DNA from: a virus | Length of the DNA: 64,000 bases | IMG/VR virus record: IMGVR_UViG_3300044984_003188 | Strand: one strand, 5' to 3' | Shown here: one piece after another, positions 1-64,000 of the stretch | Layout: every line of letters starts with the position of its first letter | How positions within the stretch are numbered: position 1 is the first letter of the stretch | Notes under the pieces: generated by a model | Told to the model about the DNA's origin: nothing | Database searches by the model: none | What the model saw: only the letters and a program-made list of their open reading frames with translations | Position numbers and translations under genes: made by a program

Positions 1-171
1 AAGACTGAAGCTGAAAAGAAGGAGCTAAAACTCCTTCAGGATATTTCAAAAGTTGTCAGTCTCAATCTACAAAGAACCAAGCAATTTTGGAAAGTTCTTA
101 ATCAGGATCAGCGGAAAGAGTTTGTGAGTAAATTTATTACTCCGGATTCTAAAAATGATAAAAGATTATAA
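1..171 (+). CDS. 3' end of probable clamp loader small subunit (T4 gp62), partial
   Basis: Open frame from base 1 to TAA at 169-171; directly upstream of regA, as in T4-like gene order 44-62-regA. Confidence 0.55.
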   Translation, partial: KTEAEKKELKLLQDISKVVSLNLQRTKQFWKVLNQDQRKEFVSKFITPDSKNDKRL

Positions 172-203
172 AAAAATAAATATATAGTCTTTTATTGTGA
201 GGA

Positions 204-605
204 ATGACTATGACTATTTTAAATACATTTTTGGAAATAAAGCTAGCTGAAAACGAAGATTTCTTAAAGGTAAAAGAAACTCTGACTCGTATGGGTGTGG
301 CTTCAAAGAGAGATAAGATTCTTTATCAATCTTGCCACATATTACACAAACAAGGGCGCTATTATATAGTGCACTTCAAAGAACTTTTTGCACTTGATGG
401 TAAACCAACAGATTTTACTCATGAGGATTGCTCTAGAAGAAATACCATAGCTAGACTTTTGGAAGATTGGAATCTAATAAAAATTATAAACAAAGATATA
501 ATTGAAGATATGATTCCATTAAGTCAAGTTAAAATCATCTCATTTAAAGAAAAAGAAATGTGGACGTTAACTAGCAAATATAGCGTTGGTAAAAAGAAAT
601 TTTAA
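204..605 (+). CDS. regA: Translational repressor RegA
   Basis: DFLKVKETLTRMGVAS, LYQSCHILHKQGRYYIVHFKELFALDG and RRNTIARLL are RegA motifs. Confidence 0.97.
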   Translation: MTMTILNTFLEIKLAENEDFLKVKETLTRMGVASKRDKILYQSCHILHKQGRYYIVHFKELFALDGKPTDFTHEDCSRRNTIARLLEDWNLIKIINKDIIEDMIPLSQVKIISFKEKEMWTLTSKYSVGKKKF

Positions 606-620
606 TGGAAGCAATATATC

Positions 621-956
621 ATGTTTTCTTGGTTTAAAAAGAAGCCCAAACAATTTGAGAGGAAAGAACTTGAGCTTATTGCCCAAATTCTTTTCCCCTC
701 ACTTGAGACTAGAATTGATAAAGATGGAAATGTCTATCAGATAGATAAGTCAGTAGACACTAATTTGGAATCAATTTTATACGAACTTCAAGATGGCAAT
801 AATGATCGAGTATCGCATGACTCTTTAAATAGCGTCATAGGGCGACTTATTGAAGTACGTAAGATACTAGATGTCTATCCAGAATTGGATAAAAAAACTA
901 AGTACATTATCGTTGATGATGACGTAAAAAGAAATATAGCTGACTCTATAGAGTAG
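621..956 (+). CDS. Hypothetical protein
   Basis: 111-aa ORF following regA. Confidence 0.7.
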   Translation: MFSWFKKKPKQFERKELELIAQILFPSLETRIDKDGNVYQIDKSVDTNLESILYELQDGNNDRVSHDSLNSVIGRLIEVRKILDVYPELDKKTKYIIVDDDVKRNIADSIE

Positions 957-1341
957 CATATCCATCATCAGTTGAATAGACTACATTCTTGATGTTAAAA
1001 CTAACAATGGCTCGCATACATCCTACACAGGGTTTTGCGAGCCCATTTGTTTCAACTCCATTTACCTTCTTGCTCCGATAGATGTAGAGAGTGCTGCGCT
1101 GCAAATCCTCAACACTAGTGCACTTGAGTGCATTCTTGATAGCATCAATTTCTGCATGAAGAAAAATACATTCCTCATTCTTACCAAACTTGGCTTGAAA
1201 TGGGTGACTCTTTCGCTTATTAAAACCAAATGAAAGAATGTTGTTCTTAAGAACAACACACGAAGAAATCCTGGCGCCTGCTACCTTCTCAAGGGAAGTA
1301 GAAAGCTTAGCCAGGATACTCATATAATGATCATGCTTCAT
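946..1341 (-). CDS. Cytidine/dCMP deaminase-family zinc protein
   Basis: HAE and PCxxC (LHAEIDA...KPCVGC) zinc deaminase motifs. Confidence 0.85.
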   Translation of the reverse strand: MKHDHYMSILAKLSTSLEKVAGARISSCVVLKNNILSFGFNKRKSHPFQAKFGKNEECIFLHAEIDAIKNALKCTSVEDLQRSTLYIYRSKKVNGVETNGLAKPCVGCMRAIVSFNIKNVVYSTDDGYATL

Positions 1342-1347
1342 TTTATT

Positions 1348-1584
1348 TTAGTCCAAATATTCCATAGAACTAATGCGTGTTGGCCAACAACCATCATTAT
1401 TTACCCAACCCCAGTGATTATCGGCTGGATTAGATTCATTCATACCATATTCATATCGTTGTTGCACAGTTAGTGCATCTTCTAAAGTGTATACTTCCAT
1501 AATTTTAAGCCATCCATACCCATGGCAAGTTTTACCCCAACTTTCTATACTATAGTACATTTTACTTACCCGAAATGCGTTCAT
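1348..1584 (-). CDS. Hypothetical protein
   Basis: ORF within the leftward early operon; true start may be a downstream ATG. Confidence 0.5.
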   Translation of the reverse strand: MNAFRVSKMYYSIESWGKTCHGYGWLKIMEVYTLEDALTVQQRYEYGMNESNPADNHWGWVNNDGCWPTRISSMEYLD

Positions 1585-1718
1585 TTGTAGCTGAACAAAT
1601 CGTGATTCCGACGTTGCCAGTCATTATGTACATACTTACAATTGAAAAAAAAGATACAATATATGAAAGCATTACAACTGTGACAATAGTACTAAAGAAA
1701 ATTTTAAGAAATGGCATT

Positions 1719-2108
1719 TTAATTCTCCAGTTCTGCAATCTCATTTTTGATGCGCTCGAGTTCAGCCTTAAGGTCCTTGACTTTCTTATGATTATTCTTG
1801 AGTTCATTTACACTATCAGCAGTAATCTTCTTAATCTTCTTGGAAGAATAAGCCTCAATATTTCCACCAGAGCCCCAATTATACCATCCGGGGAGTAGAA
1901 CTACATAATTAATCACATCTTCGAGCTTACCCTCAAAGATACCAAGCTCCGGTAGGTTATGAGAACCACCCATATCACAGTTAGGATCTTCACCACGGGC
2001 TTTCCAAAACCCATAATCTGATAGACTATGCTTTTCAAGCAGTCGACTACCAGACCAACCGTTCATAAACTTCTTGACATGTTCGTTCATCGTGTGTCCC
2101 TTATTCAT
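1719..2108 (-). CDS. Hypothetical protein
   Basis: ORF in leftward early operon with C-terminal coiled coil; likely ATG at 2090. Confidence 0.7.
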   Translation of the reverse strand: MNKGHTMNEHVKKFMNGWSGSRLLEKHSLSDYGFWKARGEDPNCDMGGSHNLPELGIFEGKLEDVINYVVLLPGWYNWGSGGNIEAYSSKKIKKITADSVNELKNNHKKVKDLKAELERIKNEIAELEN

Positions 2109-2122
2109 TGTATTAAGCTTTA

Positions 2123-2347
2123 TTACCGTTCACTATAGTGCTTGGTGGCACACTTTTGCGCCCAGTCAATATTTTCGGTAACAATTGTCTCAAGTGCAAT
2201 CCGCTGCTTTTTGCTGAGCTTGATATCCTGGTTATGCATCAAATCATTAATCATCGACTGCATCCAACCTAGAGCGTAGTCGGAGCCGACGTCGCCACGG
2301 AGGATATCGGAAAGCTTTTCAAGCTGCGGAAGAATTGTCATGTTCAT
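2123..2347 (-). CDS. Hypothetical early protein
   Basis: Downstream of the repeated early promoter at 2366-2394, with an AAGG SD. Confidence 0.6.
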   Translation of the reverse strand: MNMTILPQLEKLSDILRGDVGSDYALGWMQSMINDLMHNQDIKLSKKQRIALETIVTENIDWAQKCATKHYSER

Positions 2348-2365
2348 TCCCTTGTTCATAGTCAT

Positions 2366-2394
2366 CTTATAATCCAATCTGGGATTAAAGTCAA
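2366..2394 (-). promoter_or_regulatory. Early sigma70-type promoter, repeated cassette
   Basis: TTGACT-17 nt-TATAAG with TAATCC/GGATTA inverted repeat in the spacer; about 12 related copies in the window. Confidence 0.8.
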
Positions 2395-2612
2395 CCCACA
2401 ATCGCAACGCCACGAAAGTGAAGTCCAGCCTGAACGGCACGCTCACCTACCGCAACCGGGATGAACCGACCTTCGGAAGAGACCGCCACAAAGCACTGGA
2501 TGCCGTGGCTAGTGATTTCCTTCTGCAGCTTACGCTGAGCAGCGGCATAGGTGGCGTAGCCCTTGATGCCCTCGAAGGTGTTCAGATTGGTCATATCTGC
2601 CTCATTCATCAT
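2391..2612 (-). CDS. Hypothetical early protein
   Basis: Directly downstream of promoter 2619-2647; host-like GC-richer codons. Confidence 0.7.
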   Translation of the reverse strand: MMNEADMTNLNTFEGIKGYATYAAAQRKLQKEITSHGIQCFVAVSSEGRFIPVAVGERAVQAGLHFRGVAIVG

Positions 2613-2618
2613 AGTCTC

Positions 2619-3054
2619 TTTATATCCCTACCCACTTTAAAAGTCAATCCCAACAAAATCAATGTGTTAGACTTAAGTGGTTGATATGATTACCAAAAAT
2701 TTTTCAACTTTTTTTGAAAAAAATCAGACCTAATCTTTTCAATAGGTTAGGTAAGAATACGTCTAAGATCGTGCTAAGTGGGCTAGGTGGATAATCCATA
2801 TGACTGAGGCGGCTTAGACTGCCGAGAAACGTCTTGAGCGCCTAACCCATTGATATGATTGGGTTTTGGTAAAGTGCTAACCTATTGAAAAGATTAGGTT
2901 TTACCGTCTAGCGGCGCCCACGGCATCAACGGCACGAAAAAATCTCAACTTTTTTGAAAAATTATTTTTGAATCTTTTCAATGGGTTAGGTCCAATCCGA
3001 TGCTAACCCATTGATATCCTTGCCATTGACTTTTAAATCAGGTGGTGGTATAAA
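2619..3054. repeat. Divergent-promoter element copy 1 (seven IHF-consensus-like sites; inverted relative to copies 2 and 3)
   Basis: Outward TTGACT-17-TATAAA promoters at 2619-2647(-) and 3026-3054(+); seven W(A/T)TCAA-N4-TTA motifs; 29-nt block at ~2752-2780 is the near-perfect reverse complement of ~34378-34406. Confidence 0.85.
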
Positions 3055-3060
3055 GAGACT

Positions 3061-3267
3061 ATGATGAATGAGGGTCACACGATGAACGTCTACCAGGTTG
3101 AACTGGCTATCTCTTTAAAGGATCGTTGGGCCATTCTGCTGATGGAGGTAAACGCCACCACTGAGAATGAGGCTATGGATTTTGCGGTAGCCCAAGCCGA
3201 GGAATCCGAACTGGTTGTGTCGGTCAACGGTTGCACTTATCTTTATCCTTGTGAAACCCTAAACTAA
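3061..3267 (+). CDS. Hypothetical early protein
   Basis: Downstream of promoter 3026-3054; SD-led ATG at 3082. Confidence 0.65.
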   Translation: MMNEGHTMNVYQVELAISLKDRWAILLMEVNATTENEAMDFAVAQAEESELVVSVNGCTYLYPCETLN

Positions 3268-3429
3268 GGGTTGACTTTTTTCCCTGAGCGTGTATAATGG
3301 TTAGTGACCAAATAAGGATGGTATAGGTAATGACTCGCCAAGGTGATGCTAATGCCTGCTGGTTCCTGCTCCATATCCTGGTGGCAGGTGCCTTTGCCTT
3401 TACCATGGTTCTGATTGGAGGTATTTGAT

Positions 3430-3711
3430 ATGGCTAGCCGAAAGACTTTTCCAGTTGATGAATATAGGGTTAGGGTAAATTATACCCTAGCTACTAGCTA
3501 TATGCCTGCTAGCTATAGGCAAGGTTTGATTGACCTGCTCGAGCATATTCTACAATCATCTGGTAATTATAAGGGATTTAAGTATCTAGGTAAGGATGAA
3601 ATGGGTGAAATGATTAAGGATCATCCTCCTGGGATCAATACACCAATTGAAGATCTAAGTCATGAGGAGCGGTTCCAGGGTACTGATGACACCCGCCGTT
3701 ACTATTTTTAA
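3430..3711 (+). CDS. Hypothetical protein
   Basis: GGAGG SD before ATG at 3430. Confidence 0.7.
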   Translation: MASRKTFPVDEYRVRVNYTLATSYMPASYRQGLIDLLEHILQSSGNYKGFKYLGKDEMGEMIKDHPPGINTPIEDLSHEERFQGTDDTRRYYF

Positions 3712-3712
3712 T

Positions 3713-3886
3713 ATGATTTGGGTTCAAGATAAGGTTTGGAATTTACCTCGGGTTGAGGTATATCGTAAAGTTTGGTATCAAGTATCTGATGAACTATCGG
3801 TTGCATTATCACTTGAACTACCACAGCAAATACCACATGTATTTTCCGATCAAATTGTTCATCAAATTCATGAGGATGAATTATGA
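3713..3886 (+). CDS. Small 4-residue-periodic (xxQV/W) family protein
   Basis: MIWVQDKVWNLPRVEVYRKVWYQVSDE. Confidence 0.55.
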   Translation: MIWVQDKVWNLPRVEVYRKVWYQVSDELSVALSLELPQQIPHVFSDQIVHQIHEDEL

Positions 3887-4059
3887 ATATTGTAAGATTT
3901 GAAGTTTGTCAGATGATTCGACATCAAGTTGAGTATTTAATCTGGGAACGGGTAAATTATATAGTCTGGGATCAAGTAATGGATCATTGTGTTGGCGATA
4001 AAATGATTGTGGAACCAGTTGATGATTTAATCTACCATCAACTCTGGGATCCAATTTAA
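3883..4059 (+). CDS. Small 4-residue-periodic family protein (58 aa, not in ORF track)
   Basis: Translated by hand: MNIVRFEVCQMIRHQVEYLIWERVNYIVWDQVMDH...; start overlaps the upstream stop. Confidence 0.55.
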   Translation: MNIVRFEVCQMIRHQVEYLIWERVNYIVWDQVMDHCVGDKMIVEPVDDLIYHQLWDPI

Positions 4060-4283
4060 TGGAATCAGTCATAGAGAATGTTTTATTTGCACCTCTAGAC
4101 TTATCTATAGTTAAATCAAGAACTATCTTATCCAACGATCTTAGATATCAAATAAGAAAGTCAACTTTATATAAAGTTGAAAATTCTGCTCAAATTTTAA
4201 AATTTGATGGGAATTTAAATTTCATGGTTGACACATTAAGCCAACCATGATATATTGATCATAACAACAAGGAAGACACTTAA

Positions 4284-4463
4284 ATGCGGTATATTCATTT
4301 TCAAATTCAGGATGGTTGGTCTTGGCGCACTGTAGGGTCTTCCGAGGAAGGCACACTGGATTCGGCAATTCTGATTGAAATGCGGAACGTCAAGATGCGC
4401 TTTCCAGACCGTCGAATTCGTTGTGTGAATGATGATGGGCGTATTCTTGATATGATGGACTAA
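4284..4463 (+). CDS. Hypothetical protein (59 aa, not in ORF track)
   Basis: AAGGA SD and upstream TTGACA promoter; MRYIHFQIQDGWSWRTV...RIRCVNDDGRILDMMD. Confidence 0.65.
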   Translation: MRYIHFQIQDGWSWRTVGSSEEGTLDSAILIEMRNVKMRFPDRRIRCVNDDGRILDMMD

Positions 4464-4611
4464 ATCATTCAAGCATATGCTTGGTTTTAGATATTCTTTC
4501 AACTAAGATTACAACTCTTACGGTTTCGGATTATAGATTAGAACTTACTGCTCTAAAAATTGACCAAAAGTTTTGGTTGACAGAGTTTCGGATATAGGAT
4601 ATACTAACTTT

Positions 4612-4667
4612 AAGGATTCCACTACCGACCGTGACCTTCACGAGTTATATGCGGATATGTGGACCTT
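4612..4667 (+). ncRNA. Candidate small hairpin RNA
   Basis: TTGACA(4577)-17-TATACT(4600) promoter, then AAGGATTCCAC...GTGGACCTT closing stem with inner CGTGA/TCACG hairpin; no ORF. Confidence 0.35.
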
Positions 4668-4757
4668 GCATTATCAATATCAAAAATGACCAAAAAAATG
4701 GTTGCAACCATTTTTTTTGGTATAATATGACTAAATAATGATGAGGGATGTATAAAT

Positions 4758-4964
4758 ATGAACACCGAGTCTAAAACTGATAAGCTCTATCGCTCTATTA
4801 TTCTGAAGCGCCAGCGACTTACTTCTCGCCAAATTGCTTCTCGATATCGTGTTTCTAATCCTTACGATCTTATCTATCGACTTCGTAATGAAGGGCATGA
4901 TATCTATAGCGATAAGATTGTAAACAGTCGTGGTAAGACTGTAGTTCGATATACTAGCTACTAA
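4758..4964 (+). CDS. Small winged-HTH DNA-binding protein
   Basis: Basic; LTSRQIASRY...IYRLRNEGHDI pattern; TATAAATA at 4751. Confidence 0.65.
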   Translation: MNTESKTDKLYRSIILKRQRLTSRQIASRYRVSNPYDLIYRLRNEGHDIYSDKIVNSRGKTVVRYTSY

Positions 4965-4974
4965 TTGACCTATC

Positions 4975-5006
4975 GGTTGGGAGCCAAAACTTCCAACCAC
5001 TTTGTT
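4975..5006 (+). terminator. Rho-independent terminator
   Basis: GGTTGGGAG-ccaaaa-CTTCCAACC followed by T-rich tail. Confidence 0.6.
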
Positions 5007-5033
5007 CTTTGACTTATAAATATGATAGAATAT

Positions 5034-5105
5034 GGACCGGTAATTCAGAGGTAGAATAGTGGACTCTTACTCCATATGCCGTCGGTTCGATCCCGACTCG
5101 GTCCT
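5034..5105 (+). tRNA. tRNA-Lys(CTT), CCA not encoded
   Basis: Cloverleaf; loop CT-CTT-AC; TTCGATC T-loop; ends T-C-ATAAGCAC. Confidence 0.9.
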
Positions 5106-5173
5106 CATAAGCACCTCCGTTGTATAAATAGCAATGTCAATAAGACTATTTCACAACGGAGGGTTAGCGCCAA
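5106..5173 (+). promoter_or_regulatory. Conserved endonuclease leader hairpin with T4 late promoter, copy 1
   Basis: CATAAGCAC-[CTCCGTTGT..TATAAATA..ACAACGGAG]-GGTTAGC; homologous to 8676 and 24610. Confidence 0.85.
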
Positions 5174-6046
5174 ATGCACTATACTATTTATAAAATAACT
5201 AATAAGATTAATGGCAACTTTTATATAGGAAAACATAAAACCAAGAATCTAAATGATAAATATATGGGTTCTGGTAAACTTATACAAGCAGCCATAAAAA
5301 AACATGGTATTGAAAATTTTGAGAAAGAAATACTTGAGACTTTCAATACTGAAGAAGAAATGAATGAGGCCGAAAAAAGATATGTAGTTCTAGGTGAAGG
5401 TAGCTATAATCTTTGCCCTGGTGGACAAGGTGGTTGGGGTTATGTAAACACTAATAATCTTGGTGGTACCTTAGGATTAAAACACACTGAAGAATATAAA
5501 AACAATCATTCATTAATAACAAAAAGAATATATGAAAATAGGGATGAAGAAACTAAAAAAGATATTTCTAAGAAAATAGCTGCTGGTTTAAAAGCTGTAA
5601 ACTATGATCCAAGAAACTTTTTAGGTAAAAAACATACTCAAGAAGCAATACAAAAAATGTCCTTATCAAAGGAAGGACATGGACTTGGAGAAAAAAATAG
5701 TCAGTTTGGTACCATATGGATTTCTAATGGTATAGAAGAAAAAAAGATTAAAGCTTCTGATCAAATCCCAGAAGGATGGACTAAACAAAGATTACAATCA
5801 TTTAAAAATGATATATTAAAAGATATCAAGAAAAAAGAAAAAGAACAACAAAAAAATATTGCTCTTGAAACTAAAAAACAAGAACTACATAAACTTTATG
5901 AAATATATAAAGTTAAAGGTTTTGCAGGAGTTAGACAAGAAGACTATAAATATAGTCAACCATATTTAGTTATGAGTTTTGCAAAATATTTTCCTGATTT
6001 TACCCCACAAATGGGGAAGAAAAGAAAACAAAAATATTCCTCGTGA
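5174..6046 (+). mobile_element. Seg-like GIY-YIG homing endonuclease
   Basis: YTIYKITNKINGNFYIGKH, YMGSG, YNL and NUMOD3-like GKKHT motifs. Confidence 0.92.
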
Positions 6047-6114
6047 TCCGAGCAAGCGAACGGACCCGGCTGTTAACCGGAGTTTGCCAGGGGCGGTACC
6101 TGGACGAGGAGCCA
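6038..6114 (+). tRNA. tRNA-Asn(GTT), atypical T-loop
   Basis: TCCTCGT/ACGAGGA acceptor, CT-GTT-AA loop, T-loop GGCGGTA, GCCA end. Confidence 0.85.
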
Positions 6115-6122
6115 GTTTTATT

Positions 6123-6199
6123 GCTCCCTTAGCCCAACTGGTAGAGGCGTCTGACTTAAGATCAGATTAGTGCCAGTTCAAATCTGGCAGGGAGTACCA
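6123..6199 (+). tRNA. tRNA-Leu(TAA), short variable loop
   Basis: TCTGA-CTTAAGA-TCAGA; ACCA end. Confidence 0.9.
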
Positions 6200-6203
6200 C
6201 TTT

Positions 6204-6288
6204 GGATCAGTAGCGTATATGTCAGGCAAGTGCTACAGCCGGGCTTTTAATCCGGTCGCAAGGGGAGCGTTACCTCACTGATCCTCCA
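6204..6288 (+). tRNA. tRNA-Lys(TTT), atypical
   Basis: CCGGG-CTTTTAA-TCCGG; enlarged D arm; T-loop AGCGTTA; TCCA end. Confidence 0.8.
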
Positions 6289-6294
6289 CTTTAA

Positions 6295-6370
6295 TGTCCT
6301 GTAGCTCAATTGGGAGAGCATTTGCTTGATAAGCGAAAGGTAGTTGGATCGAAACCAACCAGGACAACCA
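6295..6370 (+). tRNA. tRNA-Ile(GAT)
   Basis: Cloverleaf, TT-GAT-AA loop, ACCA end. Confidence 0.92.
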
Positions 6371-6457
6371 TTCAGTTCTTGTTTCTCTTTCTATAGAGAA
6401 ATATAGAAGAGGCCTTCCAGTTGGGCTGATGAAATACACTGGATATATTCTAAGTTT

Positions 6458-6535
6458 GCGGTAGTCTTCTAATTGGACTAGGAACCCTGACTTTCAATCA
6501 GGCCAATGCGGGTTCGATTCCCGTCTACCGCACCA
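6458..6535 (+). tRNA. tRNA-Glu(TTC)
   Basis: CCTGA-CTTTCAA-TCAGG; ACCA end. Confidence 0.92.
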
Positions 6536-6540
6536 AACTT

Positions 6541-6615
6541 GCTCTTAAAGCATAAGTGGCGATGCACGGGTTTTGTAATCCTGAGAACTTGGTTCGATTC
6601 CGAGTGAGAGCACCA
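6541..6615 (+). tRNA. tRNA-Thr(TGT)
   Basis: TT-TGT-AA loop; TTCGATT T-loop; ACCA end. Confidence 0.9.
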
Positions 6616-6660
6616 AATATCTATTGACTTTCCTTTAGTCTGTGATATAAAGATCATATA

Positions 6661-7062
6661 ATGAGAGGTGATGACATGAGTACAATGAACCGAATTGGTA
6701 ATGCAGGCAATCGCTTCCAGGGCCAATTTAAACGGGTGCTATGTGTTTGCTCTGCAGGTCTTCTTAGGTCTCCAACCACAGCATTTGTTCTTTCACAAGA
6801 ACCTTATAACTTCAATACTCGTGCTGTTGGTATTTCTCGTGAATATGCTCTGATTCCGATTGATTCCGTTCATCTCCATTGGGCTGATGAAATTGTGACA
6901 ATGGAGAAAGCACATACTAAAGTTGTTGAAGAACTGATTAATACTTCTGGTCTAGGTTCAACTGGACCTAAAGTTATTCAGTTGAATATTCCCGACGATT
7001 TTGCATATCGTGATCCTCAGCTAATTGAACTTATCAAGAAGGCTTACGATTCACATAAATAA
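6661..7062 (+). CDS. Low-molecular-weight protein tyrosine phosphatase-like protein
   Basis: VLCVCSAGLLRSPT P-loop (CX5R) and IPDDF; likely start 6676. Confidence 0.85.
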   Translation: MRGDDMSTMNRIGNAGNRFQGQFKRVLCVCSAGLLRSPTTAFVLSQEPYNFNTRAVGISREYALIPIDSVHLHWADEIVTMEKAHTKVVEELINTSGLGSTGPKVIQLNIPDDFAYRDPQLIELIKKAYDSHK

Positions 7063-7128
7063 AAGTTGTGGTATTAAGCGAAAATCAATTGACAGCTGAT
7101 TATATCCATGGTATACTATCTTAGTTAA

Positions 7129-7219
7129 GGGCGTGAGGGCTGGTGCTCACCAGGAGCTTATACCTCCTTAGGCAGCTGATTACTGTTGGGATAGGGTTCA
7201 ATTCCCTACGTGCCTACCA
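7129..7219 (+). tRNA. tRNA-Ile(TAT) with long variable arm and 4-nt D-loop
   Basis: AGGAG-CTTATAC-CTCCT; ~23-nt variable region; TAGGG-TTCAATT-CCCTA; ACCA end. Confidence 0.75.
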
Positions 7220-7306
7220 AAATTTTGATCTAGCTCAGATTAGGAATTACCTGGTTTGCGATGATGCTAGACGGATAGACCAATACGTGAGGTTTATCAA
7301 CAATTT

Positions 7307-7383
7307 GCTCCTGTTGACTAACTGGATAAGTTCACTGCCTTCTAAGCAGTTTTATGGGGGTTCGAATCCCTCCAGGAGTACCA
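7307..7383 (+). tRNA. tRNA-Arg(TCT)
   Basis: ACTGC-CTTCTAA-GCAGT; ACCA end. Confidence 0.9.
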
Positions 7384-7402
7384 CTTTTAAAGGATCTATA
7401 CT

Positions 7403-7573
7403 ATGACAGGTAATGAAGATAACCAGCTTGCCGGATTAATTCTATTTGTAATTGGCATGTTTCTTTGTGGTTGTGCTGTAGGTGTATTTTTTGGTAAAGG
7501 ATTTGGATTCTTATTTGTAGGACTTCCATTACTTGCCATCGGCATTTACGGTATACTTACAGGCCCAAAGTAA
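7403..7573 (+). CDS. Small membrane protein (56 aa, not in ORF track)
   Basis: AAGGA SD; two hydrophobic segments. Confidence 0.55.
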   Translation: MTGNEDNQLAGLILFVIGMFLCGCAVGVFFGKGFGFLFVGLPLLAIGIYGILTGPK

Positions 7574-7723
7574 GTTCAGATATTGTGGTAAGTAAAGTCT
7601 ACGCTAAATCGGCTAGCTAGCGATGATAAGGTAGAGTGGATATAATCAATCCATAAAAGGAGAATGGGCAGATAATATCTCATAAATATTATTGGATACC
7701 TCACCTGCCACAAACCAGAACTT
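7572..7723 (+). ncRNA. Orphan multibranch structured RNA with anticodon-like hairpin
   Basis: Closing stems AAGTTC/GAACTT and TGTGGTA/TGCCACA; inner ATAATAT-CTCATAA-ATATTAT. Confidence 0.5.
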
Positions 7724-7745
7724 CTAATATAGAAAGGAATATATT

Positions 7746-8297
7746 ATGTCTTTCAACGTTCATGATCACTACAAGGATCTGAGTGTAGAAGATTTGAAGT
7801 TAATTTCTAATGCTACTCGACTACCATATGCAGTTTGTCTACTCAATTTAGAATATGACCTAAATATTGGCAACTGTATTCGAACTGCTCATATTTTTGG
7901 TGCTGAACAAGTCTTTATCTTTGGTCGTCGACGCTATGATCTAAGATCAACTGTTGGTGCTAATCACTATACTAATATTGTTAAGTATGATTTTGATGAA
8001 CTTACTGATGATGAAGTGATTGTCAATCAGTTTGAAAATATGGTTTATGACTATAATCTTGAGCCCTTGCTGATTGATAAAACAGCAGAATCAAGAGATA
8101 TTTCTGAATCTCACATTTATAATAATGGCGATCTAACAACACCATGTTTAGTCTTTGGAAATGAAAATTCTGGTATTCCGACTTGTCTAACGGATAAATA
8201 TCCATGCTTTCATATTCCACAACGTGGTGTAATTCGTTCACTCAATGTTGCTTCTGCCGCTGCGGTTGCAATGTATGAGTTCTCTAAATATCTATAA
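7746..8297 (+). CDS. SpoU/TrmH-family RNA 2'-O-methyltransferase
   Basis: NIGNCIRTA, LVFGNENSGI and IPQRGVIRSLNVASAAAVAMYE SPOUT motifs. Confidence 0.92.
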   Translation: MSFNVHDHYKDLSVEDLKLISNATRLPYAVCLLNLEYDLNIGNCIRTAHIFGAEQVFIFGRRRYDLRSTVGANHYTNIVKYDFDELTDDEVIVNQFENMVYDYNLEPLLIDKTAESRDISESHIYNNGDLTTPCLVFGNENSGIPTCLTDKYPCFHIPQRGVIRSLNVASAAAVAMYEFSKYL

Positions 8298-8303
8298 GAA
8301 TAA

Positions 8304-8377
8304 GCGGAATTGGCGTAAAGGTAGCGTCTTTGGCTTCCACCCAAATGGCACGAGTTCGAATCTCGTATTCCGCACCA
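8304..8377 (+). tRNA. tRNA-Gly(TCC)
   Basis: CT-TCC-AC loop; ACCA end. Confidence 0.92.
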
Positions 8378-8382
8378 GAGAC

Positions 8383-8594
8383 CCGGTCTATAATCACGTA
8401 GCAATCAGTGGCTTGATTTGGTGAATCAAGATATTGTGGACAACCATCTACAGCTGAGTATGTTGAGTATAAATCGGTAAGAATTGATTCTTACGCTCGT
8501 GTGCAGGAACGACCTGCTAACCTTGTGTTTCAAGAGGTCTCGGCGCCTCGAGCTCCGTTCCGGGATTGCGAAACATAGTAAACGTAAGAATCAA
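8383..8594 (+). ncRNA. One or two orphan structured RNAs between tRNAs
   Basis: Stem 8383-92/8468-77; perfect 12-bp stem TTGATTCTTACG (8484-95)/CGTAAGAATCAA (8583-94) enclosing several hairpins. Confidence 0.55.
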
Positions 8595-8599
8595 ACAGT

Positions 8600-8675
8600 T
8601 GCAGGGTAGAGGAGCTCGGTCGTCCTCGCCTGGTTCATACCCAGGAAATCGTGGGTTCAAATCCCACCTCTGCTA
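8600..8675 (+). tRNA. tRNA-Met(CAT), initiator-like, CCA not encoded
   Basis: 1:72 mismatch; CCTGG-TTCATAC-CCAGG; ends A-C-ATAAGCAC. Confidence 0.85.
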
Positions 8676-8742
8676 CATAAGCACCTTGATTATATAAATA
8701 GCAATATCAATAAGACTATTATATAATCAAGGGTTAGCTTAA
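8676..8742 (+). promoter_or_regulatory. Endonuclease leader hairpin with late promoter, copy 2
   Basis: CATAAGCAC-[CTTGATTATATAAATAG..CTATTATATAATCAAG]-GGTTAGC. Confidence 0.85.
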
Positions 8743-9441
8743 ATGTACTATACTATATACAAAATTACCAATAAGATTAATAATAAATTTTATATTGGTA
8801 AACACAAGACTAAAAAATTAGATGATGGTTATATGGGCTCAGGAAAACTTATCAAAGCCGCCATCAAAAAACACGGTAAAGAAAACTTTGAGAAAGAAAT
8901 ACTTGGTTTTTTTAATACCGAAAAAGAAATGGATGAAGCTGAAAAAATATATGTAGTTTTAAGTGAAAGTAGTTATAATCTTTGTCCTGGTGGGGAAGGT
9001 GGATGGGGATATGTTAATGAAAATAAATTATCTCCTATTATGAATCCTGAAACAAAAGTATATCAAAACGGTCGTAAAGCAACTGATCTTATTTTAGAAA
9101 GTAAATATGGTGAAAATTGGAGATCTGTTCTTTCAAATATTGCTAATTCTAAACTAAAAGCAATCTTAGAAAAAGACCCATTATATCTATCTAGTAAAAT
9201 TGGTTCTTTAAACCATTTCTTTGGGAAAAACCACACATCACATACAAAACAAAAAATGTCTTTATCTCACAAACATAAACACAATGGTGAGAAAAATTCA
9301 CAATTTGGTACCATTTGGATAACTGATGGTACCAATAATAAAAAAATAAAATTAGATGAACCGATGCCTGATAATTGGTATCGTGGTAGAAATATAAATG
9401 CCTTCAGATCAAGTGATCTCGGTCGTCTCATAAGCGACTAG
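8743..9441 (+). mobile_element. Seg-like GIY-YIG homing endonuclease
   Basis: YTIYKITNKINNKFYIGKH; paralog of 5174 and 24678. Confidence 0.92.
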
Positions 9442-9471
9442 ATCGTGGAGCGTTACCACGTGAAGGCACCA
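9400..9471 (+). tRNA. tRNA(CAT) (Met or Ile2), highly atypical fold
   Basis: GCCTTCA/TGAAGGC acceptor; D arm GATC-AAGT-GATC; 6-bp anticodon stem; T-loop AGCGTTA; ACCA end. Confidence 0.75.
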
Positions 9472-9492
9472 ATTTGCTTTTAGGATAATGAT

Positions 9493-10188
9493 ATGAGTGT
9501 AGTTAGATTTTTTCTAGATGATTTATTCACAACCGATAGTTCGGAATATGAAATTTTACATAAAGCGGTTTTAGAGTGTAAAGATGTTCCTGGAGCTATA
9601 GTTGAAATAGGCACCAGAATGGGTGGTTCTGCTAGAATCATCATTGATTCTCTAGTATATAATTCAGATACGGATCGTTCAATGTTTTGTATTGATCCTT
9701 ATGGTAATATTGACTATATTAGTACAAATTTAAATGTAACACAACATTATCCAGGCACGCCAGTTTCTGGTGATCCTACTTCTAAAGATATAACTCAACC
9801 TATAAAACTTGATTATTCTAATGAAATGAGGAATAAAATTATTCCTTCTTTATATTATTATGCTTTTAGTAAAGGTATTAATTTTACTTTCTTTTGTATG
9901 GAAGACAGTGAATTTTTTGCTAGATTTAGCGATGGTGTGCCCGTCTATAATCAATTTAAGAAACTAGAAAATCAATATGCATTTGTTTTCTTTGATGGTC
10001 CACATCACAATGAAGCAGTTGAATTAGAAACAAAGTTCTTTGCAGAAAGATCAACCATCGGCACAGTTTTTGTTGCAGATGATATCTGGATGTATAATCA
10101 TGATTTATTTGAAAAAATTATTTTTGATCATGGCTTTACAGTCCTTGAAAAAGGTAATATTAAAGCTTCTTATAAGAAAACATCTTAA
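9493..10188 (+). CDS. Class I SAM-dependent methyltransferase (TylF/Methyltransf_24-like)
   Basis: GAIVEIGTRMGGS, IDPY and FFDGPH motifs. Confidence 0.8.
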   Translation: MSVVRFFLDDLFTTDSSEYEILHKAVLECKDVPGAIVEIGTRMGGSARIIIDSLVYNSDTDRSMFCIDPYGNIDYISTNLNVTQHYPGTPVSGDPTSKDITQPIKLDYSNEMRNKIIPSLYYYAFSKGINFTFFCMEDSEFFARFSDGVPVYNQFKKLENQYAFVFFDGPHHNEAVELETKFFAERSTIGTVFVADDIWMYNHDLFEKIIFDHGFTVLEKGNIKASYKKTS

Positions 10189-10198
10189 GGTTTAAAAT

Positions 10199-10831
10199 AT
10201 GCTTGAAACGTGTTGTGACTTAATGGTTGAAGCCTATGAAAAAGGGCTTATGACTTCTAGAGATGGGAATGTATCTCTACGCTATAGAGGTCAAGACTTT
10301 TTCTATCTATCTCCAACAGATATGCGAAAACAGACTCTTAAGCCAGATCAGTTTAAGAAACTATCCACTTCACTAAAGGAAGATCGTTCACCAATTGCTC
10401 TTCCTTATACAAATATTTCTCTTGGTTTAAAGCCGTCGGGTGAGTTTCCATTGCACTACATGCTACAACGATTGCTTCCAAAGGATTGGGAAACTCGGGT
10501 AGTAATTCATACTCATTCAACTTATACAGTTGCCGCTATGCATGCTGGTCTAGAACTTCATCGGCTTAAAGATCACTTTCCTGAGATTGCTAGATATACT
10601 AAAGTAGCTAAAAGCACTGATGATGTTCCTCCTATTTCTTGGGATTTAGCTGAAGCTTGTATGGAAAACATGAAGCTAAATATGGCTACCGGTGAAACTG
10701 AGTTTAATATTGTCGGTATTAAAGGTCATGGTGTGGTTTCAGTTGATAAGACTCCTTGGAGAGCTTATGAGCATATCGAGAGGCTTGAACACATCTCTAA
10801 GATAATTTTGAGCTCAGGTAAAGGAATTTAA
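10199..10831 (+). CDS. Class II aldolase/adducin-family protein
   Basis: GNVS, PSGE, VIHTHS and GHGV metal-binding motifs. Confidence 0.88.
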   Translation: MLETCCDLMVEAYEKGLMTSRDGNVSLRYRGQDFFYLSPTDMRKQTLKPDQFKKLSTSLKEDRSPIALPYTNISLGLKPSGEFPLHYMLQRLLPKDWETRVVIHTHSTYTVAAMHAGLELHRLKDHFPEIARYTKVAKSTDDVPPISWDLAEACMENMKLNMATGETEFNIVGIKGHGVVSVDKTPWRAYEHIERLEHISKIILSSGKGI

Positions 10832-10871
10832 TTGACACACTAACTATAGTGTGATATATTAAATAAATAAT

Positions 10872-10960
10872 GGGGAGGCTGTTCCGACGGTGGTGGGACG
10901 GCAGTCTGTAAAACTGTTACATTAGAAACATTGTAGGTTCGAATCCTATCCTCCCCACCA
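10872..10960 (+). tRNA. tRNA-Tyr(GTA)
   Basis: CT-GTA-AA loop, long variable arm, ACCA end. Confidence 0.92.
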
Positions 10961-10984
10961 TTTTTCAATGAAAAGGATATAAAT

Positions 10985-11494
10985 ATGAAGACTATTCTTA
11001 TGGCTACAATTATGGCACTTGGTATGACTTCGGTTGCAATTGCCCAGAGTAAGAACGCTTCCGATAGTGGATTTTTTGTCGGTGGGCAGGTAGGATCATT
11101 TACAGGTAAGAATGATCAAGTTACCATTGGTTTAAATGGTGGATATCAAGTCAATCGTTTTCTCCGTGGTGAAGTTACTGTAGAAAATGCTTGGAAGACC
11201 GGAACAGGTTCTGGAACTATGGTATTTGCAAATGTTGTTCCGCAGTACCGAATCCCTGGCACTACTCTAACACCATATGCAGTGGCAGGTGTAGGTTATG
11301 CTTTTGATTCCCTAGGTGCAGTTAAGAGTGGTGTTGCTTCTCCGGTTTATAATCTAGGACTAGGAACACGTGTCATGATCACTGATAATCTTGATGCTGA
11401 TCTTCGCTGGCGTAATGTCCGTTCAATGAATGGTTCTAATGCTCGTGTTCGTGATGACCATATTTTTATGGTTGGTGCATCTTATAAGTTCTAA
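10985..11494 (+). CDS. Outer-membrane beta-barrel protein (Omp/Opacity-like)
   Basis: Signal peptide; TPYAVAGVGY; C-terminal VGASYKF aromatic signal. Confidence 0.85.
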   Translation: MKTILMATIMALGMTSVAIAQSKNASDSGFFVGGQVGSFTGKNDQVTIGLNGGYQVNRFLRGEVTVENAWKTGTGSGTMVFANVVPQYRIPGTTLTPYAVAGVGYAFDSLGAVKSGVASPVYNLGLGTRVMITDNLDADLRWRNVRSMNGSNARVRDDHIFMVGASYKF

Positions 11495-11576
11495 AATAAA
11501 TACGGGGACGTGGGATAAACACCCGACAATCCATGTCTTAATTTGAGAATTGGTAATCTCTCCCGAAACATTTTAT

Positions 11577-11652
11577 GGTGAGTGGAGTCAGTAGGTATGG
11601 ACGGTGGTCTGTGAAACCATCTAAGCGGGATCAATACCCGTCACTCACCCCA
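11577..11652 (+). tRNA. tRNA-His(GTG) with G-1:C73
   Basis: GGTGAGTG/CACTCACC plus CCA; CT-GTG-AA loop. Confidence 0.9.
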
Positions 11653-11665
11653 ACTTAAATAATAC

Positions 11666-11758
11666 GGAGAGTGAACCGGACAGGCGTACCGGGCTCGCCT
11701 TGAAAGCGATGCGAACCCTTAAAAAGGTTTGGACTTCGAGTGTACCCGCTCTCCGCCA
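11666..11758 (+). tRNA. tRNA-Ser(TGA), 8/4 type
   Basis: 8-bp acceptor GGAGAGTG/CGCTCTCC; 4-bp bulged T stem; long V arm; GCCA end. Confidence 0.85.
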
Positions 11759-11774
11759 TTTTTTTAGGTCTACA

Positions 11775-11951
11775 ATGCAAGATATAGATCAACATATAGA
11801 CACTAAAGAATTCAATCAGTCATTTTGGGAATGGTTTGACAATCTTCCCGAGATTAAACGAAATCAATTCAACTATTATAAAAGTGATCTTGCTAAAATA
11901 AACTTTTATAATACACAATGGCGTTATCGACTCCATGGCTCGAATGGCTAG
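11775..11951 (+). CDS. Hypothetical protein
   Basis: MQDIDQHIDTKEFNQSFWEWFD; 3' end overlaps tRNA-Cys. Confidence 0.55.
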   Translation: MQDIDQHIDTKEFNQSFWEWFDNLPEIKRNQFNYYKSDLAKINFYNTQWRYRLHGSNG

Positions 11952-12004
11952 GCAGAGGACTGCAAATCCTTTTAATCTCAGTTCAAATCTGGGTGGAGTC
12001 TCCA
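11929..12004 (+). tRNA. tRNA-Cys(GCA)
   Basis: CT-GCA-AA loop; TCCA end. Confidence 0.9.
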
Positions 12005-12008
12005 ACTT

Positions 12009-12428
12009 ATGAAATATATTCTAGCTTTTTTAATATCACTATATGCTACCTCTGCTCTAGCTAATCCATATCAGTACAGAGTTACTCGAGTACTTGATGG
12101 AGATACTATTGAGTTTGATGCTCCATTTCTCCCAGTTGAACTAAAACAAGTCCTAAAGCTTAGGATTATTGAGGTTGATACACCCGAAAAAGGTAGTTTA
12201 GCTAAATGTCGGGCAGAAGCAGATAAGGCTCTTAGAGCTACAAACTTTACTAAGAGAATGGTCGGCACTGCTACTCGACATGAAGTTATTCTTGTAAGTT
12301 GGGATAAATATGGCGGTAGAGTTCTAGGCGATCTTATTCTAGATGGCAAGAGTCTTAAGAAAATGCTAATAGAATCTGGTCATGCTAGACCATATGATGG
12401 TGGTAAAAAAGCTAGCTGGTGCAATTAA
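12009..12428 (+). CDS. Thermonuclease (SNase) family protein with signal peptide
   Basis: RVLDGDT, VDTPE and DKYGGRVLG motifs. Confidence 0.9.
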   Translation: MKYILAFLISLYATSALANPYQYRVTRVLDGDTIEFDAPFLPVELKQVLKLRIIEVDTPEKGSLAKCRAEADKALRATNFTKRMVGTATRHEVILVSWDKYGGRVLGDLILDGKSLKKMLIESGHARPYDGGKKASWCN

Positions 12429-12643
12429 TTGTTGACAAATCTGCTAGTTGTGGTATAAATAACTTATACTGATTGAGAGGAATTTAAATGCCTGACAGTT
12501 ATTCAATTCAGATGCTTAAAGCTTCAGCCTTTGATCATGAATTGAGAAATGTCATTGATCTTTTACCTCTAGATCAACAAGATGAAGAAACAGTAGTTGT
12601 AAAGAATTATTTGGCTAAACGAATTCTTGAACTTAAAAAATAA

Positions 12644-12718
12644 CCGGGTGTAGCTCAGAGGAAGAGCGCTAGTTTTGGGAACTAGAGGCCGAGATTTCGA
12701 TACTCTCCATCCGGACCA
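12644..12718 (+). tRNA. tRNA-Pro(TGG)
   Basis: CTAGT-TTTGGGA-ACTAG; ACCA end. Confidence 0.88.
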
Positions 12719-12725
12719 TTATAAA

Positions 12726-12841
12726 TTACATATATGCGGTTAGCGCCGGTCACTTAGTTATAAATGGATAACTCTACGATTTATAACGATATAGAAGCTT
12801 GATCCAAGAGTAAGTGAGTTTGAGGGATCAACTATATGTAA
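12726..12841 (+). ncRNA. Orphan structured RNA
   Basis: Nested stems TTACATATA/TATATGTAA, TCACTTA/TAAGTGA, GTTATAAAT/ATTTATAAC. Confidence 0.5.
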
Positions 12842-12849
12842 ACTTTAAT

Positions 12850-12925
12850 GCCTGATTAGCACAGCGGTAGTTGCATCTGCTTTACACGCAGAATGTCGGC
12901 GGTTCAATCCCGTCATCAGGTACCA
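12850..12925 (+). tRNA. tRNA-Val(TAC)
   Basis: TT-TAC-AC loop; ACCA end. Confidence 0.92.
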
Positions 12926-12942
12926 TATTATGTGAGGAAGTT

Positions 12943-13128
12943 ATGACAAAAACAGTAGAGATTATTCTTTGTAAAACTTGTAAAGGTACTGGTCAAACTT
13001 CTTACGAAGAATGTGTCAATTATCATAAAAGAGAATACGACACAATCTATAAAACTTGCTATAATTGCAAAGGTTCTGGTAGACTTAAACATATTACAAC
13101 TGTTGAAATTGAACCATATTGCAATTGA
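12943..13128 (+). CDS. Small DnaJ-type zinc-finger protein
   Basis: CKTCKGTG and CYNCKGSG. Confidence 0.75.
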   Translation: MTKTVEIILCKTCKGTGQTSYEECVNYHKREYDTIYKTCYNCKGSGRLKHITTVEIEPYCN

Positions 13129-13134
13129 CTTAAT

Positions 13135-13210
13135 GCCGCCTTGGTGAAGCTGGTGCTCACGTGCCTCTGAAGAAGGTGAAAACTCTGTTCGATTCAGAGA
13201 GGCGGCACCA
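13135..13210 (+). tRNA. tRNA-Phe(GAA)
   Basis: CT-GAA-GA loop; ACCA end. Confidence 0.88.
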
Positions 13211-13216
13211 TAATAT

Positions 13217-13291
13217 AGCCTCTTAGCATAACGGTAGTGCAACAGACTTTGAATCTGTAAAGTCCAAGTTCGAATCTTGGAGAGGCTGCCA
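13217..13291 (+). tRNA. tRNA-Gln(TTG)
   Basis: ACAGA-CTTTGAA-TCTGT; GCCA end. Confidence 0.92.
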
Positions 13292-13301
13292 ATCTTATTG
13301 A

Positions 13302-13377
13302 AGCCATCTAGCATAACGGCTAGTGCGCTTGACTCTGACTCAAGTTTGTCTAGGTTCGAATCCTAGGATGGCTACCA
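13302..13377 (+). tRNA. tRNA-Gln(CTG)
   Basis: CTTGA-CTCTGAC-TCAAG; ACCA end. Confidence 0.92.
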
Positions 13378-13381
13378 CTTT

Positions 13382-13456
13382 GCTGATATAATTCAATGGT
13401 AGAATTCTTCGTTGCCAACGAAGTTGTTATCGGTTCGAGTCCGATTATCAGCTCCA
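13382..13456 (+). tRNA. tRNA-Gly(GCC)
   Basis: TT-GCC-AA loop; TCCA end. Confidence 0.92.
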
Positions 13457-13462
13457 CTTTAT

Positions 13463-13539
13463 ACTCCCGTAGCTCAACTGAATAGAGCACTAGTTTACGA
13501 AGCTATTGGTTGCAGGTTTGAATCCTGTCGGGAGTTCCA
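13463..13539 (+). tRNA. tRNA-Arg(ACG)
   Basis: TT-ACG-AA loop; TCCA end. Confidence 0.88.
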
Positions 13540-13545
13540 CTTTAT

Positions 13546-13622
13546 GCCTGTGTAGTCCAATTGGTAGAGATGCTAGTTTTAGAAACTAGATGTTGCTGGT
13601 TCAAATCCAGTCACAGGTACCA
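13546..13622 (+). tRNA. tRNA-Leu(TAG), short variable loop
   Basis: CTAGT-TTTAGAA-ACTAG; ACCA end. Confidence 0.9.
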
Positions 13623-13624
13623 AC

Positions 13625-13722
13625 TTAATCGCCTAACCTGAGTTGATCACGGGTCGTTTCTTGATAATGTCAACTACATCGGATATTACCCGACTAATAT
13701 GTTGACTAATTGGGGCGGTTAA
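13625..13722 (+). ncRNA. Orphan structured RNA
   Basis: Closing stem TTAATCGCCT/GGGCGGTTAA; inner ACCTG/CGGGT, GTCAAC/GTTGAC, TCGG/CCGA. Confidence 0.5.
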
Positions 13723-13729
13723 CAATAAT

Positions 13730-13805
13730 GAATCTTTAGCTCAGTTGGGAGAGCACTTGCTTGACATGCAAGAGGTCGCTGGGTCGGGACCAGCAAGATT
13801 CACCA
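13730..13805 (+). tRNA. tRNA-Val(GAC)
   Basis: TT-GAC-AT loop; atypical T-loop GTCGGGA; ACCA end. Confidence 0.88.
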
Positions 13806-13811
13806 ATTTTT

Positions 13812-13886
13812 GGGGGTAGGGCAGAGTACCCGGGGTTCCCTTGCACGGAGCCAGCCTGGTGGGTTTGAGTCCCACTACTTCCACCA
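13812..13886 (+). tRNA. tRNA-Ala(TGC)
   Basis: G3:U70 pair; CT-TGC-AC loop; atypical D arm; ACCA end. Confidence 0.82.
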
Positions 13887-13918
13887 ATAATAGAGTTACT
13901 CTACATATGTAGAGTTAT

Positions 13919-14005
13919 GGGGGAGATTCCACGTGGTGTGGATTTATCCAGCTGGATAACTACAGCAACAAATTTTAATTGGTTCGAGTCCGATTTCCCC
14001 CGCCA
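13919..14005 (+). ncRNA. Anticodon-less tRNA-like RNA carrying the TACAGCAACA motif
   Basis: Acceptor GGGGGAG/TTCCCCC plus GCCA; TTCGAGT T arm; anticodon arm replaced by TTATCCA-GC-TGGATAA; motif at 13961-13970. Confidence 0.7.
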
Positions 14006-14011
14006 AGTTAA

Positions 14012-14085
14012 GTCGCATTCGTTTAATGGTAGGACGTCCGCCTGTCCAGCGGATAGCGGGGGTTCAATTCCCCCATGCGGCGCCA
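14012..14085 (+). tRNA. tRNA-Asp(GTC)
   Basis: TCCGC-CTGTCCA-GCGGA; GCCA end. Confidence 0.92.
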
Positions 14086-14094
14086 CTGAATATT

Positions 14095-14186
14095 GGAGCG
14101 TAAACCGGACAGGCGTGCCGGACTTCCCTGCTAAGGAATGTGGACTTAGAAATAAGTTTTAGTTTCAAATACTATGCGCTCCGCCA
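14095..14186 (+). tRNA. tRNA-Ser(GCT), 8/4 type
   Basis: 8-bp acceptor GGAGCGTA/TGCGCTCC; 4-bp T stem TAGT/ACTA; CT-GCT-AA loop; GCCA end. Confidence 0.85.
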
Positions 14187-15184
14187 TTCTTAATAACAAC
14201 AAGATTTTCAAGAAAAATATCTGTTGTTTTTTCCCATGAAAAATGATTGCTACTGTCCATAACTTTTTGTCTATCTAAAGTTAAGCATTTTTCAATTGCT
14301 AGTTCCAGATTAGAATCCATGCACCCAGTAACACCTTCGTTGATGACATCAATGGGGCCTGTTACTGGGTATGCTGCTATTGGTGTTCCGCATGCCATGG
14401 CTTCAATCATTACAACACCAAAAGTATCTGATTTACTTGGAAAAACAAATACATCAGCATTTGCATAATAATAAGCTAATTCATCACCTTGTTTAAAACC
14501 TAAAAATAAAACATCTGGATATTTTTGTCTTAATTTATCTAGATATGGGCCATCACCTATTAGAAGTTTAATCCCATTGGTTTTTAGACCACAGAAATCA
14601 TCTAAGCCTTTTTCTCTACTTGCTCTACTAACACATAATAATATAGGTTGTTGTTTTAAAGATTTTACTCTTGGGGAACTATTAAATATAGATCTATCTA
14701 CACCTCTGGTCCATACAACTAAATTTTTAAATCCTTGATCTTCAAGTTCTTTTTTCATACTTTTTGTAGTGACTAATATTCTTTGTGAAAATTTATGAAA
14801 TAATCTCATCAAAAAATAACCAGCTTTTAATGGCAATCCAATGTGAATTTTTAGATATTCAGGAAATTTTGTATGATAACTAGTATTGTGTGGGATATTA
14901 TTCTTTTTTATTTTACAGTACCATCTAGCAGCAAAGCCTAAAGTCCCTTCAGTGCTTATATGAATTGCATCTGGTTGAAATTCCTCAATAAGATCAATTG
15001 TTTTCCAGAAATTGATAGCGATATCATTATCCGGATAAAACCATGGTTTAATAGTCTTAAATAAAGATGGCTCTATTACCAGAACTGTGTGACCACGTTT
15101 TTCAAGCTCATGGACCAAAGCTTTCATGGTTGTGGCAACACCATTAATATTATTCCAGGTATCTGATACTATACATATTTTCAT
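14165..15184 (-). CDS. GT4 glycosyltransferase, Agt-like (diacylglycerol glycosyltransferase)
   Basis: IVSDTW..INGV, IHISTEGTLG, TSYHTKFPEY, DVFVFPSKSDTFGVVMIEAMACGTP; coupled to a PlcP-like gene. Confidence 0.85.
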   Translation of the reverse strand: MKICIVSDTWNNINGVATTMKALVHELEKRGHTVLVIEPSLFKTIKPWFYPDNDIAINFWKTIDLIEEFQPDAIHISTEGTLGFAARWYCKIKKNNIPHNTSYHTKFPEYLKIHIGLPLKAGYFLMRLFHKFSQRILVTTKSMKKELEDQGFKNLVVWTRGVDRSIFNSSPRVKSLKQQPILLCVSRASREKGLDDFCGLKTNGIKLLIGDGPYLDKLRQKYPDVLFLGFKQGDELAYYYANADVFVFPSKSDTFGVVMIEAMACGTPIAAYPVTGPIDVINEGVTGCMDSNLELAIEKCLTLDRQKVMDSSNHFSWEKTTDIFLENLVVIKNGGAHSI

Positions 15185-15945
15185 TAATATACTTTAACTA
15201 CCTCCATTTTATCATTTTCCAATATTAAAAGATGAAATTCTCCATCATAAGTTTCTACTATGGCTGAGCAAGTTTCAACCCAATCACCAGTATTCATATA
15301 TGTGATATTATTTAATGTTTTTATTGTTGGCGTATGTATATGCCCACAAATAACTCCGTGATATCCACCTTCTTTGGTGTGTTTGACTAGATGTTCTTCA
15401 AATTTATATATAAAATTTACAGCTTGTTTAGTACGAGTTTTAATGTATTTACTTAAACTCCAATACCCTAGACCAAATTTTGTTCTTATAAAATGTAAAA
15501 TGCCATTTGAAGAAAGAAGAAGATTATAACCTATATCTCCTACTATGCTAATCCACTTCCAATGTCTTGTAACTTGGTCAAATAAATCCCCATGCGTTAT
15601 TAGCCATTTTCTACCTTTGATATCAGTATATTCATAGTTATTAACTAAACTGATATTTCCTACATCAAATTTATGTTTTAGCCACTTTCGTAGAAATTCA
15701 TCGTGATTTCCTACAATATATACTATTTTAGTCCCTCTTTTGGCTTTTGTTAAAAATCTTCTAATAACATTGCTATGTGCTTGATTCCAACTCCATCCAC
15801 GCTGTAATTTCCACCCATCAATAATATCACCTACTAGATAAAGTTCTTCACAATCATTTTCTTTTAGAAAAGAACATATTTCATTTGCTTTACATGAATT
15901 AGACCCCAGATGAATATCTGATATCCATATAGCTTTATATTTCAT
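15184..15945 (-). CDS. plcP: PlcP/LpxH2-like metallophosphoesterase (putative phospholipase C)
   Basis: ISDIHLG, LYLVGDIIDGW, GNHDEFLR, HGDLFD, CGHIH and NTGDWVE motifs; W-x-W-x-Q-x-H segment typical of PlcP. Confidence 0.75.
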   Translation of the reverse strand: MKYKAIWISDIHLGSNSCKANEICSFLKENDCEELYLVGDIIDGWKLQRGWSWNQAHSNVIRRFLTKAKRGTKIVYIVGNHDEFLRKWLKHKFDVGNISLVNNYEYTDIKGRKWLITHGDLFDQVTRHWKWISIVGDIGYNLLLSSNGILHFIRTKFGLGYWSLSKYIKTRTKQAVNFIYKFEEHLVKHTKEGGYHGVICGHIHTPTIKTLNNITYMNTGDWVETCSAIVETYDGEFHLLILENDKMEVVKVY

Positions 15946-15999
15946 CTAAAAATACCTCATAAATAACCCACCATTATTTAATATAGGAGTTTCCATGGA

Positions 16000-16359
16000 A
16001 TGGAAAGTATATCAACTTTAGGTAAACATTTGATTTTGGAAGTTTGGGGAGCCGAGAAATCCCTACCTTTTTGGCAAATGGATGAAGCAGCTGAAGTACT
16101 AAAACAAGCTGCTATTGATGCAGGTGCAACTGTTCTATCTGAACGCTGGCACCATTTTGGTGAAGGCTTTGGTTATACCGGAGTTGTTATATTAGCAGAA
16201 AGTCATATATCTGTGCATTCATGGCCAGAGCATGGATATGCTGCTCTGGATATATTCATGTGTGGTGTTGCCGATCCAATGCTTACTATTCCTGCTATAG
16301 AAAAGTTCTATAAACCTCACAGAATGGAAACTACTCTTCTGGAAAGAGGCAAAAAATAA
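16000..16359 (+). CDS. speD: S-adenosylmethionine decarboxylase proenzyme
   Basis: GKHLILE; LAESHISVHSWPEHGYAALDIFMCG. Confidence 0.95.
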   Translation: MESISTLGKHLILEVWGAEKSLPFWQMDEAAEVLKQAAIDAGATVLSERWHHFGEGFGYTGVVILAESHISVHSWPEHGYAALDIFMCGVADPMLTIPAIEKFYKPHRMETTLLERGKK

Positions 16360-16381
16360 AGGGGCAGTGATGCCCCTTTTT
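16357..16381. terminator. Bidirectional Rho-independent terminator
   Basis: AAAGGGGCA-gtga-TGCCCCTTTTT between convergent genes. Confidence 0.8.
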
Positions 16382-16388
16382 AGTATTC

Positions 16389-19300
16389 TTATCTATCTAG
16401 ATACCATGTCCATTTAGTCATAACAAATCCATTTGGAACTTGATGCTTTTCCAGTAAAGAAATAATCTTTTCCATTATTAGGCGTGTTTTTGATTTTGGT
16501 ATAAATGCTCGTGGTGAATCCCATTCCTTGCAGAATGTATCGTAGAACTCATAATCTTCACCTAGTTTAGTTCCATCAAACAGCATTAGTGGACCACAGT
16601 ATTTTACTTGGTCATGATATCGTAGTCGACTAAGCAACTTTCTAATCATAATCATATCTTTATGAAAGACAAAATCATTGTATTGGTGTTTCATGATTGA
16701 AATTTAACCTTTTATCGTTTAAAGTGTTCTTGTATAATTGCAGTTAAAATAGTTCTTAGAGTTCCATCATGATTTAAAATTCTGTGGGGTTGCTGTCTAA
16801 TATCTGTACTAATATTTGCATTCCTAAGCTTTACTCTCAATAAGAAATCAGCTTCAAGTGAAACCAAATGTTTTACTGTGTGTTTAACTTGTTTCAAAGA
16901 TCAACTCAAGATGTATATTGCTAATAATATTAGTATTATCAAATATTAGATATATTTTGAGATCTTTGGAAAGATCTAAGGTTATATTATCCATTTCAAT
17001 AAAATCCACACCAACCGATGGTATACCAAATACCATATCAAAAACTTTATTCATTAGTCTTTATGCCAGCGTTGTGGATTATCATCCCAATCAGGTTGTC
17101 GCCACTGACCATTAATCCAAACGTAGTTAGAACCTGGCTTTTTGGGCCTAGGTTCTGGTTTATGCCATGACTGTGGGTTATCTGGTTGATCATCATAATC
17201 TGAATTAGACTCATAATCGTCTTTCCAGCGGTCCATTTTACCTCCTAAATGATCTATTCATTTCAGTGCGAGTTACTAAATGTTGTCCAGCACCTACGCT
17301 AAGAATATAGCTTACGTCTGAACACCATCCAACATGGGATACCATACCTCGTAGTGGGCTGTCAAGTTGGGCTTCAATGGGATACATACCCATTGAACTC
17401 TCACCCATATTTACTATAGTAAGTGTATCTAGAATTTCTCGAATCTCATACACATAGTTGGGTTTGAGCAGGTTGGTGTCCTGCTCTCGAAACATAGCGC
17501 CCAGGATAAGGTCGCCCTTTGAATACTGGTTATCAGCAGGGCGAATGGCAAATCTAGCAAGTGTTTTCATATTATGAACCTCTATGTTGCAGAGCTGGTG
17601 CGACGCACGCTGCCCTCGTAGTGGGTGAGTTGACACTGTTCGACGGGCAGTACATCCCAGCCCTCATACTCATAGTCCCGACGAGCTCGCATCCATTGCG
17701 CAACCTGGTGCAGATAATAGCTGGTGGGGTTGGTGTTGGGCCGTTCCAAAGGGTCCTGGAGACGCTTGAGCAGCAGTGCAATGTGACCCGCATCACTGAG
17801 ATGCCGCATGGGCCACAACCTGTCAATCTGATCACTGCCATTCTCAGTGTCATACCAATAGCCTTCATCCAACCTTTCCTGTGCAACCTGCGCTAGGATC
17901 AGCTGGTATTCCTCTTTGGTTTTGAAAAGGAAAACTCGATCGCCATGCTTCTCGTGGAATCGAAGGATCTTCATTTGGGTCAGTCCTTGCTTGGTCCTGT
18001 GCATTGTAGCACGACTCTAGTCGGTGTCAACCACATCTTCTACAGTTACGACAGAAATATTCAGCATGGCATCCTGTGCAAGGATGCCATAATCTTGACA
18101 TTCCAGGGTATATTTTACCTGGCTGAGAAGCCATTCTGTGTCAAAGGGATTGGGTGTGACTTGACCTCGAACAATCACTGAGTCTGCATGATCGTAAATG
18201 AATTCTGTCAGAATTACAACACGTTTCTTTGTCACGTTCATTTTATCCTAAGCAAGTTGCCAAATAACTTTATCTCTTAGTTCAAGAATTTCGGAACCAT
18301 CATGTTCCTTAATACGGAATAAAGTTCCCTTAGGGATAAGGGCAATCTCTAGACTATCTAGATTAGATCCAATGCACATTTTTGGATATTTGTTTTCTAG
18401 ATAAGAAACAAGTTCAATCTTTTCTTCAGGATCTTCGCCATCTTCAAGCCATTGAATGACTCGTTCATCTCTCAGTAGTTCTGGGTATTGGGTATTCCAG
18501 GAATACCAACCAGAGCCAAAACCGGGGCTAAATAGAATCTTAACTTTTTCAGTCATTTCAATAATCCTTTGGTGGGTTGATATCAGCATCAACTAGCACA
18601 GGTTTCTCTGCAAAGATATAGTAATCAGGAACGTAAGAAAGATTGTTCTTGGCGTTCTCGGTCTGATAGTAGGCATGAGCTAGTTCAAGACTTTCAAAAT
18701 CTTGATCCAGGAAAGGCTTGCGACCCCATCCACGTTCACTTTCCCAAAGAGTCACACGATATTTTGCATTCATGCTTTATCTCCAAACCGTATGTTCATG
18801 TGGATCAAAAGAACCACCCTGACGGTCTACATGACCTTCCCAACTTGATTTAATATTTCTTGTTGTAGCTTTCTTTAACTCGGCACGAAGTTGTTCAATC
18901 TCAATAGCTGCCTCAAGCATAAGACCATTAAGAACGGCATCGGTCTTAGTAATTTTACCACCAAAGACACCTTCACGGAGAAGGACAACAATATCAGTCA
19001 TGCTTTAAGCCTTTCCGAACTTCTTCTTCAACCGCTCAAATTCATGACGATCACGCTCTTCTCGTATTGTAGCATGATGCTCTTCTCGAGTAATACGGTC
19101 CGTCATCTCTCGGTCCGTTTCCGGTTCACATACCATGATTGCAAGGTATGTTCCGTCACTATACTCATGATGGCGTTCATCAATACGTGCGTCGCCACCA
19201 TAGTCTTCACGATAACGCTGAAGATTAGCAATAGCTTCGTCCAGGGTATCATATTCAAAATCAATGCTGGTCTTTTCGTGCCAAACCAGCTTGCGTTCAC

Positions 19301-19819
19301 GGTTCACGGTCATGTTTTGTTCCTTTCTTAGCCGCAGTTCTTGCGGAGATAGATATAGATACGGCCATTATGATATGGACTTGTCGAGCGCTTGATGGAG
19401 AGACTGACGCCATAGTCCCGAGCTCCATCATAGAGCTGAGCGATGAAGTCATCTTGACGATCAAATACCTTCCTAACAGTGGCCTTACCATATACTTCAA
19501 GTTTATTCCAGACGAGGTTGGTGTCGATACGATTCACGGTCATGTTCTGTTCCTTGTTCATAGTCTCTTTATAACCCAACTTGGTATTAAAGTCAATAGG
19601 TATTTTTCAATCCTTGCGACTGACCCAGAGCACGTCGGAATCGAGGCGGGCCGCCATCTCGGTCAGATCCAAACCATAATGGATCACTCGGTCGAGCAGG
19701 TCACTCTTCTTAACCTCGACCCAAAAGAATTCGTTTCGGCTGTTAACCAGCACTCTGATGGGCCCACGGTGGGCCTTGATGGTGGAGTATAGGTCGGTCA
19801 TGTTTGTTTCCTTCATCAT
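16389..19819 (-). other. Leftward early operon of small hypothetical genes (16389-16694, 16712-16897, 17054-17236, 17238-17570, 17582-17974, 18017-18241, 18248-18556, 18558-18773, 18777-19001, 19005-19313, 19328-19543, 19607-19819)
   Basis: Tightly packed minus-strand ORFs driven by early promoters at 19568-19596 and 19826-19854. Confidence 0.7.
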
Positions 19820-19825
19820 AGTCTC

Positions 19826-20276
19826 TTTATACCACCATCTGATTTAAAAGTCAACACTAAGGATATCAATGACTTAGCCGTTTCAGGTACCTAACCCTTT
19901 GAAAAGATTATCAAAACTTTTTTAGGCAATCCAAAAAAATTTCAAAAAAGTTTGAGCACACCATGGTGCCCAGACACCCATAGAACCAAAAAGTCAATCT
20001 TTTCAATGGGTTAGGCTTTAAGCAAAAGTTAATGATATCAATGGGTTAGGCTAAGAAAGGGTTTCTGGGCAGCCTAAGCCACCATGGATGGATATACCAT
20101 ATGCCTAACTCAAAGCTAGCAGAGGTCGTCATGCTAACCCATTGATAAGATTAAGACCTACATTTTTTTCAAAAAATTTAAGTTTTTTATTCCAAGGAAA
20201 TCAATGGGTTAGGTAGGTCGCCATGCTAACCCATTGATTTGTCACGGTTGACATTTTTTATGGATGGTGGTATAAA
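19826..20276. repeat. Divergent-promoter element copy 2 (seven IHF-consensus-like sites)
   Basis: Promoters 19826-19854(-) and 20248-20276(+); motifs at ~19863,19891,19996,20032,20133,20198,20226 in orientation + - + + - + -. Confidence 0.85.
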
Positions 20277-20318
20277 GTGACTATGAACAAGGGAATGACG
20301 ATGAACAAGGGAATGACG

Positions 20319-20525
20319 ATGACCGCTAACGAAATCTGGGACACCCTCGAGGAAACCGGTCGGTTTGCCTCTCGTGAGGCTTATGGGTCGATGTGGGCTG
20401 ACCGCATCGCTGAGCTGAAGGCTGAACTGTATGCTGCCGCCAAGGAATATGGGGTGCGTCTATCCATCACCTGGGCCTTGACCAACGACAAGTTTTATGT
20501 CCAGCTGCGTAAGAATGTGGGTTGA
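20319..20525 (+). CDS. Hypothetical early protein, paralog of 19328-19543
   Basis: LYAAAKEYGVRLSI...YVQLRKNVG vs LYDGARDYGVSLSI...YIYLRKNCG; 18-bp tandem duplication in the leader. Confidence 0.65.
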   Translation: MTANEIWDTLEETGRFASREAYGSMWADRIAELKAELYAAAKEYGVRLSITWALTNDKFYVQLRKNVG

Positions 20526-20574
20526 CTTTAATACCAAGTTGGGTTATAAAGAGACTATGAACAAGGAAGTCAAG

Positions 20575-20970
20575 ATGACCAAAGAAACGGCTACCCAGCG
20601 TCGTGCACGTGAACGGCAGGAACTGGTTCGGGCGCAGCAGGAGCGTGAGCAGAAGTTTGAAGCTGAGAAATCCATTCGACTCCTGCATGCCATAGCTCGT
20701 GCTCATCATCAGGGGGTGGATGCGCAAATGTTTTACCGCTATGACAATGTGCTCTACTATGACTTCAACTTCAGCAAGATCAACCTGCCCAACAGCTACG
20801 ACTCGATTTGCGGTCCGGTGGCTGAACTCAGCGAGTGGATGATGGACAGCATCGAAAATCAACTCAAGCTTGTTGAAGAAGCTCGTGACCGTGGCAAGCG
20901 GTTGGCAAATCTTAAGAAAGAAGTGCTGGCTCGACTGAGTGACGAGGAACGTGAAGCTCTGGGAGTTTAA
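20575..20970 (+). CDS. Hypothetical early protein
   Basis: Downstream of promoter 20522-20550; C-terminal LARLSDEEREALGV. Confidence 0.7.
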   Translation: MTKETATQRRARERQELVRAQQEREQKFEAEKSIRLLHAIARAHHQGVDAQMFYRYDNVLYYDFNFSKINLPNSYDSICGPVAELSEWMMDSIENQLKLVEEARDRGKRLANLKKEVLARLSDEEREALGV

Positions 20971-20975
20971 TAACA

Positions 20976-21491
20976 ATGAATGACCGTTTCCGTAAGACTC
21001 TTGTTCTTGCACTTCGACCGGATACCGGAGAGAACGAAGCTGCAGCTGCTTTTAGCGCTCTTCGTAGAATGGCTTCAAGCGGAAACGTTTCTACTCTTCT
21101 AGATGAAAAGCCTGAAACTAAGGTTGTTTATAAAGATAAAACCGTGTATATGTCTGAATCTTATACACACAAACTTACATATACAGTTAATATTAAAGCA
21201 ACATACCTTCAGGATTATATCCACACTGTTTTTACAAATGCAGTAAAAGGTGGTATGTGCATTCATATTATCCATCTAAAATCTTCTGATAACAAGATCA
21301 CATCTCCATCAGAACTTAAGTTCAATGTTCTTGGATATGAAAAGGGTATTAAACGATTTTCTGATTTTCTTGATCGTGTTGAGCTCGAAATGCTTCAAAA
21401 ATCACAGAATAATTCTAAAGCACCTGATTACTCAGACAAAGTGAAAAAGCCTGGTTTTATGAAGCAACTTTTTCGAGCCATATTTAACTAA
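20976..21491 (+). CDS. Hypothetical protein
   Basis: 171-aa ORF; N-terminal LAL...GENEAAAA motif resembles DUF2786. Confidence 0.65.
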   Translation: MNDRFRKTLVLALRPDTGENEAAAAFSALRRMASSGNVSTLLDEKPETKVVYKDKTVYMSESYTHKLTYTVNIKATYLQDYIHTVFTNAVKGGMCIHIIHLKSSDNKITSPSELKFNVLGYEKGIKRFSDFLDRVELEMLQKSQNNSKAPDYSDKVKKPGFMKQLFRAIFN

Positions 21492-21564
21492 AAGGTATTG
21501 ACATTTACCCAAATATGGATATAATAGTCTATGACAAAATGATGTAATATGGAAAGATTATAAT

Positions 21565-21744
21565 ATGCAAGTATATAATGATGTTTGGGGTAAAGTAAGG
21601 TGTCAAGTCTCGGATCAAGTCCATGTTAAAGTACCAATGCAAATTTGTAATGAAGCCTGGAGACAATTATGGGGTTCAAATGCAAGACATATTTCACGTC
21701 AAGTATTTCATACATTAAATGAACTAGATGAAACCAGTCTATAA
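21565..21744 (+). CDS. Small 4-residue-periodic family protein (59 aa)
   Basis: MQVYNDVWGKVRCQVSDQVHVKV...; follows a TTGACA promoter at ~21498. Confidence 0.5.
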   Translation: MQVYNDVWGKVRCQVSDQVHVKVPMQICNEAWRQLWGSNARHISRQVFHTLNELDETSL

Positions 21745-21803
21745 TCAAGTATTTCATGAACTCTTAGACTAAAAATATAAAAATACACAGAAAAGGAAAA
21801 AAG

Positions 21804-22226
21804 ATGAGTGACTTTAAAGACTTTGCAGGACAGACTCTAAAGTGGACCGCTATCGGTGGTGTTTGTTTAGGTATTGTTGCTGGTGGGGCATTTTTGCTCA
21901 ATGTTGCAACCCAACCTCTTCGTACCGCTGGTGGTGTTATCAATCGAACATTTGATGCAGACAATGTGATTGCTAAATATGAATGGTTCCATGATGCACA
22001 TGGACAATACCAAGCACGAGTCAATCAAATTGTGTCGACCCGACAAATGTATATCGAAGAGAAAGATGTTGCCGAGCGTTCTCGCCTTCGGATTGAACTA
22101 TCTGCACAACGTCAATCTTGCCGTGATATCGTGACTCGATATAATGCAAATGCTACCAAGACTAATGTCTCGATTTTCCAAGGTCGAGAAGCACCTTCTT
22201 CCCTTAACATTCAAACTTGTGAGTAA
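21804..22226 (+). CDS. Membrane-anchored hypothetical protein
   Basis: N-terminal TM helix; AAGGA SD. Confidence 0.75.
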   Translation: MSDFKDFAGQTLKWTAIGGVCLGIVAGGAFLLNVATQPLRTAGGVINRTFDADNVIAKYEWFHDAHGQYQARVNQIVSTRQMYIEEKDVAERSRLRIELSAQRQSCRDIVTRYNANATKTNVSIFQGREAPSSLNIQTCE

Positions 22227-22232
22227 TATATA

Positions 22233-22763
22233 ATGAATAAGATGATCTTCCCCGTCGTTGCTCTAGTTTCTGGCGCTATTCTTCTTACTGGTTGTAATGA
22301 AGATAAGCCTGCACAACCACAAGTAAAGAATGCCCAGGCTGAACTTGCCCAACGAGCAGCAAATTCAATTCAGTTCACCGATAATGCTGAAATTGACAAT
22401 ATCAAGAACCGAGTTGAACTTACCAGCAAGCCAGGTCTTCTTGGTTATGTAATTCTATTCAATGAATCCGGACAGCCCATTATGTATGAAGGTGTTCGTG
22501 GTAAGATTACTTCTGGTTCTAAGCGCCTAACAGCACCCGATCGTGCACAACAGATTTCCACTCATGGCAATAACGGCGGTCAGCACTCTGTGGTTCGCCA
22601 AGCACCATCTGATGAAGGAACTTATGGTTCTTCCAACCCATATATCTTCTATTGGAATATTGATGGTGTTTATCGCCAGTGGAGTGGCCACTATCTCTAT
22701 TCTACACAGCCAATGCGTCTAACCATTCAGCCTCTAGTTGTTAATATTGAGGAAAAGAAGTAA
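22233..22763 (+). CDS. Putative lipoprotein
   Basis: Lipobox LLTGC. Confidence 0.75.
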   Translation: MNKMIFPVVALVSGAILLTGCNEDKPAQPQVKNAQAELAQRAANSIQFTDNAEIDNIKNRVELTSKPGLLGYVILFNESGQPIMYEGVRGKITSGSKRLTAPDRAQQISTHGNNGGQHSVVRQAPSDEGTYGSSNPYIFYWNIDGVYRQWSGHYLYSTQPMRLTIQPLVVNIEEKK

Positions 22764-23215
22764 TGGATTATACCATTACAATTGGTTGTGATCATGCAGG
22801 TCTGGAGCTAGCCCGAGAAATCTCGGTATGGCTCTTTGACTCTGGTCATAAGATCCACACTTTCTTTCCGGCACCAAATACACACGTTGATTATCCAGAC
22901 TATGCCCATAGAACATGTTCTTCCGTTACTCTAGAATCTCACACTACAAGTCGTGGTATTCTGGTCTGTGGTTCTGGTGTAGGCATGGCAATTGCGGCTA
23001 ATCGACATGCTGGAATTCGTTGTGTAAATACAAATGATCCAGAGATTGCTAAGATTGCAAGAGAACATAATGATGTAAATGTTCTTGCACTTGGTGCTCG
23101 ATTTGCATCTGATAGAGATAAAATCTGGAATTGCATCACTAATTTCCTTCAGACTAAATATGAAGGTGGGCGACATGAACAACGAGTTATGAAACTATTT
23201 GGAGTATATAAATGA
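22763..23215 (+). CDS. rpiB: Ribose-5-phosphate isomerase B
   Basis: IGCDHAG, VDYPDYA, GILVCGSGVGMAIAANR, YEGGRHEQRV. Confidence 0.95.
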   Translation: MDYTITIGCDHAGLELAREISVWLFDSGHKIHTFFPAPNTHVDYPDYAHRTCSSVTLESHTTSRGILVCGSGVGMAIAANRHAGIRCVNTNDPEIAKIAREHNDVNVLALGARFASDRDKIWNCITNFLQTKYEGGRHEQRVMKLFGVYK

Positions 23216-24180
23216 AATTTGTAATTGCAGGCTTAACGGCAACTCTACTGACTACAACAGCACATGCACAAGTACTAAACGGTGCTGGTGCTACATTCCC
23301 TGCACCGATTTATTCTAAATGGGCAGAAGAATCTAAATCTGCTGGATTTGGAATTAACTATCAAGCAATTGGTTCTGGTGGTGGGCAAAATCAAATCATC
23401 AACCGAACAGTTGATTTTGGAGCATCAGATGCTCCTATGACACTAGAAAAACTAAAACAATATAATCTGTTTCAAGTTCCTACGGTTATGGGATCGGTTG
23501 TTGTTATTGTAAATATTCCTGGTATTGCTACAAATACCTTAAATATTTCTGGGCAAAATCTAGTTGATATTTTCAATGGTAAGATTACCAAATGGAATGA
23601 TCCAAAGATTGTTGTAGATAATCCAAGTTTAAAACTACCTAATATGGCAATTGCACCAGTCTATCGTGCTGATGGTTCAGGTACCACATTTGTGTTTGTT
23701 TCATATCTACATTCACAAGATAAAGATTTTAGTGTGCCTGCGGTATCAATCAAGTGGAATGCTGGTTCAGGCGCCCGTGGTAATGATGGCGTAGCAGCCA
23801 CTGTAAAGCGCATGCCGGGATCAATCGGTTATGTTGAAAAAGTTTTTGCCACAAATAATAATATTCCAACTGCAGTGCTAAAGAGTGCAACTGGAGCTTG
23901 GGTAGCACCTAGCAATAAAAGCTTTATGGCAGCAGTAGCTAAAGCAGATTGGTCGGATACTAATGAAGCAAATGTAATTAATCGCTCTTGTGATGAATGC
24001 TATCCTATTGTATCCGCAACATATGTTCTTATTCCCAAGGACTCTAAGAAGCTAAATGAGATTACAAGTTGGCTAGAATGGGTTTATAAAAATGGAAATG
24101 CCTCAGCGATTTCCCTTGACTTTATCCCACTTTCGGATTATAATAAGGGTATGGTAATCAAACAACTAAAGAATCAGTAA
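23212..24180 (+). CDS. pstS: Phosphate ABC transporter substrate-binding protein PstS
   Basis: GAGATFPAPIY, GSGGG, VDFGASDAPM, RADGSGTT. Confidence 0.96.
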   Translation: MKFVIAGLTATLLTTTAHAQVLNGAGATFPAPIYSKWAEESKSAGFGINYQAIGSGGGQNQIINRTVDFGASDAPMTLEKLKQYNLFQVPTVMGSVVVIVNIPGIATNTLNISGQNLVDIFNGKITKWNDPKIVVDNPSLKLPNMAIAPVYRADGSGTTFVFVSYLHSQDKDFSVPAVSIKWNAGSGARGNDGVAATVKRMPGSIGYVEKVFATNNNIPTAVLKSATGAWVAPSNKSFMAAVAKADWSDTNEANVINRSCDECYPIVSATYVLIPKDSKKLNEITSWLEWVYKNGNASAISLDFIPLSDYNKGMVIKQLKNQ

Positions 24181-24190
24181 TAGTTTAACT

Positions 24191-24265
24191 GCGCCTATAG
24201 CTTAACAGTAAAGCCGACAGCTCATAACTGTCTTGATCTCCGGGCAGAACGGGGTGGGCGCACCA
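24191..24265 (+). tRNA. tRNA-Met/Ile2(CAT)
   Basis: GACAG-CTCATAA-CTGTC; atypical T-loop GGCAGAA; ACCA end. Confidence 0.85.
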
Positions 24266-24277
24266 AAGGAATATATC

Positions 24278-24505
24278 ATGCTACTAAAAGACTTCATTTC
24301 ATTACTTCAAGATAAATATGAGAATGCAACTGCTGATGAAGCATATCTTGAAGTAATGGGTGAACCTGAAATTTATGTAGATACATTTGAAGAAGCAGGT
24401 GGATATCGGTATGTTTATGCCGGCTATTCACCGGATATCAAAGTTGATATGGATCCTGCTAATGGTAATTACGTAATATCTGCTTTTGGAGATTCTCGTG
24501 AGTAA
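24278..24505 (+). CDS. Hypothetical protein
   Basis: AAGGA SD then MLLKDF. Confidence 0.65.
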   Translation: MLLKDFISLLQDKYENATADEAYLEVMGEPEIYVDTFEEAGGYRYVYAGYSPDIKVDMDPANGNYVISAFGDSRE

Positions 24506-24535
24506 ATTGACAGGTTCTATTTTTAAAGCTAAAAT

Positions 24536-24609
24536 GCCCGTATAGCCCAATTGGCAGAGGTAGCAGTTTCAAAAACTGTGTGTTGTCGGTTCGAATCCGA
24601 CTACGGGTA
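24536..24609 (+). tRNA. tRNA-Leu(CAA), short variable loop, CCA not encoded
   Basis: GCAGT-TTCAAAA-ACTGT; ends A-C-ATAAGCAC. Confidence 0.9.
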
Positions 24610-24677
24610 CATAAGCACTCGAAAATTATAAATAGCAATATCAATAAGACTATTTATAATTTTCGAGGTTAGCTCAA
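24610..24677 (+). promoter_or_regulatory. Endonuclease leader hairpin with late promoter, copy 3
   Basis: Perfect 17-bp stem TCGAAAATTATAAATAG/CTATTTATAATTTTCGA. Confidence 0.85.
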
Positions 24678-25364
24678 ATGTTTTATACTATCTATAAAAT
24701 TACTAATAAAATTAATAACAAATATTATGTAGGTAAACATCAAACCAAAAATTTAGATGATAATTATATGGGTTCTGGTAAACTTATCAAAGCAGCCATT
24801 AAAAAACATGGTAAAGAAAACTTTAAAAAAGAAATATTACATATATTTGATAATGAATTAGAAATGAATACCAAAGAAAAAGAATTGGTTGTAGTAAGTG
24901 AATCAACTTATAATCTTATTGAAGGTGGTAAGGGTGGGTTTAGTTACATTAATAAAAATAATCTTAAATTACCACTTAATGAAAATAGCAAACAAAAAAT
25001 AGCAAATACTGTCAGAGAACATTGGCAAAATGGTGTTTATGAAAAAAATAAACAAAAGTTAATTAAACAAAATAGAACAATAAAGAAATCTACAAATTTT
25101 TCAATTAATAAATCTATACTTAAAAAAGCATTAGAACAAGCACAATCTCCCAATGCTGTTATGAAAAGAAAACAGACTTTTATAGAAAATAAACATCAAC
25201 AAGGATCAAAAAATTCTCAGTTTAATACCTGCTGGATTAATAATGGTTTTGAAAATAAAAAAATTAAAAAAGATCAACTTGAAATTTATCTTGAACAAAA
25301 CTGGATAAAAGGTAGGTTGATCCTTCAAAAGGAAATATATTATGGAAGATATGAAGTTTTGTAA
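24678..25364 (+). mobile_element. Seg-like GIY-YIG homing endonuclease
   Basis: YTIYKITNKINNKYYVGKH, YMGSG. Confidence 0.92.
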
Positions 25365-25563
25365 AGATTGTAAATTTGAAAAGCGTGATCCTATGTCTTA
25401 TATTCCTATTTTAGGGATACCATTTAAAAAGTATTCTAAGTGTGGTCATCCGAAATTTGTGGAGATTGATTCAGTTACAGGTCGAAGTGCTTACAATTCT
25501 TATTGTGCCGTTATTAGAATATTTAAATGTGGTGATGAAGCCAAATACTTTGAACCAAAATAA
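25342..25563 (+). CDS. Small Cys-rich hypothetical protein
   Basis: CKDC...C...C...CG pattern. Confidence 0.65.
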   Translation: MEDMKFCKDCKFEKRDPMSYIPILGIPFKKYSKCGHPKFVEIDSVTGRSAYNSYCAVIRIFKCGDEAKYFEPK

Positions 25564-25622
25564 TGGTTGACAAGCACTAAAGCCTAATATATAATCCACT
25601 TATACAATGAATGAGGTGAAAA

Positions 25623-25979
25623 ATGAGTCGAGGTCGAGTTAATACCTTTTGTGTTGAGCCTTTCAATAACAGCTTTGAGCAGGAAGTAAAGCCTGGAAAT
25701 AAGGTTGTCTTTGCCGCAACTTCTTGGAAACGTACACGACTTGAAGAAGGCATTTTTAATGGTGTAAATAAGAATAAGTCTGGGCAGATTCAATCCGTTC
25801 GAGTTTCTTATCCTATTATCAAGTATGTGCCAAATGGCAAGACTGAGTCTACCACATATCAGCGATATAACTATCAAACACGAAGGTATGAAGAAGTTAC
25901 CTATAATCGGATGCTTTTTGATGAAGTGCCAGGTACAGGGCATTCTACTCTTCAACTAATGCGTGTGTTTAAGATCTAA
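25623..25979 (+). CDS. Hypothetical protein
   Basis: GAGG SD; TTGACA/TATAAT promoter upstream. Confidence 0.7.
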   Translation: MSRGRVNTFCVEPFNNSFEQEVKPGNKVVFAATSWKRTRLEEGIFNGVNKNKSGQIQSVRVSYPIIKYVPNGKTESTTYQRYNYQTRRYEEVTYNRMLFDEVPGTGHSTLQLMRVFKI

Positions 25980-25990
25980 TAATACAATTA

Positions 25991-26581
25991 AGGATTTGTT
26001 TCAGCAACTAAAAAAGTTTTTATTGGAAAAAACAAAAACACACCAATCCGAAAAAATCTATTGACATTGACATAAATCTGGTATATAATACGCTTATAAA
26101 TTAAGGAATAAGGGTTGGGTTCAGCCTATAAAAGCTAATCCAAACAGCAACCAAGTCCAACCCGCTAACTTATAGATTCGTTTCAGCAATCAAATAGCAA
26201 TTGACCTTGTAAATCAAAACTGCAAAAAAAAGCGAATCTGATATCTAAAGGATGTTTTCAGCAAACCAAATAGTAGCTCATCGGTAGAGCAAAGTGTCCT
26301 CAAAACACCTGGTAGTTGGTTCAAATCCAACCTAAAAAAACAACATTCTGCTATCTTCTAAGAATAAAGAATAGTTACAGCAACATAAAAATCTTCTCTT
26401 TGAACAAGAACCGTGGTCGTTCGATTCGACCGTTGCGAGGCTGGTGCCAGGAAAAGCATGCTATTCTGTTATCTTACTTAAGATTAACTTCCGCTAAAAA
26501 CAATCTCCAGTCACTTTTTGTGATATCAAAGAACCCAACGATCTGGGCGCAGGTGTGATAACTTGCAGATCGGTTAATCTG
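25991..26581 (+). ncRNA. Array of six Y-RNA-like stem RNAs with CAGCAA motif and tRNA-fragment inserts
   Basis: Units 25991-26050, 26111-26164, 26174-26240, 26249-26350, 26368-26468, 26481-26581; each has a covarying terminal stem then (T/A)C(A/C)GC. Confidence 0.75.
26061..26089 (+). promoter_or_regulatory. Consensus sigma70 promoter inside the RNA array
   Basis: TTGACA-17-TATAAT. Confidence 0.85.
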
Positions 26582-26601
26582 TCAATGAAAGGAACTATAT
26601 T

Positions 26602-28029
26602 ATGAACGCTTTTGCTAAAGCTGCTCTCAATCAAACTACTCGTACCACAAACGGTATGAAGGCTCTAAAGAGCACAACCAATCCATGTGTTGATCTATTC
26701 TATAAGATCGGTGCTTCACGTGGTAAGAATATCCTACCAGACTTTATTGCAGCATATGTTCAAGATAAGGAACTTGCTTGCCGTATTGCTCTATGGGCTC
26801 GTGATATTCGATCCGGTGCAGGTGAACGTGAAATTTTCCGTTCTATTCTTGCATATGTCTCTGATAACGATCCAAATATGGCTTCTCGTCTAGTACTTCG
26901 TGTACCAGAACTTGGGCGTTGGGATGACGTATTCTCTACTTCTGGTGAAGCACGTAATATTGCTATTGGAATGGTTCGACGTGCTCTTGCAACACGTGAT
27001 GGTCTAGCTGCAAAGTGGATGCCACGTAAGGGACCAATTGCTATTGAACTTCGTAATGCTCTAGGTTTCACTCCTAAGCAGTACCGTAAGACTCTAGTCA
27101 ATCTCTCTTCTGTTGTTGAGAGCCAGATGTGCGCTAAAGATTGGGATTCTATCAACTTCAATCATGTCCCATCTGTTGCTTCTGCTCGCTATAAGAAGGC
27201 CTTCAACCGTAATACTACCAAGTATAAGGAATGGACATCAAAGCTTGTCAGCACTGATCCTAAGGTTCGTGAAGAAGTCAAGATCAATGCTGGTGCAGTC
27301 TATCCTTATGATGTACTCAAGGGTAAGATTAGTCACTATCGGACTTCAGCTGGGTACTCTCAAGCAGAACTAAATGCTGTTCGGGCTCAGTGGGAAGCAC
27401 TACCAAACTATATGAATGGTTCAAACGTTCTTCCTCTGGTTGACGTTTCTGGATCCATGACATGCCCAGTTGGTGGTTCTAGCACCACATCTTGCCTTGA
27501 TGTGGCTGTTTCTCTTGGTCTGTATTGTGCTGATAAGAATACTGGGGACTTTAAGGACATGTTCCTTACATTCTCTAGTCAACCAGAACTACTAACTCTT
27601 CGTGGTAATATCCTACAGAAGATTGATCAGATGATTAAATCTTCATGGGCTATGAGCACCAACATTGTTGCCGCAATGGATCTAATCCTTCACACTGCAG
27701 TCAATGGTAATGTGCCACAGGAGGATATGCCTTCCACTCTTCTTATTCTTTCAGACATGCAGTTTAATCAATGCGCTCGCTTTGATGGCTCTGCTATGGA
27801 AACATTCCGTCGCAAGTTTACAGATGCCGGTTATACAATGCCAAAGATTGTTTTCTGGAATCTAAATTCACACGACAATGTTCCTGTAAAGGAAAATGAG
27901 AATGGTGTGGCTCTAGTCTCTGGTTTCAGCCCATCTATCCTCAAGTCTATTCTGGCTTCCGATCTAGAACAGTTTACACCAGAGGCAATGATGATGAAGA
28001 CCCTTATGGCTGAAAGGTACAATTTCTAA
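26602..28029 (+). CDS. DUF2828-family TROVE/Ro60-like protein with C-terminal vWA domain
   Basis: ARDIRSGAGER, ELGRWDD, LAAKWMPR; MIDAS-like VDVSGSM, ILSDMQF, IVFWNL, VSGFSP. Confidence 0.85.
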   Translation: MNAFAKAALNQTTRTTNGMKALKSTTNPCVDLFYKIGASRGKNILPDFIAAYVQDKELACRIALWARDIRSGAGEREIFRSILAYVSDNDPNMASRLVLRVPELGRWDDVFSTSGEARNIAIGMVRRALATRDGLAAKWMPRKGPIAIELRNALGFTPKQYRKTLVNLSSVVESQMCAKDWDSINFNHVPSVASARYKKAFNRNTTKYKEWTSKLVSTDPKVREEVKINAGAVYPYDVLKGKISHYRTSAGYSQAELNAVRAQWEALPNYMNGSNVLPLVDVSGSMTCPVGGSSTTSCLDVAVSLGLYCADKNTGDFKDMFLTFSSQPELLTLRGNILQKIDQMIKSSWAMSTNIVAAMDLILHTAVNGNVPQEDMPSTLLILSDMQFNQCARFDGSAMETFRRKFTDAGYTMPKIVFWNLNSHDNVPVKENENGVALVSGFSPSILKSILASDLEQFTPEAMMMKTLMAERYNF

Positions 28030-28215
28030 TGAATATTGTACTTGTTGTCTCTATGTTAATCGGTGGGGTTCCTACGGGCTCCCCGATTAATCTACAGAGC
28101 ACTAGCCCTGATTGCAGAGATGAGATAAATATGGTTGAGCATATGAATAGCGTATTTCAGAAGCATAAGTCTGAAATTCAATATAAGATTATAGAGTGTA
28201 AAAAGACTTAATACT

Positions 28216-28290
28216 ATCAGTGTGGTGTAGCGGTAACATGCCGGTCTCCAAAACCGTGCGTCCTGGGTTCGAATCCTAGCACTGGTGCCA
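28216..28290 (+). tRNA. tRNA-Trp(CCA)
   Basis: CT-CCA-AA loop; GCCA end. Confidence 0.92.
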
Positions 28291-28361
28291 AACTTTTTGA
28301 TTGACAACCACCACAGGTGGTATATAATATACATATAAATTGTTTCTTAGGAGTTAAGAAC

Positions 28362-29357
28362 ATGAAAACATTAGGCGTATTCATTGGGCGTTTTCAGCCC
28401 TTACATGAAGGTCATATTCAGGCAATCAAGGTTGCCGCTAAGCAAGTAGACCTTCTTCTGGTCCTTATCGGTTCGGCTAATCAGTGCCGTAGCATTAAAA
28501 ATCCATGGACCTATTCAGAGCGAGTTCAGATGTTCCATTCAAAATGGGAACAGATTGACAATCTGATTGACATTCTTCCCCTTAATGACTATCAATACTC
28601 CCATACTCAGTGGATGGCAGATGTACGTGCAAGCGTAGAGTATACCCAAAAGAATTGGGGCATCTATTCACCACCGACTCTTTTTGGTCACACAAAAGAT
28701 GGTAATGACTATCTTAACTGGTTTCCAGATTGGAACTTCAAAAATATTGAAGCCGAATATACAGTAAATGCTACATCTATTCGTGCAAAGATGTTTGCAG
28801 AACATGATAAGCGTATGCCGGAAACGGTCTATCAAGATCATCTGTTCTATAAGAAAGAACAAGAACTGTTTGCAAACTATCCATTCCCTGATACTCTCAA
28901 CTTCAACTGCTCTGATGCTGTTCTAGAATGTCAGGGTCATGTTCTTCTAATCCAACGTAAGTTTGCTCCAGGTGCTGGATGTTGGGCTCTACCAGGTGGA
29001 TTTAGAAATAATAAAGAAACTTTTCTTGATTGTGCTATTCGTGAACTTCAAGAAGAAACAAATGTTCGAGTACCAGAAAAAGTTCTTCGTGGCTCTATTG
29101 TCAAGACTCAACTTTTTGATTCACCGTCTCGATCATTTGGCTTGCTAAGGAATACATTAGCAGTCTATATGAGGATCAGTCCAAATCCAGACTATTCTCT
29201 ACCACGAGCAAATGGCGCCGATGATGCTGCACTATGTAAATGGGTGCCACTCACTGATGCTCTTAATACATATGAGCTCTATGATGACCATGCTGCTATT
29301 ATCTCTACTATGACTGGTGTTATGCCAATGCCAGCTTTTACCAAACTTAAGAAATAA
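28362..29357 (+). CDS. Bifunctional NMN adenylyltransferase/Nudix hydrolase (NadM-Nudix, NatV)
   Basis: GRFQPLHEGH; Nudix box GGFRNNKETFLDCAIRELQEETN. Confidence 0.93.
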   Translation: MKTLGVFIGRFQPLHEGHIQAIKVAAKQVDLLLVLIGSANQCRSIKNPWTYSERVQMFHSKWEQIDNLIDILPLNDYQYSHTQWMADVRASVEYTQKNWGIYSPPTLFGHTKDGNDYLNWFPDWNFKNIEAEYTVNATSIRAKMFAEHDKRMPETVYQDHLFYKKEQELFANYPFPDTLNFNCSDAVLECQGHVLLIQRKFAPGAGCWALPGGFRNNKETFLDCAIRELQEETNVRVPEKVLRGSIVKTQLFDSPSRSFGLLRNTLAVYMRISPNPDYSLPRANGADDAALCKWVPLTDALNTYELYDDHAAIISTMTGVMPMPAFTKLKK

Positions 29358-29374
29358 GATAAGGAGTTTATCTA

Positions 29375-30760
29375 ATGACTATTCTAAAAAATATTCTACT
29401 TAATGTTGACAGCTATAAAGTTTCAATGTTTGAACAATACCCAGAAGGGACTGAAATTGTTCACAGCTACATTGAATCACGAGGTGGTGAACATCTAGAA
29501 ACTTTATTCTTTGGTCTACAGGGTTTCATTAAAGATTATCTTCTAACGCCGGTGACAATGGCAGACATTGATCTAGCAGAAGAAATTATGCAAGCCCATG
29601 GTGAACCATTTAATCGTGTTGGTTGGGAATATATTGTTACCAACCACGGTGGTAAACTACCAGTCCATATCCGTGCAGTTCCAGAAGGTACTATTGTTCC
29701 TGTAAGTAATGTTCTACTTACTATTGAAAATACAGATCCAAATTGTTTTTGGTTGACAACACATTTGGAAACAGCTCTGCTTCGTGCAATTTGGTATCCT
29801 ACAACTGTAGCAACCAACAGCAAAGCCATCAAGAATCTAATTAAAGGATTCTTAGAAAAGAATGGTGATCCTGCTGGACTTAGCTTTAAACTTCATGACT
29901 TCGGTGCACGTGGTGTTTCAAGTCAAGAATCCGCTGGAATTGGTGGTGCTGCGCATCTAATTAATTTCATGGGTACTGATACCATTGCGGGTATTCTTTG
30001 GGCTCGTGAGCATTATAATGCAGGCATTGCTGGTTTCTCTATTCCAGCCGCAGAACACAGCACAATTACTAGTTGGGGTCGCCCATATGAAGTAAAAGCA
30101 TATGAAAATATGCTGAATAAGTTTGCCAAGCCTGGTGCTATTCTTGCTGTTGTGAGTGATAGTTATGATGTATTCAATGCAGCAGAAAATCTCTGGGGTG
30201 GTGAGCTGAAACAAAAGATCATCGACTCTGGTGCTACTCTGGTTATTCGACCAGATTCTGGTGAACCGGTTGCTGTAAATTGTAAACTTATTCAGCTCCT
30301 AGATAAGAAATTTGGCTCTACAGTAAATGATAAGGGATACCGAGTCCTGAATAATGTTAGATTAATCCAGGGTGATGGGGTCAATTATAACACAGTCAAG
30401 GATATCCTTACTGTCTTTGATAATAACGGCTACTCTGCTGATAATATTGCTTTTGGTATGGGTGGTGCTCTTCTTCAACAGGTGAATAGGGATACACAGA
30501 AATTTGCAATGAAATGCTCTGCTGTGCGAATCGGTAAACATGATTGGAGAAAAGTTCTAAAGGATCCTATTACCGATTCAGGTAAGAAAAGCAAAGCAGG
30601 TCTACTTGAACTGTGGCGTAAAGATAATAAATTTGCCACAAGTGAAACAACACCTGAATTACTCAATGGTTGGAAACATGGACTTGAAACCGTTTACCTT
30701 AATGGTAAACTAATCCGTGATATGACTTTTGAGGAAATTAGGAACAATTCAAATAGCTAA
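29375..30760 (+). CDS. nadV: Nicotinamide phosphoribosyltransferase
   Basis: DSYK, LHDFGARG, IPAAEHS, VIRPDSG, IQGDG. Confidence 0.95.
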   Translation: MTILKNILLNVDSYKVSMFEQYPEGTEIVHSYIESRGGEHLETLFFGLQGFIKDYLLTPVTMADIDLAEEIMQAHGEPFNRVGWEYIVTNHGGKLPVHIRAVPEGTIVPVSNVLLTIENTDPNCFWLTTHLETALLRAIWYPTTVATNSKAIKNLIKGFLEKNGDPAGLSFKLHDFGARGVSSQESAGIGGAAHLINFMGTDTIAGILWAREHYNAGIAGFSIPAAEHSTITSWGRPYEVKAYENMLNKFAKPGAILAVVSDSYDVFNAAENLWGGELKQKIIDSGATLVIRPDSGEPVAVNCKLIQLLDKKFGSTVNDKGYRVLNNVRLIQGDGVNYNTVKDILTVFDNNGYSADNIAFGMGGALLQQVNRDTQKFAMKCSAVRIGKHDWRKVLKDPITDSGKKSKAGLLELWRKDNKFATSETTPELLNGWKHGLETVYLNGKLIRDMTFEEIRNNSNS

Positions 30761-30763
30761 ACT

Positions 30764-30797
30764 AAAAAGGGAGAACCTAGGTTCTCCCTTTATTTTT
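30764..30797. terminator. Bidirectional terminator
   Basis: AAAAAGGGAGAAC-ctag-GTTCTCCCTTTATTTTT. Confidence 0.85.
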
Positions 30798-31071
30798 ATG
30801 GTTCATATCCCATACGAAGCAAATCATGTATATATAATAAAGCGGTTTCCTTTGCTGAATCCAGAGAAAAATGCATCCCTTTTGAATTTACAACTTTATC
30901 TTTCCACATTATAAAATAAACACCATAATTTGGTTGATATGCTATTGATACCTCAGTTGTGTTTAAATTTAAAACACCGGGTGAAGTTACTATCCATTCT
31001 GGTTCAAGATCAAAATTCATTTCTTCTCCATACGAAAAACCCATGTGAACCTGATATTTATAATCAGACAC
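30796..31071 (-). CDS. Hypothetical protein, paralog of 35068-35295
   Basis: C-terminus AKETALLYIHDLLRMGYEP vs AKTIAHDWVRDLLTMGIEP. Confidence 0.65.
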   Translation of the reverse strand: MSDYKYQVHMGFSYGEEMNFDLEPEWIVTSPGVLNLNTTEVSIAYQPNYGVYFIMWKDKVVNSKGMHFSLDSAKETALLYIHDLLRMGYEP

Positions 31072-31093
31072 ATGGGTTTTTTTATATTATAGA

Positions 31094-31366
31094 CTATTCT
31101 GATAAGATTCTATAATTGACAGTTACATATTCACCAAACTCATCTAAGATTTGTTTTCGAAGAACATTTCTTGCATTTTGGACCATAACACCATTTTCTT
31201 TTGTGTCATGCACAGTGATTGTTTTAGTTCCACAATTCTTAAGAACCTTAGCTTCAATGACATACTTTCTGTATTTACTTAAATCTTTCTTTTTTCGAAG
31301 ATCTGTAAAGTAGCCATAAGGCTTATTGTTCCAGATATCTTCTAGTTCTTCTCGTGTAAAATTCAT
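31094..31366 (-). CDS. Hypothetical protein
   Basis: 90-aa ORF in leftward operon. Confidence 0.6.
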   Translation of the reverse strand: MNFTREELEDIWNNKPYGYFTDLRKKKDLSKYRKYVIEAKVLKNCGTKTITVHDTKENGVMVQNARNVLRKQILDEFGEYVTVNYRILSE

Positions 31367-31728
31367 GATGCTTCCTTAATGTGTTTGCATGTACGCCTGA
31401 AACCAAATCCAGTGCACGTACATGTGCTATGTTTACCGTCAATTGTAACGGTGTAAATTTCTCCTTTGGAGCCCTTTACATTAAATGTTTTGATGGGGTT
31501 TATTGGCTTAGCAACTACAGGCTTTTGTGTCGTATCATCAATAGAAACAATTAATCTTTTGGGGATGATGCGCATCTTGGATGGAATATCAGCCGTAATG
31601 CACAATGAATCTGCTTCAGCCCAGGTTGGTATGGGTAGAAGTTCACCATAGAAAGTATCATATTGATCAATATGAAAGAAGCACAAATGCTTTCTATCCC
31701 ACATTGGATTTTTAGCTACAATTTTCAT
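31363..31728 (-). CDS. SWIM zinc-finger protein
   Basis: GSKGEIYTV...CTCTGFGFRRTCKH. Confidence 0.8.
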   Translation of the reverse strand: MKIVAKNPMWDRKHLCFFHIDQYDTFYGELLPIPTWAEADSLCITADIPSKMRIIPKRLIVSIDDTTQKPVVAKPINPIKTFNVKGSKGEIYTVTIDGKHSTCTCTGFGFRRTCKHIKEAS

Positions 31729-31785
31729 CACAACACCAAAAACACAAAAATTAGAAAAGCAAAAACCAAAATCCAAGTAATTACA

Positions 31786-32100
31786 TCACTGAATTCCAAG
31801 CGCATTATTGTTTTTCCTCCATATGATCCGTGCAGCCTGTTTTACAATACATACACCAGTCATTAATGACCAACCTTCTTGAGCTTCTATTAGGAGTTGG
31901 TCACAAATTAGAGGCTTGAGATTATACACTAGCTTATCCCATTTACTAAGTTCAATATCCTTGAAGGTTTCATCCTTAGATAGGATAATATCATTTCCAA
32001 GCTTAGAGTCAACATAAGAAAGCACTTCTGGTGTTACAAATTGACTATAGTACTCATCAAATGTGCACCGAGTGTAAAGATAATCACGCCTAATATACAT
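31786..32100 (-). CDS. Hypothetical protein
   Basis: Likely start MYIRRDYL; the upstream Ser/Gly run in the ORF track is an alternative-frame reading of the repeat. Confidence 0.55.
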   Translation of the reverse strand: MYIRRDYLYTRCTFDEYYSQFVTPEVLSYVDSKLGNDIILSKDETFKDIELSKWDKLVYNLKPLICDQLLIEAQEGWSLMTGVCIVKQAARIIWRKNNNALGIQ

Positions 32101-32117
32101 TTTATTATCCGTTTTAA

Positions 32118-32303
32118 TTATAAGTTTTGATCCAAGATTTGATCCCAGACTTGATCCAAGACTTGAATCCATACTTGATCCCCGACTTGATCCCCGACTT
32201 GATCCATGACTTGATCCATGACTTGAACCTCGACTTGATCCATGACTTGAACCCTGACTTGAACCCTGACTTGAACCCTGACTTGACCCAAGACTTGCTT
32301 CAT
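32118..32303 (-). CDS. QV-repeat small protein encoded by a 12-bp minisatellite
   Basis: MKQVLGQVRVQVRVQVRVQVMDQV...; GACTTGA(A/T)CCNN repeats at ~32135-32297. Confidence 0.65.
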   Translation of the reverse strand: MKQVLGQVRVQVRVQVRVQVMDQVEVQVMDQVMDQVGDQVGDQVWIQVLDQVWDQILDQNL

Positions 32304-32509
32304 TAAATTGGCTCCAGTTCCCAACGTTGGCTGATGACTTGCTCATGTGTAATCCAGCGCATATCAGCTTTAGGATCATCCTTAGGAACAATAAGAAGTT
32401 TAGATGTGTCTAAGAAATGGGATTGCACAATCCATTCCTCACCAAAGCGCTTAATTGCACCACGTTCTGTGTTTCGAGTAGGTTTCCATTTAACAAATTT
32501 AGTCGACAT
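32303..32509 (-). CDS. Hypothetical protein
   Basis: 68-aa ORF between neighbours. Confidence 0.55.
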   Translation of the reverse strand: MSTKFVKWKPTRNTERGAIKRFGEEWIVQSHFLDTSKLLIVPKDDPKADMRWITHEQVISQRWELEPI

Positions 32510-32942
32510 TTTTACTACCTACAGGTTCAGTAATTTCAAACGTATACCATCCACTACCATCTTTCTTAGGCTTAGGCATGGAAGGATCAGTGTAACCATA
32601 TTTGGTCATAAGCATCTTAGCAAAGCGATGACAATTTGGGATATCAAAACTGGAGAATGAAACACGACGAATGCCAGATGGCACAACCACTGGCTTCTTG
32701 CGCTCGGTCAGCATTTCAGGAAGAAGAAACCTGGAGTTATCAAAGAATGCACGCTTGGCTGGAATAGCTGGCGCTACATTAGATGTTAGGGTTGCAGCAT
32801 ATTCATCAGCCTTTTGAACTTCCTTGGGATGCCGTTTGGCATGAGCCTTCTGACGAGCAATTACTTCCTTCTCCACTGGAGCTGGGTTAACCGCATCGAT
32901 CTTAGACTTGTTCTTAGAACCCTTAGGGCGACCACGAGGCAT
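32499..32942 (-). CDS. AT-hook DNA-binding protein
   Basis: MPRGRPKGSKNK; GGAG SD. Confidence 0.75.
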   Translation of the reverse strand: MPRGRPKGSKNKSKIDAVNPAPVEKEVIARQKAHAKRHPKEVQKADEYAATLTSNVAPAIPAKRAFFDNSRFLLPEMLTERKKPVVVPSGIRRVSFSSFDIPNCHRFAKMLMTKYGYTDPSMPKPKKDGSGWYTFEITEPVGSKNVD

Positions 32943-33094
32943 GTTGCTCTCCTAGATTACGTACCGATTATACCATACTCACAAAAAATGTCAAGGGTTC
33001 TTTCGGCGCCTTGACATTTTTTCGTGAATAGAGCTTTTTGCTCTTAACAACCCTTTTATGAAACTTCGGGTCAATAAGAACCCTAGCCATAGGG

Positions 33095-33556
33095 TTACGT
33101 TTTATCTGCTTTCGCTTTGACATTCTTCCAGTGCTCCATGAATCGAACGTAAAGACCAAGTTCACGCCCGAATGCTTCGATTTCCCACGGTAGATCCCAA
33201 TAGTCCATGGTATTGGTATTTACCATCACGCCACGAAACTTAGTCACGTATGGCGTGCGCTCATATTGCCTTGACTCACCGGTGGCGTACTGCTTCACAT
33301 GGACCATCTCATGAGCCAGTGCAATCAGCATATCCTTAACCGAACGCTTCGGGTTGATATGCAAATTGAACTCACGAGGGCGAGCAATTTCGTCCGAATC
33401 ACATTGACCATCCACACCCTCACCCTTGAAAAAGACGTCGACAGTCAAGTTCTTGACAAGCTGACGGTTCATGAGCATTGATGCATAGAACCGAACCGCT
33501 TCGGTTACCATGTCGGACGAGAGCTTGGGTGGGCACTTACAGACTGATACTTGCAT
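33095..33556 (-). CDS. Zinc metallopeptidase-like (HEXXH) protein
   Basis: LAHEMVHVKQY and PWEIEA. Confidence 0.8.
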   Translation of the reverse strand: MQVSVCKCPPKLSSDMVTEAVRFYASMLMNRQLVKNLTVDVFFKGEGVDGQCDSDEIARPREFNLHINPKRSVKDMLIALAHEMVHVKQYATGESRQYERTPYVTKFRGVMVNTNTMDYWDLPWEIEAFGRELGLYVRFMEHWKNVKAKADKT

Positions 33557-33606
33557 GATACCCTCAATTGATCATAGTCTGGTTATAATCCAACCTGGGA
33601 TTAAAG

Positions 33607-33855
33607 TCAACCAGAAATTTCTTCCACGTCTGCGTGCACGCTGGTGTAGCCCTCCACATAATATCCGTCGGTGCTGCGCTCCATGTCAAAGGCCTTCTGA
33701 ATGGCATCCAGCACATTGCGGGCCTGCACCGGAGGGTATACAGCCTTGTTGACGTGCGGACCCGGATCATCCGTAGGGTATACAAAGGTCAGCGTAACCC
33801 TGTAGGTCTTCATCGGGGCAGGCTTACGGAAAAAACCAAACAGCTTGCAGATCAT
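33607..33855 (-). CDS. Hypothetical early protein
   Basis: Downstream of promoter 33883-33911. Confidence 0.6.
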   Translation of the reverse strand: MICKLFGFFRKPAPMKTYRVTLTFVYPTDDPGPHVNKAVYPPVQARNVLDAIQKAFDMERSTDGYYVEGYTSVHADVEEISG

Positions 33856-33907
33856 CTTTAGACCCTCATTCATCATAGTCTGGTTATAATCCAATCTGGG
33901 ATTAAAG

Positions 33908-34087
33908 TCAACCATGGTCAGGTAAAAGGTCGAGCTTTTCACGGCGCCGGAGAGCTTCAGCCACGAGCTGTCCGATGCTGCCGCGGCAGTATGCTTCCCG
34001 CTGCATCACACGGTCAAAAAGCACCCTTTCGTTATCAGTGAGTGTGCCGCGGATCGTATCAAAGATCAGCTTATCGTTGTCGGTCAT
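33908..34087 (-). CDS. Hypothetical early protein (59 aa, not in ORF track)
   Basis: MTDNDKLIFDTIRG...; GAGG SD; downstream of promoter 34114-34142. Confidence 0.6.
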   Translation of the reverse strand: MTDNDKLIFDTIRGTLTDNERVLFDRVMQREAYCRGSIGQLVAEALRRREKLDLLPDHG

Positions 34088-34113
34088 CTTTAACCCTCAT
34101 TCATCATAGTCCC

Positions 34114-34540
34114 TTTATACCATCACATGCTTTAAAAGTCAACCCCAACAAAATCAATAGGTTAGCCATGAATTGGTTCTAACCCATTGAAAAGATTACC
34201 AAAATTTTTTTCGGTGATCCGCAACTTTTTTGGGCATCAACCCTTACTTGGAACCAAAACCTAATCTTTTCAATGGGTTAGGCTTTCCAAGATGTCTAAT
34301 CTTTTCAATGGGTTAGGTTCTAAAAACGTCCCTACCCGACCTAAGCCACTGTGGATGGGTTATCATACCGCTAGGATCACTTAGCACGATCTCAGACGTA
34401 TTCTTAGCTAAGTGATTGATATGATTAGGCTTAAAAAAAATATAAGAAATATGTAGATTTTTTTGGTAATCTTTTCAATCACTTAGCCCTAACCCATTGA
34501 TATCCTTACGGTTGACTTTTATCCATCCTGGTGGTATAAA
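34114..34540. repeat. Divergent-promoter element copy 3 (seven IHF-consensus-like sites)
   Basis: Promoters 34114-34142(-) and 34512-34540(+); motifs at ~34151,34179,34262,34297,34408,34468,34489. Confidence 0.85.
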
Positions 34541-34546
34541 GAGACT

Positions 34547-36691
34547 ATGATGAATGAGGAACGGAAGATGCTCAAAGCCACCCCACTGATGATCCGATTC
34601 GTTAAGATGCTCCCGGCTGATCAGCGGATCACTGCGGTCGTTCGAGCGGAGCGGGTCTATGCTGCTGCCCTGACTCAGCTGACTCGCTTTGATGACTTCG
34701 GGCACGAGCAGAATGTTGCCATGGCACTCGAGGCGGCTGAAGCCGAACTGGCTTATATGGCAAACCAGCCCTAATCAGGGGTTGACTTTAATCCCAGGTT
34801 GGATTATAAAATGACTATGAACAAGGTGACCGATATGGAAAAGAAGGATAATGATATGAATAGACTGATTCCCGTTGCCCGCCACAATCCCACTGTATTT
34901 GTGCGGAGTGATCTTGTAGCCACCATGAATATTGTGATTCATAGCACACATGTAGAGTTGCAAATCCTTCTTACCCTTGGCACAACGGTGTGTGAGCGGT
35001 TTGACTCACTCACAGAGGCTTCTGATGCTGCGGTGCGCATCTGTAACCTATGCAATCAGGGCAAGTGATGAACTCTTTTAATCCACAAACTGAATGGAAA
35101 GTTGTGCGGCCTGGTGAGATTACACTACCCACCACCGAGCTGACAATTCGTCTCCGGGCTGATTGGGAAGATGGCCATCGTTACCAAATCTTGTGGAAAG
35201 GTAAGGAGGTGGGTGAGAGCATGACTCTTAACTTTGCCAAAACTATAGCACATGATTGGGTGCGTGATCTTTTGACAATGGGAATTGAACCGTAAGGGTG
35301 ACTAAGAATGACTCAAGATGAGTTTGAACAGAAGGAAGCAGAGATCCTTGAGCGCCTTCCGTACCAGCTTAGAAATGCAATCAGCTGGATGGCTTATGAT
35401 CGAGGGCACAGCTGTGGATATGAAGAGATTCTTATCCATGTACGTGAAATGGTAGATGCTCTAGAGCAACCTATTCTTGATCTCATTGATAGTATGCGTT
35501 GACTTTAATTCCAAGTTGGTGTATATATAATCCATAACCTATGGAATAATCTTATGCTAAAAGCTCTATCACTCCTAACCATCTCTGTCACTCTTGCTGG
35601 GTGTGTCGCTGTGCCCGTCGATGACGTATATGGTGCACCATATACGTCATCGTCCGTGATTTATGTTCCACGACCTGTTTATATCCCTCAACCTTACTAT
35701 AACTATAATTCATATAATCCATATTATCGTCCCCGCTATTATAGGCACTATCGTTAAGTCATGAATAATGTGAGGGATGAAGTTAGAGATGATTTGTGGA
35801 ACTGGGTTTATGATAAAACTAATGAAGTTTGTGAGTATGGATATTCATTAGATGTTCTTGCTGCTACAGACTCTATTCTTTTTGGAATATTATTTCCACA
35901 TGATGAGTTTGTTAGAATAGGATTATATAATTTAGATGACCATGGGTAATAATATGCAATGTAATTGTGAAAAGCAAAGCATCACTCGTACCACAGCCTA
36001 TCATAATAAGGGTAAGGGAAAGACTTTTTGTTGCTTTAATTGTGATTCGTGGTTCTTCAGCCACAGACCTACCGCAAGTAAGCACAAGAAGCTTAAGAAG
36101 ATGCGCCGTGTTAAGCCAGCTCATCGTGATTGGCAAGATTGATGCTGTATACTAATATTGAAGTTAGAGATGATTTGTGGGATTCTGCATATGACATTGT
36201 TTATTCTAAAATCAAAACATCATTGACAAGAACAATTGCAGATGATACTTATCATACGATAACCTTCATTAATCATGGGATTAAAACTCCCATTATATGG
36301 GAACTAAAAGATGCAGTTGCTTAAACCGCATATCAATAATATCGGTTCAACTAAGTCTAAACCCTCTGCTAAACAACTTCAGGCTAAAGCAGAACATGAG
36401 GCTTGGCTTAAGCGTAATGGTGTTCATCCAGAACAACTGAAGCACAAGCCAAAAGCCAAGACTACTTTGCCTTCTTATAAAACAGAAAAAGTTCAACTTT
36501 CAAACACAATTGTTGATGGTGGGCGGGATAGGTCCATTATGAGCAATCTCTATAAAGAATCTGTAGCGGTTCAACGTAAGATTCTTGAAAAAGCTAAGCG
36601 TACCGAGATTGCTTATAATAAGGGTGGTCTTGTGTATGTGACTGATGGAATGGATATTAAAACTATGGGAAGTAGGAGTCGACGACCGTGA
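34547..36691 (+). other. Rightward early operon of small hypothetical genes (34547-34774, 34817-35068, 35068-35295, 35308-35502, 35554-35757 lipoprotein-like, 35761-35949, 35954-36142, 36142-36324, 36311-36691)
   Basis: Packed plus-strand ORFs after promoters 34512 and 34782; LAGC lipobox in 35554. Confidence 0.7.
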
Positions 36692-37200
36692 GCACAACTT
36701 TTGTTATCAGTGATACCCATTTTGGGCATGCTAACATTCTCAAGTTTCTAAATGAGGATGGTTCACGTGTTCGCCCAAACTGGGAAGATGTTGACGTGAT
36801 GAATGAAGATATGATCAATCGCTGGAATCATATCGTGGCACCAAATGATAAGGTTTATCATCTTGGTGATGTTGTAATCAATCGACGTTATCTAAATCTA
36901 GTTGATCGCTTGAACGGCAAGAAGGAACTGGTCTTAGGCAATCATGATATCTTTGAGACCACTGACTTCTTGAAGCACTTCAAGCGTGTTCATGGATCAG
37001 TGAAGTTTGATTCATTGGTGCTAACACATATTCCGGTTCATCCTACAATGCTACCGCGGTGGGCACTTGGGAATGTTCATGGGCATGTGCACTGCAATTC
37101 TCTTTCTGATCCACTCTATAAGAATGTATCAGTAGAGGTCATTGATTATGTACCAATGCCTATGGATAATATTTTAGAGGAAATGCGTAAAAATCTCTAA
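36688..37200 (+). CDS. Calcineurin-like metallophosphoesterase
   Basis: SDTHFGH, HLGD, GNHD, HGHVH. Confidence 0.92.
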   Translation: MSTTFVISDTHFGHANILKFLNEDGSRVRPNWEDVDVMNEDMINRWNHIVAPNDKVYHLGDVVINRRYLNLVDRLNGKKELVLGNHDIFETTDFLKHFKRVHGSVKFDSLVLTHIPVHPTMLPRWALGNVHGHVHCNSLSDPLYKNVSVEVIDYVPMPMDNILEEMRKNL

Positions 37201-37274
37201 AAAACTCCTAAATAAAATATTGACTTTTTCTTAAAGTCTGGTATAATCTCATTGAGGATAAAAGGATATATCTA

Positions 37275-37466
37275 ATGGCTACCGCTAAAAACAACCAATT
37301 TCTAGTGACCTTTACCCAAAAGATCACTGACTCGACATCACCAGACTATGGTTATGTTGTTGAGAACTCAATGAAATTTAAGTCGTTTGATGCGGCCCAT
37401 ACCTTTATCCGTAGTCTGACTCGAGTCAATCTAATTGGTAAGCCCGTAATTGAGGAGATTAATTGA
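37275..37466 (+). CDS. Hypothetical protein
   Basis: TTGACT/TATAAT promoter and AAGGA SD upstream. Confidence 0.65.
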   Translation: MATAKNNQFLVTFTQKITDSTSPDYGYVVENSMKFKSFDAAHTFIRSLTRVNLIGKPVIEEIN

Positions 37467-37577
37467 TATGTCTAACGTGAAGATGATTACTCGCTATGAT
37501 ATTACAACTCACACTTGGCTTCTAGGTTATTATTCTGGTTGGCGTTGGGTTACTGTGGGTTCCTGGAAGAATGCTGC

Positions 37578-37868
37578 TTAATCCAACTCTTCATTAGCTT
37601 CAGCGGTCGTCTTGGCTTTCTCAAGGAAAGCTTTGACGGCCGTTAAGCTATTTTTACATTCTAAATTATTGGTGTGTAGTTGAATTAAAAGCTTTGCTAC
37701 TTGAATATCTGTGAGTGTTTGTGAATTTGGAAATAATGCTATTGTTGGGCATCTATACATTTTTTCATCTGGTAATACAACTAGTTGTTTTTGTTTAGTA
37801 ATGAACTGTTGTGGTTCAGAAGCACAACCAGATAAAAATATAACAATAGCAGCTAATAGGATTCTCAT
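37578..37868 (-). CDS. Outer-membrane spanin lipoprotein (Rz1-like)
   Basis: Lipobox LSGC; Pro and Cys pattern; overlaps upstream i-spanin-like gene. Confidence 0.65.
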   Translation of the reverse strand: MRILLAAIVIFLSGCASEPQQFITKQKQLVVLPDEKMYRCPTIALFPNSQTLTDIQVAKLLIQLHTNNLECKNSLTAVKAFLEKAKTTAEANEELD

Positions 37869-38242
37869 TTATTCTTCTCCAAAGACTTTGCAAGTCCCTC
37901 AACTGTATTTTTAAGAATATCAGAAGCAGGTCTATCATTTCTTTTAGCATCAGTTGATCCTAGATAAGTGGACACTGATTCAAGTTTTCTTGATATTTTT
38001 TGATTTTCTTCTAAAAGATCCCGTGCTGCTTCTTGTTGTACTTTTGATATTTTTTCTTGTTTTTCCAAGAAGTCTTGTTGATCTTTAAGTGATTGCTCCA
38101 TTTGTTTTTGATTAAAATCCATTAGTGCTTGGCGCTCTATATCTCTTTTCCAAGCATAATAAATACCACAACCTGATCCAATTAGAGTAATTGCTATAAA
38201 AACATATATTACTATTTTGCTTCCGCTGAATATCCCTAGCAT
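37865..38242 (-). CDS. Inner-membrane spanin (Rz-like)
   Basis: N-terminal TM helix then coiled coil. Confidence 0.6.
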   Translation of the reverse strand: MLGIFSGSKIVIYVFIAITLIGSGCGIYYAWKRDIERQALMDFNQKQMEQSLKDQQDFLEKQEKISKVQQEAARDLLEENQKISRKLESVSTYLGSTDAKRNDRPASDILKNTVEGLAKSLEKNK

Positions 38243-38264
38243 ATTTTTTTCCTTAGGAACTTAA

Positions 38265-38456
38265 ATGTATATTTTAGAAGAAGATTTTGTAAAGTTAGCA
38301 TCTGAAGAATTTGAGTATGGAAGCTCATATGCCCATTTGTTGAGCATTGGTGAACTATTCAAAGAAGCTGGATTAACACCGATCTATATTTATGATCCTG
38401 AAGAAAATAGTGTTTATATAACAACAAAAGAAAAAAGTGAAAATACTTTTCACTAA
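38265..38456 (+). CDS. Hypothetical protein
   Basis: 63-aa ORF with SD. Confidence 0.6.
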   Translation: MYILEEDFVKLASEEFEYGSSYAHLLSIGELFKEAGLTPIYIYDPEENSVYITTKEKSENTFH

Positions 38457-38547
38457 TTGTTGACAAATGTTGATTGTGGTGTATAAATAATCTTGGATTG
38501 CCTTATGGGATCCAAATATCAATAACCTTGCTTTTAGGAGGTATCAC

Positions 38548-39021
38548 ATGACCTTATGGAAAACTTATAATTTCGACACATCTAATATTGACCGCTATTT
38601 TGTAGGCGTTGATACTATGATGAAAAAAATGGTGGATGGTGCGGCATTTGTCGCCAATACAGCAATGTCTAATTTCCCACCTTACAATATCAAAAAGATT
38701 CAAGACAATAAGTATGTCATCGAGATGGCTGTTGCTGGATTTGGCAAACAGGATCTTGAGATTACTTTAGAAGATAATAAACTCTTAATTAAGGGTAACA
38801 CTTCTTTAAACACAAAAGATAAAGAGGGAACGCAATATCTATACCAAGGCATTGCTGCACGTAATTTTGCTCGTGCATTCACTCTAGCTGATAATGTTGA
38901 GATTCAAAATGCTGAACTTATTAATGGCATGCTTCGTGTCTGGCTAGATACCATAACACAAAAACCAAATGTAAAAAATATTGAAGTGGTTGAAAAAACC
39001 GAGCAAAAAACAAAAGAATAA
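38548..39021 (+). CDS. Small heat-shock protein Hsp20 (IbpA-like)
   Basis: FPPYNI, IEMAVAGF, YLYQGIAARNFARAFTLAD, NGML. Confidence 0.95.
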   Translation: MTLWKTYNFDTSNIDRYFVGVDTMMKKMVDGAAFVANTAMSNFPPYNIKKIQDNKYVIEMAVAGFGKQDLEITLEDNKLLIKGNTSLNTKDKEGTQYLYQGIAARNFARAFTLADNVEIQNAELINGMLRVWLDTITQKPNVKNIEVVEKTEQKTKE

Positions 39022-39030
39022 GAGAAAAAA

Positions 39031-39207
39031 ATGATTAAAAATATTTGGGGTCGCCTTGTTAGGCGACTCCGTGCTATTAATGCGTATTACAGTGTCCATA
39101 ATGACCTGGGTCGCTTATCAAACAGAAGTTTAGCAGATATTGGTATATCTAGATGCCAAATTGACTATTTTGCAATTAGGGCATATTACAAAGCTAAGGA
39201 AGGTTAA
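39031..39207 (+). CDS. DUF1127-family small protein (58 aa, not in ORF track)
   Basis: Hand translation contains LGRLSNRSLADIGISRCQI, the DUF1127 signature. Confidence 0.8.
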   Translation: MIKNIWGRLVRRLRAINAYYSVHNDLGRLSNRSLADIGISRCQIDYFAIRAYYKAKEG

Positions 39208-39344
39208 CATGATTTATAAACTATTCGAATTATTTACAATTTACACTGAATCTTTAAATGTTAAGCCAACAGTAGATAATAGAGAAGCTAAAGCAATTAG
39301 ACGTGAACTAGAGTCTAAACAAACACCACATAACATCTAAATAC

Positions 39345-39372
39345 TGGGGCATTTATTGCCCCTTTATTTTTT
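39345..39372 (+). terminator. Rho-independent terminator
   Basis: GGGGCA-tttat-TGCCCC then T-run. Confidence 0.7.
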
Positions 39373-39383
39373 AGGAGAAAATA

Positions 39384-39995
39384 ATGATTACATTAGAATT
39401 GCTACAAGGAATGTTTCCGAGAACCAAGGCATTAGTTCTAGAAACATATGTTGATCCACTGAATGAAGTATGTGGTAAATTTGAAATCAACACAACAGAA
39501 AGAATTGCAATGTTTCTTGCTCAAGTTGGGCATGAATCAGGTGGTCTTAGTGTTATTCAAGAGAATTTAAACTATAGGGCTGAAAGATTAGCGGTTGTAT
39601 TTCCAAAATATTTTAAAGATGTAAATACCTCAACCTATGCTCATAATCCAGAAAAGATTGCTAATAGAGTCTACGCTAGTAGAATGGGCAATGGCAATGA
39701 AGCATCTGGTGATGGTTATAAGTATCGTGGGCGTGGTTTGATTCAGCTCACTGGTCGCAATAACTATGCTTCTTTTGCTTCAGATATGGGTATGAGTATT
39801 GATGAAGCGGTTGAATATCTTTCCACACCCGAAGGTGCTACCATGTCGGCTGGCTGGTATTGGAATAAAAATAATCTTAACCAATGGGCAGATAATTCAG
39901 ATGTACTTACCGTCACTAAAAAGATTAATGGTGGTACTATTGGTCTAGCTGAAAGAGAACATCTTTTCCATTATGGTATGACTCTTTTGGGTTGA
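39384..39995 (+). CDS. Glycoside hydrolase family 19 endolysin
   Basis: FLAQVGHESGG, YRGRGLIQLTGRNNY, TKKINGG. Confidence 0.93.
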   Translation: MITLELLQGMFPRTKALVLETYVDPLNEVCGKFEINTTERIAMFLAQVGHESGGLSVIQENLNYRAERLAVVFPKYFKDVNTSTYAHNPEKIANRVYASRMGNGNEASGDGYKYRGRGLIQLTGRNNYASFASDMGMSIDEAVEYLSTPEGATMSAGWYWNKNNLNQWADNSDVLTVTKKINGGTIGLAEREHLFHYGMTLLG

Positions 39996-40046
39996 CATTT
40001 GGGATAGGGTGTAATAATATTACTCTTGGTATTCCTGGAGAAGCAT

Positions 40047-42557
40047 ATGTCGGTTTTTTATACTAATGTCTTTAGCCGTGGTGATCGTGTATTTGTTCGT
40101 GGCTATCGTAATGGGCGCCGCTTTGCGGAAATTGTTAATTACAAACCCTATCTCTTTATTCCAGCTAGGAAAGAATCACGCACCGAGTTTCGAACTCTAG
40201 ATGGTAAACCTGTCGAAAAACTAGAGTTCGACTCTATTTCTGATACCCGTGAATTTCTAAAGCGATACGATGGTGTGGATAATATGGAAATCCATGGGTT
40301 ATCCAATTTTCCATATCTCTATATCTACGATAATTATCGTGGTGAAATCAACTATGATTCATCCAAAATCAATATCATCTCTCTTGATATTGAAACACGT
40401 AGTGATGATGGATTTCCAAATATTGAAACCGCAGATAAAGAAGTAACTGCTATTACAATTTCACGTCGTGGTGAAATGATCGTATTTGGTCTGAAGCCTT
40501 ATAAGCCAAAATCAGATAAAATTACTTATATTCATTGTAAGGATGAGTGGGAACTATTGGATAAGTTCCTACATGTTTGGCAATCTGGTCGATTCCTCCC
40601 TGATGTTCTTACTGGATGGAATATTGAGTTCTTTGATATTCCCTACCTTGTGAATAGGATTACAAATATCCTAGGCAAGGAACAAGCTAAAAAACTATCT
40701 CCATGGGGAATCCTTGAGGAACGTAAAATTGTTTCACATGGTAAGGAAAATACTACCTACACTCCTGCCGGCATCAACGTTCTAGACTATCTTCAATTAT
40801 ACAAGAAGTTTTCATTTGGTAATGAGGAAAGCTATAAGCTTGATAACATTGCTGAAGTGGTTCTTGGTGAGCGCAAGGTGGATTATAAGTCCATGGGTTA
40901 TGAATCACTAGAGGATCTATATCAACGCAATCCGGAACTATTCTTTGATTATAACATTCAGGACACAGCACTGATTGATCGCTTTGAGGAAAAGCTTGGG
41001 TTCATTGAATTAGTCATGGCTTTTGCATATGATGCTAAAGTCAACTATGTTGATACCATGACCACAGTGAAGCCATGGGATATTATTGTTCATAATTATC
41101 TTATGGATCGGTGTATTGTTGTTCCTCAGTTTAGTAAAAAAACAAATGATGTGCAACTTATGGGTGGTCACGTTAAGGAAATTAAGCCTGGTATGTATCG
41201 TTGGGTGGTTTCTTTTGACTTGACTTCACTTTACCCACATCTTATCATGCACTATAATATCTCACCAGAGACTAAGGTTGGGCGTGAACAATATTGGCCT
41301 GTTCTTAATTCCTTAATTAGTGGTCATGCAGTTGTAGAAGATCATGGATATTCATATGCGGCAAATGGTGTAAAATTTACCAAGCAAAAGCAGGGCTTTG
41401 CACCAGCACTTATGGAAAAGATGTTTAATGATCGTGCCAAGTATAAAGACAAAATGCTTGAAGCCAAAAAGAAACTAGAGACTACTGCTCTAGACTCTCT
41501 GGAACGAAAAATGACTACTAATGAAGTTGCTAGATATCATAATCTACAGCTTGCAAAAAAGATCCAATTGAACAGTTTCTATGGTGCTCTATCAAATCAA
41601 TATTTCCGTTGGTTCGATTTTGATATGGCAGAGGCTATCACTTCCTCTGGTCAGCTTGCTATTCAGTGGGTTGAACGATATATCAATGAATATCTTAACA
41701 CCGTTCTTAAAACCAAAGCAGTTGATTATGTGATTGCATCCGACACAGACTCACTCTATATTAATATGGAACCACTAGTAAATATTCTAGGGGTCGCCGA
41801 TCCTCTAAAAATTGTAGAAGTGTTAGATAAGTTTTGCAATACAAAGATTCAAAATGTAATTAAAAAATCTTTTGATGATTTAGCAGATTACATGCATTCC
41901 TATGATAAAAAGATGTTTATGAAGCGTGAAACAATTGCTGATAAGGGTATCTGGAAAGCAGCAAAGATGTACATTCTAAATGCCTGGAATATTGAGGGTG
42001 TTCAATTTACTGAACCACAACTTAAAATTCAAGGTATTGAAGCCGTTCGATCCTCTACTCCTAAAGTATGCCGAGCACACATTAAAAAGTGTCTCAGTAT
42101 TATTATGAATAATGATGAGGAAACTCTACATCAATTCATTGATAGGTTTAGGAATGATTTCATGAAACTTCCATTTGAGGATGTTGCATTTCCACGTGGT
42201 ATGAATGGGATGGAAAAGTATCATGATCGTAATACTATCTATTCTAAAGGCACTCCAATTCATGTAAAGGGTGCTCTACTTTATAATAACTTGATTAAAA
42301 AACGTGAGCTTGATAAGAAATATCAACTCATTGGTGATGGTGACAAAATCAAGTTTGCCTATCTGAAATTACCAAATCCACTTATGGAGCACGTTATTTC
42401 TGTTCCTGATGAACTACCTGAGGAACTTGATTTCACAAAATATATTGACTATGATTCTCAGTTTAACAAGTCTTTTCTAGAACCAATCAAGGGCATTGTA
42501 GAAATTATTGGTTGGGATGTAGAAAAGCGTAGCACATTGGAGTCGTTCTTTGGCTAA
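40047..42557 (+). CDS. 43: Family B DNA polymerase (T4 gp43)
   Basis: Exo DIET; SFDLTSLYPH; KIQLNSFYG; SDTDS. Confidence 0.98.
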   Translation: MSVFYTNVFSRGDRVFVRGYRNGRRFAEIVNYKPYLFIPARKESRTEFRTLDGKPVEKLEFDSISDTREFLKRYDGVDNMEIHGLSNFPYLYIYDNYRGEINYDSSKINIISLDIETRSDDGFPNIETADKEVTAITISRRGEMIVFGLKPYKPKSDKITYIHCKDEWELLDKFLHVWQSGRFLPDVLTGWNIEFFDIPYLVNRITNILGKEQAKKLSPWGILEERKIVSHGKENTTYTPAGINVLDYLQLYKKFSFGNEESYKLDNIAEVVLGERKVDYKSMGYESLEDLYQRNPELFFDYNIQDTALIDRFEEKLGFIELVMAFAYDAKVNYVDTMTTVKPWDIIVHNYLMDRCIVVPQFSKKTNDVQLMGGHVKEIKPGMYRWVVSFDLTSLYPHLIMHYNISPETKVGREQYWPVLNSLISGHAVVEDHGYSYAANGVKFTKQKQGFAPALMEKMFNDRAKYKDKMLEAKKKLETTALDSLERKMTTNEVARYHNLQLAKKIQLNSFYGALSNQYFRWFDFDMAEAITSSGQLAIQWVERYINEYLNTVLKTKAVDYVIASDTDSLYINMEPLVNILGVADPLKIVEVLDKFCNTKIQNVIKKSFDDLADYMHSYDKKMFMKRETIADKGIWKAAKMYILNAWNIEGVQFTEPQLKIQGIEAVRSSTPKVCRAHIKKCLSIIMNNDEETLHQFIDRFRNDFMKLPFEDVAFPRGMNGMEKYHDRNTIYSKGTPIHVKGALLYNNLIKKRELDKKYQLIGDGDKIKFAYLKLPNPLMEHVISVPDELPEELDFTKYIDYDSQFNKSFLEPIKGIVEIIGWDVEKRSTLESFFG

Positions 42558-42858
42558 GTACGATTATGGCGCTGGATGCCCATGTGGATTATATCGTGAA
42601 TGTGAACCAAATTGTGAATATAAGGAAATAAAAATGCAAGAGCATGACTTTGGATTCTCATTTGCAGATTCTACTGAACTTACAGCTGAAATTGATACCG
42701 CAACCGAAAAGCTCGAAAAGCTTAGGGCTATGATTTTACCATTCTTAAAAAATTTAAAGCAAAATCCTGAAAAGGATATTATTAAATGGAATGGTAAAGA
42801 TAGAATCAAGAAAATTGATGAGTTTATTGGAAAGATCAATGTTTTGGTTGACAGTTGA
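42550..42858 (+). CDS. Hypothetical protein
   Basis: DFGFSF motif; true start may be 42634. Confidence 0.6.
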   Translation: MAKYDYGAGCPCGLYRECEPNCEYKEIKMQEHDFGFSFADSTELTAEIDTATEKLEKLRAMILPFLKNLKQNPEKDIIKWNGKDRIKKIDEFIGKINVLVDS

Positions 42859-42904
42859 CATTGACTAATATATAATTCATTATTGCAGATATATTGGAGA
42901 AATT

Positions 42905-43945
42905 ATGAACGATTTACGTTCTCGTCTTATTAAAAATAGCACAGTTGATTTTACTTCCACACTTACGGATTCAAAGATCTTTAATAAAAAGGATATGATC
43001 CACACACCAGTTCCTGGCATTAATATTGCTCTGAGTGGTAATTTGGATGGTGGACTTACACCAGGCCTATTGGTTCTAGCGGCACCATCAAAACACTTTA
43101 AAACCGCTTTCAGTCTTCTTATGGCTTCTTCATTTATTAAGAAATACCCTGACGGTATAATTCTATTTTATGATTCAGAATTTGGCACACCAGAATCTTA
43201 TTTTACTTCATTTGGTGTTCCACTAGAATCCGTTGTCCACACACCAATTACGGATATTGAACAATTAAAGTTTGATATTATGCAACAATTGAGTGAACTT
43301 AAGCGTGAAGATAAAGTTATGATTGTGGTTGACTCCGTGGGCAATCTTGCTTCAAAGAAAGAAGTAGAGGATGCTCTAAAAGGAAGTTCTGCTGCTGATA
43401 TGACTCGGGCTAAACAACTCAAGTCACTATTCAGAATGGTAACACCTCATCTAACGCTTAAAGACATTCCTATGGTTGTTGTAAATCATATCTATATGAC
43501 ACAGGAACTATATTCTAAGGCAGTTGTCAGTGGTGGCACCGGTGTATATTATTCTGCCGATAACATTTGGATCATCGGTCGTCAACAAGATAAGGATGAT
43601 AAAGAACTTAAAGGTTATCACTTTATTATCAATGTTGAAAAATCTAGATATGTAAAAGAAAAATCTAAGATTCCCATTACAGTAAATTTTGATTCTGGTA
43701 TCAATAAGTGGTCGGGATTCCTTGACTTAGCTCTGGAAGCAGGGTATATTACAAAACCAAAGCAAGGTTGGTATGCAACTTTGAATAAAGAAACTGGTGA
43801 ACTAGGTCCAAATAAGCGTGCAGCAGATATTATTGATAACAATGATTTCTGGAAAACTCTTCTAGAAAACACAGACTTCTCAACTTGGATTAAAAACAAG
43901 TATAGTTTATCATCAACTGATATGATTGAAGAAGAAAATGAATGA
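42905..43945 (+). CDS. uvsX: RecA-like recombinase UvsX
   Basis: APSKHFKT, YDSEFG, DSVGNLAS, DMTRAKQLKSLFR. Confidence 0.97.
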   Translation: MNDLRSRLIKNSTVDFTSTLTDSKIFNKKDMIHTPVPGINIALSGNLDGGLTPGLLVLAAPSKHFKTAFSLLMASSFIKKYPDGIILFYDSEFGTPESYFTSFGVPLESVVHTPITDIEQLKFDIMQQLSELKREDKVMIVVDSVGNLASKKEVEDALKGSSAADMTRAKQLKSLFRMVTPHLTLKDIPMVVVNHIYMTQELYSKAVVSGGTGVYYSADNIWIIGRQQDKDDKELKGYHFIINVEKSRYVKEKSKIPITVNFDSGINKWSGFLDLALEAGYITKPKQGWYATLNKETGELGPNKRAADIIDNNDFWKTLLENTDFSTWIKNKYSLSSTDMIEEENE

Positions 43946-44195
43946 TAAAAATTGGCTGAATACATTCTATAGTACCGATGGTAGAAAATATGCTGTAATT
44001 AATTCTATATCAAATTCAATTTATGTAGAATTTTATCAAGATGAAGTGATAGTGGGTGGTGTGGAAATCAAAGAGCATAACACCCACTATGCACAATCTA
44101 TTGCCGAAAATTTCTGTAATGGTATACTTAAACTAAAGCCATGGAGCTCCAATGAGTCTATCAAATCTGATCTTTGCGAATCTAATAAACAGTGA
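43938..44195 (+). CDS. Hypothetical protein
   Basis: ORF between uvsX and helicase. Confidence 0.55.
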   Translation: MNDKNWLNTFYSTDGRKYAVINSISNSIYVEFYQDEVIVGGVEIKEHNTHYAQSIAENFCNGILKLKPWSSNESIKSDLCESNKQ

Positions 44196-45552
44196 AGAAT
44201 ATGGTCGCAAAGTTCTTCCTTATATAAAAGAAGAATATTTTGAAACTTACTCAGACAAAGTATTATTCAATGTTATCAATGCATATGTTGAAAAATATAA
44301 TAAATTTCCAAATGAACAAGCTATTAAATTTGATCTCGATTCAATGCAACTTGATGATCGAATTTTTAAAGAATGCAAGGAAAAACTTGGTGAGCTTGAA
44401 TATGATGCTACTAAGGATTTAGAGTGGGTAATTGACAAGACAGAAAAATTCTGTCAAGAGAGAGCAGTATATAATGCGATCATGTCTAGTATTCAAATTC
44501 TAGACAATAAGGATCCAAAGAATAATCGTGGTTCAATCCCAAAGATCCTACAGGATGCTCTAGGTGTAAGCTTTGATACTCACATTGGACATGATTTCTT
44601 TGATGATTCCGATCCTCGCTTTGAATACTATCATAGGACTGAAGATAGAGTCCCATTCCGTATTGATTATCTCAATAAAATTACTAAGGGTGGTCTTCCA
44701 AAAAAGACTCTGAATGTAATTCTTGCAGGACCACATGTTGGTAAATCACTATTCATGTGTTCAACTGCTGCTGGTAATCTTCTTGATGGAAAGAATGTTC
44801 TCTACATCACAATGGAAATGGCTGAGGAAGAAATTGCTCGGCGTATTGATGCTAATATTCTAGATATTCCCATTGAAGAACTAGATACTATTTCCAAAGA
44901 ACTCTTTGATAAAAAGATAGCTCGAGTCAAGGGTAAGACTTCAGGTAAACTTATTATCAAAGAATATCCAACTTCTACAGCTGGTTCTGCAAACTTCCGT
45001 CATCTTTTGATGGAACTAAAGCTGAAAAAGAACTTCATTCCTGATATCATTTATATTGATTATCTAAACATCTGTGCAAGTTCAAGATTGAAAATGGGTT
45101 CCAATGTCAATAGTTATACGTATGTAAAAGCTATTGCTGAAGAATTAAGAGGTCTTGCTGTTGAATTTAATGTTCCAATTGTTTCAGCAACACAAACCAC
45201 AAGGTCTGGTTTTGGAAATTCAGATGTTGATATCACTGATACATCAGAGTCTTTTGCTCTTCCAGCAACTGTAGACTTCATGCTTGCTCTAGTAAGTTCT
45301 GAAGAACTTGAAGCGCTAGAACAAATCATGGCTAAACAGTTGAAAAACCGATATACCAATCTACATAAATGCAAGCGCTTTGTTTTAGGGGTTGACAAAA
45401 TTAAAATGAAGTTGTATAATGTGGAAGAATCTGCACAAGATCTGGTGGATGATTCACCTGTAATGGACAAAGGAAATTTCGGCGAGAGAGAAAAAGCTAC
45501 TAACCGAAAAAAATCTAAGTTTGAACTGCAACAATTTGAGGATTTTAAGTGA
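44152..45552 (+). CDS. 41: Replicative DNA helicase (T4 gp41)
   Basis: AGPHVGKS, IKEYPT, IDYLNIC, SATQTTR, SESFALP. Confidence 0.97.
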   Translation: MSLSNLIFANLINSEEYGRKVLPYIKEEYFETYSDKVLFNVINAYVEKYNKFPNEQAIKFDLDSMQLDDRIFKECKEKLGELEYDATKDLEWVIDKTEKFCQERAVYNAIMSSIQILDNKDPKNNRGSIPKILQDALGVSFDTHIGHDFFDDSDPRFEYYHRTEDRVPFRIDYLNKITKGGLPKKTLNVILAGPHVGKSLFMCSTAAGNLLDGKNVLYITMEMAEEEIARRIDANILDIPIEELDTISKELFDKKIARVKGKTSGKLIIKEYPTSTAGSANFRHLLMELKLKKNFIPDIIYIDYLNICASSRLKMGSNVNSYTYVKAIAEELRGLAVEFNVPIVSATQTTRSGFGNSDVDITDTSESFALPATVDFMLALVSSEELEALEQIMAKQLKNRYTNLHKCKRFVLGVDKIKMKLYNVEESAQDLVDDSPVMDKGNFGEREKATNRKKSKFELQQFEDFK

Positions 45553-45737
45553 TGAAAATGTATACTGTTAAGCAAGCAAATGATCAGTACTATGTCTTTG
45601 AAACAGCTAGTGAAAACTACATTCGACAGTTCAAGGATAAGAATGAAGCATGGAAGTACTGTAAGCTCATGAACCGAGGGCAACAAGGTTTCCAGGGGTG
45701 GACGCCAGCTTTTGTTGCTGGAATTAGCGCTCCATAA
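45552..45737 (+). CDS. Hypothetical protein
   Basis: C-terminal GFQGWTPAF. Confidence 0.6.
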   Translation: MKMYTVKQANDQYYVFETASENYIRQFKDKNEAWKYCKLMNRGQQGFQGWTPAFVAGISAP

Positions 45738-45763
45738 ATACATAAAAAATAAAAGTCTAACTC

Positions 45764-45793
45764 AAGAGCAGATCGAAAGGTCTGCTCTTTTTT
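45764..45793 (+). terminator. Rho-independent terminator
   Basis: AAGAGCAGAT-cgaaag-GTCTGCTCTTTTTTT. Confidence 0.85.
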
Positions 45794-45837
45794 TATTTTA
45801 TAAATATAGAAAACATTTAATATTTTGGGAACCACAT

Positions 45838-46911
45838 ATGGCGGTTGATTCAAATACTTTTAAAAAGATAGGTGAAGTATTAGATTCTATCTCTTTAAAA
45901 TACAATTTTCAAGTAGCAAGAACAAGTCCTGCAGGAAAGCCAGCATCTGATAAACGTGGTGGCCGTGAATATAGAATGCAACTTATCAATTCTAATAATG
46001 ATACATCAGAATCATATAAAAAATATTTAATGAATTTAATATCTGTCTCAATAGAAGATGTTAAAAATATAAAATTTAATGAATTATCATCTAATAGTTC
46101 TAAGTATTCATCAGTATCTTTTGATTTTGATGGGACTAGTTTTGATGTTATCATTTCAAAAGGTTCAAATAAAGGTGAAAATTTTGAAAAGAAAGTTGTA
46201 TCAGATCTACAAGGTGTTTTTCAAAATAAAGGTTTGGGTTCTGATTATAAAACTTTGGTAAAACAACTCACAACCGCAAATCCAAAATTTGCTAAAAATG
46301 AAATTATTGATGTTAAACAAAGAACAGGATCAACTAAAAAAGAAGGCGTACCAATTGAAAATCTTGGTGAAATAATCGGAGATATTGTTTTGACCGATTC
46401 AATTGGTGAAAAATGGTATATTTCACTTAAAGATGTGAACGGTGATACATTCAGTTCATATTCTGGTGCCGCTAGTTTGATGGATAATAATGGTAATTTA
46501 GCACCTAAATCTGCTGGTGCTGAGTTTCTTAATGCATTCGGTGCTAATTTAAATTTAATTCAAGAAGGTTATGATCTTAGAGCCAAAAAGAAAATTGTTA
46601 GAAAATCAATACCTATAGCTAAAATAAATTCATCAAAGATAAAAGCTATATTTGAACGTGCATGGGGTATGAATTATTTCTATGTAAGAAAAACATCTGG
46701 TGGTTGGAAAATATTTTGGTTGGATAGAAAAAAACTAGATAATCTTACTTCCAATATTAAAGTAACGGATATTAAATATCCTACTGCTTCATCCAAACAG
46801 ATAACTATTATGTGTTCAAATAATTATGCAGAATACTTAATAGAAATAAGAAATAGTAAGGGTGGGGAATATCCAAATGACACTAAATTTAAAATAAAAG
46901 CATTAAAATAA
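45838..46911 (+). CDS. Putative PD-(D/E)XK nuclease
   Basis: GENFE...IGDIVL...YISLK pattern; late promoter TATAAATA at ~45798; AT-rich. Confidence 0.55.
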   Translation: MAVDSNTFKKIGEVLDSISLKYNFQVARTSPAGKPASDKRGGREYRMQLINSNNDTSESYKKYLMNLISVSIEDVKNIKFNELSSNSSKYSSVSFDFDGTSFDVIISKGSNKGENFEKKVVSDLQGVFQNKGLGSDYKTLVKQLTTANPKFAKNEIIDVKQRTGSTKKEGVPIENLGEIIGDIVLTDSIGEKWYISLKDVNGDTFSSYSGAASLMDNNGNLAPKSAGAEFLNAFGANLNLIQEGYDLRAKKKIVRKSIPIAKINSSKIKAIFERAWGMNYFYVRKTSGGWKIFWLDRKKLDNLTSNIKVTDIKYPTASSKQITIMCSNNYAEYLIEIRNSKGGEYPNDTKFKIKALK

Positions 46912-46923
46912 GAAAGCATAGCT

Positions 46924-48975
46924 ATGATTCAATTTTCAAACTTTCTAATAGAATCACTAGACGTTGATAAGCTCAAACACTTAGAGCATGCTGAGGATCA
47001 TATCATTCATGGTGGTGAAGAAGGATTAGTACATGCTGCTGATAATCTTGATGATCTTCATAATTTTCTTACTGGTGGTAAGTCTAAATCAAAAGTAACC
47101 ACAAAATACGATGGCAGCCCATCCGTAGCATTTGGGATTAATCCAGAGAACGGAAAGTTTTTTGTTGGTTCAAAATCTGTATTCAATGTGAATCCAAAGA
47201 TTAACTATACAGAAGCAGATATTGACAAGAATCATGGGCATGCGCCAGGGCTTGCCCAGAAACTTAAAATAGCACTAAAACACTTACCTAAGATTATGCC
47301 TACTGATACTAAAGGGAATCCTACTGGTGTATATCAGGGTGATTTCCTTTATGATAAAAATGATCTTGAAGATGAGGATGGTAAGTATAAGTTTGCACCA
47401 AATACAATTACGTATTCTGCGCCAAAAGATTCAGGTATGGGCAGAAAAATGAATGCATCAGAAATGGGCTTTGTTGTTCATACCAAATACAATGGTAAAA
47501 ATCTGACTGATATGAAAGCTGGATTTGATGTGGATCATTCTAAATTTAAACAAGATCCAGATGTAAATTTAGTCAATCCAGAAATTAATGATACTTCTAA
47601 ATCGGTCTATTCACCTATTCAGCAAAGTATATACAAAAAACATATTGAAGCCGCCACTGAAAATTTTAGAAATACATCTTCCGATACTTTAAAGAACTTA
47701 GGTAAGCATGATGCTTATATTAAACCTTATATAAATCAAACTGTTCGAGATGGAACCACTCCATCAGTAGATGATTATAAGTCATCACTTGAAAGTAAAA
47801 GGGATAAAGAAGTTGCAAAAGTCAAAACCGAAGCTGCAAAGCAAAAGAAGGCTTCTGTTTATGATGAGCTTATTAATGACCTTAATAGCAACAAGCAAGA
47901 CTACTCCCGAGCGTTTGCGATACATCATCATTTACAGAAAGCTAAGGATACTTTGGTTTCAGCTTTAGGTAATCCTACGGAATTTGAGCACACAGTTGGT
48001 GGTAAAAAAGTAAAACCAGAAGGGTTTGTTTCAATCCGTAATGGTAGACCTACAAAACTAGTTGATAGAGCAGAATTTAGTCGCTTGAATTTTGCTAATA
48101 ATAGAGGTCGTGGTGAAGATACACCAGCAGAACCGGATGCTGTAAAGCCAAACGAAAGGGATACTAAGAACCCACATGTATTGGCATTTGGTAGAATGAA
48201 TCCACCAACAATAGGTCACGGTGCTTTAGTTGATAAGGTGAAAGAATTGGCTTCTGCTAATAAAGCAAAGCACACTGTAGTATTATCGCACTCACAAGAT
48301 CCGGAAAAGAATCCACTATCAGCTGAACAAAAGATAAAGCACGCCAAAAGATTCTTTCCAAATACCAATATTGAAGCAGCATCTGATGAAGCACCAACAT
48401 TTATCCATCATGCAAAAAAGCTTCATAAGCAAGGTGTAGACCATCTCATTATGGTGGGTGGATCTGATAGAGTTGATGAATATAAAAAGATTCTGGATAA
48501 GTATAATGGACCAGGCAAAGACTTCAACTTCAAAAGAATAGACGTGGTTTCCGCTGGTGAAAGAGATCCTGATGCCGAAGGTGTATCTGGTATGTCGGCA
48601 TCAAAAATGCGTGGTCATGCTATGGGTAGAAATTTCTCTGAGTTCAAAAAGGGAATACCTAGTCATGTGCACCCAGAACATGCTAAGGAACTTTATGATG
48701 AAGTTCGTAAAGCAATGCATATTGAAATTGGACCTCAAACTTCTGGTATTTCTCTTGCTAGATATGCCAAGAGAAATGATGAAATTGGACACAGAGCTAA
48801 GGTGGAACAGAAGCGAAGAGAAGAAACCAAGACTGCTACAAAAGTAAAAAATATCAATAAAGCTCCAAAAATTATAAAAGCAAAAGATATTAAAGAAGAA
48901 GTTACTGCTGATTCATCCAATGACAATTTAAAAAAGTTTGTTAAGCTTTGGCACGGAAGCTTGCATAGAAAATAA
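46924..48975 (+). CDS. Fusion protein with C-terminal cytidylyltransferase-like (HxGH) domain
   Basis: KHLEHAED/TKYDGSP N-terminal domain; AFGRMNPPTIGH, GGSDRV, SAGERDPD, MSASKMR. Confidence 0.85.
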   Translation: MIQFSNFLIESLDVDKLKHLEHAEDHIIHGGEEGLVHAADNLDDLHNFLTGGKSKSKVTTKYDGSPSVAFGINPENGKFFVGSKSVFNVNPKINYTEADIDKNHGHAPGLAQKLKIALKHLPKIMPTDTKGNPTGVYQGDFLYDKNDLEDEDGKYKFAPNTITYSAPKDSGMGRKMNASEMGFVVHTKYNGKNLTDMKAGFDVDHSKFKQDPDVNLVNPEINDTSKSVYSPIQQSIYKKHIEAATENFRNTSSDTLKNLGKHDAYIKPYINQTVRDGTTPSVDDYKSSLESKRDKEVAKVKTEAAKQKKASVYDELINDLNSNKQDYSRAFAIHHHLQKAKDTLVSALGNPTEFEHTVGGKKVKPEGFVSIRNGRPTKLVDRAEFSRLNFANNRGRGEDTPAEPDAVKPNERDTKNPHVLAFGRMNPPTIGHGALVDKVKELASANKAKHTVVLSHSQDPEKNPLSAEQKIKHAKRFFPNTNIEAASDEAPTFIHHAKKLHKQGVDHLIMVGGSDRVDEYKKILDKYNGPGKDFNFKRIDVVSAGERDPDAEGVSGMSASKMRGHAMGRNFSEFKKGIPSHVHPEHAKELYDEVRKAMHIEIGPQTSGISLARYAKRNDEIGHRAKVEQKRREETKTATKVKNINKAPKIIKAKDIKEEVTADSSNDNLKKFVKLWHGSLHRK

Positions 48976-48993
48976 AGTAAGGAATTAAATTAA

Positions 48994-50307
48994 ATGGCAC
49001 AGTTTCGTAAAGATAGACACGAATATCTTGCTGATGGTAAAACTATCTTTGAAGTAGTAATGCTTGCCGATCAGTACGGTAGTCTAGTCGGTCCCGCAAA
49101 TCCTTCTGGTACTGCGGTTGATGCTTTTGGTAGAGCAAGAATGTCGCTACCCTTGACATTGTTTGATTCCTCCCATCGTTATAAAGATAATGGTCTTTGG
49201 TCCACTTCTAATACAGCAGGTTCAACATATGCACATAATGCAAATGCCGGTTTAATTGAACTAAATTTACCCACTACAACAAATGCCGAGATTGTGCGTG
49301 AAACAACAAAGGTGTTTTCTTATCAACCTGGTAAGTCTTTGCAGATAATGAGTACATTTGTATTCAATGCAGCTAAAGCAAATCTCCGCCAGCGTGTTGG
49401 TTATTTTGGCGCACAAAATGGCATTTACGTTGAACTTGATGGAACAACTCTTAATTTTGTTGAAAGATCATATATTAGTGGTGCAGTAAATGAAACACGT
49501 GTTGCTCAAGCTGATTGGAATATAGATACTCTTCTAGGTTCCGTTGACTCAAGCCCTTCTCAGATTACTCTTGACATTTCAAAAGCACAAATTCTATTCA
49601 TTGATATTGAATGGTTAGGTTTAGGGACCGTTAGATGTGGATTTGTAATTGATGGTAAAATGGTTCACTGTCATTCATTTCATCACGCAAATAAAGTTAC
49701 GTCAACATATATGACAACAGCATCACTTCCGTTGCGTTATGAGATTAAAAATACCGGAACAACAGCATCTTCAAGCACTATGAAGCAAGTGTGTTCAACC
49801 GTTATTAGTGAAGGTGGTTATGAACTCCGTGGTGAACAGTGGGCGGTTGGGACTCCAGTTCAAACACCTAAAGCATTAACAACAGCTGGTACTTATTATC
49901 CTGTTGTTTCTATTCGGTTGAAATCTGATCGTCTTGAAGCAATTGCTATTTTGACGGCACTTTCTATTCTGGGTATCAATTCCAATCCATGTTCCGTTGC
50001 TTGGAGAGTTTATAGAGGAGCAACATTAACTTCACCATCTTGGAGCCCAGGTAGTTCTGATAGTTCCGTTGAATATGATATGACAGCAACAGGTTTAAGT
50101 GGTGGGACTGTATTAGCACAAGGATATATTGGCATCACAAACCAAGCATCGCAGACAATTGACGTTCTAAAAGAAGCATTATTTAAGTTTCAATTGCAAC
50201 GAAATGGTTTAACAGGTGTTCCAGAACCAATTACAATTGCTATGGCAGCATCAGTTAATAATGTCAATGCACTTGCTTCTATGGACTGGGAAGAAATTAC
50301 GAGATAA
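48994..50307 (+). CDS. Probable virion structural protein
   Basis: Beta-rich, Thr/Ser-rich; DAFGR and YQPGKS motifs; late region. Confidence 0.65.
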   Translation: MAQFRKDRHEYLADGKTIFEVVMLADQYGSLVGPANPSGTAVDAFGRARMSLPLTLFDSSHRYKDNGLWSTSNTAGSTYAHNANAGLIELNLPTTTNAEIVRETTKVFSYQPGKSLQIMSTFVFNAAKANLRQRVGYFGAQNGIYVELDGTTLNFVERSYISGAVNETRVAQADWNIDTLLGSVDSSPSQITLDISKAQILFIDIEWLGLGTVRCGFVIDGKMVHCHSFHHANKVTSTYMTTASLPLRYEIKNTGTTASSSTMKQVCSTVISEGGYELRGEQWAVGTPVQTPKALTTAGTYYPVVSIRLKSDRLEAIAILTALSILGINSNPCSVAWRVYRGATLTSPSWSPGSSDSSVEYDMTATGLSGGTVLAQGYIGITNQASQTIDVLKEALFKFQLQRNGLTGVPEPITIAMAASVNNVNALASMDWEEITR

Positions 50308-50342
50308 CTTTTTTTATAAATATAAAAAAATTGGAGATTTCT

Positions 50343-50933
50343 ATGTTAGACGAAAAAAGAGGACTCTGGGATAATATCCATGCCAAGAGAAAAAGAATAG
50401 CGTCTGGTTCTGGTGAACGCATGCGTAAGCCAGGTGAAAAGGGTGCACCTACTGCTGCTGATCTTAAAGCTTCACAAGTGAAAGAAGATGCAGAAAAGCA
50501 TTCTAATGACCCAAGAAAACCAGCATCTAGATTTGATGCTTCTAATGAATTGGTAAAGACCTATAAAGACGAAACACCAGGTCAATCTAAGAATCCTTCC
50601 AAGACTCTTCGTATTCTCAAAAAGGTTGTTGAAGAAGCTCTTTATGAATGCAATGGAAATTGCACATGTGGTAAACATCAACCACCTGTTACTGAAGCTG
50701 AATATCAAGGTCGCTCGGTTCCTATTGGTAAGCCTATGAAGGGTGACGTCAAGAAATCCAAAGTTTATGTGAAGAATGAAAAGGGAAATACCATTAAGGT
50801 CAATTTTGGTGATCCTAATATGACAATTAAAAAGAATATTCCAGCTCGTAGAAAAAGTTTTAGAGCACGTCACAACTGTGATAATCCAGGACCTCGCACA
50901 AAAGCAAGATATTGGAGCTGCAGAGCATGGTAA
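50343..50933 (+). CDS. Conserved T4-like late protein
   Basis: GLWDNIHAKRKR and ARRKSFRARHNC...ARYWSC; TATAAATA upstream. Confidence 0.75.
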   Translation: MLDEKRGLWDNIHAKRKRIASGSGERMRKPGEKGAPTAADLKASQVKEDAEKHSNDPRKPASRFDASNELVKTYKDETPGQSKNPSKTLRILKKVVEEALYECNGNCTCGKHQPPVTEAEYQGRSVPIGKPMKGDVKKSKVYVKNEKGNTIKVNFGDPNMTIKKNIPARRKSFRARHNCDNPGPRTKARYWSCRAW

Positions 50934-51035
50934 AGTTTAAAGTGGTAGATCCGGTGAAAAAAATGGTTCGTAAAATATTAAATTATCTCAAGTGCACATT
51001 TATATGCCGCCAGAGATGCTTAAAAGGTAAATAAT

Positions 51036-51473
51036 ATGACGGAATTAGTTGATCAGATGAAAGTTGTGCTAGCTAGCACATTTGCTTTATATCTAAAGAC
51101 TCATAACTTTCATTGGAATGTAGAAGGATCTAACTTTGTTCAGTATCACACATATTTTGGCGACTTGTATGGTGAACTCTGGGGTGCAGTTGATACTATA
51201 GCTGAACATATCAGAATACTTGGTGTTTATGCACCAGGAAGTTTATTAAGATTCTCACAATTATCAGTTATTGATGATCAAATTAATATTCCAACATCAT
51301 TAAATATGATTAAAGAACTTGAAGCTGATAACAGTAAGCTTAAAAATGAAATAGTAAAAGCTTATTTACTAGCAGAAAAAGCTAATGAAGCCGGTCTTTC
51401 CAATTTTCTACAGGATAGAATAGACATTCATGCTAAGCACGGATGGTTCCTAAAGTCAATGGGTAAGTCATGA
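51036..51473 (+). CDS. dps: Dps ferritin-like DNA-protection protein
   Basis: HNFHWNVEG, DTIAEHIR, HAKHGWFL. Confidence 0.93.
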   Translation: MTELVDQMKVVLASTFALYLKTHNFHWNVEGSNFVQYHTYFGDLYGELWGAVDTIAEHIRILGVYAPGSLLRFSQLSVIDDQINIPTSLNMIKELEADNSKLKNEIVKAYLLAEKANEAGLSNFLQDRIDIHAKHGWFLKSMGKS

Positions 51474-52186
51474 AAGAAGCAGCCATAATTTCTCAGGGTA
51501 GAATTATAGGTGCTAGAGATGGCGCTTTTCGTCAATCCTCAAAATCTTCTGGTAGAGGAAGACATGATCATGGACTAGATGTTGGAGCAAGACGTAATAC
51601 TGCTCATGAAAAAGCATCAAAGGAACAAGATGCGGAACGTAAAGCAGAAAAAGAAAAAGAAATAGCTAAACGTAAAAAAGAATCTGAAAAGAGAATCAAT
51701 CAAATGGAAGAAACTGAATCATCTGGTACCAAAATAAGAACCAAGATCAAAAATGTTAGTCGCCCAGATGATGTAGTTCCAACTTCAGGTAAGTCAAAGC
51801 TATCAAAGACCGCTGAAATTATCAGAAAAATAGTTGAGGAACGTATACTATTTGAGTCTGAGCATTTAAAGTCTTATAAAAAAGTATCATCATCTGAAAA
51901 TTATACTACATTTAAACACCCCGATGGTGATACTTTAAGTATTAAGAACAGTGGTTTTTTTCATGCCATTCATAAGGATTCAAATGGCAAAACCCACGCT
52001 TTTCATGATCAAATGAGTTTATCATCTCATTTAAATAAATCTCATGGTGATAAACCAGTAGTTAAAGCTAAAGGTAAGTTATTGGATAAGCCAAAACTTA
52101 GAAGAATATCGGATTATAAACCAGTAGAAAAACCACCCATCAAACATGGTTGGGTATCAACATTTCAGAAACAGGAGAAAACTTAA
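51470..52186 (+). CDS. Charged putative internal head protein
   Basis: Lys/Glu/His-rich; late cluster. Confidence 0.55.
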   Translation: MKEAAIISQGRIIGARDGAFRQSSKSSGRGRHDHGLDVGARRNTAHEKASKEQDAERKAEKEKEIAKRKKESEKRINQMEETESSGTKIRTKIKNVSRPDDVVPTSGKSKLSKTAEIIRKIVEERILFESEHLKSYKKVSSSENYTTFKHPDGDTLSIKNSGFFHAIHKDSNGKTHAFHDQMSLSSHLNKSHGDKPVVKAKGKLLDKPKLRRISDYKPVEKPPIKHGWVSTFQKQEKT

Positions 52187-53541
52187 TGTTCAGCGATAAG
52201 CGATTTGGACTTTCAAGCAGCTTAATTGCTGCATCACGTGGTATCTTAGGTGAAGAAAAAGAAGATAAAGATAAAATCGACCCTAAAATGATGAAGGGTG
52301 GAAAAACTAAAGTAGAACTAGAACCAAAAACTGATGATGATACTAGAGACTATGATGACAAAAAGAAGTCTATGAAAGAAGGTAAAGAGCATACCGTTCC
52401 AAAGACTGATAAAGAAAAGAAGCTTGCCGCTCTTGCTTCACCAAAGGATAAGATCACTCATAAAGATGTGATGGTTGGTCGTGGTGTTATTGCTAAGGAA
52501 GAAGTTGATCTAGAGTCTCTGACTGAAGAAGATCTTGAAGAAGCATTAAAGAAGTCACAACCTGCAGGTGAATGGATTAAAGACTTTGTTAAGTCTGATA
52601 ATCCAAAGTTTGCTGGCAAGTCAAAGAAGAAGCGTATGCAAATGGCTCTCGGTGCATACTATGCTAAGCAACGCAATGAAGAAGTTGAACTATCTGATGA
52701 AGAACTTGCACGTCTAGATGCTATTGCTCAATCTCTAGATGAAGCAAAGCCAACTATTGTTTCAGCTCCTATCCGTGGTGCTAATCAAGATCAGTCTGGT
52801 GAAAACACCAAGAGCACATCTACTGATTATACCATTTCCGATTCAAAGAAGATGAAGAAAGAAGAACTTGAACTAGATGAAGATAAAATATATTTTAAAC
52901 ACACATCTGGCGTAAAAGGTGAAATTGAAAAATTAGGTAGAAATTATGTTACCAAAATAAAAGGCGCTATTCCTGGATATGGTCATATTTCACAAAAACA
53001 TCATAATACTAGAATTGATGCTGAAAACCATATGAAAAAAATTGGTTTTCATAAAGAAGAACTTGAACTAGATGAAGATAAAATATATTTTAAACACACA
53101 TCTGGCGTAAAAGGTGAAATTGAAAAATTAGGTAGAAATTATGTTACCAAAATAAAAGGCGCTATTCCTGGATATGGTCATATTTCACAAAAACATCATA
53201 ATACTAGAATTGATGCTGAAAACCATATGAAAAAAATTGGTTTTCATAAAGAAGAACTTGAACTAGATGAAGCAAAGCGTGGGCGCCCAAAGAAGAACCC
53301 AACACCAGATGATGAACAAGAAGAACATGAACATGTTATTATGCAGCTTCGTAAAGTTGTCTCAACTCATGGTGCTTTATCAGTCAAGCATCTTGATGGT
53401 AAATCCACAAAGATTACACCACAACTTGCTCAGCATGCTTTGAATAAACACTCCGCCATGAAGACTGCCGCTGAAAAACAAGACTTCGAATCCAAGATGC
53501 ACAAGAGTCATGATTCTATGAAAAGTGCTCTTGGTCAATAA
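52186..53541 (+). CDS. Modular putative prohead core/internal polyprotein
   Basis: Repeated EEVEL/EELELDE linkers; exact 65-aa duplication. Confidence 0.65.
   Translation: MFSDKRFGLSSSLIAASRGILGEEKEDKDKIDPKMMKGGKTKVELEPKTDDDTRDYDDKKKSMKEGKEHTVPKTDKEKKLAALASPKDKITHKDVMVGRGVIAKEEVDLESLTEEDLEEALKKSQPAGEWIKDFVKSDNPKFAGKSKKKRMQMALGAYYAKQRNEEVELSDEELARLDAIAQSLDEAKPTIVSAPIRGANQDQSGENTKSTSTDYTISDSKKMKKEELELDEDKIYFKHTSGVKGEIEKLGRNYVTKIKGAIPGYGHISQKHHNTRIDAENHMKKIGFHKEELELDEDKIYFKHTSGVKGEIEKLGRNYVTKIKGAIPGYGHISQKHHNTRIDAENHMKKIGFHKEELELDEAKRGRPKKNPTPDDEQEEHEHVIMQLRKVVSTHGALSVKHLDGKSTKITPQLAQHALNKHSAMKTAAEKQDFESKMHKSHDSMKSALGQ
52858..53272 (+). repeat. Exact 195-bp tandem duplication bounded by a 25-bp direct repeat
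   Basis: AAAGAAGAACTTGAACTAGATGAAG at 52858, 53053 and 53248. Confidence 0.92.
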
Positions 53542-53573
53542 TAAATAAAAGAAACTTTTCAAAGGATATTAAA

Positions 53574-54203
53574 ATGTCAGTGGCATATACATATAGGGTA
53601 AAATGGAGTGCTACTGATATGTCTTATTATGGTATAAGATATGCTAAAGGTTGCAGTCCCAGTGAATTATGGAAAACATATTTTACGTCATCAAAATATG
53701 TTAATGCATATAGAAAAGAATATGGTGAACCAGATATAATACAAATTAGAAAACAATTTAATTGTATTAAAGAAGCTAGATCCTGGGAGCAAAAGGTGAT
53801 AACAAAACTAAATGCCCATAAAAGAAAAGATTATCTTAATAAAACAAATAATATAGCAATTATTAATACAGATGAAACAAATAAAAAAACATCTGAGAGA
53901 ATGAAAATAATCCGAAAAGGTGTTAAAAATATAAAATTATCTGAATTGAATAAATTAAAGGTTGGTGATTTAAATCCCTCAAGAAAATCTGAAGTAAGAA
54001 TTAAATTATCAATTGTTAATTCGGGTGCAAATAATGCTATGTATGGTGTTAAGGGTAGTCTTCATCCAAGATATGGTAAAATAGGGGCTTCAATAGGTAA
54101 AAAATGGTACCATGACCCTATAAATAATAAAGAATTTTATTTTTTTGAAAATGAAAAACCAAATAATTATCTCCCAGGAAGATTAAAAAAGAGAAAAGGA
54201 TAA
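53574..54203 (+). mobile_element. GIY-YIG-like homing endonuclease
   Basis: AYTYRVKW...YYGIR, YFTSS, YLN; NUMOD-like GANNAMYG; very AT-rich. Confidence 0.75.
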
Positions 54204-54208
54204 ATCAT

Positions 54209-54925
54209 ATGCTTTGGGGAAGAAACGATCAATCCGTAACAGCTAATTCCACAACAACAAGGGAGTCCTCAAACGGGGCTCCAATTGGAACTTATGTACT
54301 AGTAAAAGGCGACCAAGTTGGGCGTACTTCTGGTGCCAATGCTCACTTTGGTAATACCTCAGCACAATCACGTGCAAACGTTGATGTAAGAATGTTCAAT
54401 AATACCACACCTGGCGCATTTATAACAGGTCAGGCAGTAGGTATTTTTGGTGCTGATGCTGCCGAAGCCGCTTTTACTAAATTAACCCATGCCGGTTGGC
54501 TTGTCCGTAGAGCCGGAACAGGTTCACTTGCTTCATTCACAATTAATACTTCAGTAACAGCTACTGCATATAATAATGCTGACATTATTACCGTTAGATC
54601 TCTACAAGCTGGTGGTAATGCTACCGTAACCTTTACAACAAATTCAACCGGTGGTAATCTTGTATTTACCGTGTCAAATGTTGGTGCAGGTTTCACTTCG
54701 GCTACTATTCCAACTTCAAATATTTCTGTGACAAATTCAACTGGTGGTACTGCTGCTGGTAATACAACCGTCACAAACTTTATTGCAAGAGCTGGTGGTA
54801 GAGCAGGAAGAGTTCACTTTGAAACTCTTGTAGCTATGGGAAGCCTTGGTGCACAGACAGCGCCATATGGAACACCAGCACTTGTTGCTGATGCTTCCGA
54901 TGACACAATTCTACCTGATTCCTAA
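54209..54925 (+). CDS. Probable virion structural protein
   Basis: Thr/Ala/Gly-rich; HAGW and GRVHFETLVAM. Confidence 0.7.
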   Translation: MLWGRNDQSVTANSTTTRESSNGAPIGTYVLVKGDQVGRTSGANAHFGNTSAQSRANVDVRMFNNTTPGAFITGQAVGIFGADAAEAAFTKLTHAGWLVRRAGTGSLASFTINTSVTATAYNNADIITVRSLQAGGNATVTFTTNSTGGNLVFTVSNVGAGFTSATIPTSNISVTNSTGGTAAGNTTVTNFIARAGGRAGRVHFETLVAMGSLGAQTAPYGTPALVADASDDTILPDS

Positions 54926-54940
54926 TATTAGGTCAATATA

Positions 54941-55225
54941 ATGGCAAATGACGCTAAGAAAATTTCTGAACTAGCCGTCGCCACCACTCTATCTGCAAAT
55001 GATAGAGTGGTGGTACTTGTGAGTCCCTCTACCACAGCAAATGTTAAGACTATTACAACATCAAATTTTGCTAATAGTGTGGCAGCTAAATTTATTTCAA
55101 ATGTAGTGCCAACTAGTAATACATCCAATGGTAGCCCAGGGCAAATTGCTTATAACAACAATTATGTCTTTGTTTGTGTAGCCAATAATACATGGGGAAG
55201 AGCATCACTTACTCTTTCTTGGTAA
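54941..55225 (+). CDS. Probable small structural protein
   Basis: KKISEL N-terminus; GQIAY..YVFVCVANNTWGR. Confidence 0.65.
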   Translation: MANDAKKISELAVATTLSANDRVVVLVSPSTTANVKTITTSNFANSVAAKFISNVVPTSNTSNGSPGQIAYNNNYVFVCVANNTWGRASLTLSW

Positions 55226-55626
55226 TGATTCACGAAAAATTAACTGAAGATAATTTTCTAATATATTGTGCTAAGATATATGATAATCCTCAGATGTTAA
55301 CATCTGAGGAATTTCTTGAAGATCTTCATAGAATAAAGTATATTAAAAAACTTATAACAAGATATAGTGAATCAAAAGATATTAATGAAAGATTGATTTT
55401 AAATCACATCATAACTCTTCATAATTGTTTTGGTGTTTACTTGGCAAAAATCCTCTATTTAAAAATGAAAAAACAATTTCATTTTGTAAAACCTTTTCTT
55501 GTTTTAATTGATGCTTTACCAGCTATTATACACAATGTTGGTGATGAAATCATTGTATATACGGACTCAATTCCAATGGATCTAAATATTATAAAAGCAC
55601 TTAGAAAGATTAACAATGAAGGTTAA
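55225..55626 (+). CDS. Conserved T4-like hypothetical protein
   Basis: YDNP, EFLEDLHRIKYIKKL, RLILNHII. Confidence 0.75.
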   Translation: MIHEKLTEDNFLIYCAKIYDNPQMLTSEEFLEDLHRIKYIKKLITRYSESKDINERLILNHIITLHNCFGVYLAKILYLKMKKQFHFVKPFLVLIDALPAIIHNVGDEIIVYTDSIPMDLNIIKALRKINNEG

Positions 55627-55783
55627 AGAACAAGTAGCAACACCTGCAAATGCAGCTGGGTCTGGTTCTGTTGCTGGTATTGGTGTTGGATCTCAAGGTG
55701 AGCCTGGTGTTTATCCTAAGAAAAAGCTACGTCAAGTTATTTTAACAAAAACACCACTTAAAAGATTAACTCCAATTAAATAG
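55616..55783 (+). CDS. Small Gly-rich hypothetical protein (not in ORF track)
   Basis: MKVKEQVATPANAAGSGSVAGIGVG... Confidence 0.55.
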   Translation: MKVKEQVATPANAAGSGSVAGIGVGSQGEPGVYPKKKLRQVILTKTPLKRLTPIK

Positions 55784-55791
55784 GTAAGAAT

Positions 55792-56184
55792 ATGGCACCG
55801 TCAGAAGATCAGCGATTTGATAAAATAGAAGAAGCAATATCAAGGTTATCTTCTGTTGCATCCGACATGTCCAGAATGCTTGCTGTGCATGATCAAAGAC
55901 TTCAGCAACAAGAAAAAATGTCTGATACTATTGGTGCCCAACTTGAAAAAAGAAAAGATGAAGTAGACAAAAAATTTGATTTGGTCTATGAAACTATAAA
56001 ATCCGGCGATGAATCCATAAAGCAAGAAATTAAAAAAATAGTTGATGCCAGAGATAAACAAATAGATGGCGCAAATGAAAAAATTTCAAGACTAGAAAAA
56101 TGGCAGTGGATGGTCATGGGTGGTTCAGCTGTAATTGGATACCTCATTCACTTAGGGCTAAATGCAGCAAAAATATTGCAATAA
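55792..56184 (+). CDS. Coiled-coil protein with C-terminal TM helix
   Basis: LEKWQWMVMGG followed by a hydrophobic tail. Confidence 0.7.
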   Translation: MAPSEDQRFDKIEEAISRLSSVASDMSRMLAVHDQRLQQQEKMSDTIGAQLEKRKDEVDKKFDLVYETIKSGDESIKQEIKKIVDARDKQIDGANEKISRLEKWQWMVMGGSAVIGYLIHLGLNAAKILQ

Positions 56185-56250
56185 ACCTATTGACATTTTT
56201 GCCAACCATGGTATAATCAGGATTGACACAACAATGATGGTAATAAGATT

Positions 56251-57276
56251 ATGTTATGGCTTGAACAAAAATATATTGGACTTTTGTCAAATCGACTAAG
56301 GAACTTCAAAAGGAAGTCCTCTGGTTTATATAATTTCTCATGCCCAATTTGCAATGACTCTGAGTCCGATAAAAGGAAAGCCAGAGGTTATATCTATGAA
56401 AAGCAAAGTAAAACCCTATTCCATTGCCATAATTGTAATGCAACAAAAGGGTTTGAAAATTTTTTAAAATTAATTGATGAATCCATTTTCAATGAATATG
56501 CACTTGAAAAGTTAAAGGACAGCAAGTCCCCGCAACAAGTTGATCTAGAAGAATTTGTTGCAAAAATGAAGAAGCCAAACTTTATGAAGACTGAGCCACT
56601 CAAGGGTCTTCGGAAAATTAGTCAACTAGATCCTGATGATCCTATTAAGCTTCTTGTATCAAAACGCAAAATCCCAAATCCATATCATGCAAAGATGTTT
56701 AAAGTACCTAAGTTCTTTTCATGGGTAAATAGTTTTATCCCTGATAAGTTTGATGATGAGTCTTTACTCTATGACGAACCACGACTTCTTATCCCTTTCT
56801 TAAATAAGAATGGTGAAATGCATGCTTTTCAAGGTAGGTCACTAGACTCAAAATCTAAAACTAAGTATATTACTATTGTTCTAGATGAAAGTCAACCAAA
56901 GGTATATGGACTAGATACAGTTGATTCTTCAAAAAAGACTTATGTTACAGAAGGTGTTTTAGATGCAATTTTTCTACCAAATGCTATTGCAACTGCAGGT
57001 GGGGATATAGTATCAGGAATTAAAGATATGACCAAAACCAATATGATTATTGTTTATGACAATGAAAATAGAAACAAGCACACAATTAATAAAATTGAAA
57101 AGGCCATATACAATGGTTATAAAGTATGTATATGGCCTGAGAATTTTACATATAAAGATATTAATGAAGCTATTATAGCAGGGTTAAGTACAGAATTTAT
57201 TAAACATATTATAGATACAAATACTTATCATGATCTTAATGCTAAACTTAAATTAACTATGTGGAAGAAAATTTAA
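56251..57276 (+). CDS. 61: DNA primase (T4 gp61)
   Basis: CPICNDS...CHNC zinc finger; RLLIPF, FQGR; TOPRIM TEG..D, YDNE, KDINE. Confidence 0.95.
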
Positions 57277-57928
57277 ATTTTCTAGGTACCATACCCTCCT
57301 TCCAGAAAATTTTAGCTTCAGAAGGTAAACATATATAGTTTTTTACGCCGTCATTGTAATATTTTTTACCGATTCTCCCTGAAGGTACACTATTCTTTTT
57401 TCTTGACTTTTTTAATCTACCAAGAAAAGTGCCTTCAGGTAATTTTCTAACAAAATATTCATTTGTGCCATCATTACACCAAAATTTACCTGTTCTATCA
57501 ACTATCATTTTTAGTTTAGTTTCTTCGGTAATAATTTGATATGATCTAGCTATTTGAATTTTTTTTAAAGATTCTTTTGAGTGTTTTTTACCATAAAATG
57601 GATTTTTTTCACCAAATCTGGCTGAACCATACATAGGATTATCTTCCCCAGCAGCCCCTTCTCCACCATCTGTCATATTATGTAATATACCGGTATTTCT
57701 ATCTTTTCGACCATACCAACGTATTAGTCTTCTTTCTAATGCCAATGCACCAATATTAGATAAATTATTTTCACAAATAATAATTTTTGACTTATCCTTT
57801 GGTGCTGTTATTCTGTGTTTATCCCATGCTCTATTACCTGTTCCTTTACCTATATAATATGGTGTTCCATTTTTTCTAAGATAAGCATATACATAATATC
57901 TAAATTCAGTCTTTAATTGTTTTTGCAT
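57257..57928 (-). mobile_element. GIY-YIG homing endonuclease (NUMOD3), antisense to primase
   Basis: [34 protein letters not shown]; late promoter at 57990-57997(-). Confidence 0.9.
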
Positions 57929-58012
57929 GCTGTGTTTCCCTTCTTAAGCATAGAGTCCATGGGAATTGCCGTTCCGTGATGGACAATACTATTTATAAAA
58001 TAAATTAATTTA

Positions 58013-58342
58013 GGACCAATCGACTCCATGTTTATTCCAAATGCTATTGCAACCGCAGGTGGTGATCTTGTTTCTGGTATTACTGGATTTGAAAAGAAAA
58101 ATTTTGTCATCATTTATGACAATGAACCACGTAATCGTGACACCGTAAAAAAGATTGACAAAGCCATTATGAATGGATATAATGTTTGTATATGGCCATC
58201 CAATCTAGATTCAAAAGATGTGAACGAGATGATTTTATCTGGTCTTAGTTCAGATTTTGTTAGGTATGTCATTGACACTCACACATTTTGTGATCTAAGA
58301 GCAAAGATGGAGTTAAATAATTGGAAAAAAATAACCGCTTAA
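58013..58342 (+). pseudogene. Displaced second copy of primase C-terminus
   Basis: [18 protein letters not shown]...WKKI aligns without gaps to the primase C-terminal 107 aa (~60% identity by hand). Confidence 0.85.
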
Positions 58343-59676
58343 AATGCGATGCATGTAATGATACCAGGGTTCATGCATATGATGAACATCACAACACCTG
58401 GTGTAAAAAATGTTGTCTCCATGAGAATGGTTATTATCTGGTGACCACCGATCATTGGGGTGAAGATTTGATCGGTCAATATCTTTGCAAGAAATGTGGT
58501 TGGATTAGGAAAGGTTTAAATTATGGGGATTGATACTTATTTTTACACAATTTACGGTGTAAAGACTGAGTGGGATGATGAGTTCCATGATAAGTATGAT
58601 TTAGTTTATGATGATAAAGATACACCATGGATTCTAGTAGACGGAATGAGTGGTAAATATAATATTTTCGGTATTCCATTATTTGAGTCTGGTAATCTTA
58701 GGTGGGGATTTGATGATGGAGATTTCTTCAAGGAAATCAATGTAGATAATCTTAAAGAACTTGAAACCAAGTACCGTGAAGAATTTGGTAAAAAGTTTCC
58801 CGAGCATGTGCATCTTCTAGGATCAGAACCTTTTAAGCTTGTCAGCTTAATCCACTTCTCATAAAAGATTTAAATTATGAATAATCTCAGTATCCTGATT
58901 TATTTTGCTGGTGCTGTAAGTAATCTTGGTGCTTTTTTTGCTACCATTACAGCATTACTAATGGTACCAATGATTGGTTCTATTATTTTTTGGCTTGTTT
59001 ATCATGATGAAACAGATTCATCATTCCGTTCGTACACAGGTGATGCGCTAGTTGAATGCAGGAAAACACGTGAACTTTGGCGTAAACGTGCTGTTAAGTT
59101 TGCTTTGCTTGCTGTTTTTACAGGTTTAATTTGTAATTTTATTCCTACCCGTCAAACTGTTCTTCTCATTGCTGGATCTGAAATGGGTGAAAAGGTTCTT
59201 AATAGTGAAAAAGTAACTAATGTTGTGGATCCAGGTATTGAACTTATTACCACTTGGATGAAGAATGAAACCGCTGAAATCAAGAAAAAGATGGAAACAA
59301 AACAATGATTCTAGAAGTACTAAACATTGAAGATAATGATGACGGTTCTGCCACTCTTACGGTGGATATGGATCAAGAAACTCTAAAGAAATTTGCTAGC
59401 GTTGGTATTATCAAAGTGCTTAAAGATAGTGTTGAAGATATTATTATTGATGATGTTGATCAATTTATTGAAGATGTTAAAGATACTCCACCGGAGCCAA
59501 TGTATGATGTTGCAGTTGCATATATTGATGATGCAATTAAAGTTCTAGAAGATAGAATGACTGAGTTTCCAATATCATATAATGATAAACTTATTATTGA
59601 CACGCTATCCGATACGTGTCATGATGCACTACAAATTCTTATTGTGGCTAGGTCATTTTTTGATAATAAAGCTTGA
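58321..59676 (+). other. Four hypothetical genes (58321-58533 Cys-rich, 58523-58864, 58877-59308 membrane, 59305-59676)
   Basis: Overlapping start/stop codons. Confidence 0.65.
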
Positions 59677-59792
59677 TAAGTTTACACAACTTCCTTGCCA
59701 TCTTTGGTGTGGTGATCTGTGTAATTGTTATCCATATAGGATCGACAATAAAAATAAAGTCAAAGAGACAAAAGAGACATTGAAAAGATTAA

Positions 59793-60446
59793 ATGATGAA
59801 TAATGCAAAAATTATAGCCATAACTAATCCACTCGTCGACGGAGTAAAATCTGCCGACGAGTTTATTGCCTATACTGCCAGAGTTTCAAATCCATCCAAT
59901 CAGATGAATACGGATACATCAGAAAAACTTTTAAAATACTGCATTCGGAATAAGCATTTCAGCATCTTTGAAATGATAAATGTAGTAATGGAAGTTAATA
60001 CATCTAGGGATATTGCTCGACAAATCCTACGTCATCGTTCATTTTCATTCCAAGAATTTTCACAACGATATGCTGATCCTACTAAGGACCTTGGGTTTGT
60101 GACTCGTGAAGCACGACTTCAAGATAAAAAGAACCGACAAAATAGCATTGAAAATGTTGATGTACTTCTAAGTATGGAATGGCTCAATAGACAAAATTAT
60201 ATTTTAGATATTGTAGAAGATAACTATAAATGGGCTATTGACAACGGCATTGCTAAAGAACAAGCACGTGCTATTCTTCCAGAAGGTCTTACAATTTCAC
60301 GAATGTATATGAATGGCACACTTCGTAGCTGGATTCATTATTGTGAATTGCGAATGTCCAATGGCACACAGAAAGAACATCAACTAGTTGCAGAATCTGC
60401 TTGGGCAGAGATTGGTAAATACTTCACATTTTTAACAAAAGAATAG
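59793..60446 (+). CDS. thyX: FAD-dependent thymidylate synthase
   Basis: RQILRHRSFSFQEFSQRY; EQARAILP; TQKEH. Confidence 0.96.
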   Translation: MMNNAKIIAITNPLVDGVKSADEFIAYTARVSNPSNQMNTDTSEKLLKYCIRNKHFSIFEMINVVMEVNTSRDIARQILRHRSFSFQEFSQRYADPTKDLGFVTREARLQDKKNRQNSIENVDVLLSMEWLNRQNYILDIVEDNYKWAIDNGIAKEQARAILPEGLTISRMYMNGTLRSWIHYCELRMSNGTQKEHQLVAESAWAEIGKYFTFLTKE

Positions 60447-60454
60447 AGGACTAT

Positions 60455-62743
60455 ATGGTAATCAATGTAATAAAAAGAGATGGTACTGTTGAACCACTAA
60501 ATTTAGAAAAATTTCATAGGGTTGTGCGTTGGGCATGTGAAGGGTTATCAAATGTTTCCGAGTCTGAAGTAGAAATTAAATCACAAATTCAATTCTATAA
60601 TAATATCAAAACATCTGATATTCAAGAAACACTTATTAAAGCCACTTCAGAACTAATCACAGAAGCAACTCCAAACTATCAGTATGTTGCTTCACGGCTT
60701 ATCAACTATCACCTACGCAAGCAAGTCTATAATGGTCCAAACCCATGTTCTCTTTTTCAACATGTTGTAAATGTAGTTTCTGATGGATATTATGAACAAA
60801 ATCTATTATCATGGTACGATGATGACGAATACAAAATCCTGAATGGTTATCTAGTACATGATAGAGATTTCAATATCCCATATGCAGGAATGGAACAACT
60901 TCGTGGTAAGTATCTAATCAGAAACCGTGCCACAAATAAATATTATGAAACACCACAGATGAGTTATATGCTCATTGCTATGGTTCTGTTTCACAAATAT
61001 CCAAAGAATGAACGTCTGAAGTGGGTAAAGGACTTTTATGATGCAACCTCGACTTTCGAAATCTCTCTGCCGACTCCTATCATGGCTGGTCTACGCAGTC
61101 CACAAAAGCAATTTAGTTCTTGTGTGTTGGTGGATTCGGATGATTCTCTAGATTCTATTAATGCTACTACATCATCTATTGTAAAGTATGTTTCACAGAA
61201 GGCAGGTATTGGTATCAATGCAGGCCGAATTCGTGCTATTGGATCTCCAATCCGTAATGGTGATGCAACTCACACCGGTGTGATTCCATTCTACAAGATG
61301 TTTCAAGCTGCTGTTCGTTCCTGCTCTCAAGGTGGCGTACGAAACGGTGCCGCAACTCTTTATTATCCGGTTTGGCACTATGAGGTGGAAGATCTTCTAG
61401 TCCTAAAGAATAATAAAGGTACTGAGGATAATAGAATCAGAAATGTAGATTATGGCGTTCAATTTAATAAACTTATGTATGAACGTCTACTATCTGGTGG
61501 TAATATTACACTATTTTCACCACATGATGTTCCAGGTCTATATGAGGCATTCTTTGTAAATTATGACAAGTTCAAAGATCTTTATGAAGAAGCTGAGCAA
61601 AACCCAAATATTCGTAAAAAGAGTATTTCAGCTTTAACTTTATTTGGTTCATTCATCCAGGAACGTAAAGATACTGGTAGAATTTATCTAATGAATGTGG
61701 ATCATGCAAATGATCATGGAGCTTTTATTAAAGAAGTTGCACCTGTTTATCAAAGTAATTTGTGTGCAGAAATAGCACTTCCTACAAAACCATTACGAGA
61801 TGTTTTTGATCCGGATGGTGAAATTAGTCTATGCACACTTGCTGCAATCAACTGGGGTAAAATTCGTGCTACTTCTGACTTTGAGCGTCCTGCTAAACTT
61901 ATTGTCCGTGCTCTTGATGAGTTGCTTGATTATCAAGATTACCCTGTTTTGGCAGCAAAAAACTCTACCATGGCACGTCGCCCTCTCGGTGTTGGCATTA
62001 TCAATTTTGCTTACTGGCTTGCTAAAAATGATCTTACTTATTCTAATATAGGGTCAGAAGGTCTAAAGAAAGTCCATGAGTTTGCTGAAGCCTGGTCGTA
62101 TTACCTAATTAAGGCTTCTGCTGATCTAGCAAAGGAAAAAGGTGCTTGCCCTAAGTCAACTGAAACTAAGTACTCTTTGGGTGTTCTGCCGATTGATACT
62201 TACAAGAAAAATGTTGACAATTTGGTGGATCCGGTTTATAAATTGGATTGGAACTCTCTGCGTATTCAACTATCAGAATGTGGAATCCGTAATTCCACAC
62301 TGATGGCTCTGATGCCTGCCGAGACCTCTGCACAGATTAGTAACTCAACGAATGGTATTGAACCAGTACGATCACTTATTTCCATTAAACAAAGTAAGGA
62401 TGGAGTGCTCAAGCAGGTTGTACCAGACATTAAAAGACTTAAAAATAAATATGATCTTCTATGGGATCAGAAGTCTCCGGAAGGTTATCTGCAAATTTGT
62501 GCAGTACTACAAAAGTTTATCGACCAAGCTATCTCGGTAAATACTAGTTATAATCCTAAGCATTATGACAGTGATCAAATTCCAATGTCAGTCCTAATGA
62601 AGGATATCATTCAATTCTATCAAATGGGTGGTAAAAATCTATATTACTTCAATACATTTGATGGTGCTGGTGAACAAGAAGTACTACCAGAGTTAGAACA
62701 ATCCAAAATTCAAGATGAAACTTGTGATAGTTGTACCATATGA
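60455..62743 (+). CDS. nrdA: Ribonucleotide reductase class Ia alpha subunit
   Basis: ATP cone; QFSSCVL; SNLCAEI; C-terminal CDSCTI. Confidence 0.97.
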   Translation: MVINVIKRDGTVEPLNLEKFHRVVRWACEGLSNVSESEVEIKSQIQFYNNIKTSDIQETLIKATSELITEATPNYQYVASRLINYHLRKQVYNGPNPCSLFQHVVNVVSDGYYEQNLLSWYDDDEYKILNGYLVHDRDFNIPYAGMEQLRGKYLIRNRATNKYYETPQMSYMLIAMVLFHKYPKNERLKWVKDFYDATSTFEISLPTPIMAGLRSPQKQFSSCVLVDSDDSLDSINATTSSIVKYVSQKAGIGINAGRIRAIGSPIRNGDATHTGVIPFYKMFQAAVRSCSQGGVRNGAATLYYPVWHYEVEDLLVLKNNKGTEDNRIRNVDYGVQFNKLMYERLLSGGNITLFSPHDVPGLYEAFFVNYDKFKDLYEEAEQNPNIRKKSISALTLFGSFIQERKDTGRIYLMNVDHANDHGAFIKEVAPVYQSNLCAEIALPTKPLRDVFDPDGEISLCTLAAINWGKIRATSDFERPAKLIVRALDELLDYQDYPVLAAKNSTMARRPLGVGIINFAYWLAKNDLTYSNIGSEGLKKVHEFAEAWSYYLIKASADLAKEKGACPKSTETKYSLGVLPIDTYKKNVDNLVDPVYKLDWNSLRIQLSECGIRNSTLMALMPAETSAQISNSTNGIEPVRSLISIKQSKDGVLKQVVPDIKRLKNKYDLLWDQKSPEGYLQICAVLQKFIDQAISVNTSYNPKHYDSDQIPMSVLMKDIIQFYQMGGKNLYYFNTFDGAGEQEVLPELEQSKIQDETCDSCTI

Positions 62744-62928
62744 TACTTCAACTTAATCCACCACTTCCCCTTGAAACACCTCAAGGTAAAGCATGGGCAC
62801 ATTTTATGATAGATTATGGACTTGAGCATGATCTACTTTGGGTGTGTTTTCAAGATGAAACAAGTGAATGTTGGACTTGGTCTAATAGACAAATAAAGAT
62901 ACAAAAAAACATTACTATAGGTAGGTAA
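62740..62928 (+). CDS. Hypothetical protein
   Basis: MILQLNPPLPLETP..IDYG..W. Confidence 0.65.
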   Translation: MILQLNPPLPLETPQGKAWAHFMIDYGLEHDLLWVCFQDETSECWTWSNRQIKIQKNITIGR

Positions 62929-62931
62929 AAA

Positions 62932-64000
62932 ATGGCTTATAATGTATTTGATTCTTCAAATAAAAAGAGTCATCTTAAATCTCGACTTTTCTTTGATGAA
63001 CCTCCTACTATTGCTAGGTTTGACAAACAAAAGTATCCTTTTCTAGAAAAACTAACTCGACAGCAAATGAGTTTCTTTTGGGTTCCGGAGGAAGTTGATC
63101 TTCTAAAGGACTCAAAAGACTTTCGTGAACTATCAAAGCATGAACAACATATTTTTACCAGTAATCTAAAGCGCCAAATTCTGCTTGATTCTGTGCAAGG
63201 TCGAGCACCAACTGCAGCATTTGGTCCGATCTGTTCTTTACCTGAACTTGAAAACTGGATTGTGGCATGGACATTTAGTGAAACTGTTCATTCACGATCC
63301 TATACGCATATCATTCGTAATGTATATTCCGATCCATCAAAGATTCTGGATGATATTCTAGATATGCAGGAAATTGTTGATTGTGCCAAAGATATCAGCA
63401 AGAACTATAATGCGCTAATTGAACTCAATAGTACACTTAGCCCACTTTCAAGTTTTTCAATGGATCCTTATGATCATAAGAAAGCCCTCTGGTTGACTCT
63501 CATGTCAGTCAATATTCTTGAGGGTATCCGTTTTTATGTCAGTTTTGCTTGTTCATGGGCATTTGCTGAGTTGAAGAAGATGGAAGGTAATGCTAAAATT
63601 ATCAAGCTTATCTGCCGTGATGAAAATCTACATCTAGCTAGTACACAACAACTTCTAAAAGTACTTCCGCTAGATGATCCTGATTTCAAGAAAATTCAAG
63701 AAGAAACAAAAGCAGAATGCCTTGAAATGTTTAAAGATGCAGCAGAACAAGAAAAAGCATGGGCTGAATATCTATTTAAAGATGGATCAATGATTGGTCT
63801 GAATAAGCAACTTCTAAATGAATATGTAGAGTGGATTACCAACCGTCGTTTGACTGCAGTTGGTCTTCCAAATCTATATAAGACTGGTTCTAATCCATTA
63901 CCATGGACAAGCAAATGGATTTCTGGTGGAGAAGTACAAGTTGCACCTCAGCAAACACAAATAACTTCCTACATTATCGGTGGAGTGAAGAATGATGTTT
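62932..64000 (+). CDS. nrdB: Ribonucleotide reductase class Ia beta subunit, partial
   Basis: FFWVPEE, LLDSVQGR, ETVHSRSY, EGIRFYVSF, RDENLH, VAPQ. Confidence 0.96.
   Translation, partial: MAYNVFDSSNKKSHLKSRLFFDEPPTIARFDKQKYPFLEKLTRQQMSFFWVPEEVDLLKDSKDFRELSKHEQHIFTSNLKRQILLDSVQGRAPTAAFGPICSLPELENWIVAWTFSETVHSRSYTHIIRNVYSDPSKILDDILDMQEIVDCAKDISKNYNALIELNSTLSPLSSFSMDPYDHKKALWLTLMSVNILEGIRFYVSFACSWAFAELKKMEGNAKIIKLICRDENLHLASTQQLLKVLPLDDPDFKKIQEETKAECLEMFKDAAEQEKAWAEYLFKDGSMIGLNKQLLNEYVEWITNRRLTAVGLPNLYKTGSNPLPWTSKWISGGEVQVAPQQTQITSYIIGGVKNDV

Follow-up and report, generated by a model that had tools for sequence, protein, structure and literature searches.

The stretch of DNA that we analysed (64,000 nt of the IMG/VR virus record IMGVR_UViG_3300044984_003188, hereafter the window) carries three plus-strand tRNA genes that are complete through N73 and have no encoded CCA: tRNA-Lys(CTT) at 5034–5105 (62 bits in Rfam), an initiator-type tRNA-Met (tRNA-iMet) at 8600–8675 and tRNA-Leu(CAA) at 24536–24609, all recognized by both ARAGORN and Rfam. 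Each retains its T-arm motif and C74 (at 5106, 8676 and 24610, respectively), and N73-C is followed in every case by one shared 9-mer, then by a hairpin with covarying arms and an ORF for a GIY-YIG protein. The 64 kb contain this 9-mer, CATAAGCAC, at three positions and no others (5106, 8676 and 24610), and the 14-nt loop of the hairpin likewise occurs exactly three times. A sequence-only reading of this DNA had described three Seg-flanked tRNAs without CCA that share a junction after N73, and ARAGORN, Rfam and the 9-mer count bear this out. Its figure of 28 CCA-encoding tRNAs out of 31 was not reproduced exactly (ARAGORN finds 24 tRNAs, 21 of them with CCA, including the one at 7127, which ends in CCA on inspection), but its claim that the Seg-flanked trio are the CCA-less ones stands. 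At least four additional non-canonical tRNA-like genes also end in CCA on inspection. Thus, the three Seg-flanked genes are the only CCA-less tRNAs seen in the window. The source of the three cassettes is an uncultured, distant T4-like phage, whose DNA polymerase shares 48% identity with those of cyanomyoviruses; no near-identical DNA was found in the phage collection that we searched.

The leaders between these tRNAs and their ORFs have constant ends and a constant loop, whereas the outer arms of their stems differ completely and remain complementary. The Seg1 leader (5107–5173, plus strand) comprises a spacer and a hairpin at 5110–5165, with the promoter box TATAAATA at 5123–5130 in the 5′ arm and an SD-like GGAGG at 5158–5162 in the 3′ arm. 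The Seg3 leader (24611–24677, plus strand) is built in the same way, with a hairpin at 24614–24670, TATAAATA at 24627–24634 in the 5′ arm and an SD-like GAGG in the 3′ arm. In the Seg2 leader, which lies on the plus strand within the 8677–9399 insert described below, folding and sequence place the hairpin at 8684–8732 and TATAAATA at 8693–8700. The three leaders fold at −19 to −22 kcal/mol (z −3.8 to −6.4). Across the leader alignment, 94% of cells are paired and double changes occur in 11/11 outer pairs, a result equalled by 0/500 shuffled controls; G-U pairs are nearly absent from the 239 paired cells, and almost all stem changes are double. Among 30 leaders, the promoter box lies 17–26 nt past N73 within the 5′ arm, and the 3′ arm covers the Shine-Dalgarno (SD) sequence or the ATG. 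Alignment, folding and the 11/11 outer pairs thus uphold the earlier description of a covarying hairpin behind constant ends and loop, and the late promoter box that it placed in the 5′ arm is present at 5123, 8693 and 24627. Control by a hairpin with an internal late promoter has been described for I-TevI, I-TevII, I-TevIII, segB and the Aeh1 mobE gene of phages T4 and Aeh1: a stable stem buries the SD or start codon, and late transcripts lack the 5′ arm (PMC2988022). The proposal that the window hairpins sequester the ribosome-binding site around an internal late promoter agrees with this scheme. In structure, the leader has the features of the T4 homing-endonuclease switch, and we predict that it functions as one. 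Against this prediction, the SD-to-ATG spacing of the window leaders (9–11 nt) is long.

The three plus-strand ORFs encode full-length SegB homologues that include the C-terminal DNA-binding part. Seg1 (5174–6046; 290 aa) and Seg3 (24678–25364; 228 aa) are SegB-family GIY-YIG endonuclease ORFs, Seg1 with a long C-terminal tail; Seg2 (8743–9441) encodes 232 aa. All three match Pfam GIY-YIG (PF01541) and SegE_GIY-YIG (PF19835) over residues 3–79 and are mutually 49–58% identical, with strong conservation of the N-terminal 95 residues. In BLASTP, Seg1 is 44% identical to T4 SegB over 224 columns (E 3e-46), an alignment that takes in the whole 221 aa and reaches the C-terminal W..GR motif, and in tblastn Seg2 is 43.5% identical to T4 segB residues 1–218; the best named tblastn matches are segB. 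The SegB enzymes of T4 and T6 cleave site-specifically at tRNA gene 3′ ends (PMC2330249, PMC13096335). The SegB target consists of GGTTCRANTCC plus CCAR; cleavage falls immediately behind CCAR or, if CCAR is absent, 3 nt upstream, and in T2L 9/9 SegB sites lie at tRNA 3′ ends (PMC2330249). SegB homologues also co-localize with tRNAs of many isotypes (PMC13096335).

At their right-hand ends, the cassettes run into the next gene. The stop codon of Seg1 overlaps a plus-strand tRNA-like gene at 6039–6118 (anticodon GTT, non-canonical T loop, ending in CCA), which folds with a weak z score, is 94% conserved in the syntenic relative L007 and is called by neither ARAGORN nor Rfam. The final 13 codons and the stop codon of Seg2 come from another tRNA-like gene of this kind (9400–9474, plus strand; anticodon CAT, non-canonical T loop, ending in CCA; fold z −3.5) that shows two compensatory pair changes relative to L007. 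At its 3′ end, Seg3 runs into the following ORF, which begins at 25342. The breakpoints of the comparison between the window and L007 define the Seg2 cassette as a 723-bp plus-strand insert at 8677–9399 that comprises the leader and ORF codons 1–219. Window positions 8377–8676 and 9400–10918 are contiguous in L007, the insert leaves no target duplication, and C74 of tRNA-iMet directly abuts +1 of the tRNA-like gene with anticodon CAT. In one phage genome (L010, L028), two paralogues behind unrelated tRNAs are identical for 57 nt from the base after N73-C, and their similarity stops at the last conserved codons ahead of the next tRNA. Similarity between paralogues begins exactly past N73-C. The mobile unit is defined to the base, as leader plus ORF without a stop codon of its own. 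The new details are these nucleotide-exact ends and the stop codons taken from the next tRNA; our literature search for an earlier statement of a base-exact CCA junction found nothing beyond the SegB papers.

Two other kinds of element were considered and rejected. An integrase-type tRNA island (attL/attR) was discarded because the tRNA 3′ end is not repeated at any right end, and the 8677–9399 insert has no target duplication. An intron was discarded, as Rfam detects neither a group I nor a group II intron and the tRNAs are complete; the empty allele is a plain two-gene junction. The Seg cassettes are free-standing between genes, with upstream tRNAs complete through N73.

Empty alleles give a mixed answer to the suggestion that unoccupied sites should encode CCA. 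Two other empty alleles of related phages do contain it, but the L007 tRNA-iMet allele, the sole clean empty site in the lineage of the window itself, has only C74. Thus, CCA was missing from tRNA-iMet before the insertion or for reasons unconnected with it, and insertion "at the CCA" is not literally borne out for this gene. In other phages, filled and empty alleles of tRNA-Asn and tRNA-Glu reveal presence/absence polymorphism. When IMG/VR was scanned for exact patterns taken from the 3′ ends of the window tRNA-Lys and tRNA-iMet, nothing matched, and the only matches to the tRNA-Leu pattern were tRNA-Leu(TAA) genes of other phages, which lack CCA but are unrelated. We therefore found an empty allele for neither Seg1 nor Seg3. 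A search for synteny around the PstS-like gene that lies upstream of tRNA-Leu(CAA) recovered one relative, in which synteny stops before the tRNA. The N-terminal part of Seg1 is 89% identical to the copy behind tRNA-Ser(GGA) in L007 compared with 84% for its positional counterpart, a pattern that could reflect gene conversion between paralogues instead of movement.

The association with tRNA ends extends well beyond the window. The sequence-only reading named leaders that commonly lie away from tRNA ends as what would speak against it. We found 8 copies of the leader loop in IMG/VR and 11 in JGI metagenomes, 19/19 directly after tRNA N73; together with the three in the window, 22/22 leaders lie at a tRNA end, behind 13 tRNA species, and none lies elsewhere. 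In a sample of 80 loci with Seg homologues, which contained 45 non-redundant tRNAs ≤90 nt upstream, CCA is encoded by 4/45 Seg-upstream tRNAs compared with 465/515 other tRNAs at the same loci (Fisher p = 4e-32). Statistically, lack of an encoded CCA goes together with a neighbouring Seg cassette. C74 is kept in 43/45 of the Seg-upstream tRNAs, and 26/45 read CAT after N73. On a Seg tree of 47 tips, the upstream tRNA switches 32 times, and well-supported sister pairs sit behind different tRNAs. Decayed and solo-hairpin copies also exist, as expected from the life cycle of homing endonuclease genes; in L001 and L015, solo hairpins stand behind tRNAs after loss of the ORF.

These results are best explained by a model, which we consider likely, in which all three units at tRNA 3′ ends are cassettes of free-standing homing endonucleases that belong to the T4 SegB family, with the hairpin leader as an expression switch. 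Such a pattern is what one would expect from enzymes already known to cut tRNA genes at this spot, and it reveals no new kind of system. Homology, anatomy, covariation, distribution and one exact presence/absence pair are the observations behind the model, and from them we infer cleavage specificity, homing, expression timing and the route of tRNA 3′ processing. Each cassette consists of a ~67-nt leader and ORF only, spanning from tRNA position 75 (with N73 and C74 retained) as far as the next gene, which for Seg1 and Seg2 is a tRNA-like gene that supplies the stop codon. As shown for SegB, the Seg enzyme would bind the conserved T-arm motif and cut the 3′ end of the tRNA gene, and repair of the break from a cassette-bearing copy would place the endonuclease gene there. 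The T-arm element is generic, so that a cassette would occasionally arrive behind a different tRNA. The identical junction is the left terminus of the cassette. In read-through transcripts of the tRNA cluster, the hairpin would bury the SD; late-promoter transcripts, beginning in the loop, would lack the 5′ arm and be translatable. The upstream tRNA, whose encoded CCA was lost or never existed, must be cut free and finished by a CCA-adding enzyme. No such enzyme was found among the ten large ORFs scanned in the window. SegB homology and published cutting (PMC2330249), the 22/22 leaders, the exact start of similarity and the empty Seg2 site all support the earlier proposal of a mobile unit aimed at tRNA 3′ ends. 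Two points count against the homing model: more than 20 further tRNA genes of the window retain both T-arm motif and CCA and carry no cassette, and entry into a new tRNA would have to yield a left end exact to the base from hardly any homology in the flanks.

A more speculative model, which we regard as possible but rather doubtful, treats the cassette as an "inter-tRNA" module whose ends are tRNA processing sites (74/75 upstream, +1 downstream). The stop codon of seg ORFs is often U8-A9-G10 of the next tRNA, so that tRNA maturation would excise a stop-less seg mRNA and add non-stop repression. Repeated invasion and decay of Seg genes would then be a main cause of CCA-less tRNA genes and solo hairpins among T4-like phages, and would thereby bind these phages to a CCA-adding enzyme.

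It is unlikely that the leader is mainly a tRNA 3′-processing element, in which a conserved 8-nt spacer (CAUARR...) and the long hairpin direct RNase E, III or Z/BN to position 73/74, a CCA-adding enzyme finishes the end and the endonuclease gene is a passenger. Such a role would fit the conservation of post-N73 nucleotides across different leaders (26/45 CAT; 43/45 beginning with C), the persistence of solo hairpins in L001 and L015, and the C74 of the empty allele, exactly the nucleotide that would remain once RNase P had cleaved the adjoining tRNA-like gene. It also draws on the need for post-transcriptional CCA addition; the CCA of the occupied tRNAs must be added enzymatically in any case. 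However, the conserved features of the hairpin (late promoter box, SD/ATG cover) concern gene expression, not tRNA trimming, 90% of the tRNAs that these phages carry have an encoded CCA and no such leader, and the leader is almost always accompanied by a Seg ORF. A processing role is also compatible with cassette mobility and offers no alternative to it.

Still less probable is a DNA-level function, in which the inverted repeat forms a hairpin or cruciform that marks the insertion end or serves as a Seg-protein operator. The scarcity of G-U in 239 paired cells and the nearly exclusive double changes look as if both strands pair, and I-TevI binds an operator overlapping its own late promoter (PMC2988022). 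However, AT-rich stems sampled over large distances can lack G-U intermediates, each cassette has a single hairpin at its 5′ end and none at its 3′ end, the loop is asymmetric and conserved, and the fixed placement of promoter (5′ arm) and SD/ATG (3′ arm) matches a documented RNA mechanism. Duplication and vertical inheritance of tRNA-plus-seg modules, with the junction as leftover homology, would account for three paralogous ORFs at 49–58% identity but is hardly credible given unrelated upstream tRNAs with similarity beginning exactly one base past N73, a syntenic relative (L007) that precisely lacks Seg2, one leader lineage behind 13 tRNA species and an almost random tRNA partner on the Seg tree.

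The SegB-type cassette model thus brings sequence-level evidence from uncultured phage populations to the predictions of T4 SegB biochemistry. Seg enzymes would colonize the extreme 3′ ends of tRNA genes, hop among tRNA species and remodel phage tRNA arrays, and their occupancy is linked to the absence of an encoded CCA. Our work also supplies a covariation-supported set of regulatory hairpins. For annotation, a CCA-less phage tRNA followed by a CAT-type sequence and a TATAAATA hairpin flags a SegB-type cassette or its scar.

Among the closest known systems is SegB of T4 and T6, a GIY-YIG homing endonuclease that stands free within the tRNA cluster. In T4, a tRNA-Ile without CCA is followed by a 41-nt hairpin leader, segB and, 5 nt past the stop, tRNA-Arg. 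Both systems have a homologous full-length protein encoded directly after a CCA-less tRNA and just ahead of the next tRNA, and both have a hairpin leader with a late-promoter-like box; SegB homologues, too, occur beside many tRNA isotypes. In contrast, the window phage has three paralogous copies in one genome, with predicted enzyme activity. Window-type leaders exceed that of T4 segB in length and regularity, are widely conserved and contain a canonical TATAAATA, their junction is base-exact past C74 in most relatives, and their stop codons are often supplied by the next tRNA. The likeness to the control of I-TevI, segB and mobE lies in an SD or start codon within a stable stem and a late promoter placed for transcripts without the 5′ arm; the known system rests on experiment, whereas here the structure rests on covariation across dozens of cassettes and the transcription start is predicted. 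CCA-less tRNA genes of T4 are matured by host nucleases and tRNA nucleotidyltransferase. As in T4, tRNAs of the phage cluster without an encoded CCA must be completed enzymatically; for the phages studied here, the lack of CCA is in addition linked statistically to a neighbouring Seg cassette, a link that we did not find stated for T4.

ARAGORN and Rfam both call the three tRNA genes that precede the GIY-YIG ORFs of the window, tRNA-Lys(CTT) at 5034–5105, an initiator-type tRNA-Met at 8600–8675 and tRNA-Leu(CAA) at 24536–24609, and each of them runs through the discriminator base (N73) and a C into one common sequence, as the sequence-only reading had claimed. The window contains exactly three copies of the junction 9-mer, CATAAGCAC, one at each of these junctions, and likewise three of the 14-nt loop of the leader, the hairpin stretch that separates N73-C from the ATG of Seg1 (5174..6046), Seg2 (8743..9441) and Seg3 (24678..25364). 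The count of 28 CCA-encoding genes among 31 tRNAs did not hold, since ARAGORN finds 24 tRNAs, 21 of them with CCA, but the three Seg-flanked genes are indeed the only ones that lack it. By inspection, several extra non-canonical tRNA-like genes in the window end in CCA.

Two of these tRNA-like genes, at 9400–9474 (CAT) and 6039–6118 (GTT), are the right-hand neighbors of Seg2 and Seg1; they end in CCA and have weak D arms, non-canonical 7-nt T loops and T arms without the motif that SegB recognizes, and neither is called by ARAGORN or Rfam. The CAT gene is probably a functional RNA, because L007, which is syntenic with the window, has conserved it while two of its pairs (acceptor 7:66 and the first of the T stem) changed in a compensatory way. 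Odd tRNA-like genes at 13919–14005 and 14096–14186 also end in CCA; neither is called by ARAGORN, and the former has only a weak tRNA-Sec-like match in Rfam. A partial tRNA match lies at 26271–26334 (Rfam, 35 bits, model positions 5–66).

The association between leader and tRNA end extends well beyond the window. A pattern search for the leader loop matched at 8 IMG/VR loci and at 11 loci of JGI metagenomes. With the window's three, this gives 22 leader copies, all of which start directly after N73-C, behind 13 different tRNA species; none lies away from a tRNA end. We also assembled a set that did not depend on the leader, 80 IMG/VR loci encoding relatives of the Seg proteins, in which a Seg homologue follows 45 non-redundant tRNAs at a distance of 90 nt or less. 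CCA is encoded by only 4 of these 45, versus 465 of 515 other same-strand tRNAs at the same loci (Fisher p = 4e-32), and many of the 50 CCA-less "other" tRNAs precede a second Seg gene or a solo leader. C74 is kept in 43 of the 45 Seg-upstream tRNAs, and 26 read N73-CAT.

Comparison of paralogues and syntenic loci sets the limits of the inserted unit. Two paralogues in one phage genome, behind tRNA-Lys (L010) and tRNA-Val (L028), share 57 identical nt from the base after N73-C, and their similarity stops at conserved W..GR codons, just short of the next tRNA. The L007 locus is syntenic with the window at 80–86% identity, and window segments 8377–8676 and 9400–10918 adjoin there without a gap; this makes Seg2 an insert of exactly 723 bp (8677–9399), with no target duplication in this comparison. 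The insert ends at the same protein point as the paralogue similarity, and the final 13 codons and stop of Seg2 are supplied by the adjoining tRNA-like gene. For 29 of 65 non-redundant Seg ORFs, the next tRNA begins between −44 and +30 nt from the stop, and in a recurrent 10-nt overlap the Seg stop codon forms U8-A9-G10 of that tRNA. From these boundaries, the cassette consists, on sequence comparison, of the leader and the ORF and fits exactly between two tRNAs. Its left end is base-exact, although hardly any homology would be available for entry at an ectopic site.

The expectation that empty alleles would carry CCA was borne out in part. It holds for tRNA-Asn, where the empty L011 and filled L079 loci are 98% identical in the upstream flank, and for tRNA-Glu, where empty L051 and filled L042 are 99% identical, but not for the initiator tRNA-Met of L007, in which the tRNA-like(CAT) gene abuts C74. 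An elongator tRNA-Met of L079 (~1240–1300; intact counterpart at L011 265–338) is split in the anticodon loop by a further Seg-like ORF that has a TATAAATA late-promoter box and an SD of its own; this interruption may represent either an intron or a disruption.

The leader itself appears as first described, with constant ends and loop, outer stem arms that differ wholly among the three copies yet remain complementary, and the late promoter TATAAATA in the 5′ arm. The window copies average 86% column identity and fold at −19 to −22 kcal/mol (z-scores −3.8 to −6.4), with an SD-like GGAGG, AAGGG or GAGG in the 3′ arm, 9–11 nt ahead of the ATG. Thirty non-redundant leaders share an unpaired spacer of ~8 nt followed by a long stem; 27 have a TATAAATA-like box in the 5′ arm, 17–26 nt past N73, and the SD, in one class together with the ATG, falls within the 3′ arm. 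In a 15-sequence alignment, 94% of cells are paired, with double changes at every one of the 11 outer pairs, and neither shuffles nor slid registers came near this pairing. Because G-U pairs are nearly absent from the stems, the inverted repeat may have a role at the DNA level, although the placement of promoter and SD fits a known RNA switch. Further TATAAATA boxes lie at 5015–5022, 12 nt ahead of tRNA-Lys, and at 5945–5952, inside an 80-aa C-terminal tail unique to Seg1; the latter may serve as a late promoter, embedded in the ORF, for the tRNAs downstream.

Cassettes have also changed tRNA partners. The leader stem of Seg1 is also found behind other tRNAs, without change at tRNA-Ser(GGA) in L007 and L008 and almost without change at tRNA-Lys(TTT) in L006 and tRNA-Arg(TCT) in L098. 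Across a FastTree phylogeny of 47 Seg proteins, the upstream-tRNA label changes 32 times, compared with 34–40 for shuffled labels, and well-supported sister pairs sit on differing tRNAs (Glu/Trp, Lys/Val and Ala/Thr). Decayed cassettes behind tRNA-Arg(TCT) in L095, L104 and L105 have a mutated promoter box, a lost start codon and an early stop, and solo hairpins without a GIY-YIG ORF occur behind tRNA-Pro and tRNA-Gln (L015 4895–5300; L001, reverse complement, 1576–1650); these forms complete the usual homing-endonuclease life cycle. In L015, the solo hairpin precedes a Zn-finger/NUMOD-like ORF, which has a late promoter of its own. Together, leader distribution, SegB homology, the exact Seg2 insert, paralogue limits and partner switching support the proposal of a mobile unit aimed at tRNA 3′ ends.

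By its gene content, the window derives from a distant T4-like phage: it encodes T4-type DNA polymerase, UvsX, helicase and NrdA, the polymerase has only 48% identity to that of any cultured phage, and no near DNA match to the window was found. It also carries an NAD salvage pair (NMN-adenylyltransferase/NUDIX and nicotinamide phosphoribosyltransferase, 28317–30760) and a gene for a PstS-like phosphate-binding protein (23212–24180). The Seg proteins (290, 232 and 228 aa), all with a GIY-YIG domain, are paralogues with near-identical N-terminal domains and diverged C-terminal parts. Seg1 aligns over the whole length of T4 SegB (44% identity, E 3e-46), and the best named tblastn matches of Seg2 are segB genes.

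We consider the following mechanism likely as a whole, although we infer its cleavage, homing, transcript starts and tRNA 3′ route. A SegB-type enzyme would cut tRNA gene 3′ ends and the break would receive a cassette copy, whose insertion would remove or replace the CCAR cleavage element at the occupied tRNA. Seg expression would be confined to late transcripts starting inside the leader loop, and the upstream tRNA would be freed and then finished by a CCA-adding enzyme.

Much of this has precedent. SegB recognizes 27 bp comprising the T-arm motif GGTTCRANTCC, a degenerate middle and CCAR, and cuts directly after CCAR with 2-nt 3′ overhangs, or 3 nt further upstream where CCAR is missing; all nine of its sites in T2L are at tRNA gene 3′ ends (PMC2330249). 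If CCAG is counted as positions 74–77, three nucleotides upstream would fall after position 74, the junction seen in the window. According to a 2026 study, SegB homologues and tRNAs co-localize significantly at distances of up to 1 kb, and no isotype is preferred (PMC13096335). I-TevI is documented to be controlled by a hairpin that has a late promoter inside it, an arrangement also described for segB (PMC2988022). In T4 itself, a tRNA-Ile without encoded CCA is likewise followed by a 41-nt leader, which contains a hairpin and a box resembling a late promoter, and then by segB, with tRNA-Arg beginning 5 nt past the segB stop. The cassettes of the window represent no new system; they belong to the known SegB system, to which they add useful new detail.

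What the first reader, a model, noticed from the sequence alone, without database searches (positions are those of the whole stretch)
25991..28029. Array of six CAGCAA stem RNAs displaying tRNA fragments, directly upstream of a Ro60/TROVE-like protein
Seen: the ~600-nt gap before the DUF2828-vWA gene is six units of one design: AG-start, a 6-9 bp terminal stem, (T/A)CAGC(A/C) just inside the 5' strand, an A-rich linker, a variable insert, and the closing strand ending C(T/C)G. The stems differ in sequence but always pair (GGATT/AATCC, GGGTTGG/CCAACCC, AGATTCGT/GCGAATCT, AGGATGTT/AACATTCT, AGAATAGT/GCTATTCT, AGATTAAC/GTTAATCT), which is covariation; unit 6 has the variant TCCGCT. The inserts look like tRNA pieces: anticodon-like loops AT-TGG-AA (Pro), AT-CCA-AA (Trp), CT-TGT-AA (Thr), CT-TTG-AA (Gln) and GT-GAT-AA (Ile), some on imperfect stems. 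Unit 4 holds D, anticodon and T arms without an acceptor stem; unit 5 has a perfect T arm (GGTCG-TTCGATT-CGACC). A consensus sigma70 promoter at 26061 precedes units 2-6 and the gene. Established: Ro60 proteins (TROVE plus vWA) bind Y RNAs encoded next to them, and bacterial YrlA RNAs are tRNA mimics. Inference: a phage ribonucleoprotein system in which one Ro-like protein binds a constant handle and presents a library of tRNA mimics, for example as decoys for host anticodon nucleases or as adaptors in tRNA repair/decay. I do not know of a description of such a multi-cargo array.
Basis: partly seen in the sequence, partly recalled or inferred. Interest (0 to 1): 0.92.

Follow-up and report, generated by a model that had tools for sequence, protein, structure and literature searches.

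The report
Phage Ro60-like protein, six partner RNAs
An uncultured lake-water phage carries six small RNA genes that share one conserved "handle" but hold different tRNA-like inserts, placed just ahead of a gene for a ring protein that folds like the RNA-binding protein Ro60. The same RNA-protein pairing recurs in very different phages and is in no RNA catalogue or paper I could find.

Summary
A covariance model of the handle alone finds exactly six units in the 64-kb window. All lie on the + strand in 25989-26584 (E 1.6e-11 to 1.8e-3; next hit E 0.84).

Each unit has a closing stem of about 7 bp, a single-stranded (U/A)C(A/C)GC(A) box after the 5' strand, a variable insert, the 3' strand and a G.

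- **Protein:** the gene at 26602-28029 (Pfam DUF2828 + DUF7788) models with confidence (pLDDT 89). Its 12 best PDB matches are all Ro60 proteins.
- **Co-occurrence:** 54 of 56 distinct related metagenomic phage loci have units upstream on the gene's strand. Eight of 10 cultured phages with the gene have model hits, and the other two show the handle by eye. Five phages without the gene have none.
- **Catalogues:** no Rfam family reaches threshold. The handle differs from YrlA's and resembles Dictyostelium Class I RNAs below threshold.
- **Reading:** this is most likely a Ro60/Y-RNA-type particle with a new handle and a multi-cargo array. Binding and function are inferred. The only functional data are that the Bas63 homologue, gp130, counters the Ppl defence, and it did so without phage RNAs.

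This scan has reported the same system many times on other DNA. I class it as a new variant of a known kind.

The parts
25991..26051 (+). Unit 1. The handle stem is GGAUUUG/CCAAUCC with one mismatch, followed by the UUCAGCAA box. The cargo is a hairpin with a 7-nt AUUGGAA loop. It lies upstream of the 26061 promoter, directly after ORF 25623-25979.
   Evidence: R1 gives 32.7 bits, E 3.2e-6. An orthologous unit follows the orthologous ORF in L001. The cargo loop is conserved in L024, L027 and L002.
26061..26089 (+). Consensus sigma-70-type promoter, TTGACA-17-TATAAT, ahead of units 2-6 and the gene.
   Evidence: It is a 12/12 match. A similar promoter sits ahead of the array in L001, L003, L005, L014 and L020. 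Contigs from RNA libraries begin at 26130 (weak evidence).
26111..26165 (+). Unit 2. The stem is GGGUUGG/CCAACCC and the box is the UUCAGCC variant. The cargo is short and has no convincing tRNA feature.
   Evidence: R1 gives 26.5 bits, E 1.4e-4. See also the fold. The orthologue in L001 has the consensus box.
26174..26240 (+). Unit 3. The stem is AGAUUCG/CGAAUCU plus G, with the UUCAGCAA box. The cargo hairpin has a CUUGUAA loop on an imperfect stem.
   Evidence: R1 gives 52.7 bits, E 1.6e-11, but this unit was in the training set. In the L001 orthologue the loop is CUGUUAA on a clean stem.
26249..26350 (+). Unit 4. The stem is AGGAUGUU/AACAUUCU plus G, with the UUCAGCAA box. The cargo is a tRNA-like core with D, anticodon and T arms (26271-26334) and no acceptor stem. 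The anticodon position reads UCA, and position 33 is not U.
   Evidence: R1 gives 23.6 bits, E 8e-4. Rfam tRNA positions 5-66 score 35.1 bits. ARAGORN does not call it. The fold shows a cloverleaf core. A compensatory U-A to G-C change is seen against L001.
26368..26468 (+). Unit 5. The stem is AGAAUAG/CUAUUCU plus G, with the UACAGCAA box. The cargo holds a canonical T arm (GGUCG, UUCGAUU, CGACC) plus further hairpins.
   Evidence: R1 gives 38.0 bits, E 1.3e-7. L001 shows compensatory changes at two stem pairs.
26481..26581 (+). Unit 6. The stem is AGAUUAAC/GUUAAUCU plus G and the box is the UUCCGCU variant. The cargo is three hairpins. The unit ends 6 nt before the Shine-Dalgarno sequence.
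   Evidence: R1 gives 22.3 bits, E 1.8e-3. The fold has z = -2.7. In 48 of 56 related loci a unit ends within 25 nt of the start codon.
26588..26593 (+). Shine-Dalgarno sequence (AAAGGA) of the Ro60-like gene, 8 nt before the ATG.
   Evidence: Read directly from the sequence. The same GAAAGGA follows the last unit in many relatives.
26602..28029 (+). Ro60-like protein of 475 aa: an N-terminal helical-repeat ring (Pfam DUF2828) and a C-terminal vWA domain (DUF7788) with a complete MIDAS motif.
   Evidence: Pfam hits are at E 2.5e-21 and 4.9e-46. The AlphaFold2 model has pLDDT 89.1 and pTM 0.88. Foldseek ranks 1-12 are all Ro60 proteins, E 2.3e-8 to 4.5e-6, TM up to 0.64. D281, S283, S285, T353 and D385 are invariant in 69 sequences.

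Best explanation
The six units are genes for small non-coding RNAs that partner the Ro60-like protein encoded just downstream. Together they would form a Ro60/Y-RNA-type ribonucleoprotein.

**Shown**
- The units form one RNA family. Each has a covarying closing stem of about 7 bp that joins the 5' and 3' ends, a conserved single-stranded CAGCAA-type box next to the 5' strand, and a conserved 3' G.
- The family is genetically tied to the DUF2828 gene, on the same strand, across phages of unrelated hosts.
- The protein is predicted with confidence to have the Ro60 ring-plus-vWA fold.

**Inferred**
1. The handle (stem plus box) is the protein's docking site, as the terminal stem and its 5'-strand motif are for Ro60 on Y RNAs (about 0.75).
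2. Units 2-6 are transcribed with the gene from the 26061 promoter and cut out of the precursor. The conserved U-rich 5' flank and G(U)U 3' flank would be the processing sites (about 0.6).
3. The last handle, which abuts the ribosome-binding site, also lets the protein repress its own translation (about 0.35).
4. The variable inserts are effector modules, as in Y RNAs. They include a tRNA core without an acceptor stem, a T arm and anticodon-arm-like hairpins. They would bring tRNA-binding host or phage factors to the ring, or divert them from real tRNAs, in the conflict over tRNAs between the phage and host defences (about 0.35). I cannot decide between decoy and tether.
For: **RNA family**
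- R1 finds six hits in the window and nothing else.
- It finds 114 hits in 51 loci, all on the gene's strand.
- The half-site test gives 163/267 against 11 expected upstream, with no excess elsewhere.
- The strict finder gives 227 units in 103 kb upstream, 49 in 405 kb elsewhere and 24 on the opposite strand.
- Four of the seven stem pairs show double changes.
- Stems are entirely different yet still paired in phages of Salmonella, Mycobacterium, Listeria, Campylobacter, Staphylococcus and Vibrio, while CAGCAA is kept.

**Linkage**
- 54 of 56 distinct loci have units, and in 48 of 56 a unit abuts the start codon.
- Eight of 10 cultured phages with the gene have model hits on the gene's strand.
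- The other two show clear handles by eye next to the gene.
- None of five large phages without the gene has a hit.

**Protein**
- It has a Ro60 fold and an invariant MIDAS motif.

**Link to Y RNAs**
- Some units in relatives carry the YrlA-type module (T arm, closed acceptor hairpin, D arm) on this handle. L020:2399-2502 scores 39.1 bits against YrlA, and Silverleaf L093:3020-3128 scores 39.8 bits.

**tRNA features in the cargo**
- There are 81 tRNA-type 7-nt-loop hairpins against 27.7 +/- 5.1 in shuffles.

**Published precedent**
- Ro60 binds adjacent Y RNAs with tRNA-like domains (PMC4201824).
- The Thermus phage phiLo Ro60 binds two upstream Y-like RNAs (PMC12135203).

**Transcription (weak)**
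- Contigs from four freshwater RNA libraries in three studies cover 26130-28033, and one spans units 5-6 and 850 nt of the gene.
Against: - No binding data exist for this protein subfamily with these RNAs.
- The protein does not match Pfam TROVE by sequence, and a profile search against PDB Ro60 chains gives only E about 0.2.
- The handle box is not the GNCGAA or GGUCCGA motif of known Ro60 ligands.
- In some cultured phages the units lie 10-50 kb from the gene (nt-1 and Ochrobactrum phage OC), so adjacency is not universal.
- Bas63 gp130 is a homologue (E 6e-89). It countered the Ppl defence when expressed alone from a plasmid or from T7 (PMC11482910). At least that activity therefore needs no phage-encoded RNA.
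- The RNA-library contigs cannot show discrete small RNAs, their ends or their strand, and DNA carry-over is not excluded.
- The cargos are not copies of the phage's own tRNAs, and those of units 2 and 6 have no recognisable tRNA feature.
Confidence: 0.75

Rival explanations
1. The units are cis-acting elements of the gene's mRNA leader. They would be operator sites or stabilisers through which the protein, or another factor, controls expression of the DUF2828 gene. On this view they are not free-standing trans-acting RNAs.
For: - A unit ends within 25 nt of the start codon in 48 of 56 loci.
- In L008/L009 a unit encloses the Shine-Dalgarno sequence and the ATG.
- One RNA-library contig runs from unit 5 into the gene.
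- No terminator separates the array from the gene.
Against: - Units also lie downstream of the gene (Staphylococcus phage SEP9, RSP15, Felixounaviruses, Silverleaf), between tRNA genes, or 10-50 kb away.
- Unit 1 sits in another transcription unit.
- Arrays of up to 8 units with diverse, conserved cargos are more than an operator needs.
- This could be an added role of the last unit rather than the whole story.
Confidence: 0.1
2. The handle is a processing or recognition signal for a factor other than the DUF2828 protein, such as a host RNase or a tRNA-maturation or modification enzyme acting on phage tRNA operons. The link to the gene would then reflect a shared pathway or co-transcription rather than direct binding.
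For: - In relatives the units are interleaved with tRNA genes.
- The flanks of the units are conserved.
- gp130 works without phage RNAs against Ppl (PMC11482910).
Against: - tRNA-rich phages without the gene (T4, T5, S-PM2, phiKZ, SPO1) have no such units.
- The units follow the gene across hosts as different as Mycobacterium, Listeria, Campylobacter and cyanobacteria, whose RNases differ.
- The architecture (terminal stem plus a single-stranded motif on the 5' side) is that of known Ro60 ligands (PMC4201824).
Confidence: 0.1
3. The units are decaying tRNA pseudogenes or repeats with no function of their own.
For: - Some cargos are partial tRNAs.
- Unit content differs between the window and its closest relative, L001.
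Against: - The handle is not a tRNA feature.
- It is conserved, with compensatory changes, across protein divergence down to about 33% identity.
- The units are strictly strand-specific.
- Cargo types are conserved between contigs whose proteins are 61% identical.
Confidence: 0.02

Closest known systems
Bacterial and phage Ro60 (Rsr, TROVE + vWA) with YrlA/YrlB Y RNAs (Chen et al. 2014, PMC4201824; Rfam RF02553)
   Same: - A ring protein with the Ro60 fold and a MIDAS-bearing vWA domain.
- Small RNAs encoded next to it on the same strand.
- Each RNA is a terminal stem joining its two ends, with a conserved motif on the 5' side and a variable module.
- That module is often a tRNA mimic. Relatives of this window even carry the YrlA-type order of T arm, closed acceptor hairpin and D arm.
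   Different: - The protein belongs to Pfam DUF2828/DUF7788 and not to TROVE by sequence.
- The handle box is (U/A)C(A/C)GCA(A) rather than GNCGAA.
- No window unit matches RF02553 even at E 10, and relatives reach 39-40 bits against a gathering score of 69.
- There are arrays of 2-8 units with many cargo types, including bare anticodon-arm-like hairpins and a tRNA core in the normal arm order, rather than one or two RNAs.
Thermus phage phiLo Ro60 with Yrl1 and Yrl2 (PMC12135203; PDB 9KOP, 9L5Y)
   Same: - A phage-encoded Ro60-fold protein, at Foldseek rank 3 and rank 11 for this model.
- Y-like RNAs encoded upstream of the gene.
- A proposed role in hijacking host RNA enzymes to evade defence.
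   Different: - The phiLo RNAs were identified through the CGAA motif and number two.
- They have been shown to bind the protein and host PNPase.
- Here the motif, the protein subfamily and the number and variety of RNAs all differ, and nothing has been shown biochemically.
Dictyostelium Class I RNAs (Rfam RF01414; Kjellin et al. 2021, PMC7919456)
   Same: - The design is the same: a short stem joining the 5' and 3' ends, a conserved motif directly after the 5' strand whose Rfam consensus ends in UACAGCAA, a variable A/U-rich remainder, and a 3' end reading CUG.
- The length is 42-65 nt, like units 1-3.
- RF01414 is the only non-tRNA family that Rfam repeatedly proposes for these units.
   Different: - Scores are 18-23 bits against a gathering score of 41.5.
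- Class I RNAs are eukaryotic, have their own upstream promoter element, are reported to bind an RRM protein (Rnp1A), and are described as unique to Dictyostelia.
- I did not test whether dictyostelids have a DUF2828 homologue.
Bas63 gp130, a Ro60-like counter of the Ppl defence (PhageMaP preprint, PMC11482910)
   Same: - bas63_0130 is a homologue of the window protein (E 5.7e-89, 43% identity).
- Handle units of the Felixounavirus type lie in the tRNA array just downstream of it.
   Different: - The authors guessed that some annotated tRNAs might be Y RNAs. The candidates seen here are instead unannotated units between the tRNA genes.
- gp130 acted alone in T7, so the role of the RNAs is open.
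- The window phage is a different, T4-like lineage, and its protein is 38-43% identical to Felixounavirus homologues.

Membership tests
Ro60 / TROVE protein family | Fold: a ring of helical (HEAT-like) repeats followed by a vWA domain | tested here: met
   The model has pLDDT 89.1 and pTM 0.88. Foldseek ranks 1-12 are Ro60 chains aligned over the whole length, E 2.3e-8 to 4.5e-6, TM up to 0.64. The next hits are vWA domains only, at E 2e-3 or worse.
Ro60 / TROVE protein family | Sequence match to the Pfam TROVE domain (PF05731) or to solved Ro60 proteins | tested here: not met
   Pfam reports only DUF2828 and DUF7788 at E <= 0.01. phmmer against the PDB finds no Ro60. A 69-sequence profile reaches Ro60 chains only at E about 0.2, over the MIDAS region.
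Ro60 / TROVE protein family | MIDAS motif (DxSxS...T...D) in the vWA domain | tested here: met
   D281, S283, S285, T353 and D385 are invariant in 69 aligned homologues.
Ro60 / TROVE protein family | Binds Y RNAs on the outer surface of the ring | not testable with these tools
   This is inferred only, from gene-RNA linkage.
YrlA (Rfam RF02553) | Score at or above the Rfam gathering threshold (69 bits) | tested here: not met
   The window gives no hit even at E <= 10. Related units score 39.1 bits (L020) and 39.8 bits (Silverleaf).
YrlA (Rfam RF02553) | GNCGAA(N)G motif near the 5' end (PMC4201824) | tested here: not met
   The conserved box is (U/A)C(A/C)GCA(A).
YrlA (Rfam RF02553) | tRNA-like module in the order T arm, closed acceptor hairpin, D arm | tested here: not met
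   No window unit has this order. Unit 4 has the normal order D, anticodon, T. The order is present in relatives.
YrlA (Rfam RF02553) | Encoded within a few kb of a Ro60 gene on the same strand | tested here: met
   All six units lie within 611 nt upstream of the gene on the + strand.
Dictyostelium Class I RNA (Rfam RF01414) | Score at or above the Rfam gathering threshold (41.5 bits) | tested here: not met
   Units 1, 3 and 4 score 23.1, 20.7 and 18.3 bits. L026:1514-1567 scores 20.6 bits.
Dictyostelium Class I RNA (Rfam RF01414) | A short stem joining the 5' and 3' ends, with a conserved motif directly after the 5' strand and a variable remainder | tested here: met
   The Rfam consensus aligns ACAGCAA and the terminal CUG to the phage unit.
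Dictyostelium Class I RNA (Rfam RF01414) | Eukaryotic gene with the DUSE promoter element about 60 nt upstream, and a length of 42-65 nt | tested here: not met
   The context is a phage with sigma-70-type promoters. Units 4-6 are about 101 nt long.
tRNA (Rfam RF00005) | Complete cloverleaf with an acceptor stem | tested here: not met
   Unit 4 matches model positions 5-66 only, at 35.1 bits. ARAGORN makes no call there. The terminal helix is the family handle, separated from the tRNA core by the box.

The most novel reading that the evidence does not exclude
The CAGCAA-handle RNAs would be the cognate ligands of a second, very widespread branch of the Ro60 family (DUF2828), found in hundreds of cultured phages. 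On this reading the array is a programmable library of tRNA and anticodon-arm mimics that the ring presents in order to neutralise or redirect host factors that target tRNAs. The same handle-protein pair would also underlie the unexplained Class I RNAs of Dictyostelium.
Probability: 0.12. Interest if true: 0.9.

Novelty: new variant of a known kind. Interest (0 to 1): 0.72.

Why it matters
- **Wider family.** Ro60/Y-RNA particles are known from animals, some bacteria and a few phages, and their functions are only partly understood. This locus belongs to a much larger family that appears to be undescribed. Homologues of the protein are in 710 cultured phage records. These include Felixounaviruses, Listeria and Campylobacter phages of genera I know to be used in biocontrol, and Vibrio and mycobacteriophages.
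- **Concrete candidates.** The partner RNAs have gone unannotated between tRNA genes. Knowing the handle gives candidates for the RNAs of Bas63 gp130, a proven counter-defence protein.
- **A direct experiment.** The handle makes it possible to test how phages use tRNA mimics.
- **Dictyostelium.** It also offers a testable hypothesis for what reads the conserved motif of Dictyostelium Class I RNAs.

Tried and rejected
**Sequence and family searches that gave nothing useful**
- NCBIfam and phmmer against the PDB were uninformative for the protein.
- The ESM Atlas returned only DUF2828 virus clusters and nothing on eukaryotic relatives.
- No whole genome is held for this window.
- The window has no close nucleotide relative among cultured phages.

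**Limits of model R1**
- R1 is specific to this clade. On Felixounavirus Mushroom it scores only 13.9 bits (E 0.04), and on Mycobacterium phage Silverleaf it finds nothing.
- Both phages nevertheless show clear handles by eye.
- R1 counts therefore understate the range of the family.

**Ideas tested and dropped**
- The 60-aa ORF that overlaps the gene's stop codon (28029-28211) was tested as a possible third component. It is conserved only in L001, so I rejected it.
- The cargos were compared with the phage's own 25 tRNA and tRNA-like genes. Only generic T-loop matches appeared, so they are not recent copies.
- An alternative pairing of unit 1 with 26072-26080, which would enclose the promoter, was considered. 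The L001 orthologue supports the shorter form.
- The simple stem-picking scripts mis-assign some stems (window units 1 and 4, L105, L111), and I ignored those rows.

**RNA libraries**
- Nothing covered 25500-26129 or 28034-28400 in the four runs laid.
- That is not evidence of absence, and unit 1 therefore has no expression support.

**Literature**
- A search for DUF2828 found only plant and tardigrade papers.
- The original pull-down paper on Class I RNAs (Avesson 2011) is not in the library, so I could not check the other three Class I-binding proteins.

**Caveat**
- The 100% pairing follows partly from how the units were selected. The unbiased test is.
Full report
**Context**

The window comes from an uncultured lake-water phage of T4-like type. 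It has a family-B DNA polymerase, 24 tRNA genes, a GIY-YIG endonuclease and auxiliary metabolic genes. No whole genome is held for it, and it has no close nucleotide relative among cultured phages.

**The observation**

The 611-nt gap before the gene at 26602-28029 contains six units of one design. Each unit has these parts:
- a closing stem of about 7 bp that joins its two ends;
- a single-stranded box, (U/A)C(A/C)GC(A), directly after the 5' strand;
- an A-rich linker and a variable insert;
- the 3' strand, followed by a G.

I built a covariance model, R1, from the handle only. The training set was 37 short units, 36 of them from other contigs. With filters off, R1 finds exactly six matches in the window, all on the + strand between 25989 and 26584. 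E-values run from 1.6e-11 to 1.8e-3, and the next hit in the whole window has E 0.84.

Units 1 and 2 use a variant closing in which the 3' strand ends CC-G and the first A is unpaired. Unit 1 has one mismatch that is a clean pair in its L001 orthologue. The promoter at 26061-26089 is a perfect 12/12 consensus.

**Is it more than chance, and does it travel with the gene?**

A scan of viral contigs returned 80 loci whose protein is 60-86% identical to the window's.
- A strict pattern-plus-pairing finder counts 227 units in the 103 kb upstream of these genes on the coding strand. It counts 49 in the other 405 kb and 24 on the opposite strand.
- An unbiased test fixes only the 5' half-site and asks whether a matching 3' strand follows. 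It gives 163 of 267 upstream against 11 expected from shuffling, and 37 of 664 against 28 elsewhere.
- R1 gives 114 matches in 51 loci, all on the gene's strand.
- Of 56 distinct loci with enough upstream sequence, 54 have at least one unit, and in 48 a unit ends within 25 nt of the start codon.
- Four of the seven handle pairs show double compensatory changes. The units in that alignment were selected for pairing, so this count is supportive only.

In cultured phages the pattern is the same.
- All five isolates first tested that encode a homologue have R1 matches on the gene's strand: Synechococcus phage BUCT-ZZ01, Ralstonia phage RSP15, Ochrobactrum phage OC, Stenotrophomonas phage DLP6 and Vibrio phage nt-1.
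- Three of five more distant isolates also have matches, all directly beside the gene: Listeria phage LMTA-34, a Campylobacter Fletchervirus and Staphylococcus phage SEP9.
- The remaining two, Felixounavirus Mushroom and Mycobacterium phage Silverleaf, escape R1 but show unmistakable handles next to the gene when read directly.
- Five large phages without the gene (T4, T5, S-PM2, phiKZ, SPO1) have no match.

Across these phages the stems are wholly different in sequence but always pair, while CAGCAA and the trailing G persist.

**The protein**

Pfam assigns DUF2828 and DUF7788, not TROVE. An AlphaFold2 model built from 69 homologues is confident, with pLDDT 89.1 and pTM 0.88.

Its twelve best Foldseek matches in the PDB are all Ro60 proteins: Xenopus, human, Deinococcus Rsr and Thermus phage phiLo. 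They align over the full length, with E from 2.3e-8 to 4.5e-6 and TM up to 0.64. After them come only isolated vWA domains.

The MIDAS residues are invariant. Sequence-level links to Ro60 are not significant. The protein therefore has the Ro60 fold but belongs to a separate sequence family. Homologues occur in 710 cultured phage records, and some are already annotated 'Ro-like RNA binding protein'.

**The cargo**

- **Unit 4** is a tRNA core with D, anticodon and T arms (Rfam tRNA positions 5-66, 35.1 bits). It has no acceptor stem, and the family handle takes that place.
- **Unit 5** has a canonical T arm.
- **Unit 1** has a hairpin with an AUUGGAA loop that is conserved in contigs whose protein is only 61% identical.
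- **Unit 3** has an anticodon-loop-like CUUGUAA on an imperfect stem.
- **Units 2 and 6** show no convincing tRNA feature.

Family-wide, 7-nt-loop hairpins with the tRNA loop signature are three times as frequent as in shuffled inserts: 81 against 27.7 +/- 5.1.

Some units in relatives carry the YrlA-type module on this handle. They score 39-40 bits against Rfam YrlA, where the gathering score is 69. This ties the family functionally to Y RNAs. The cargos are not recent copies of the phage's own tRNAs.

Array content turns over quickly. The closest relative, L001 (86% protein identity), has two extra units within the main array. Its unit-1 orthologue sits about 900 nt further upstream, behind the orthologous ORF.

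**Expression**

Contigs from four freshwater RNA libraries, from three studies, cover 26130-28033. This corresponds to the predicted transcription unit from just after the promoter to the stop codon. One contig spans units 5-6 and the first 850 nt of the gene. This is weak evidence. Contigs cannot show RNA ends, strand or discrete small RNAs, and DNA carry-over is possible.

**Comparison with what is known**

The principle is published. Ro60 proteins bind Y RNAs encoded beside them, bacterial and phage YrlA RNAs mimic tRNA (PMC4201824), and the Thermus phage phiLo Ro60 binds two upstream Y-like RNAs and host PNPase (PMC12135203).

What differs here is:
- the protein subfamily;
- the handle, which has a CAGCAA-type box rather than GNCGAA;
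- the arrays of up to eight units;
- the range of cargos.

No Rfam 15 family reaches its gathering score on these units. The literature searches found no description of the RNA family.

The only non-tRNA family that Rfam keeps proposing is Dictyostelium Class I RNA, at 18-23 bits against a gathering score of 41.5. Its consensus has the same layout, including ACAGCAA and the terminal CUG. Those RNAs are reported as unique to Dictyostelia (PMC7919456). This is a lead and does not establish membership.

One functional datum exists for the protein family. Bas63 gp130 counters the Ppl defence (PMC11482910). I confirmed that it is a homologue (E 5.7e-89) with handle units in the tRNA array just downstream. 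It did so even when moved alone into T7 or onto a plasmid, so that activity does not need the phage RNAs.

**Verdict**

The six units are real and belong to a widespread RNA family tied to a Ro60-fold protein. The best explanation is a Ro60/Y-RNA-type particle with a new handle and a multi-cargo array (about 0.75). Processing from a common transcript, autoregulation through the last unit and a role in tRNA-centred conflict are inferences of decreasing strength.

The scan has already reported this same system on many other genomes. My tests here were run independently and agree with those reports.

Noticed in passing
window 24191-24262 (+): A tRNA-like gene matches the full Rfam tRNA model (38 bits), but ARAGORN does not call it. 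Its T arm is atypical and its anticodon loop reads CUCAUAA. It lies directly after the PstS-like gene.
   Followed up: no
window 28317-30760 (+): An NMNAT-Nudix fusion (28317-29357) and a NAMPT (29375-30760) form a phage NAD+ salvage pair. They sit just downstream of the Ro60-like gene and tRNA-Trp (28216-28290), behind another perfect sigma-70 promoter at 28301.
   Followed up: partly
window 24678-25364 (+): A GIY-YIG / SegE-like homing endonuclease gene lies between tRNA-Leu(CAA) and the ORF that precedes unit 1.
   Followed up: no
window 7127-7219 (+): tRNA-Ile(UAU) is 93 nt long, which is unusual for this tRNA and might mean an insertion or an intron.
   Followed up: no
L008/L009 2705-2769: In these relatives a handle unit encloses the Shine-Dalgarno sequence and start codon of the Ro60-like gene itself, which suggests translational autoregulation.
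   Followed up: partly
L001 2590-2870: The closest relative (86% protein identity) has two extra units inside the array. One has a T arm followed by a D-arm-like and an anticodon-arm-like segment. These units are absent from the window, so cassettes are gained and lost quickly.
   Followed up: partly
L092 (Listeria phage LMTA-34) 4350-4503: An RtcB-type 'tRNA-splicing ligase' gene lies 1.3 kb downstream of the DUF2828 gene, which links this locus to RNA repair in that phage.
   Followed up: no
L098 (Bas63, MZ501086) record 82239 and 82781: Handle units of the Felixounavirus type lie in unannotated gaps of the tRNA array downstream of gp130. One overlaps the small annotated reverse-strand ORF bas63_0137, which may therefore be a mis-annotation.
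   Followed up: partly
window 26441-26453 (unit 5): The segment GCUGGUGCCAGG is conserved in L001, and 9 of its nucleotides are identical to the 3' end (with CCA) of the phage's tRNA-Trp gene. The meaning is unknown.
   Followed up: no
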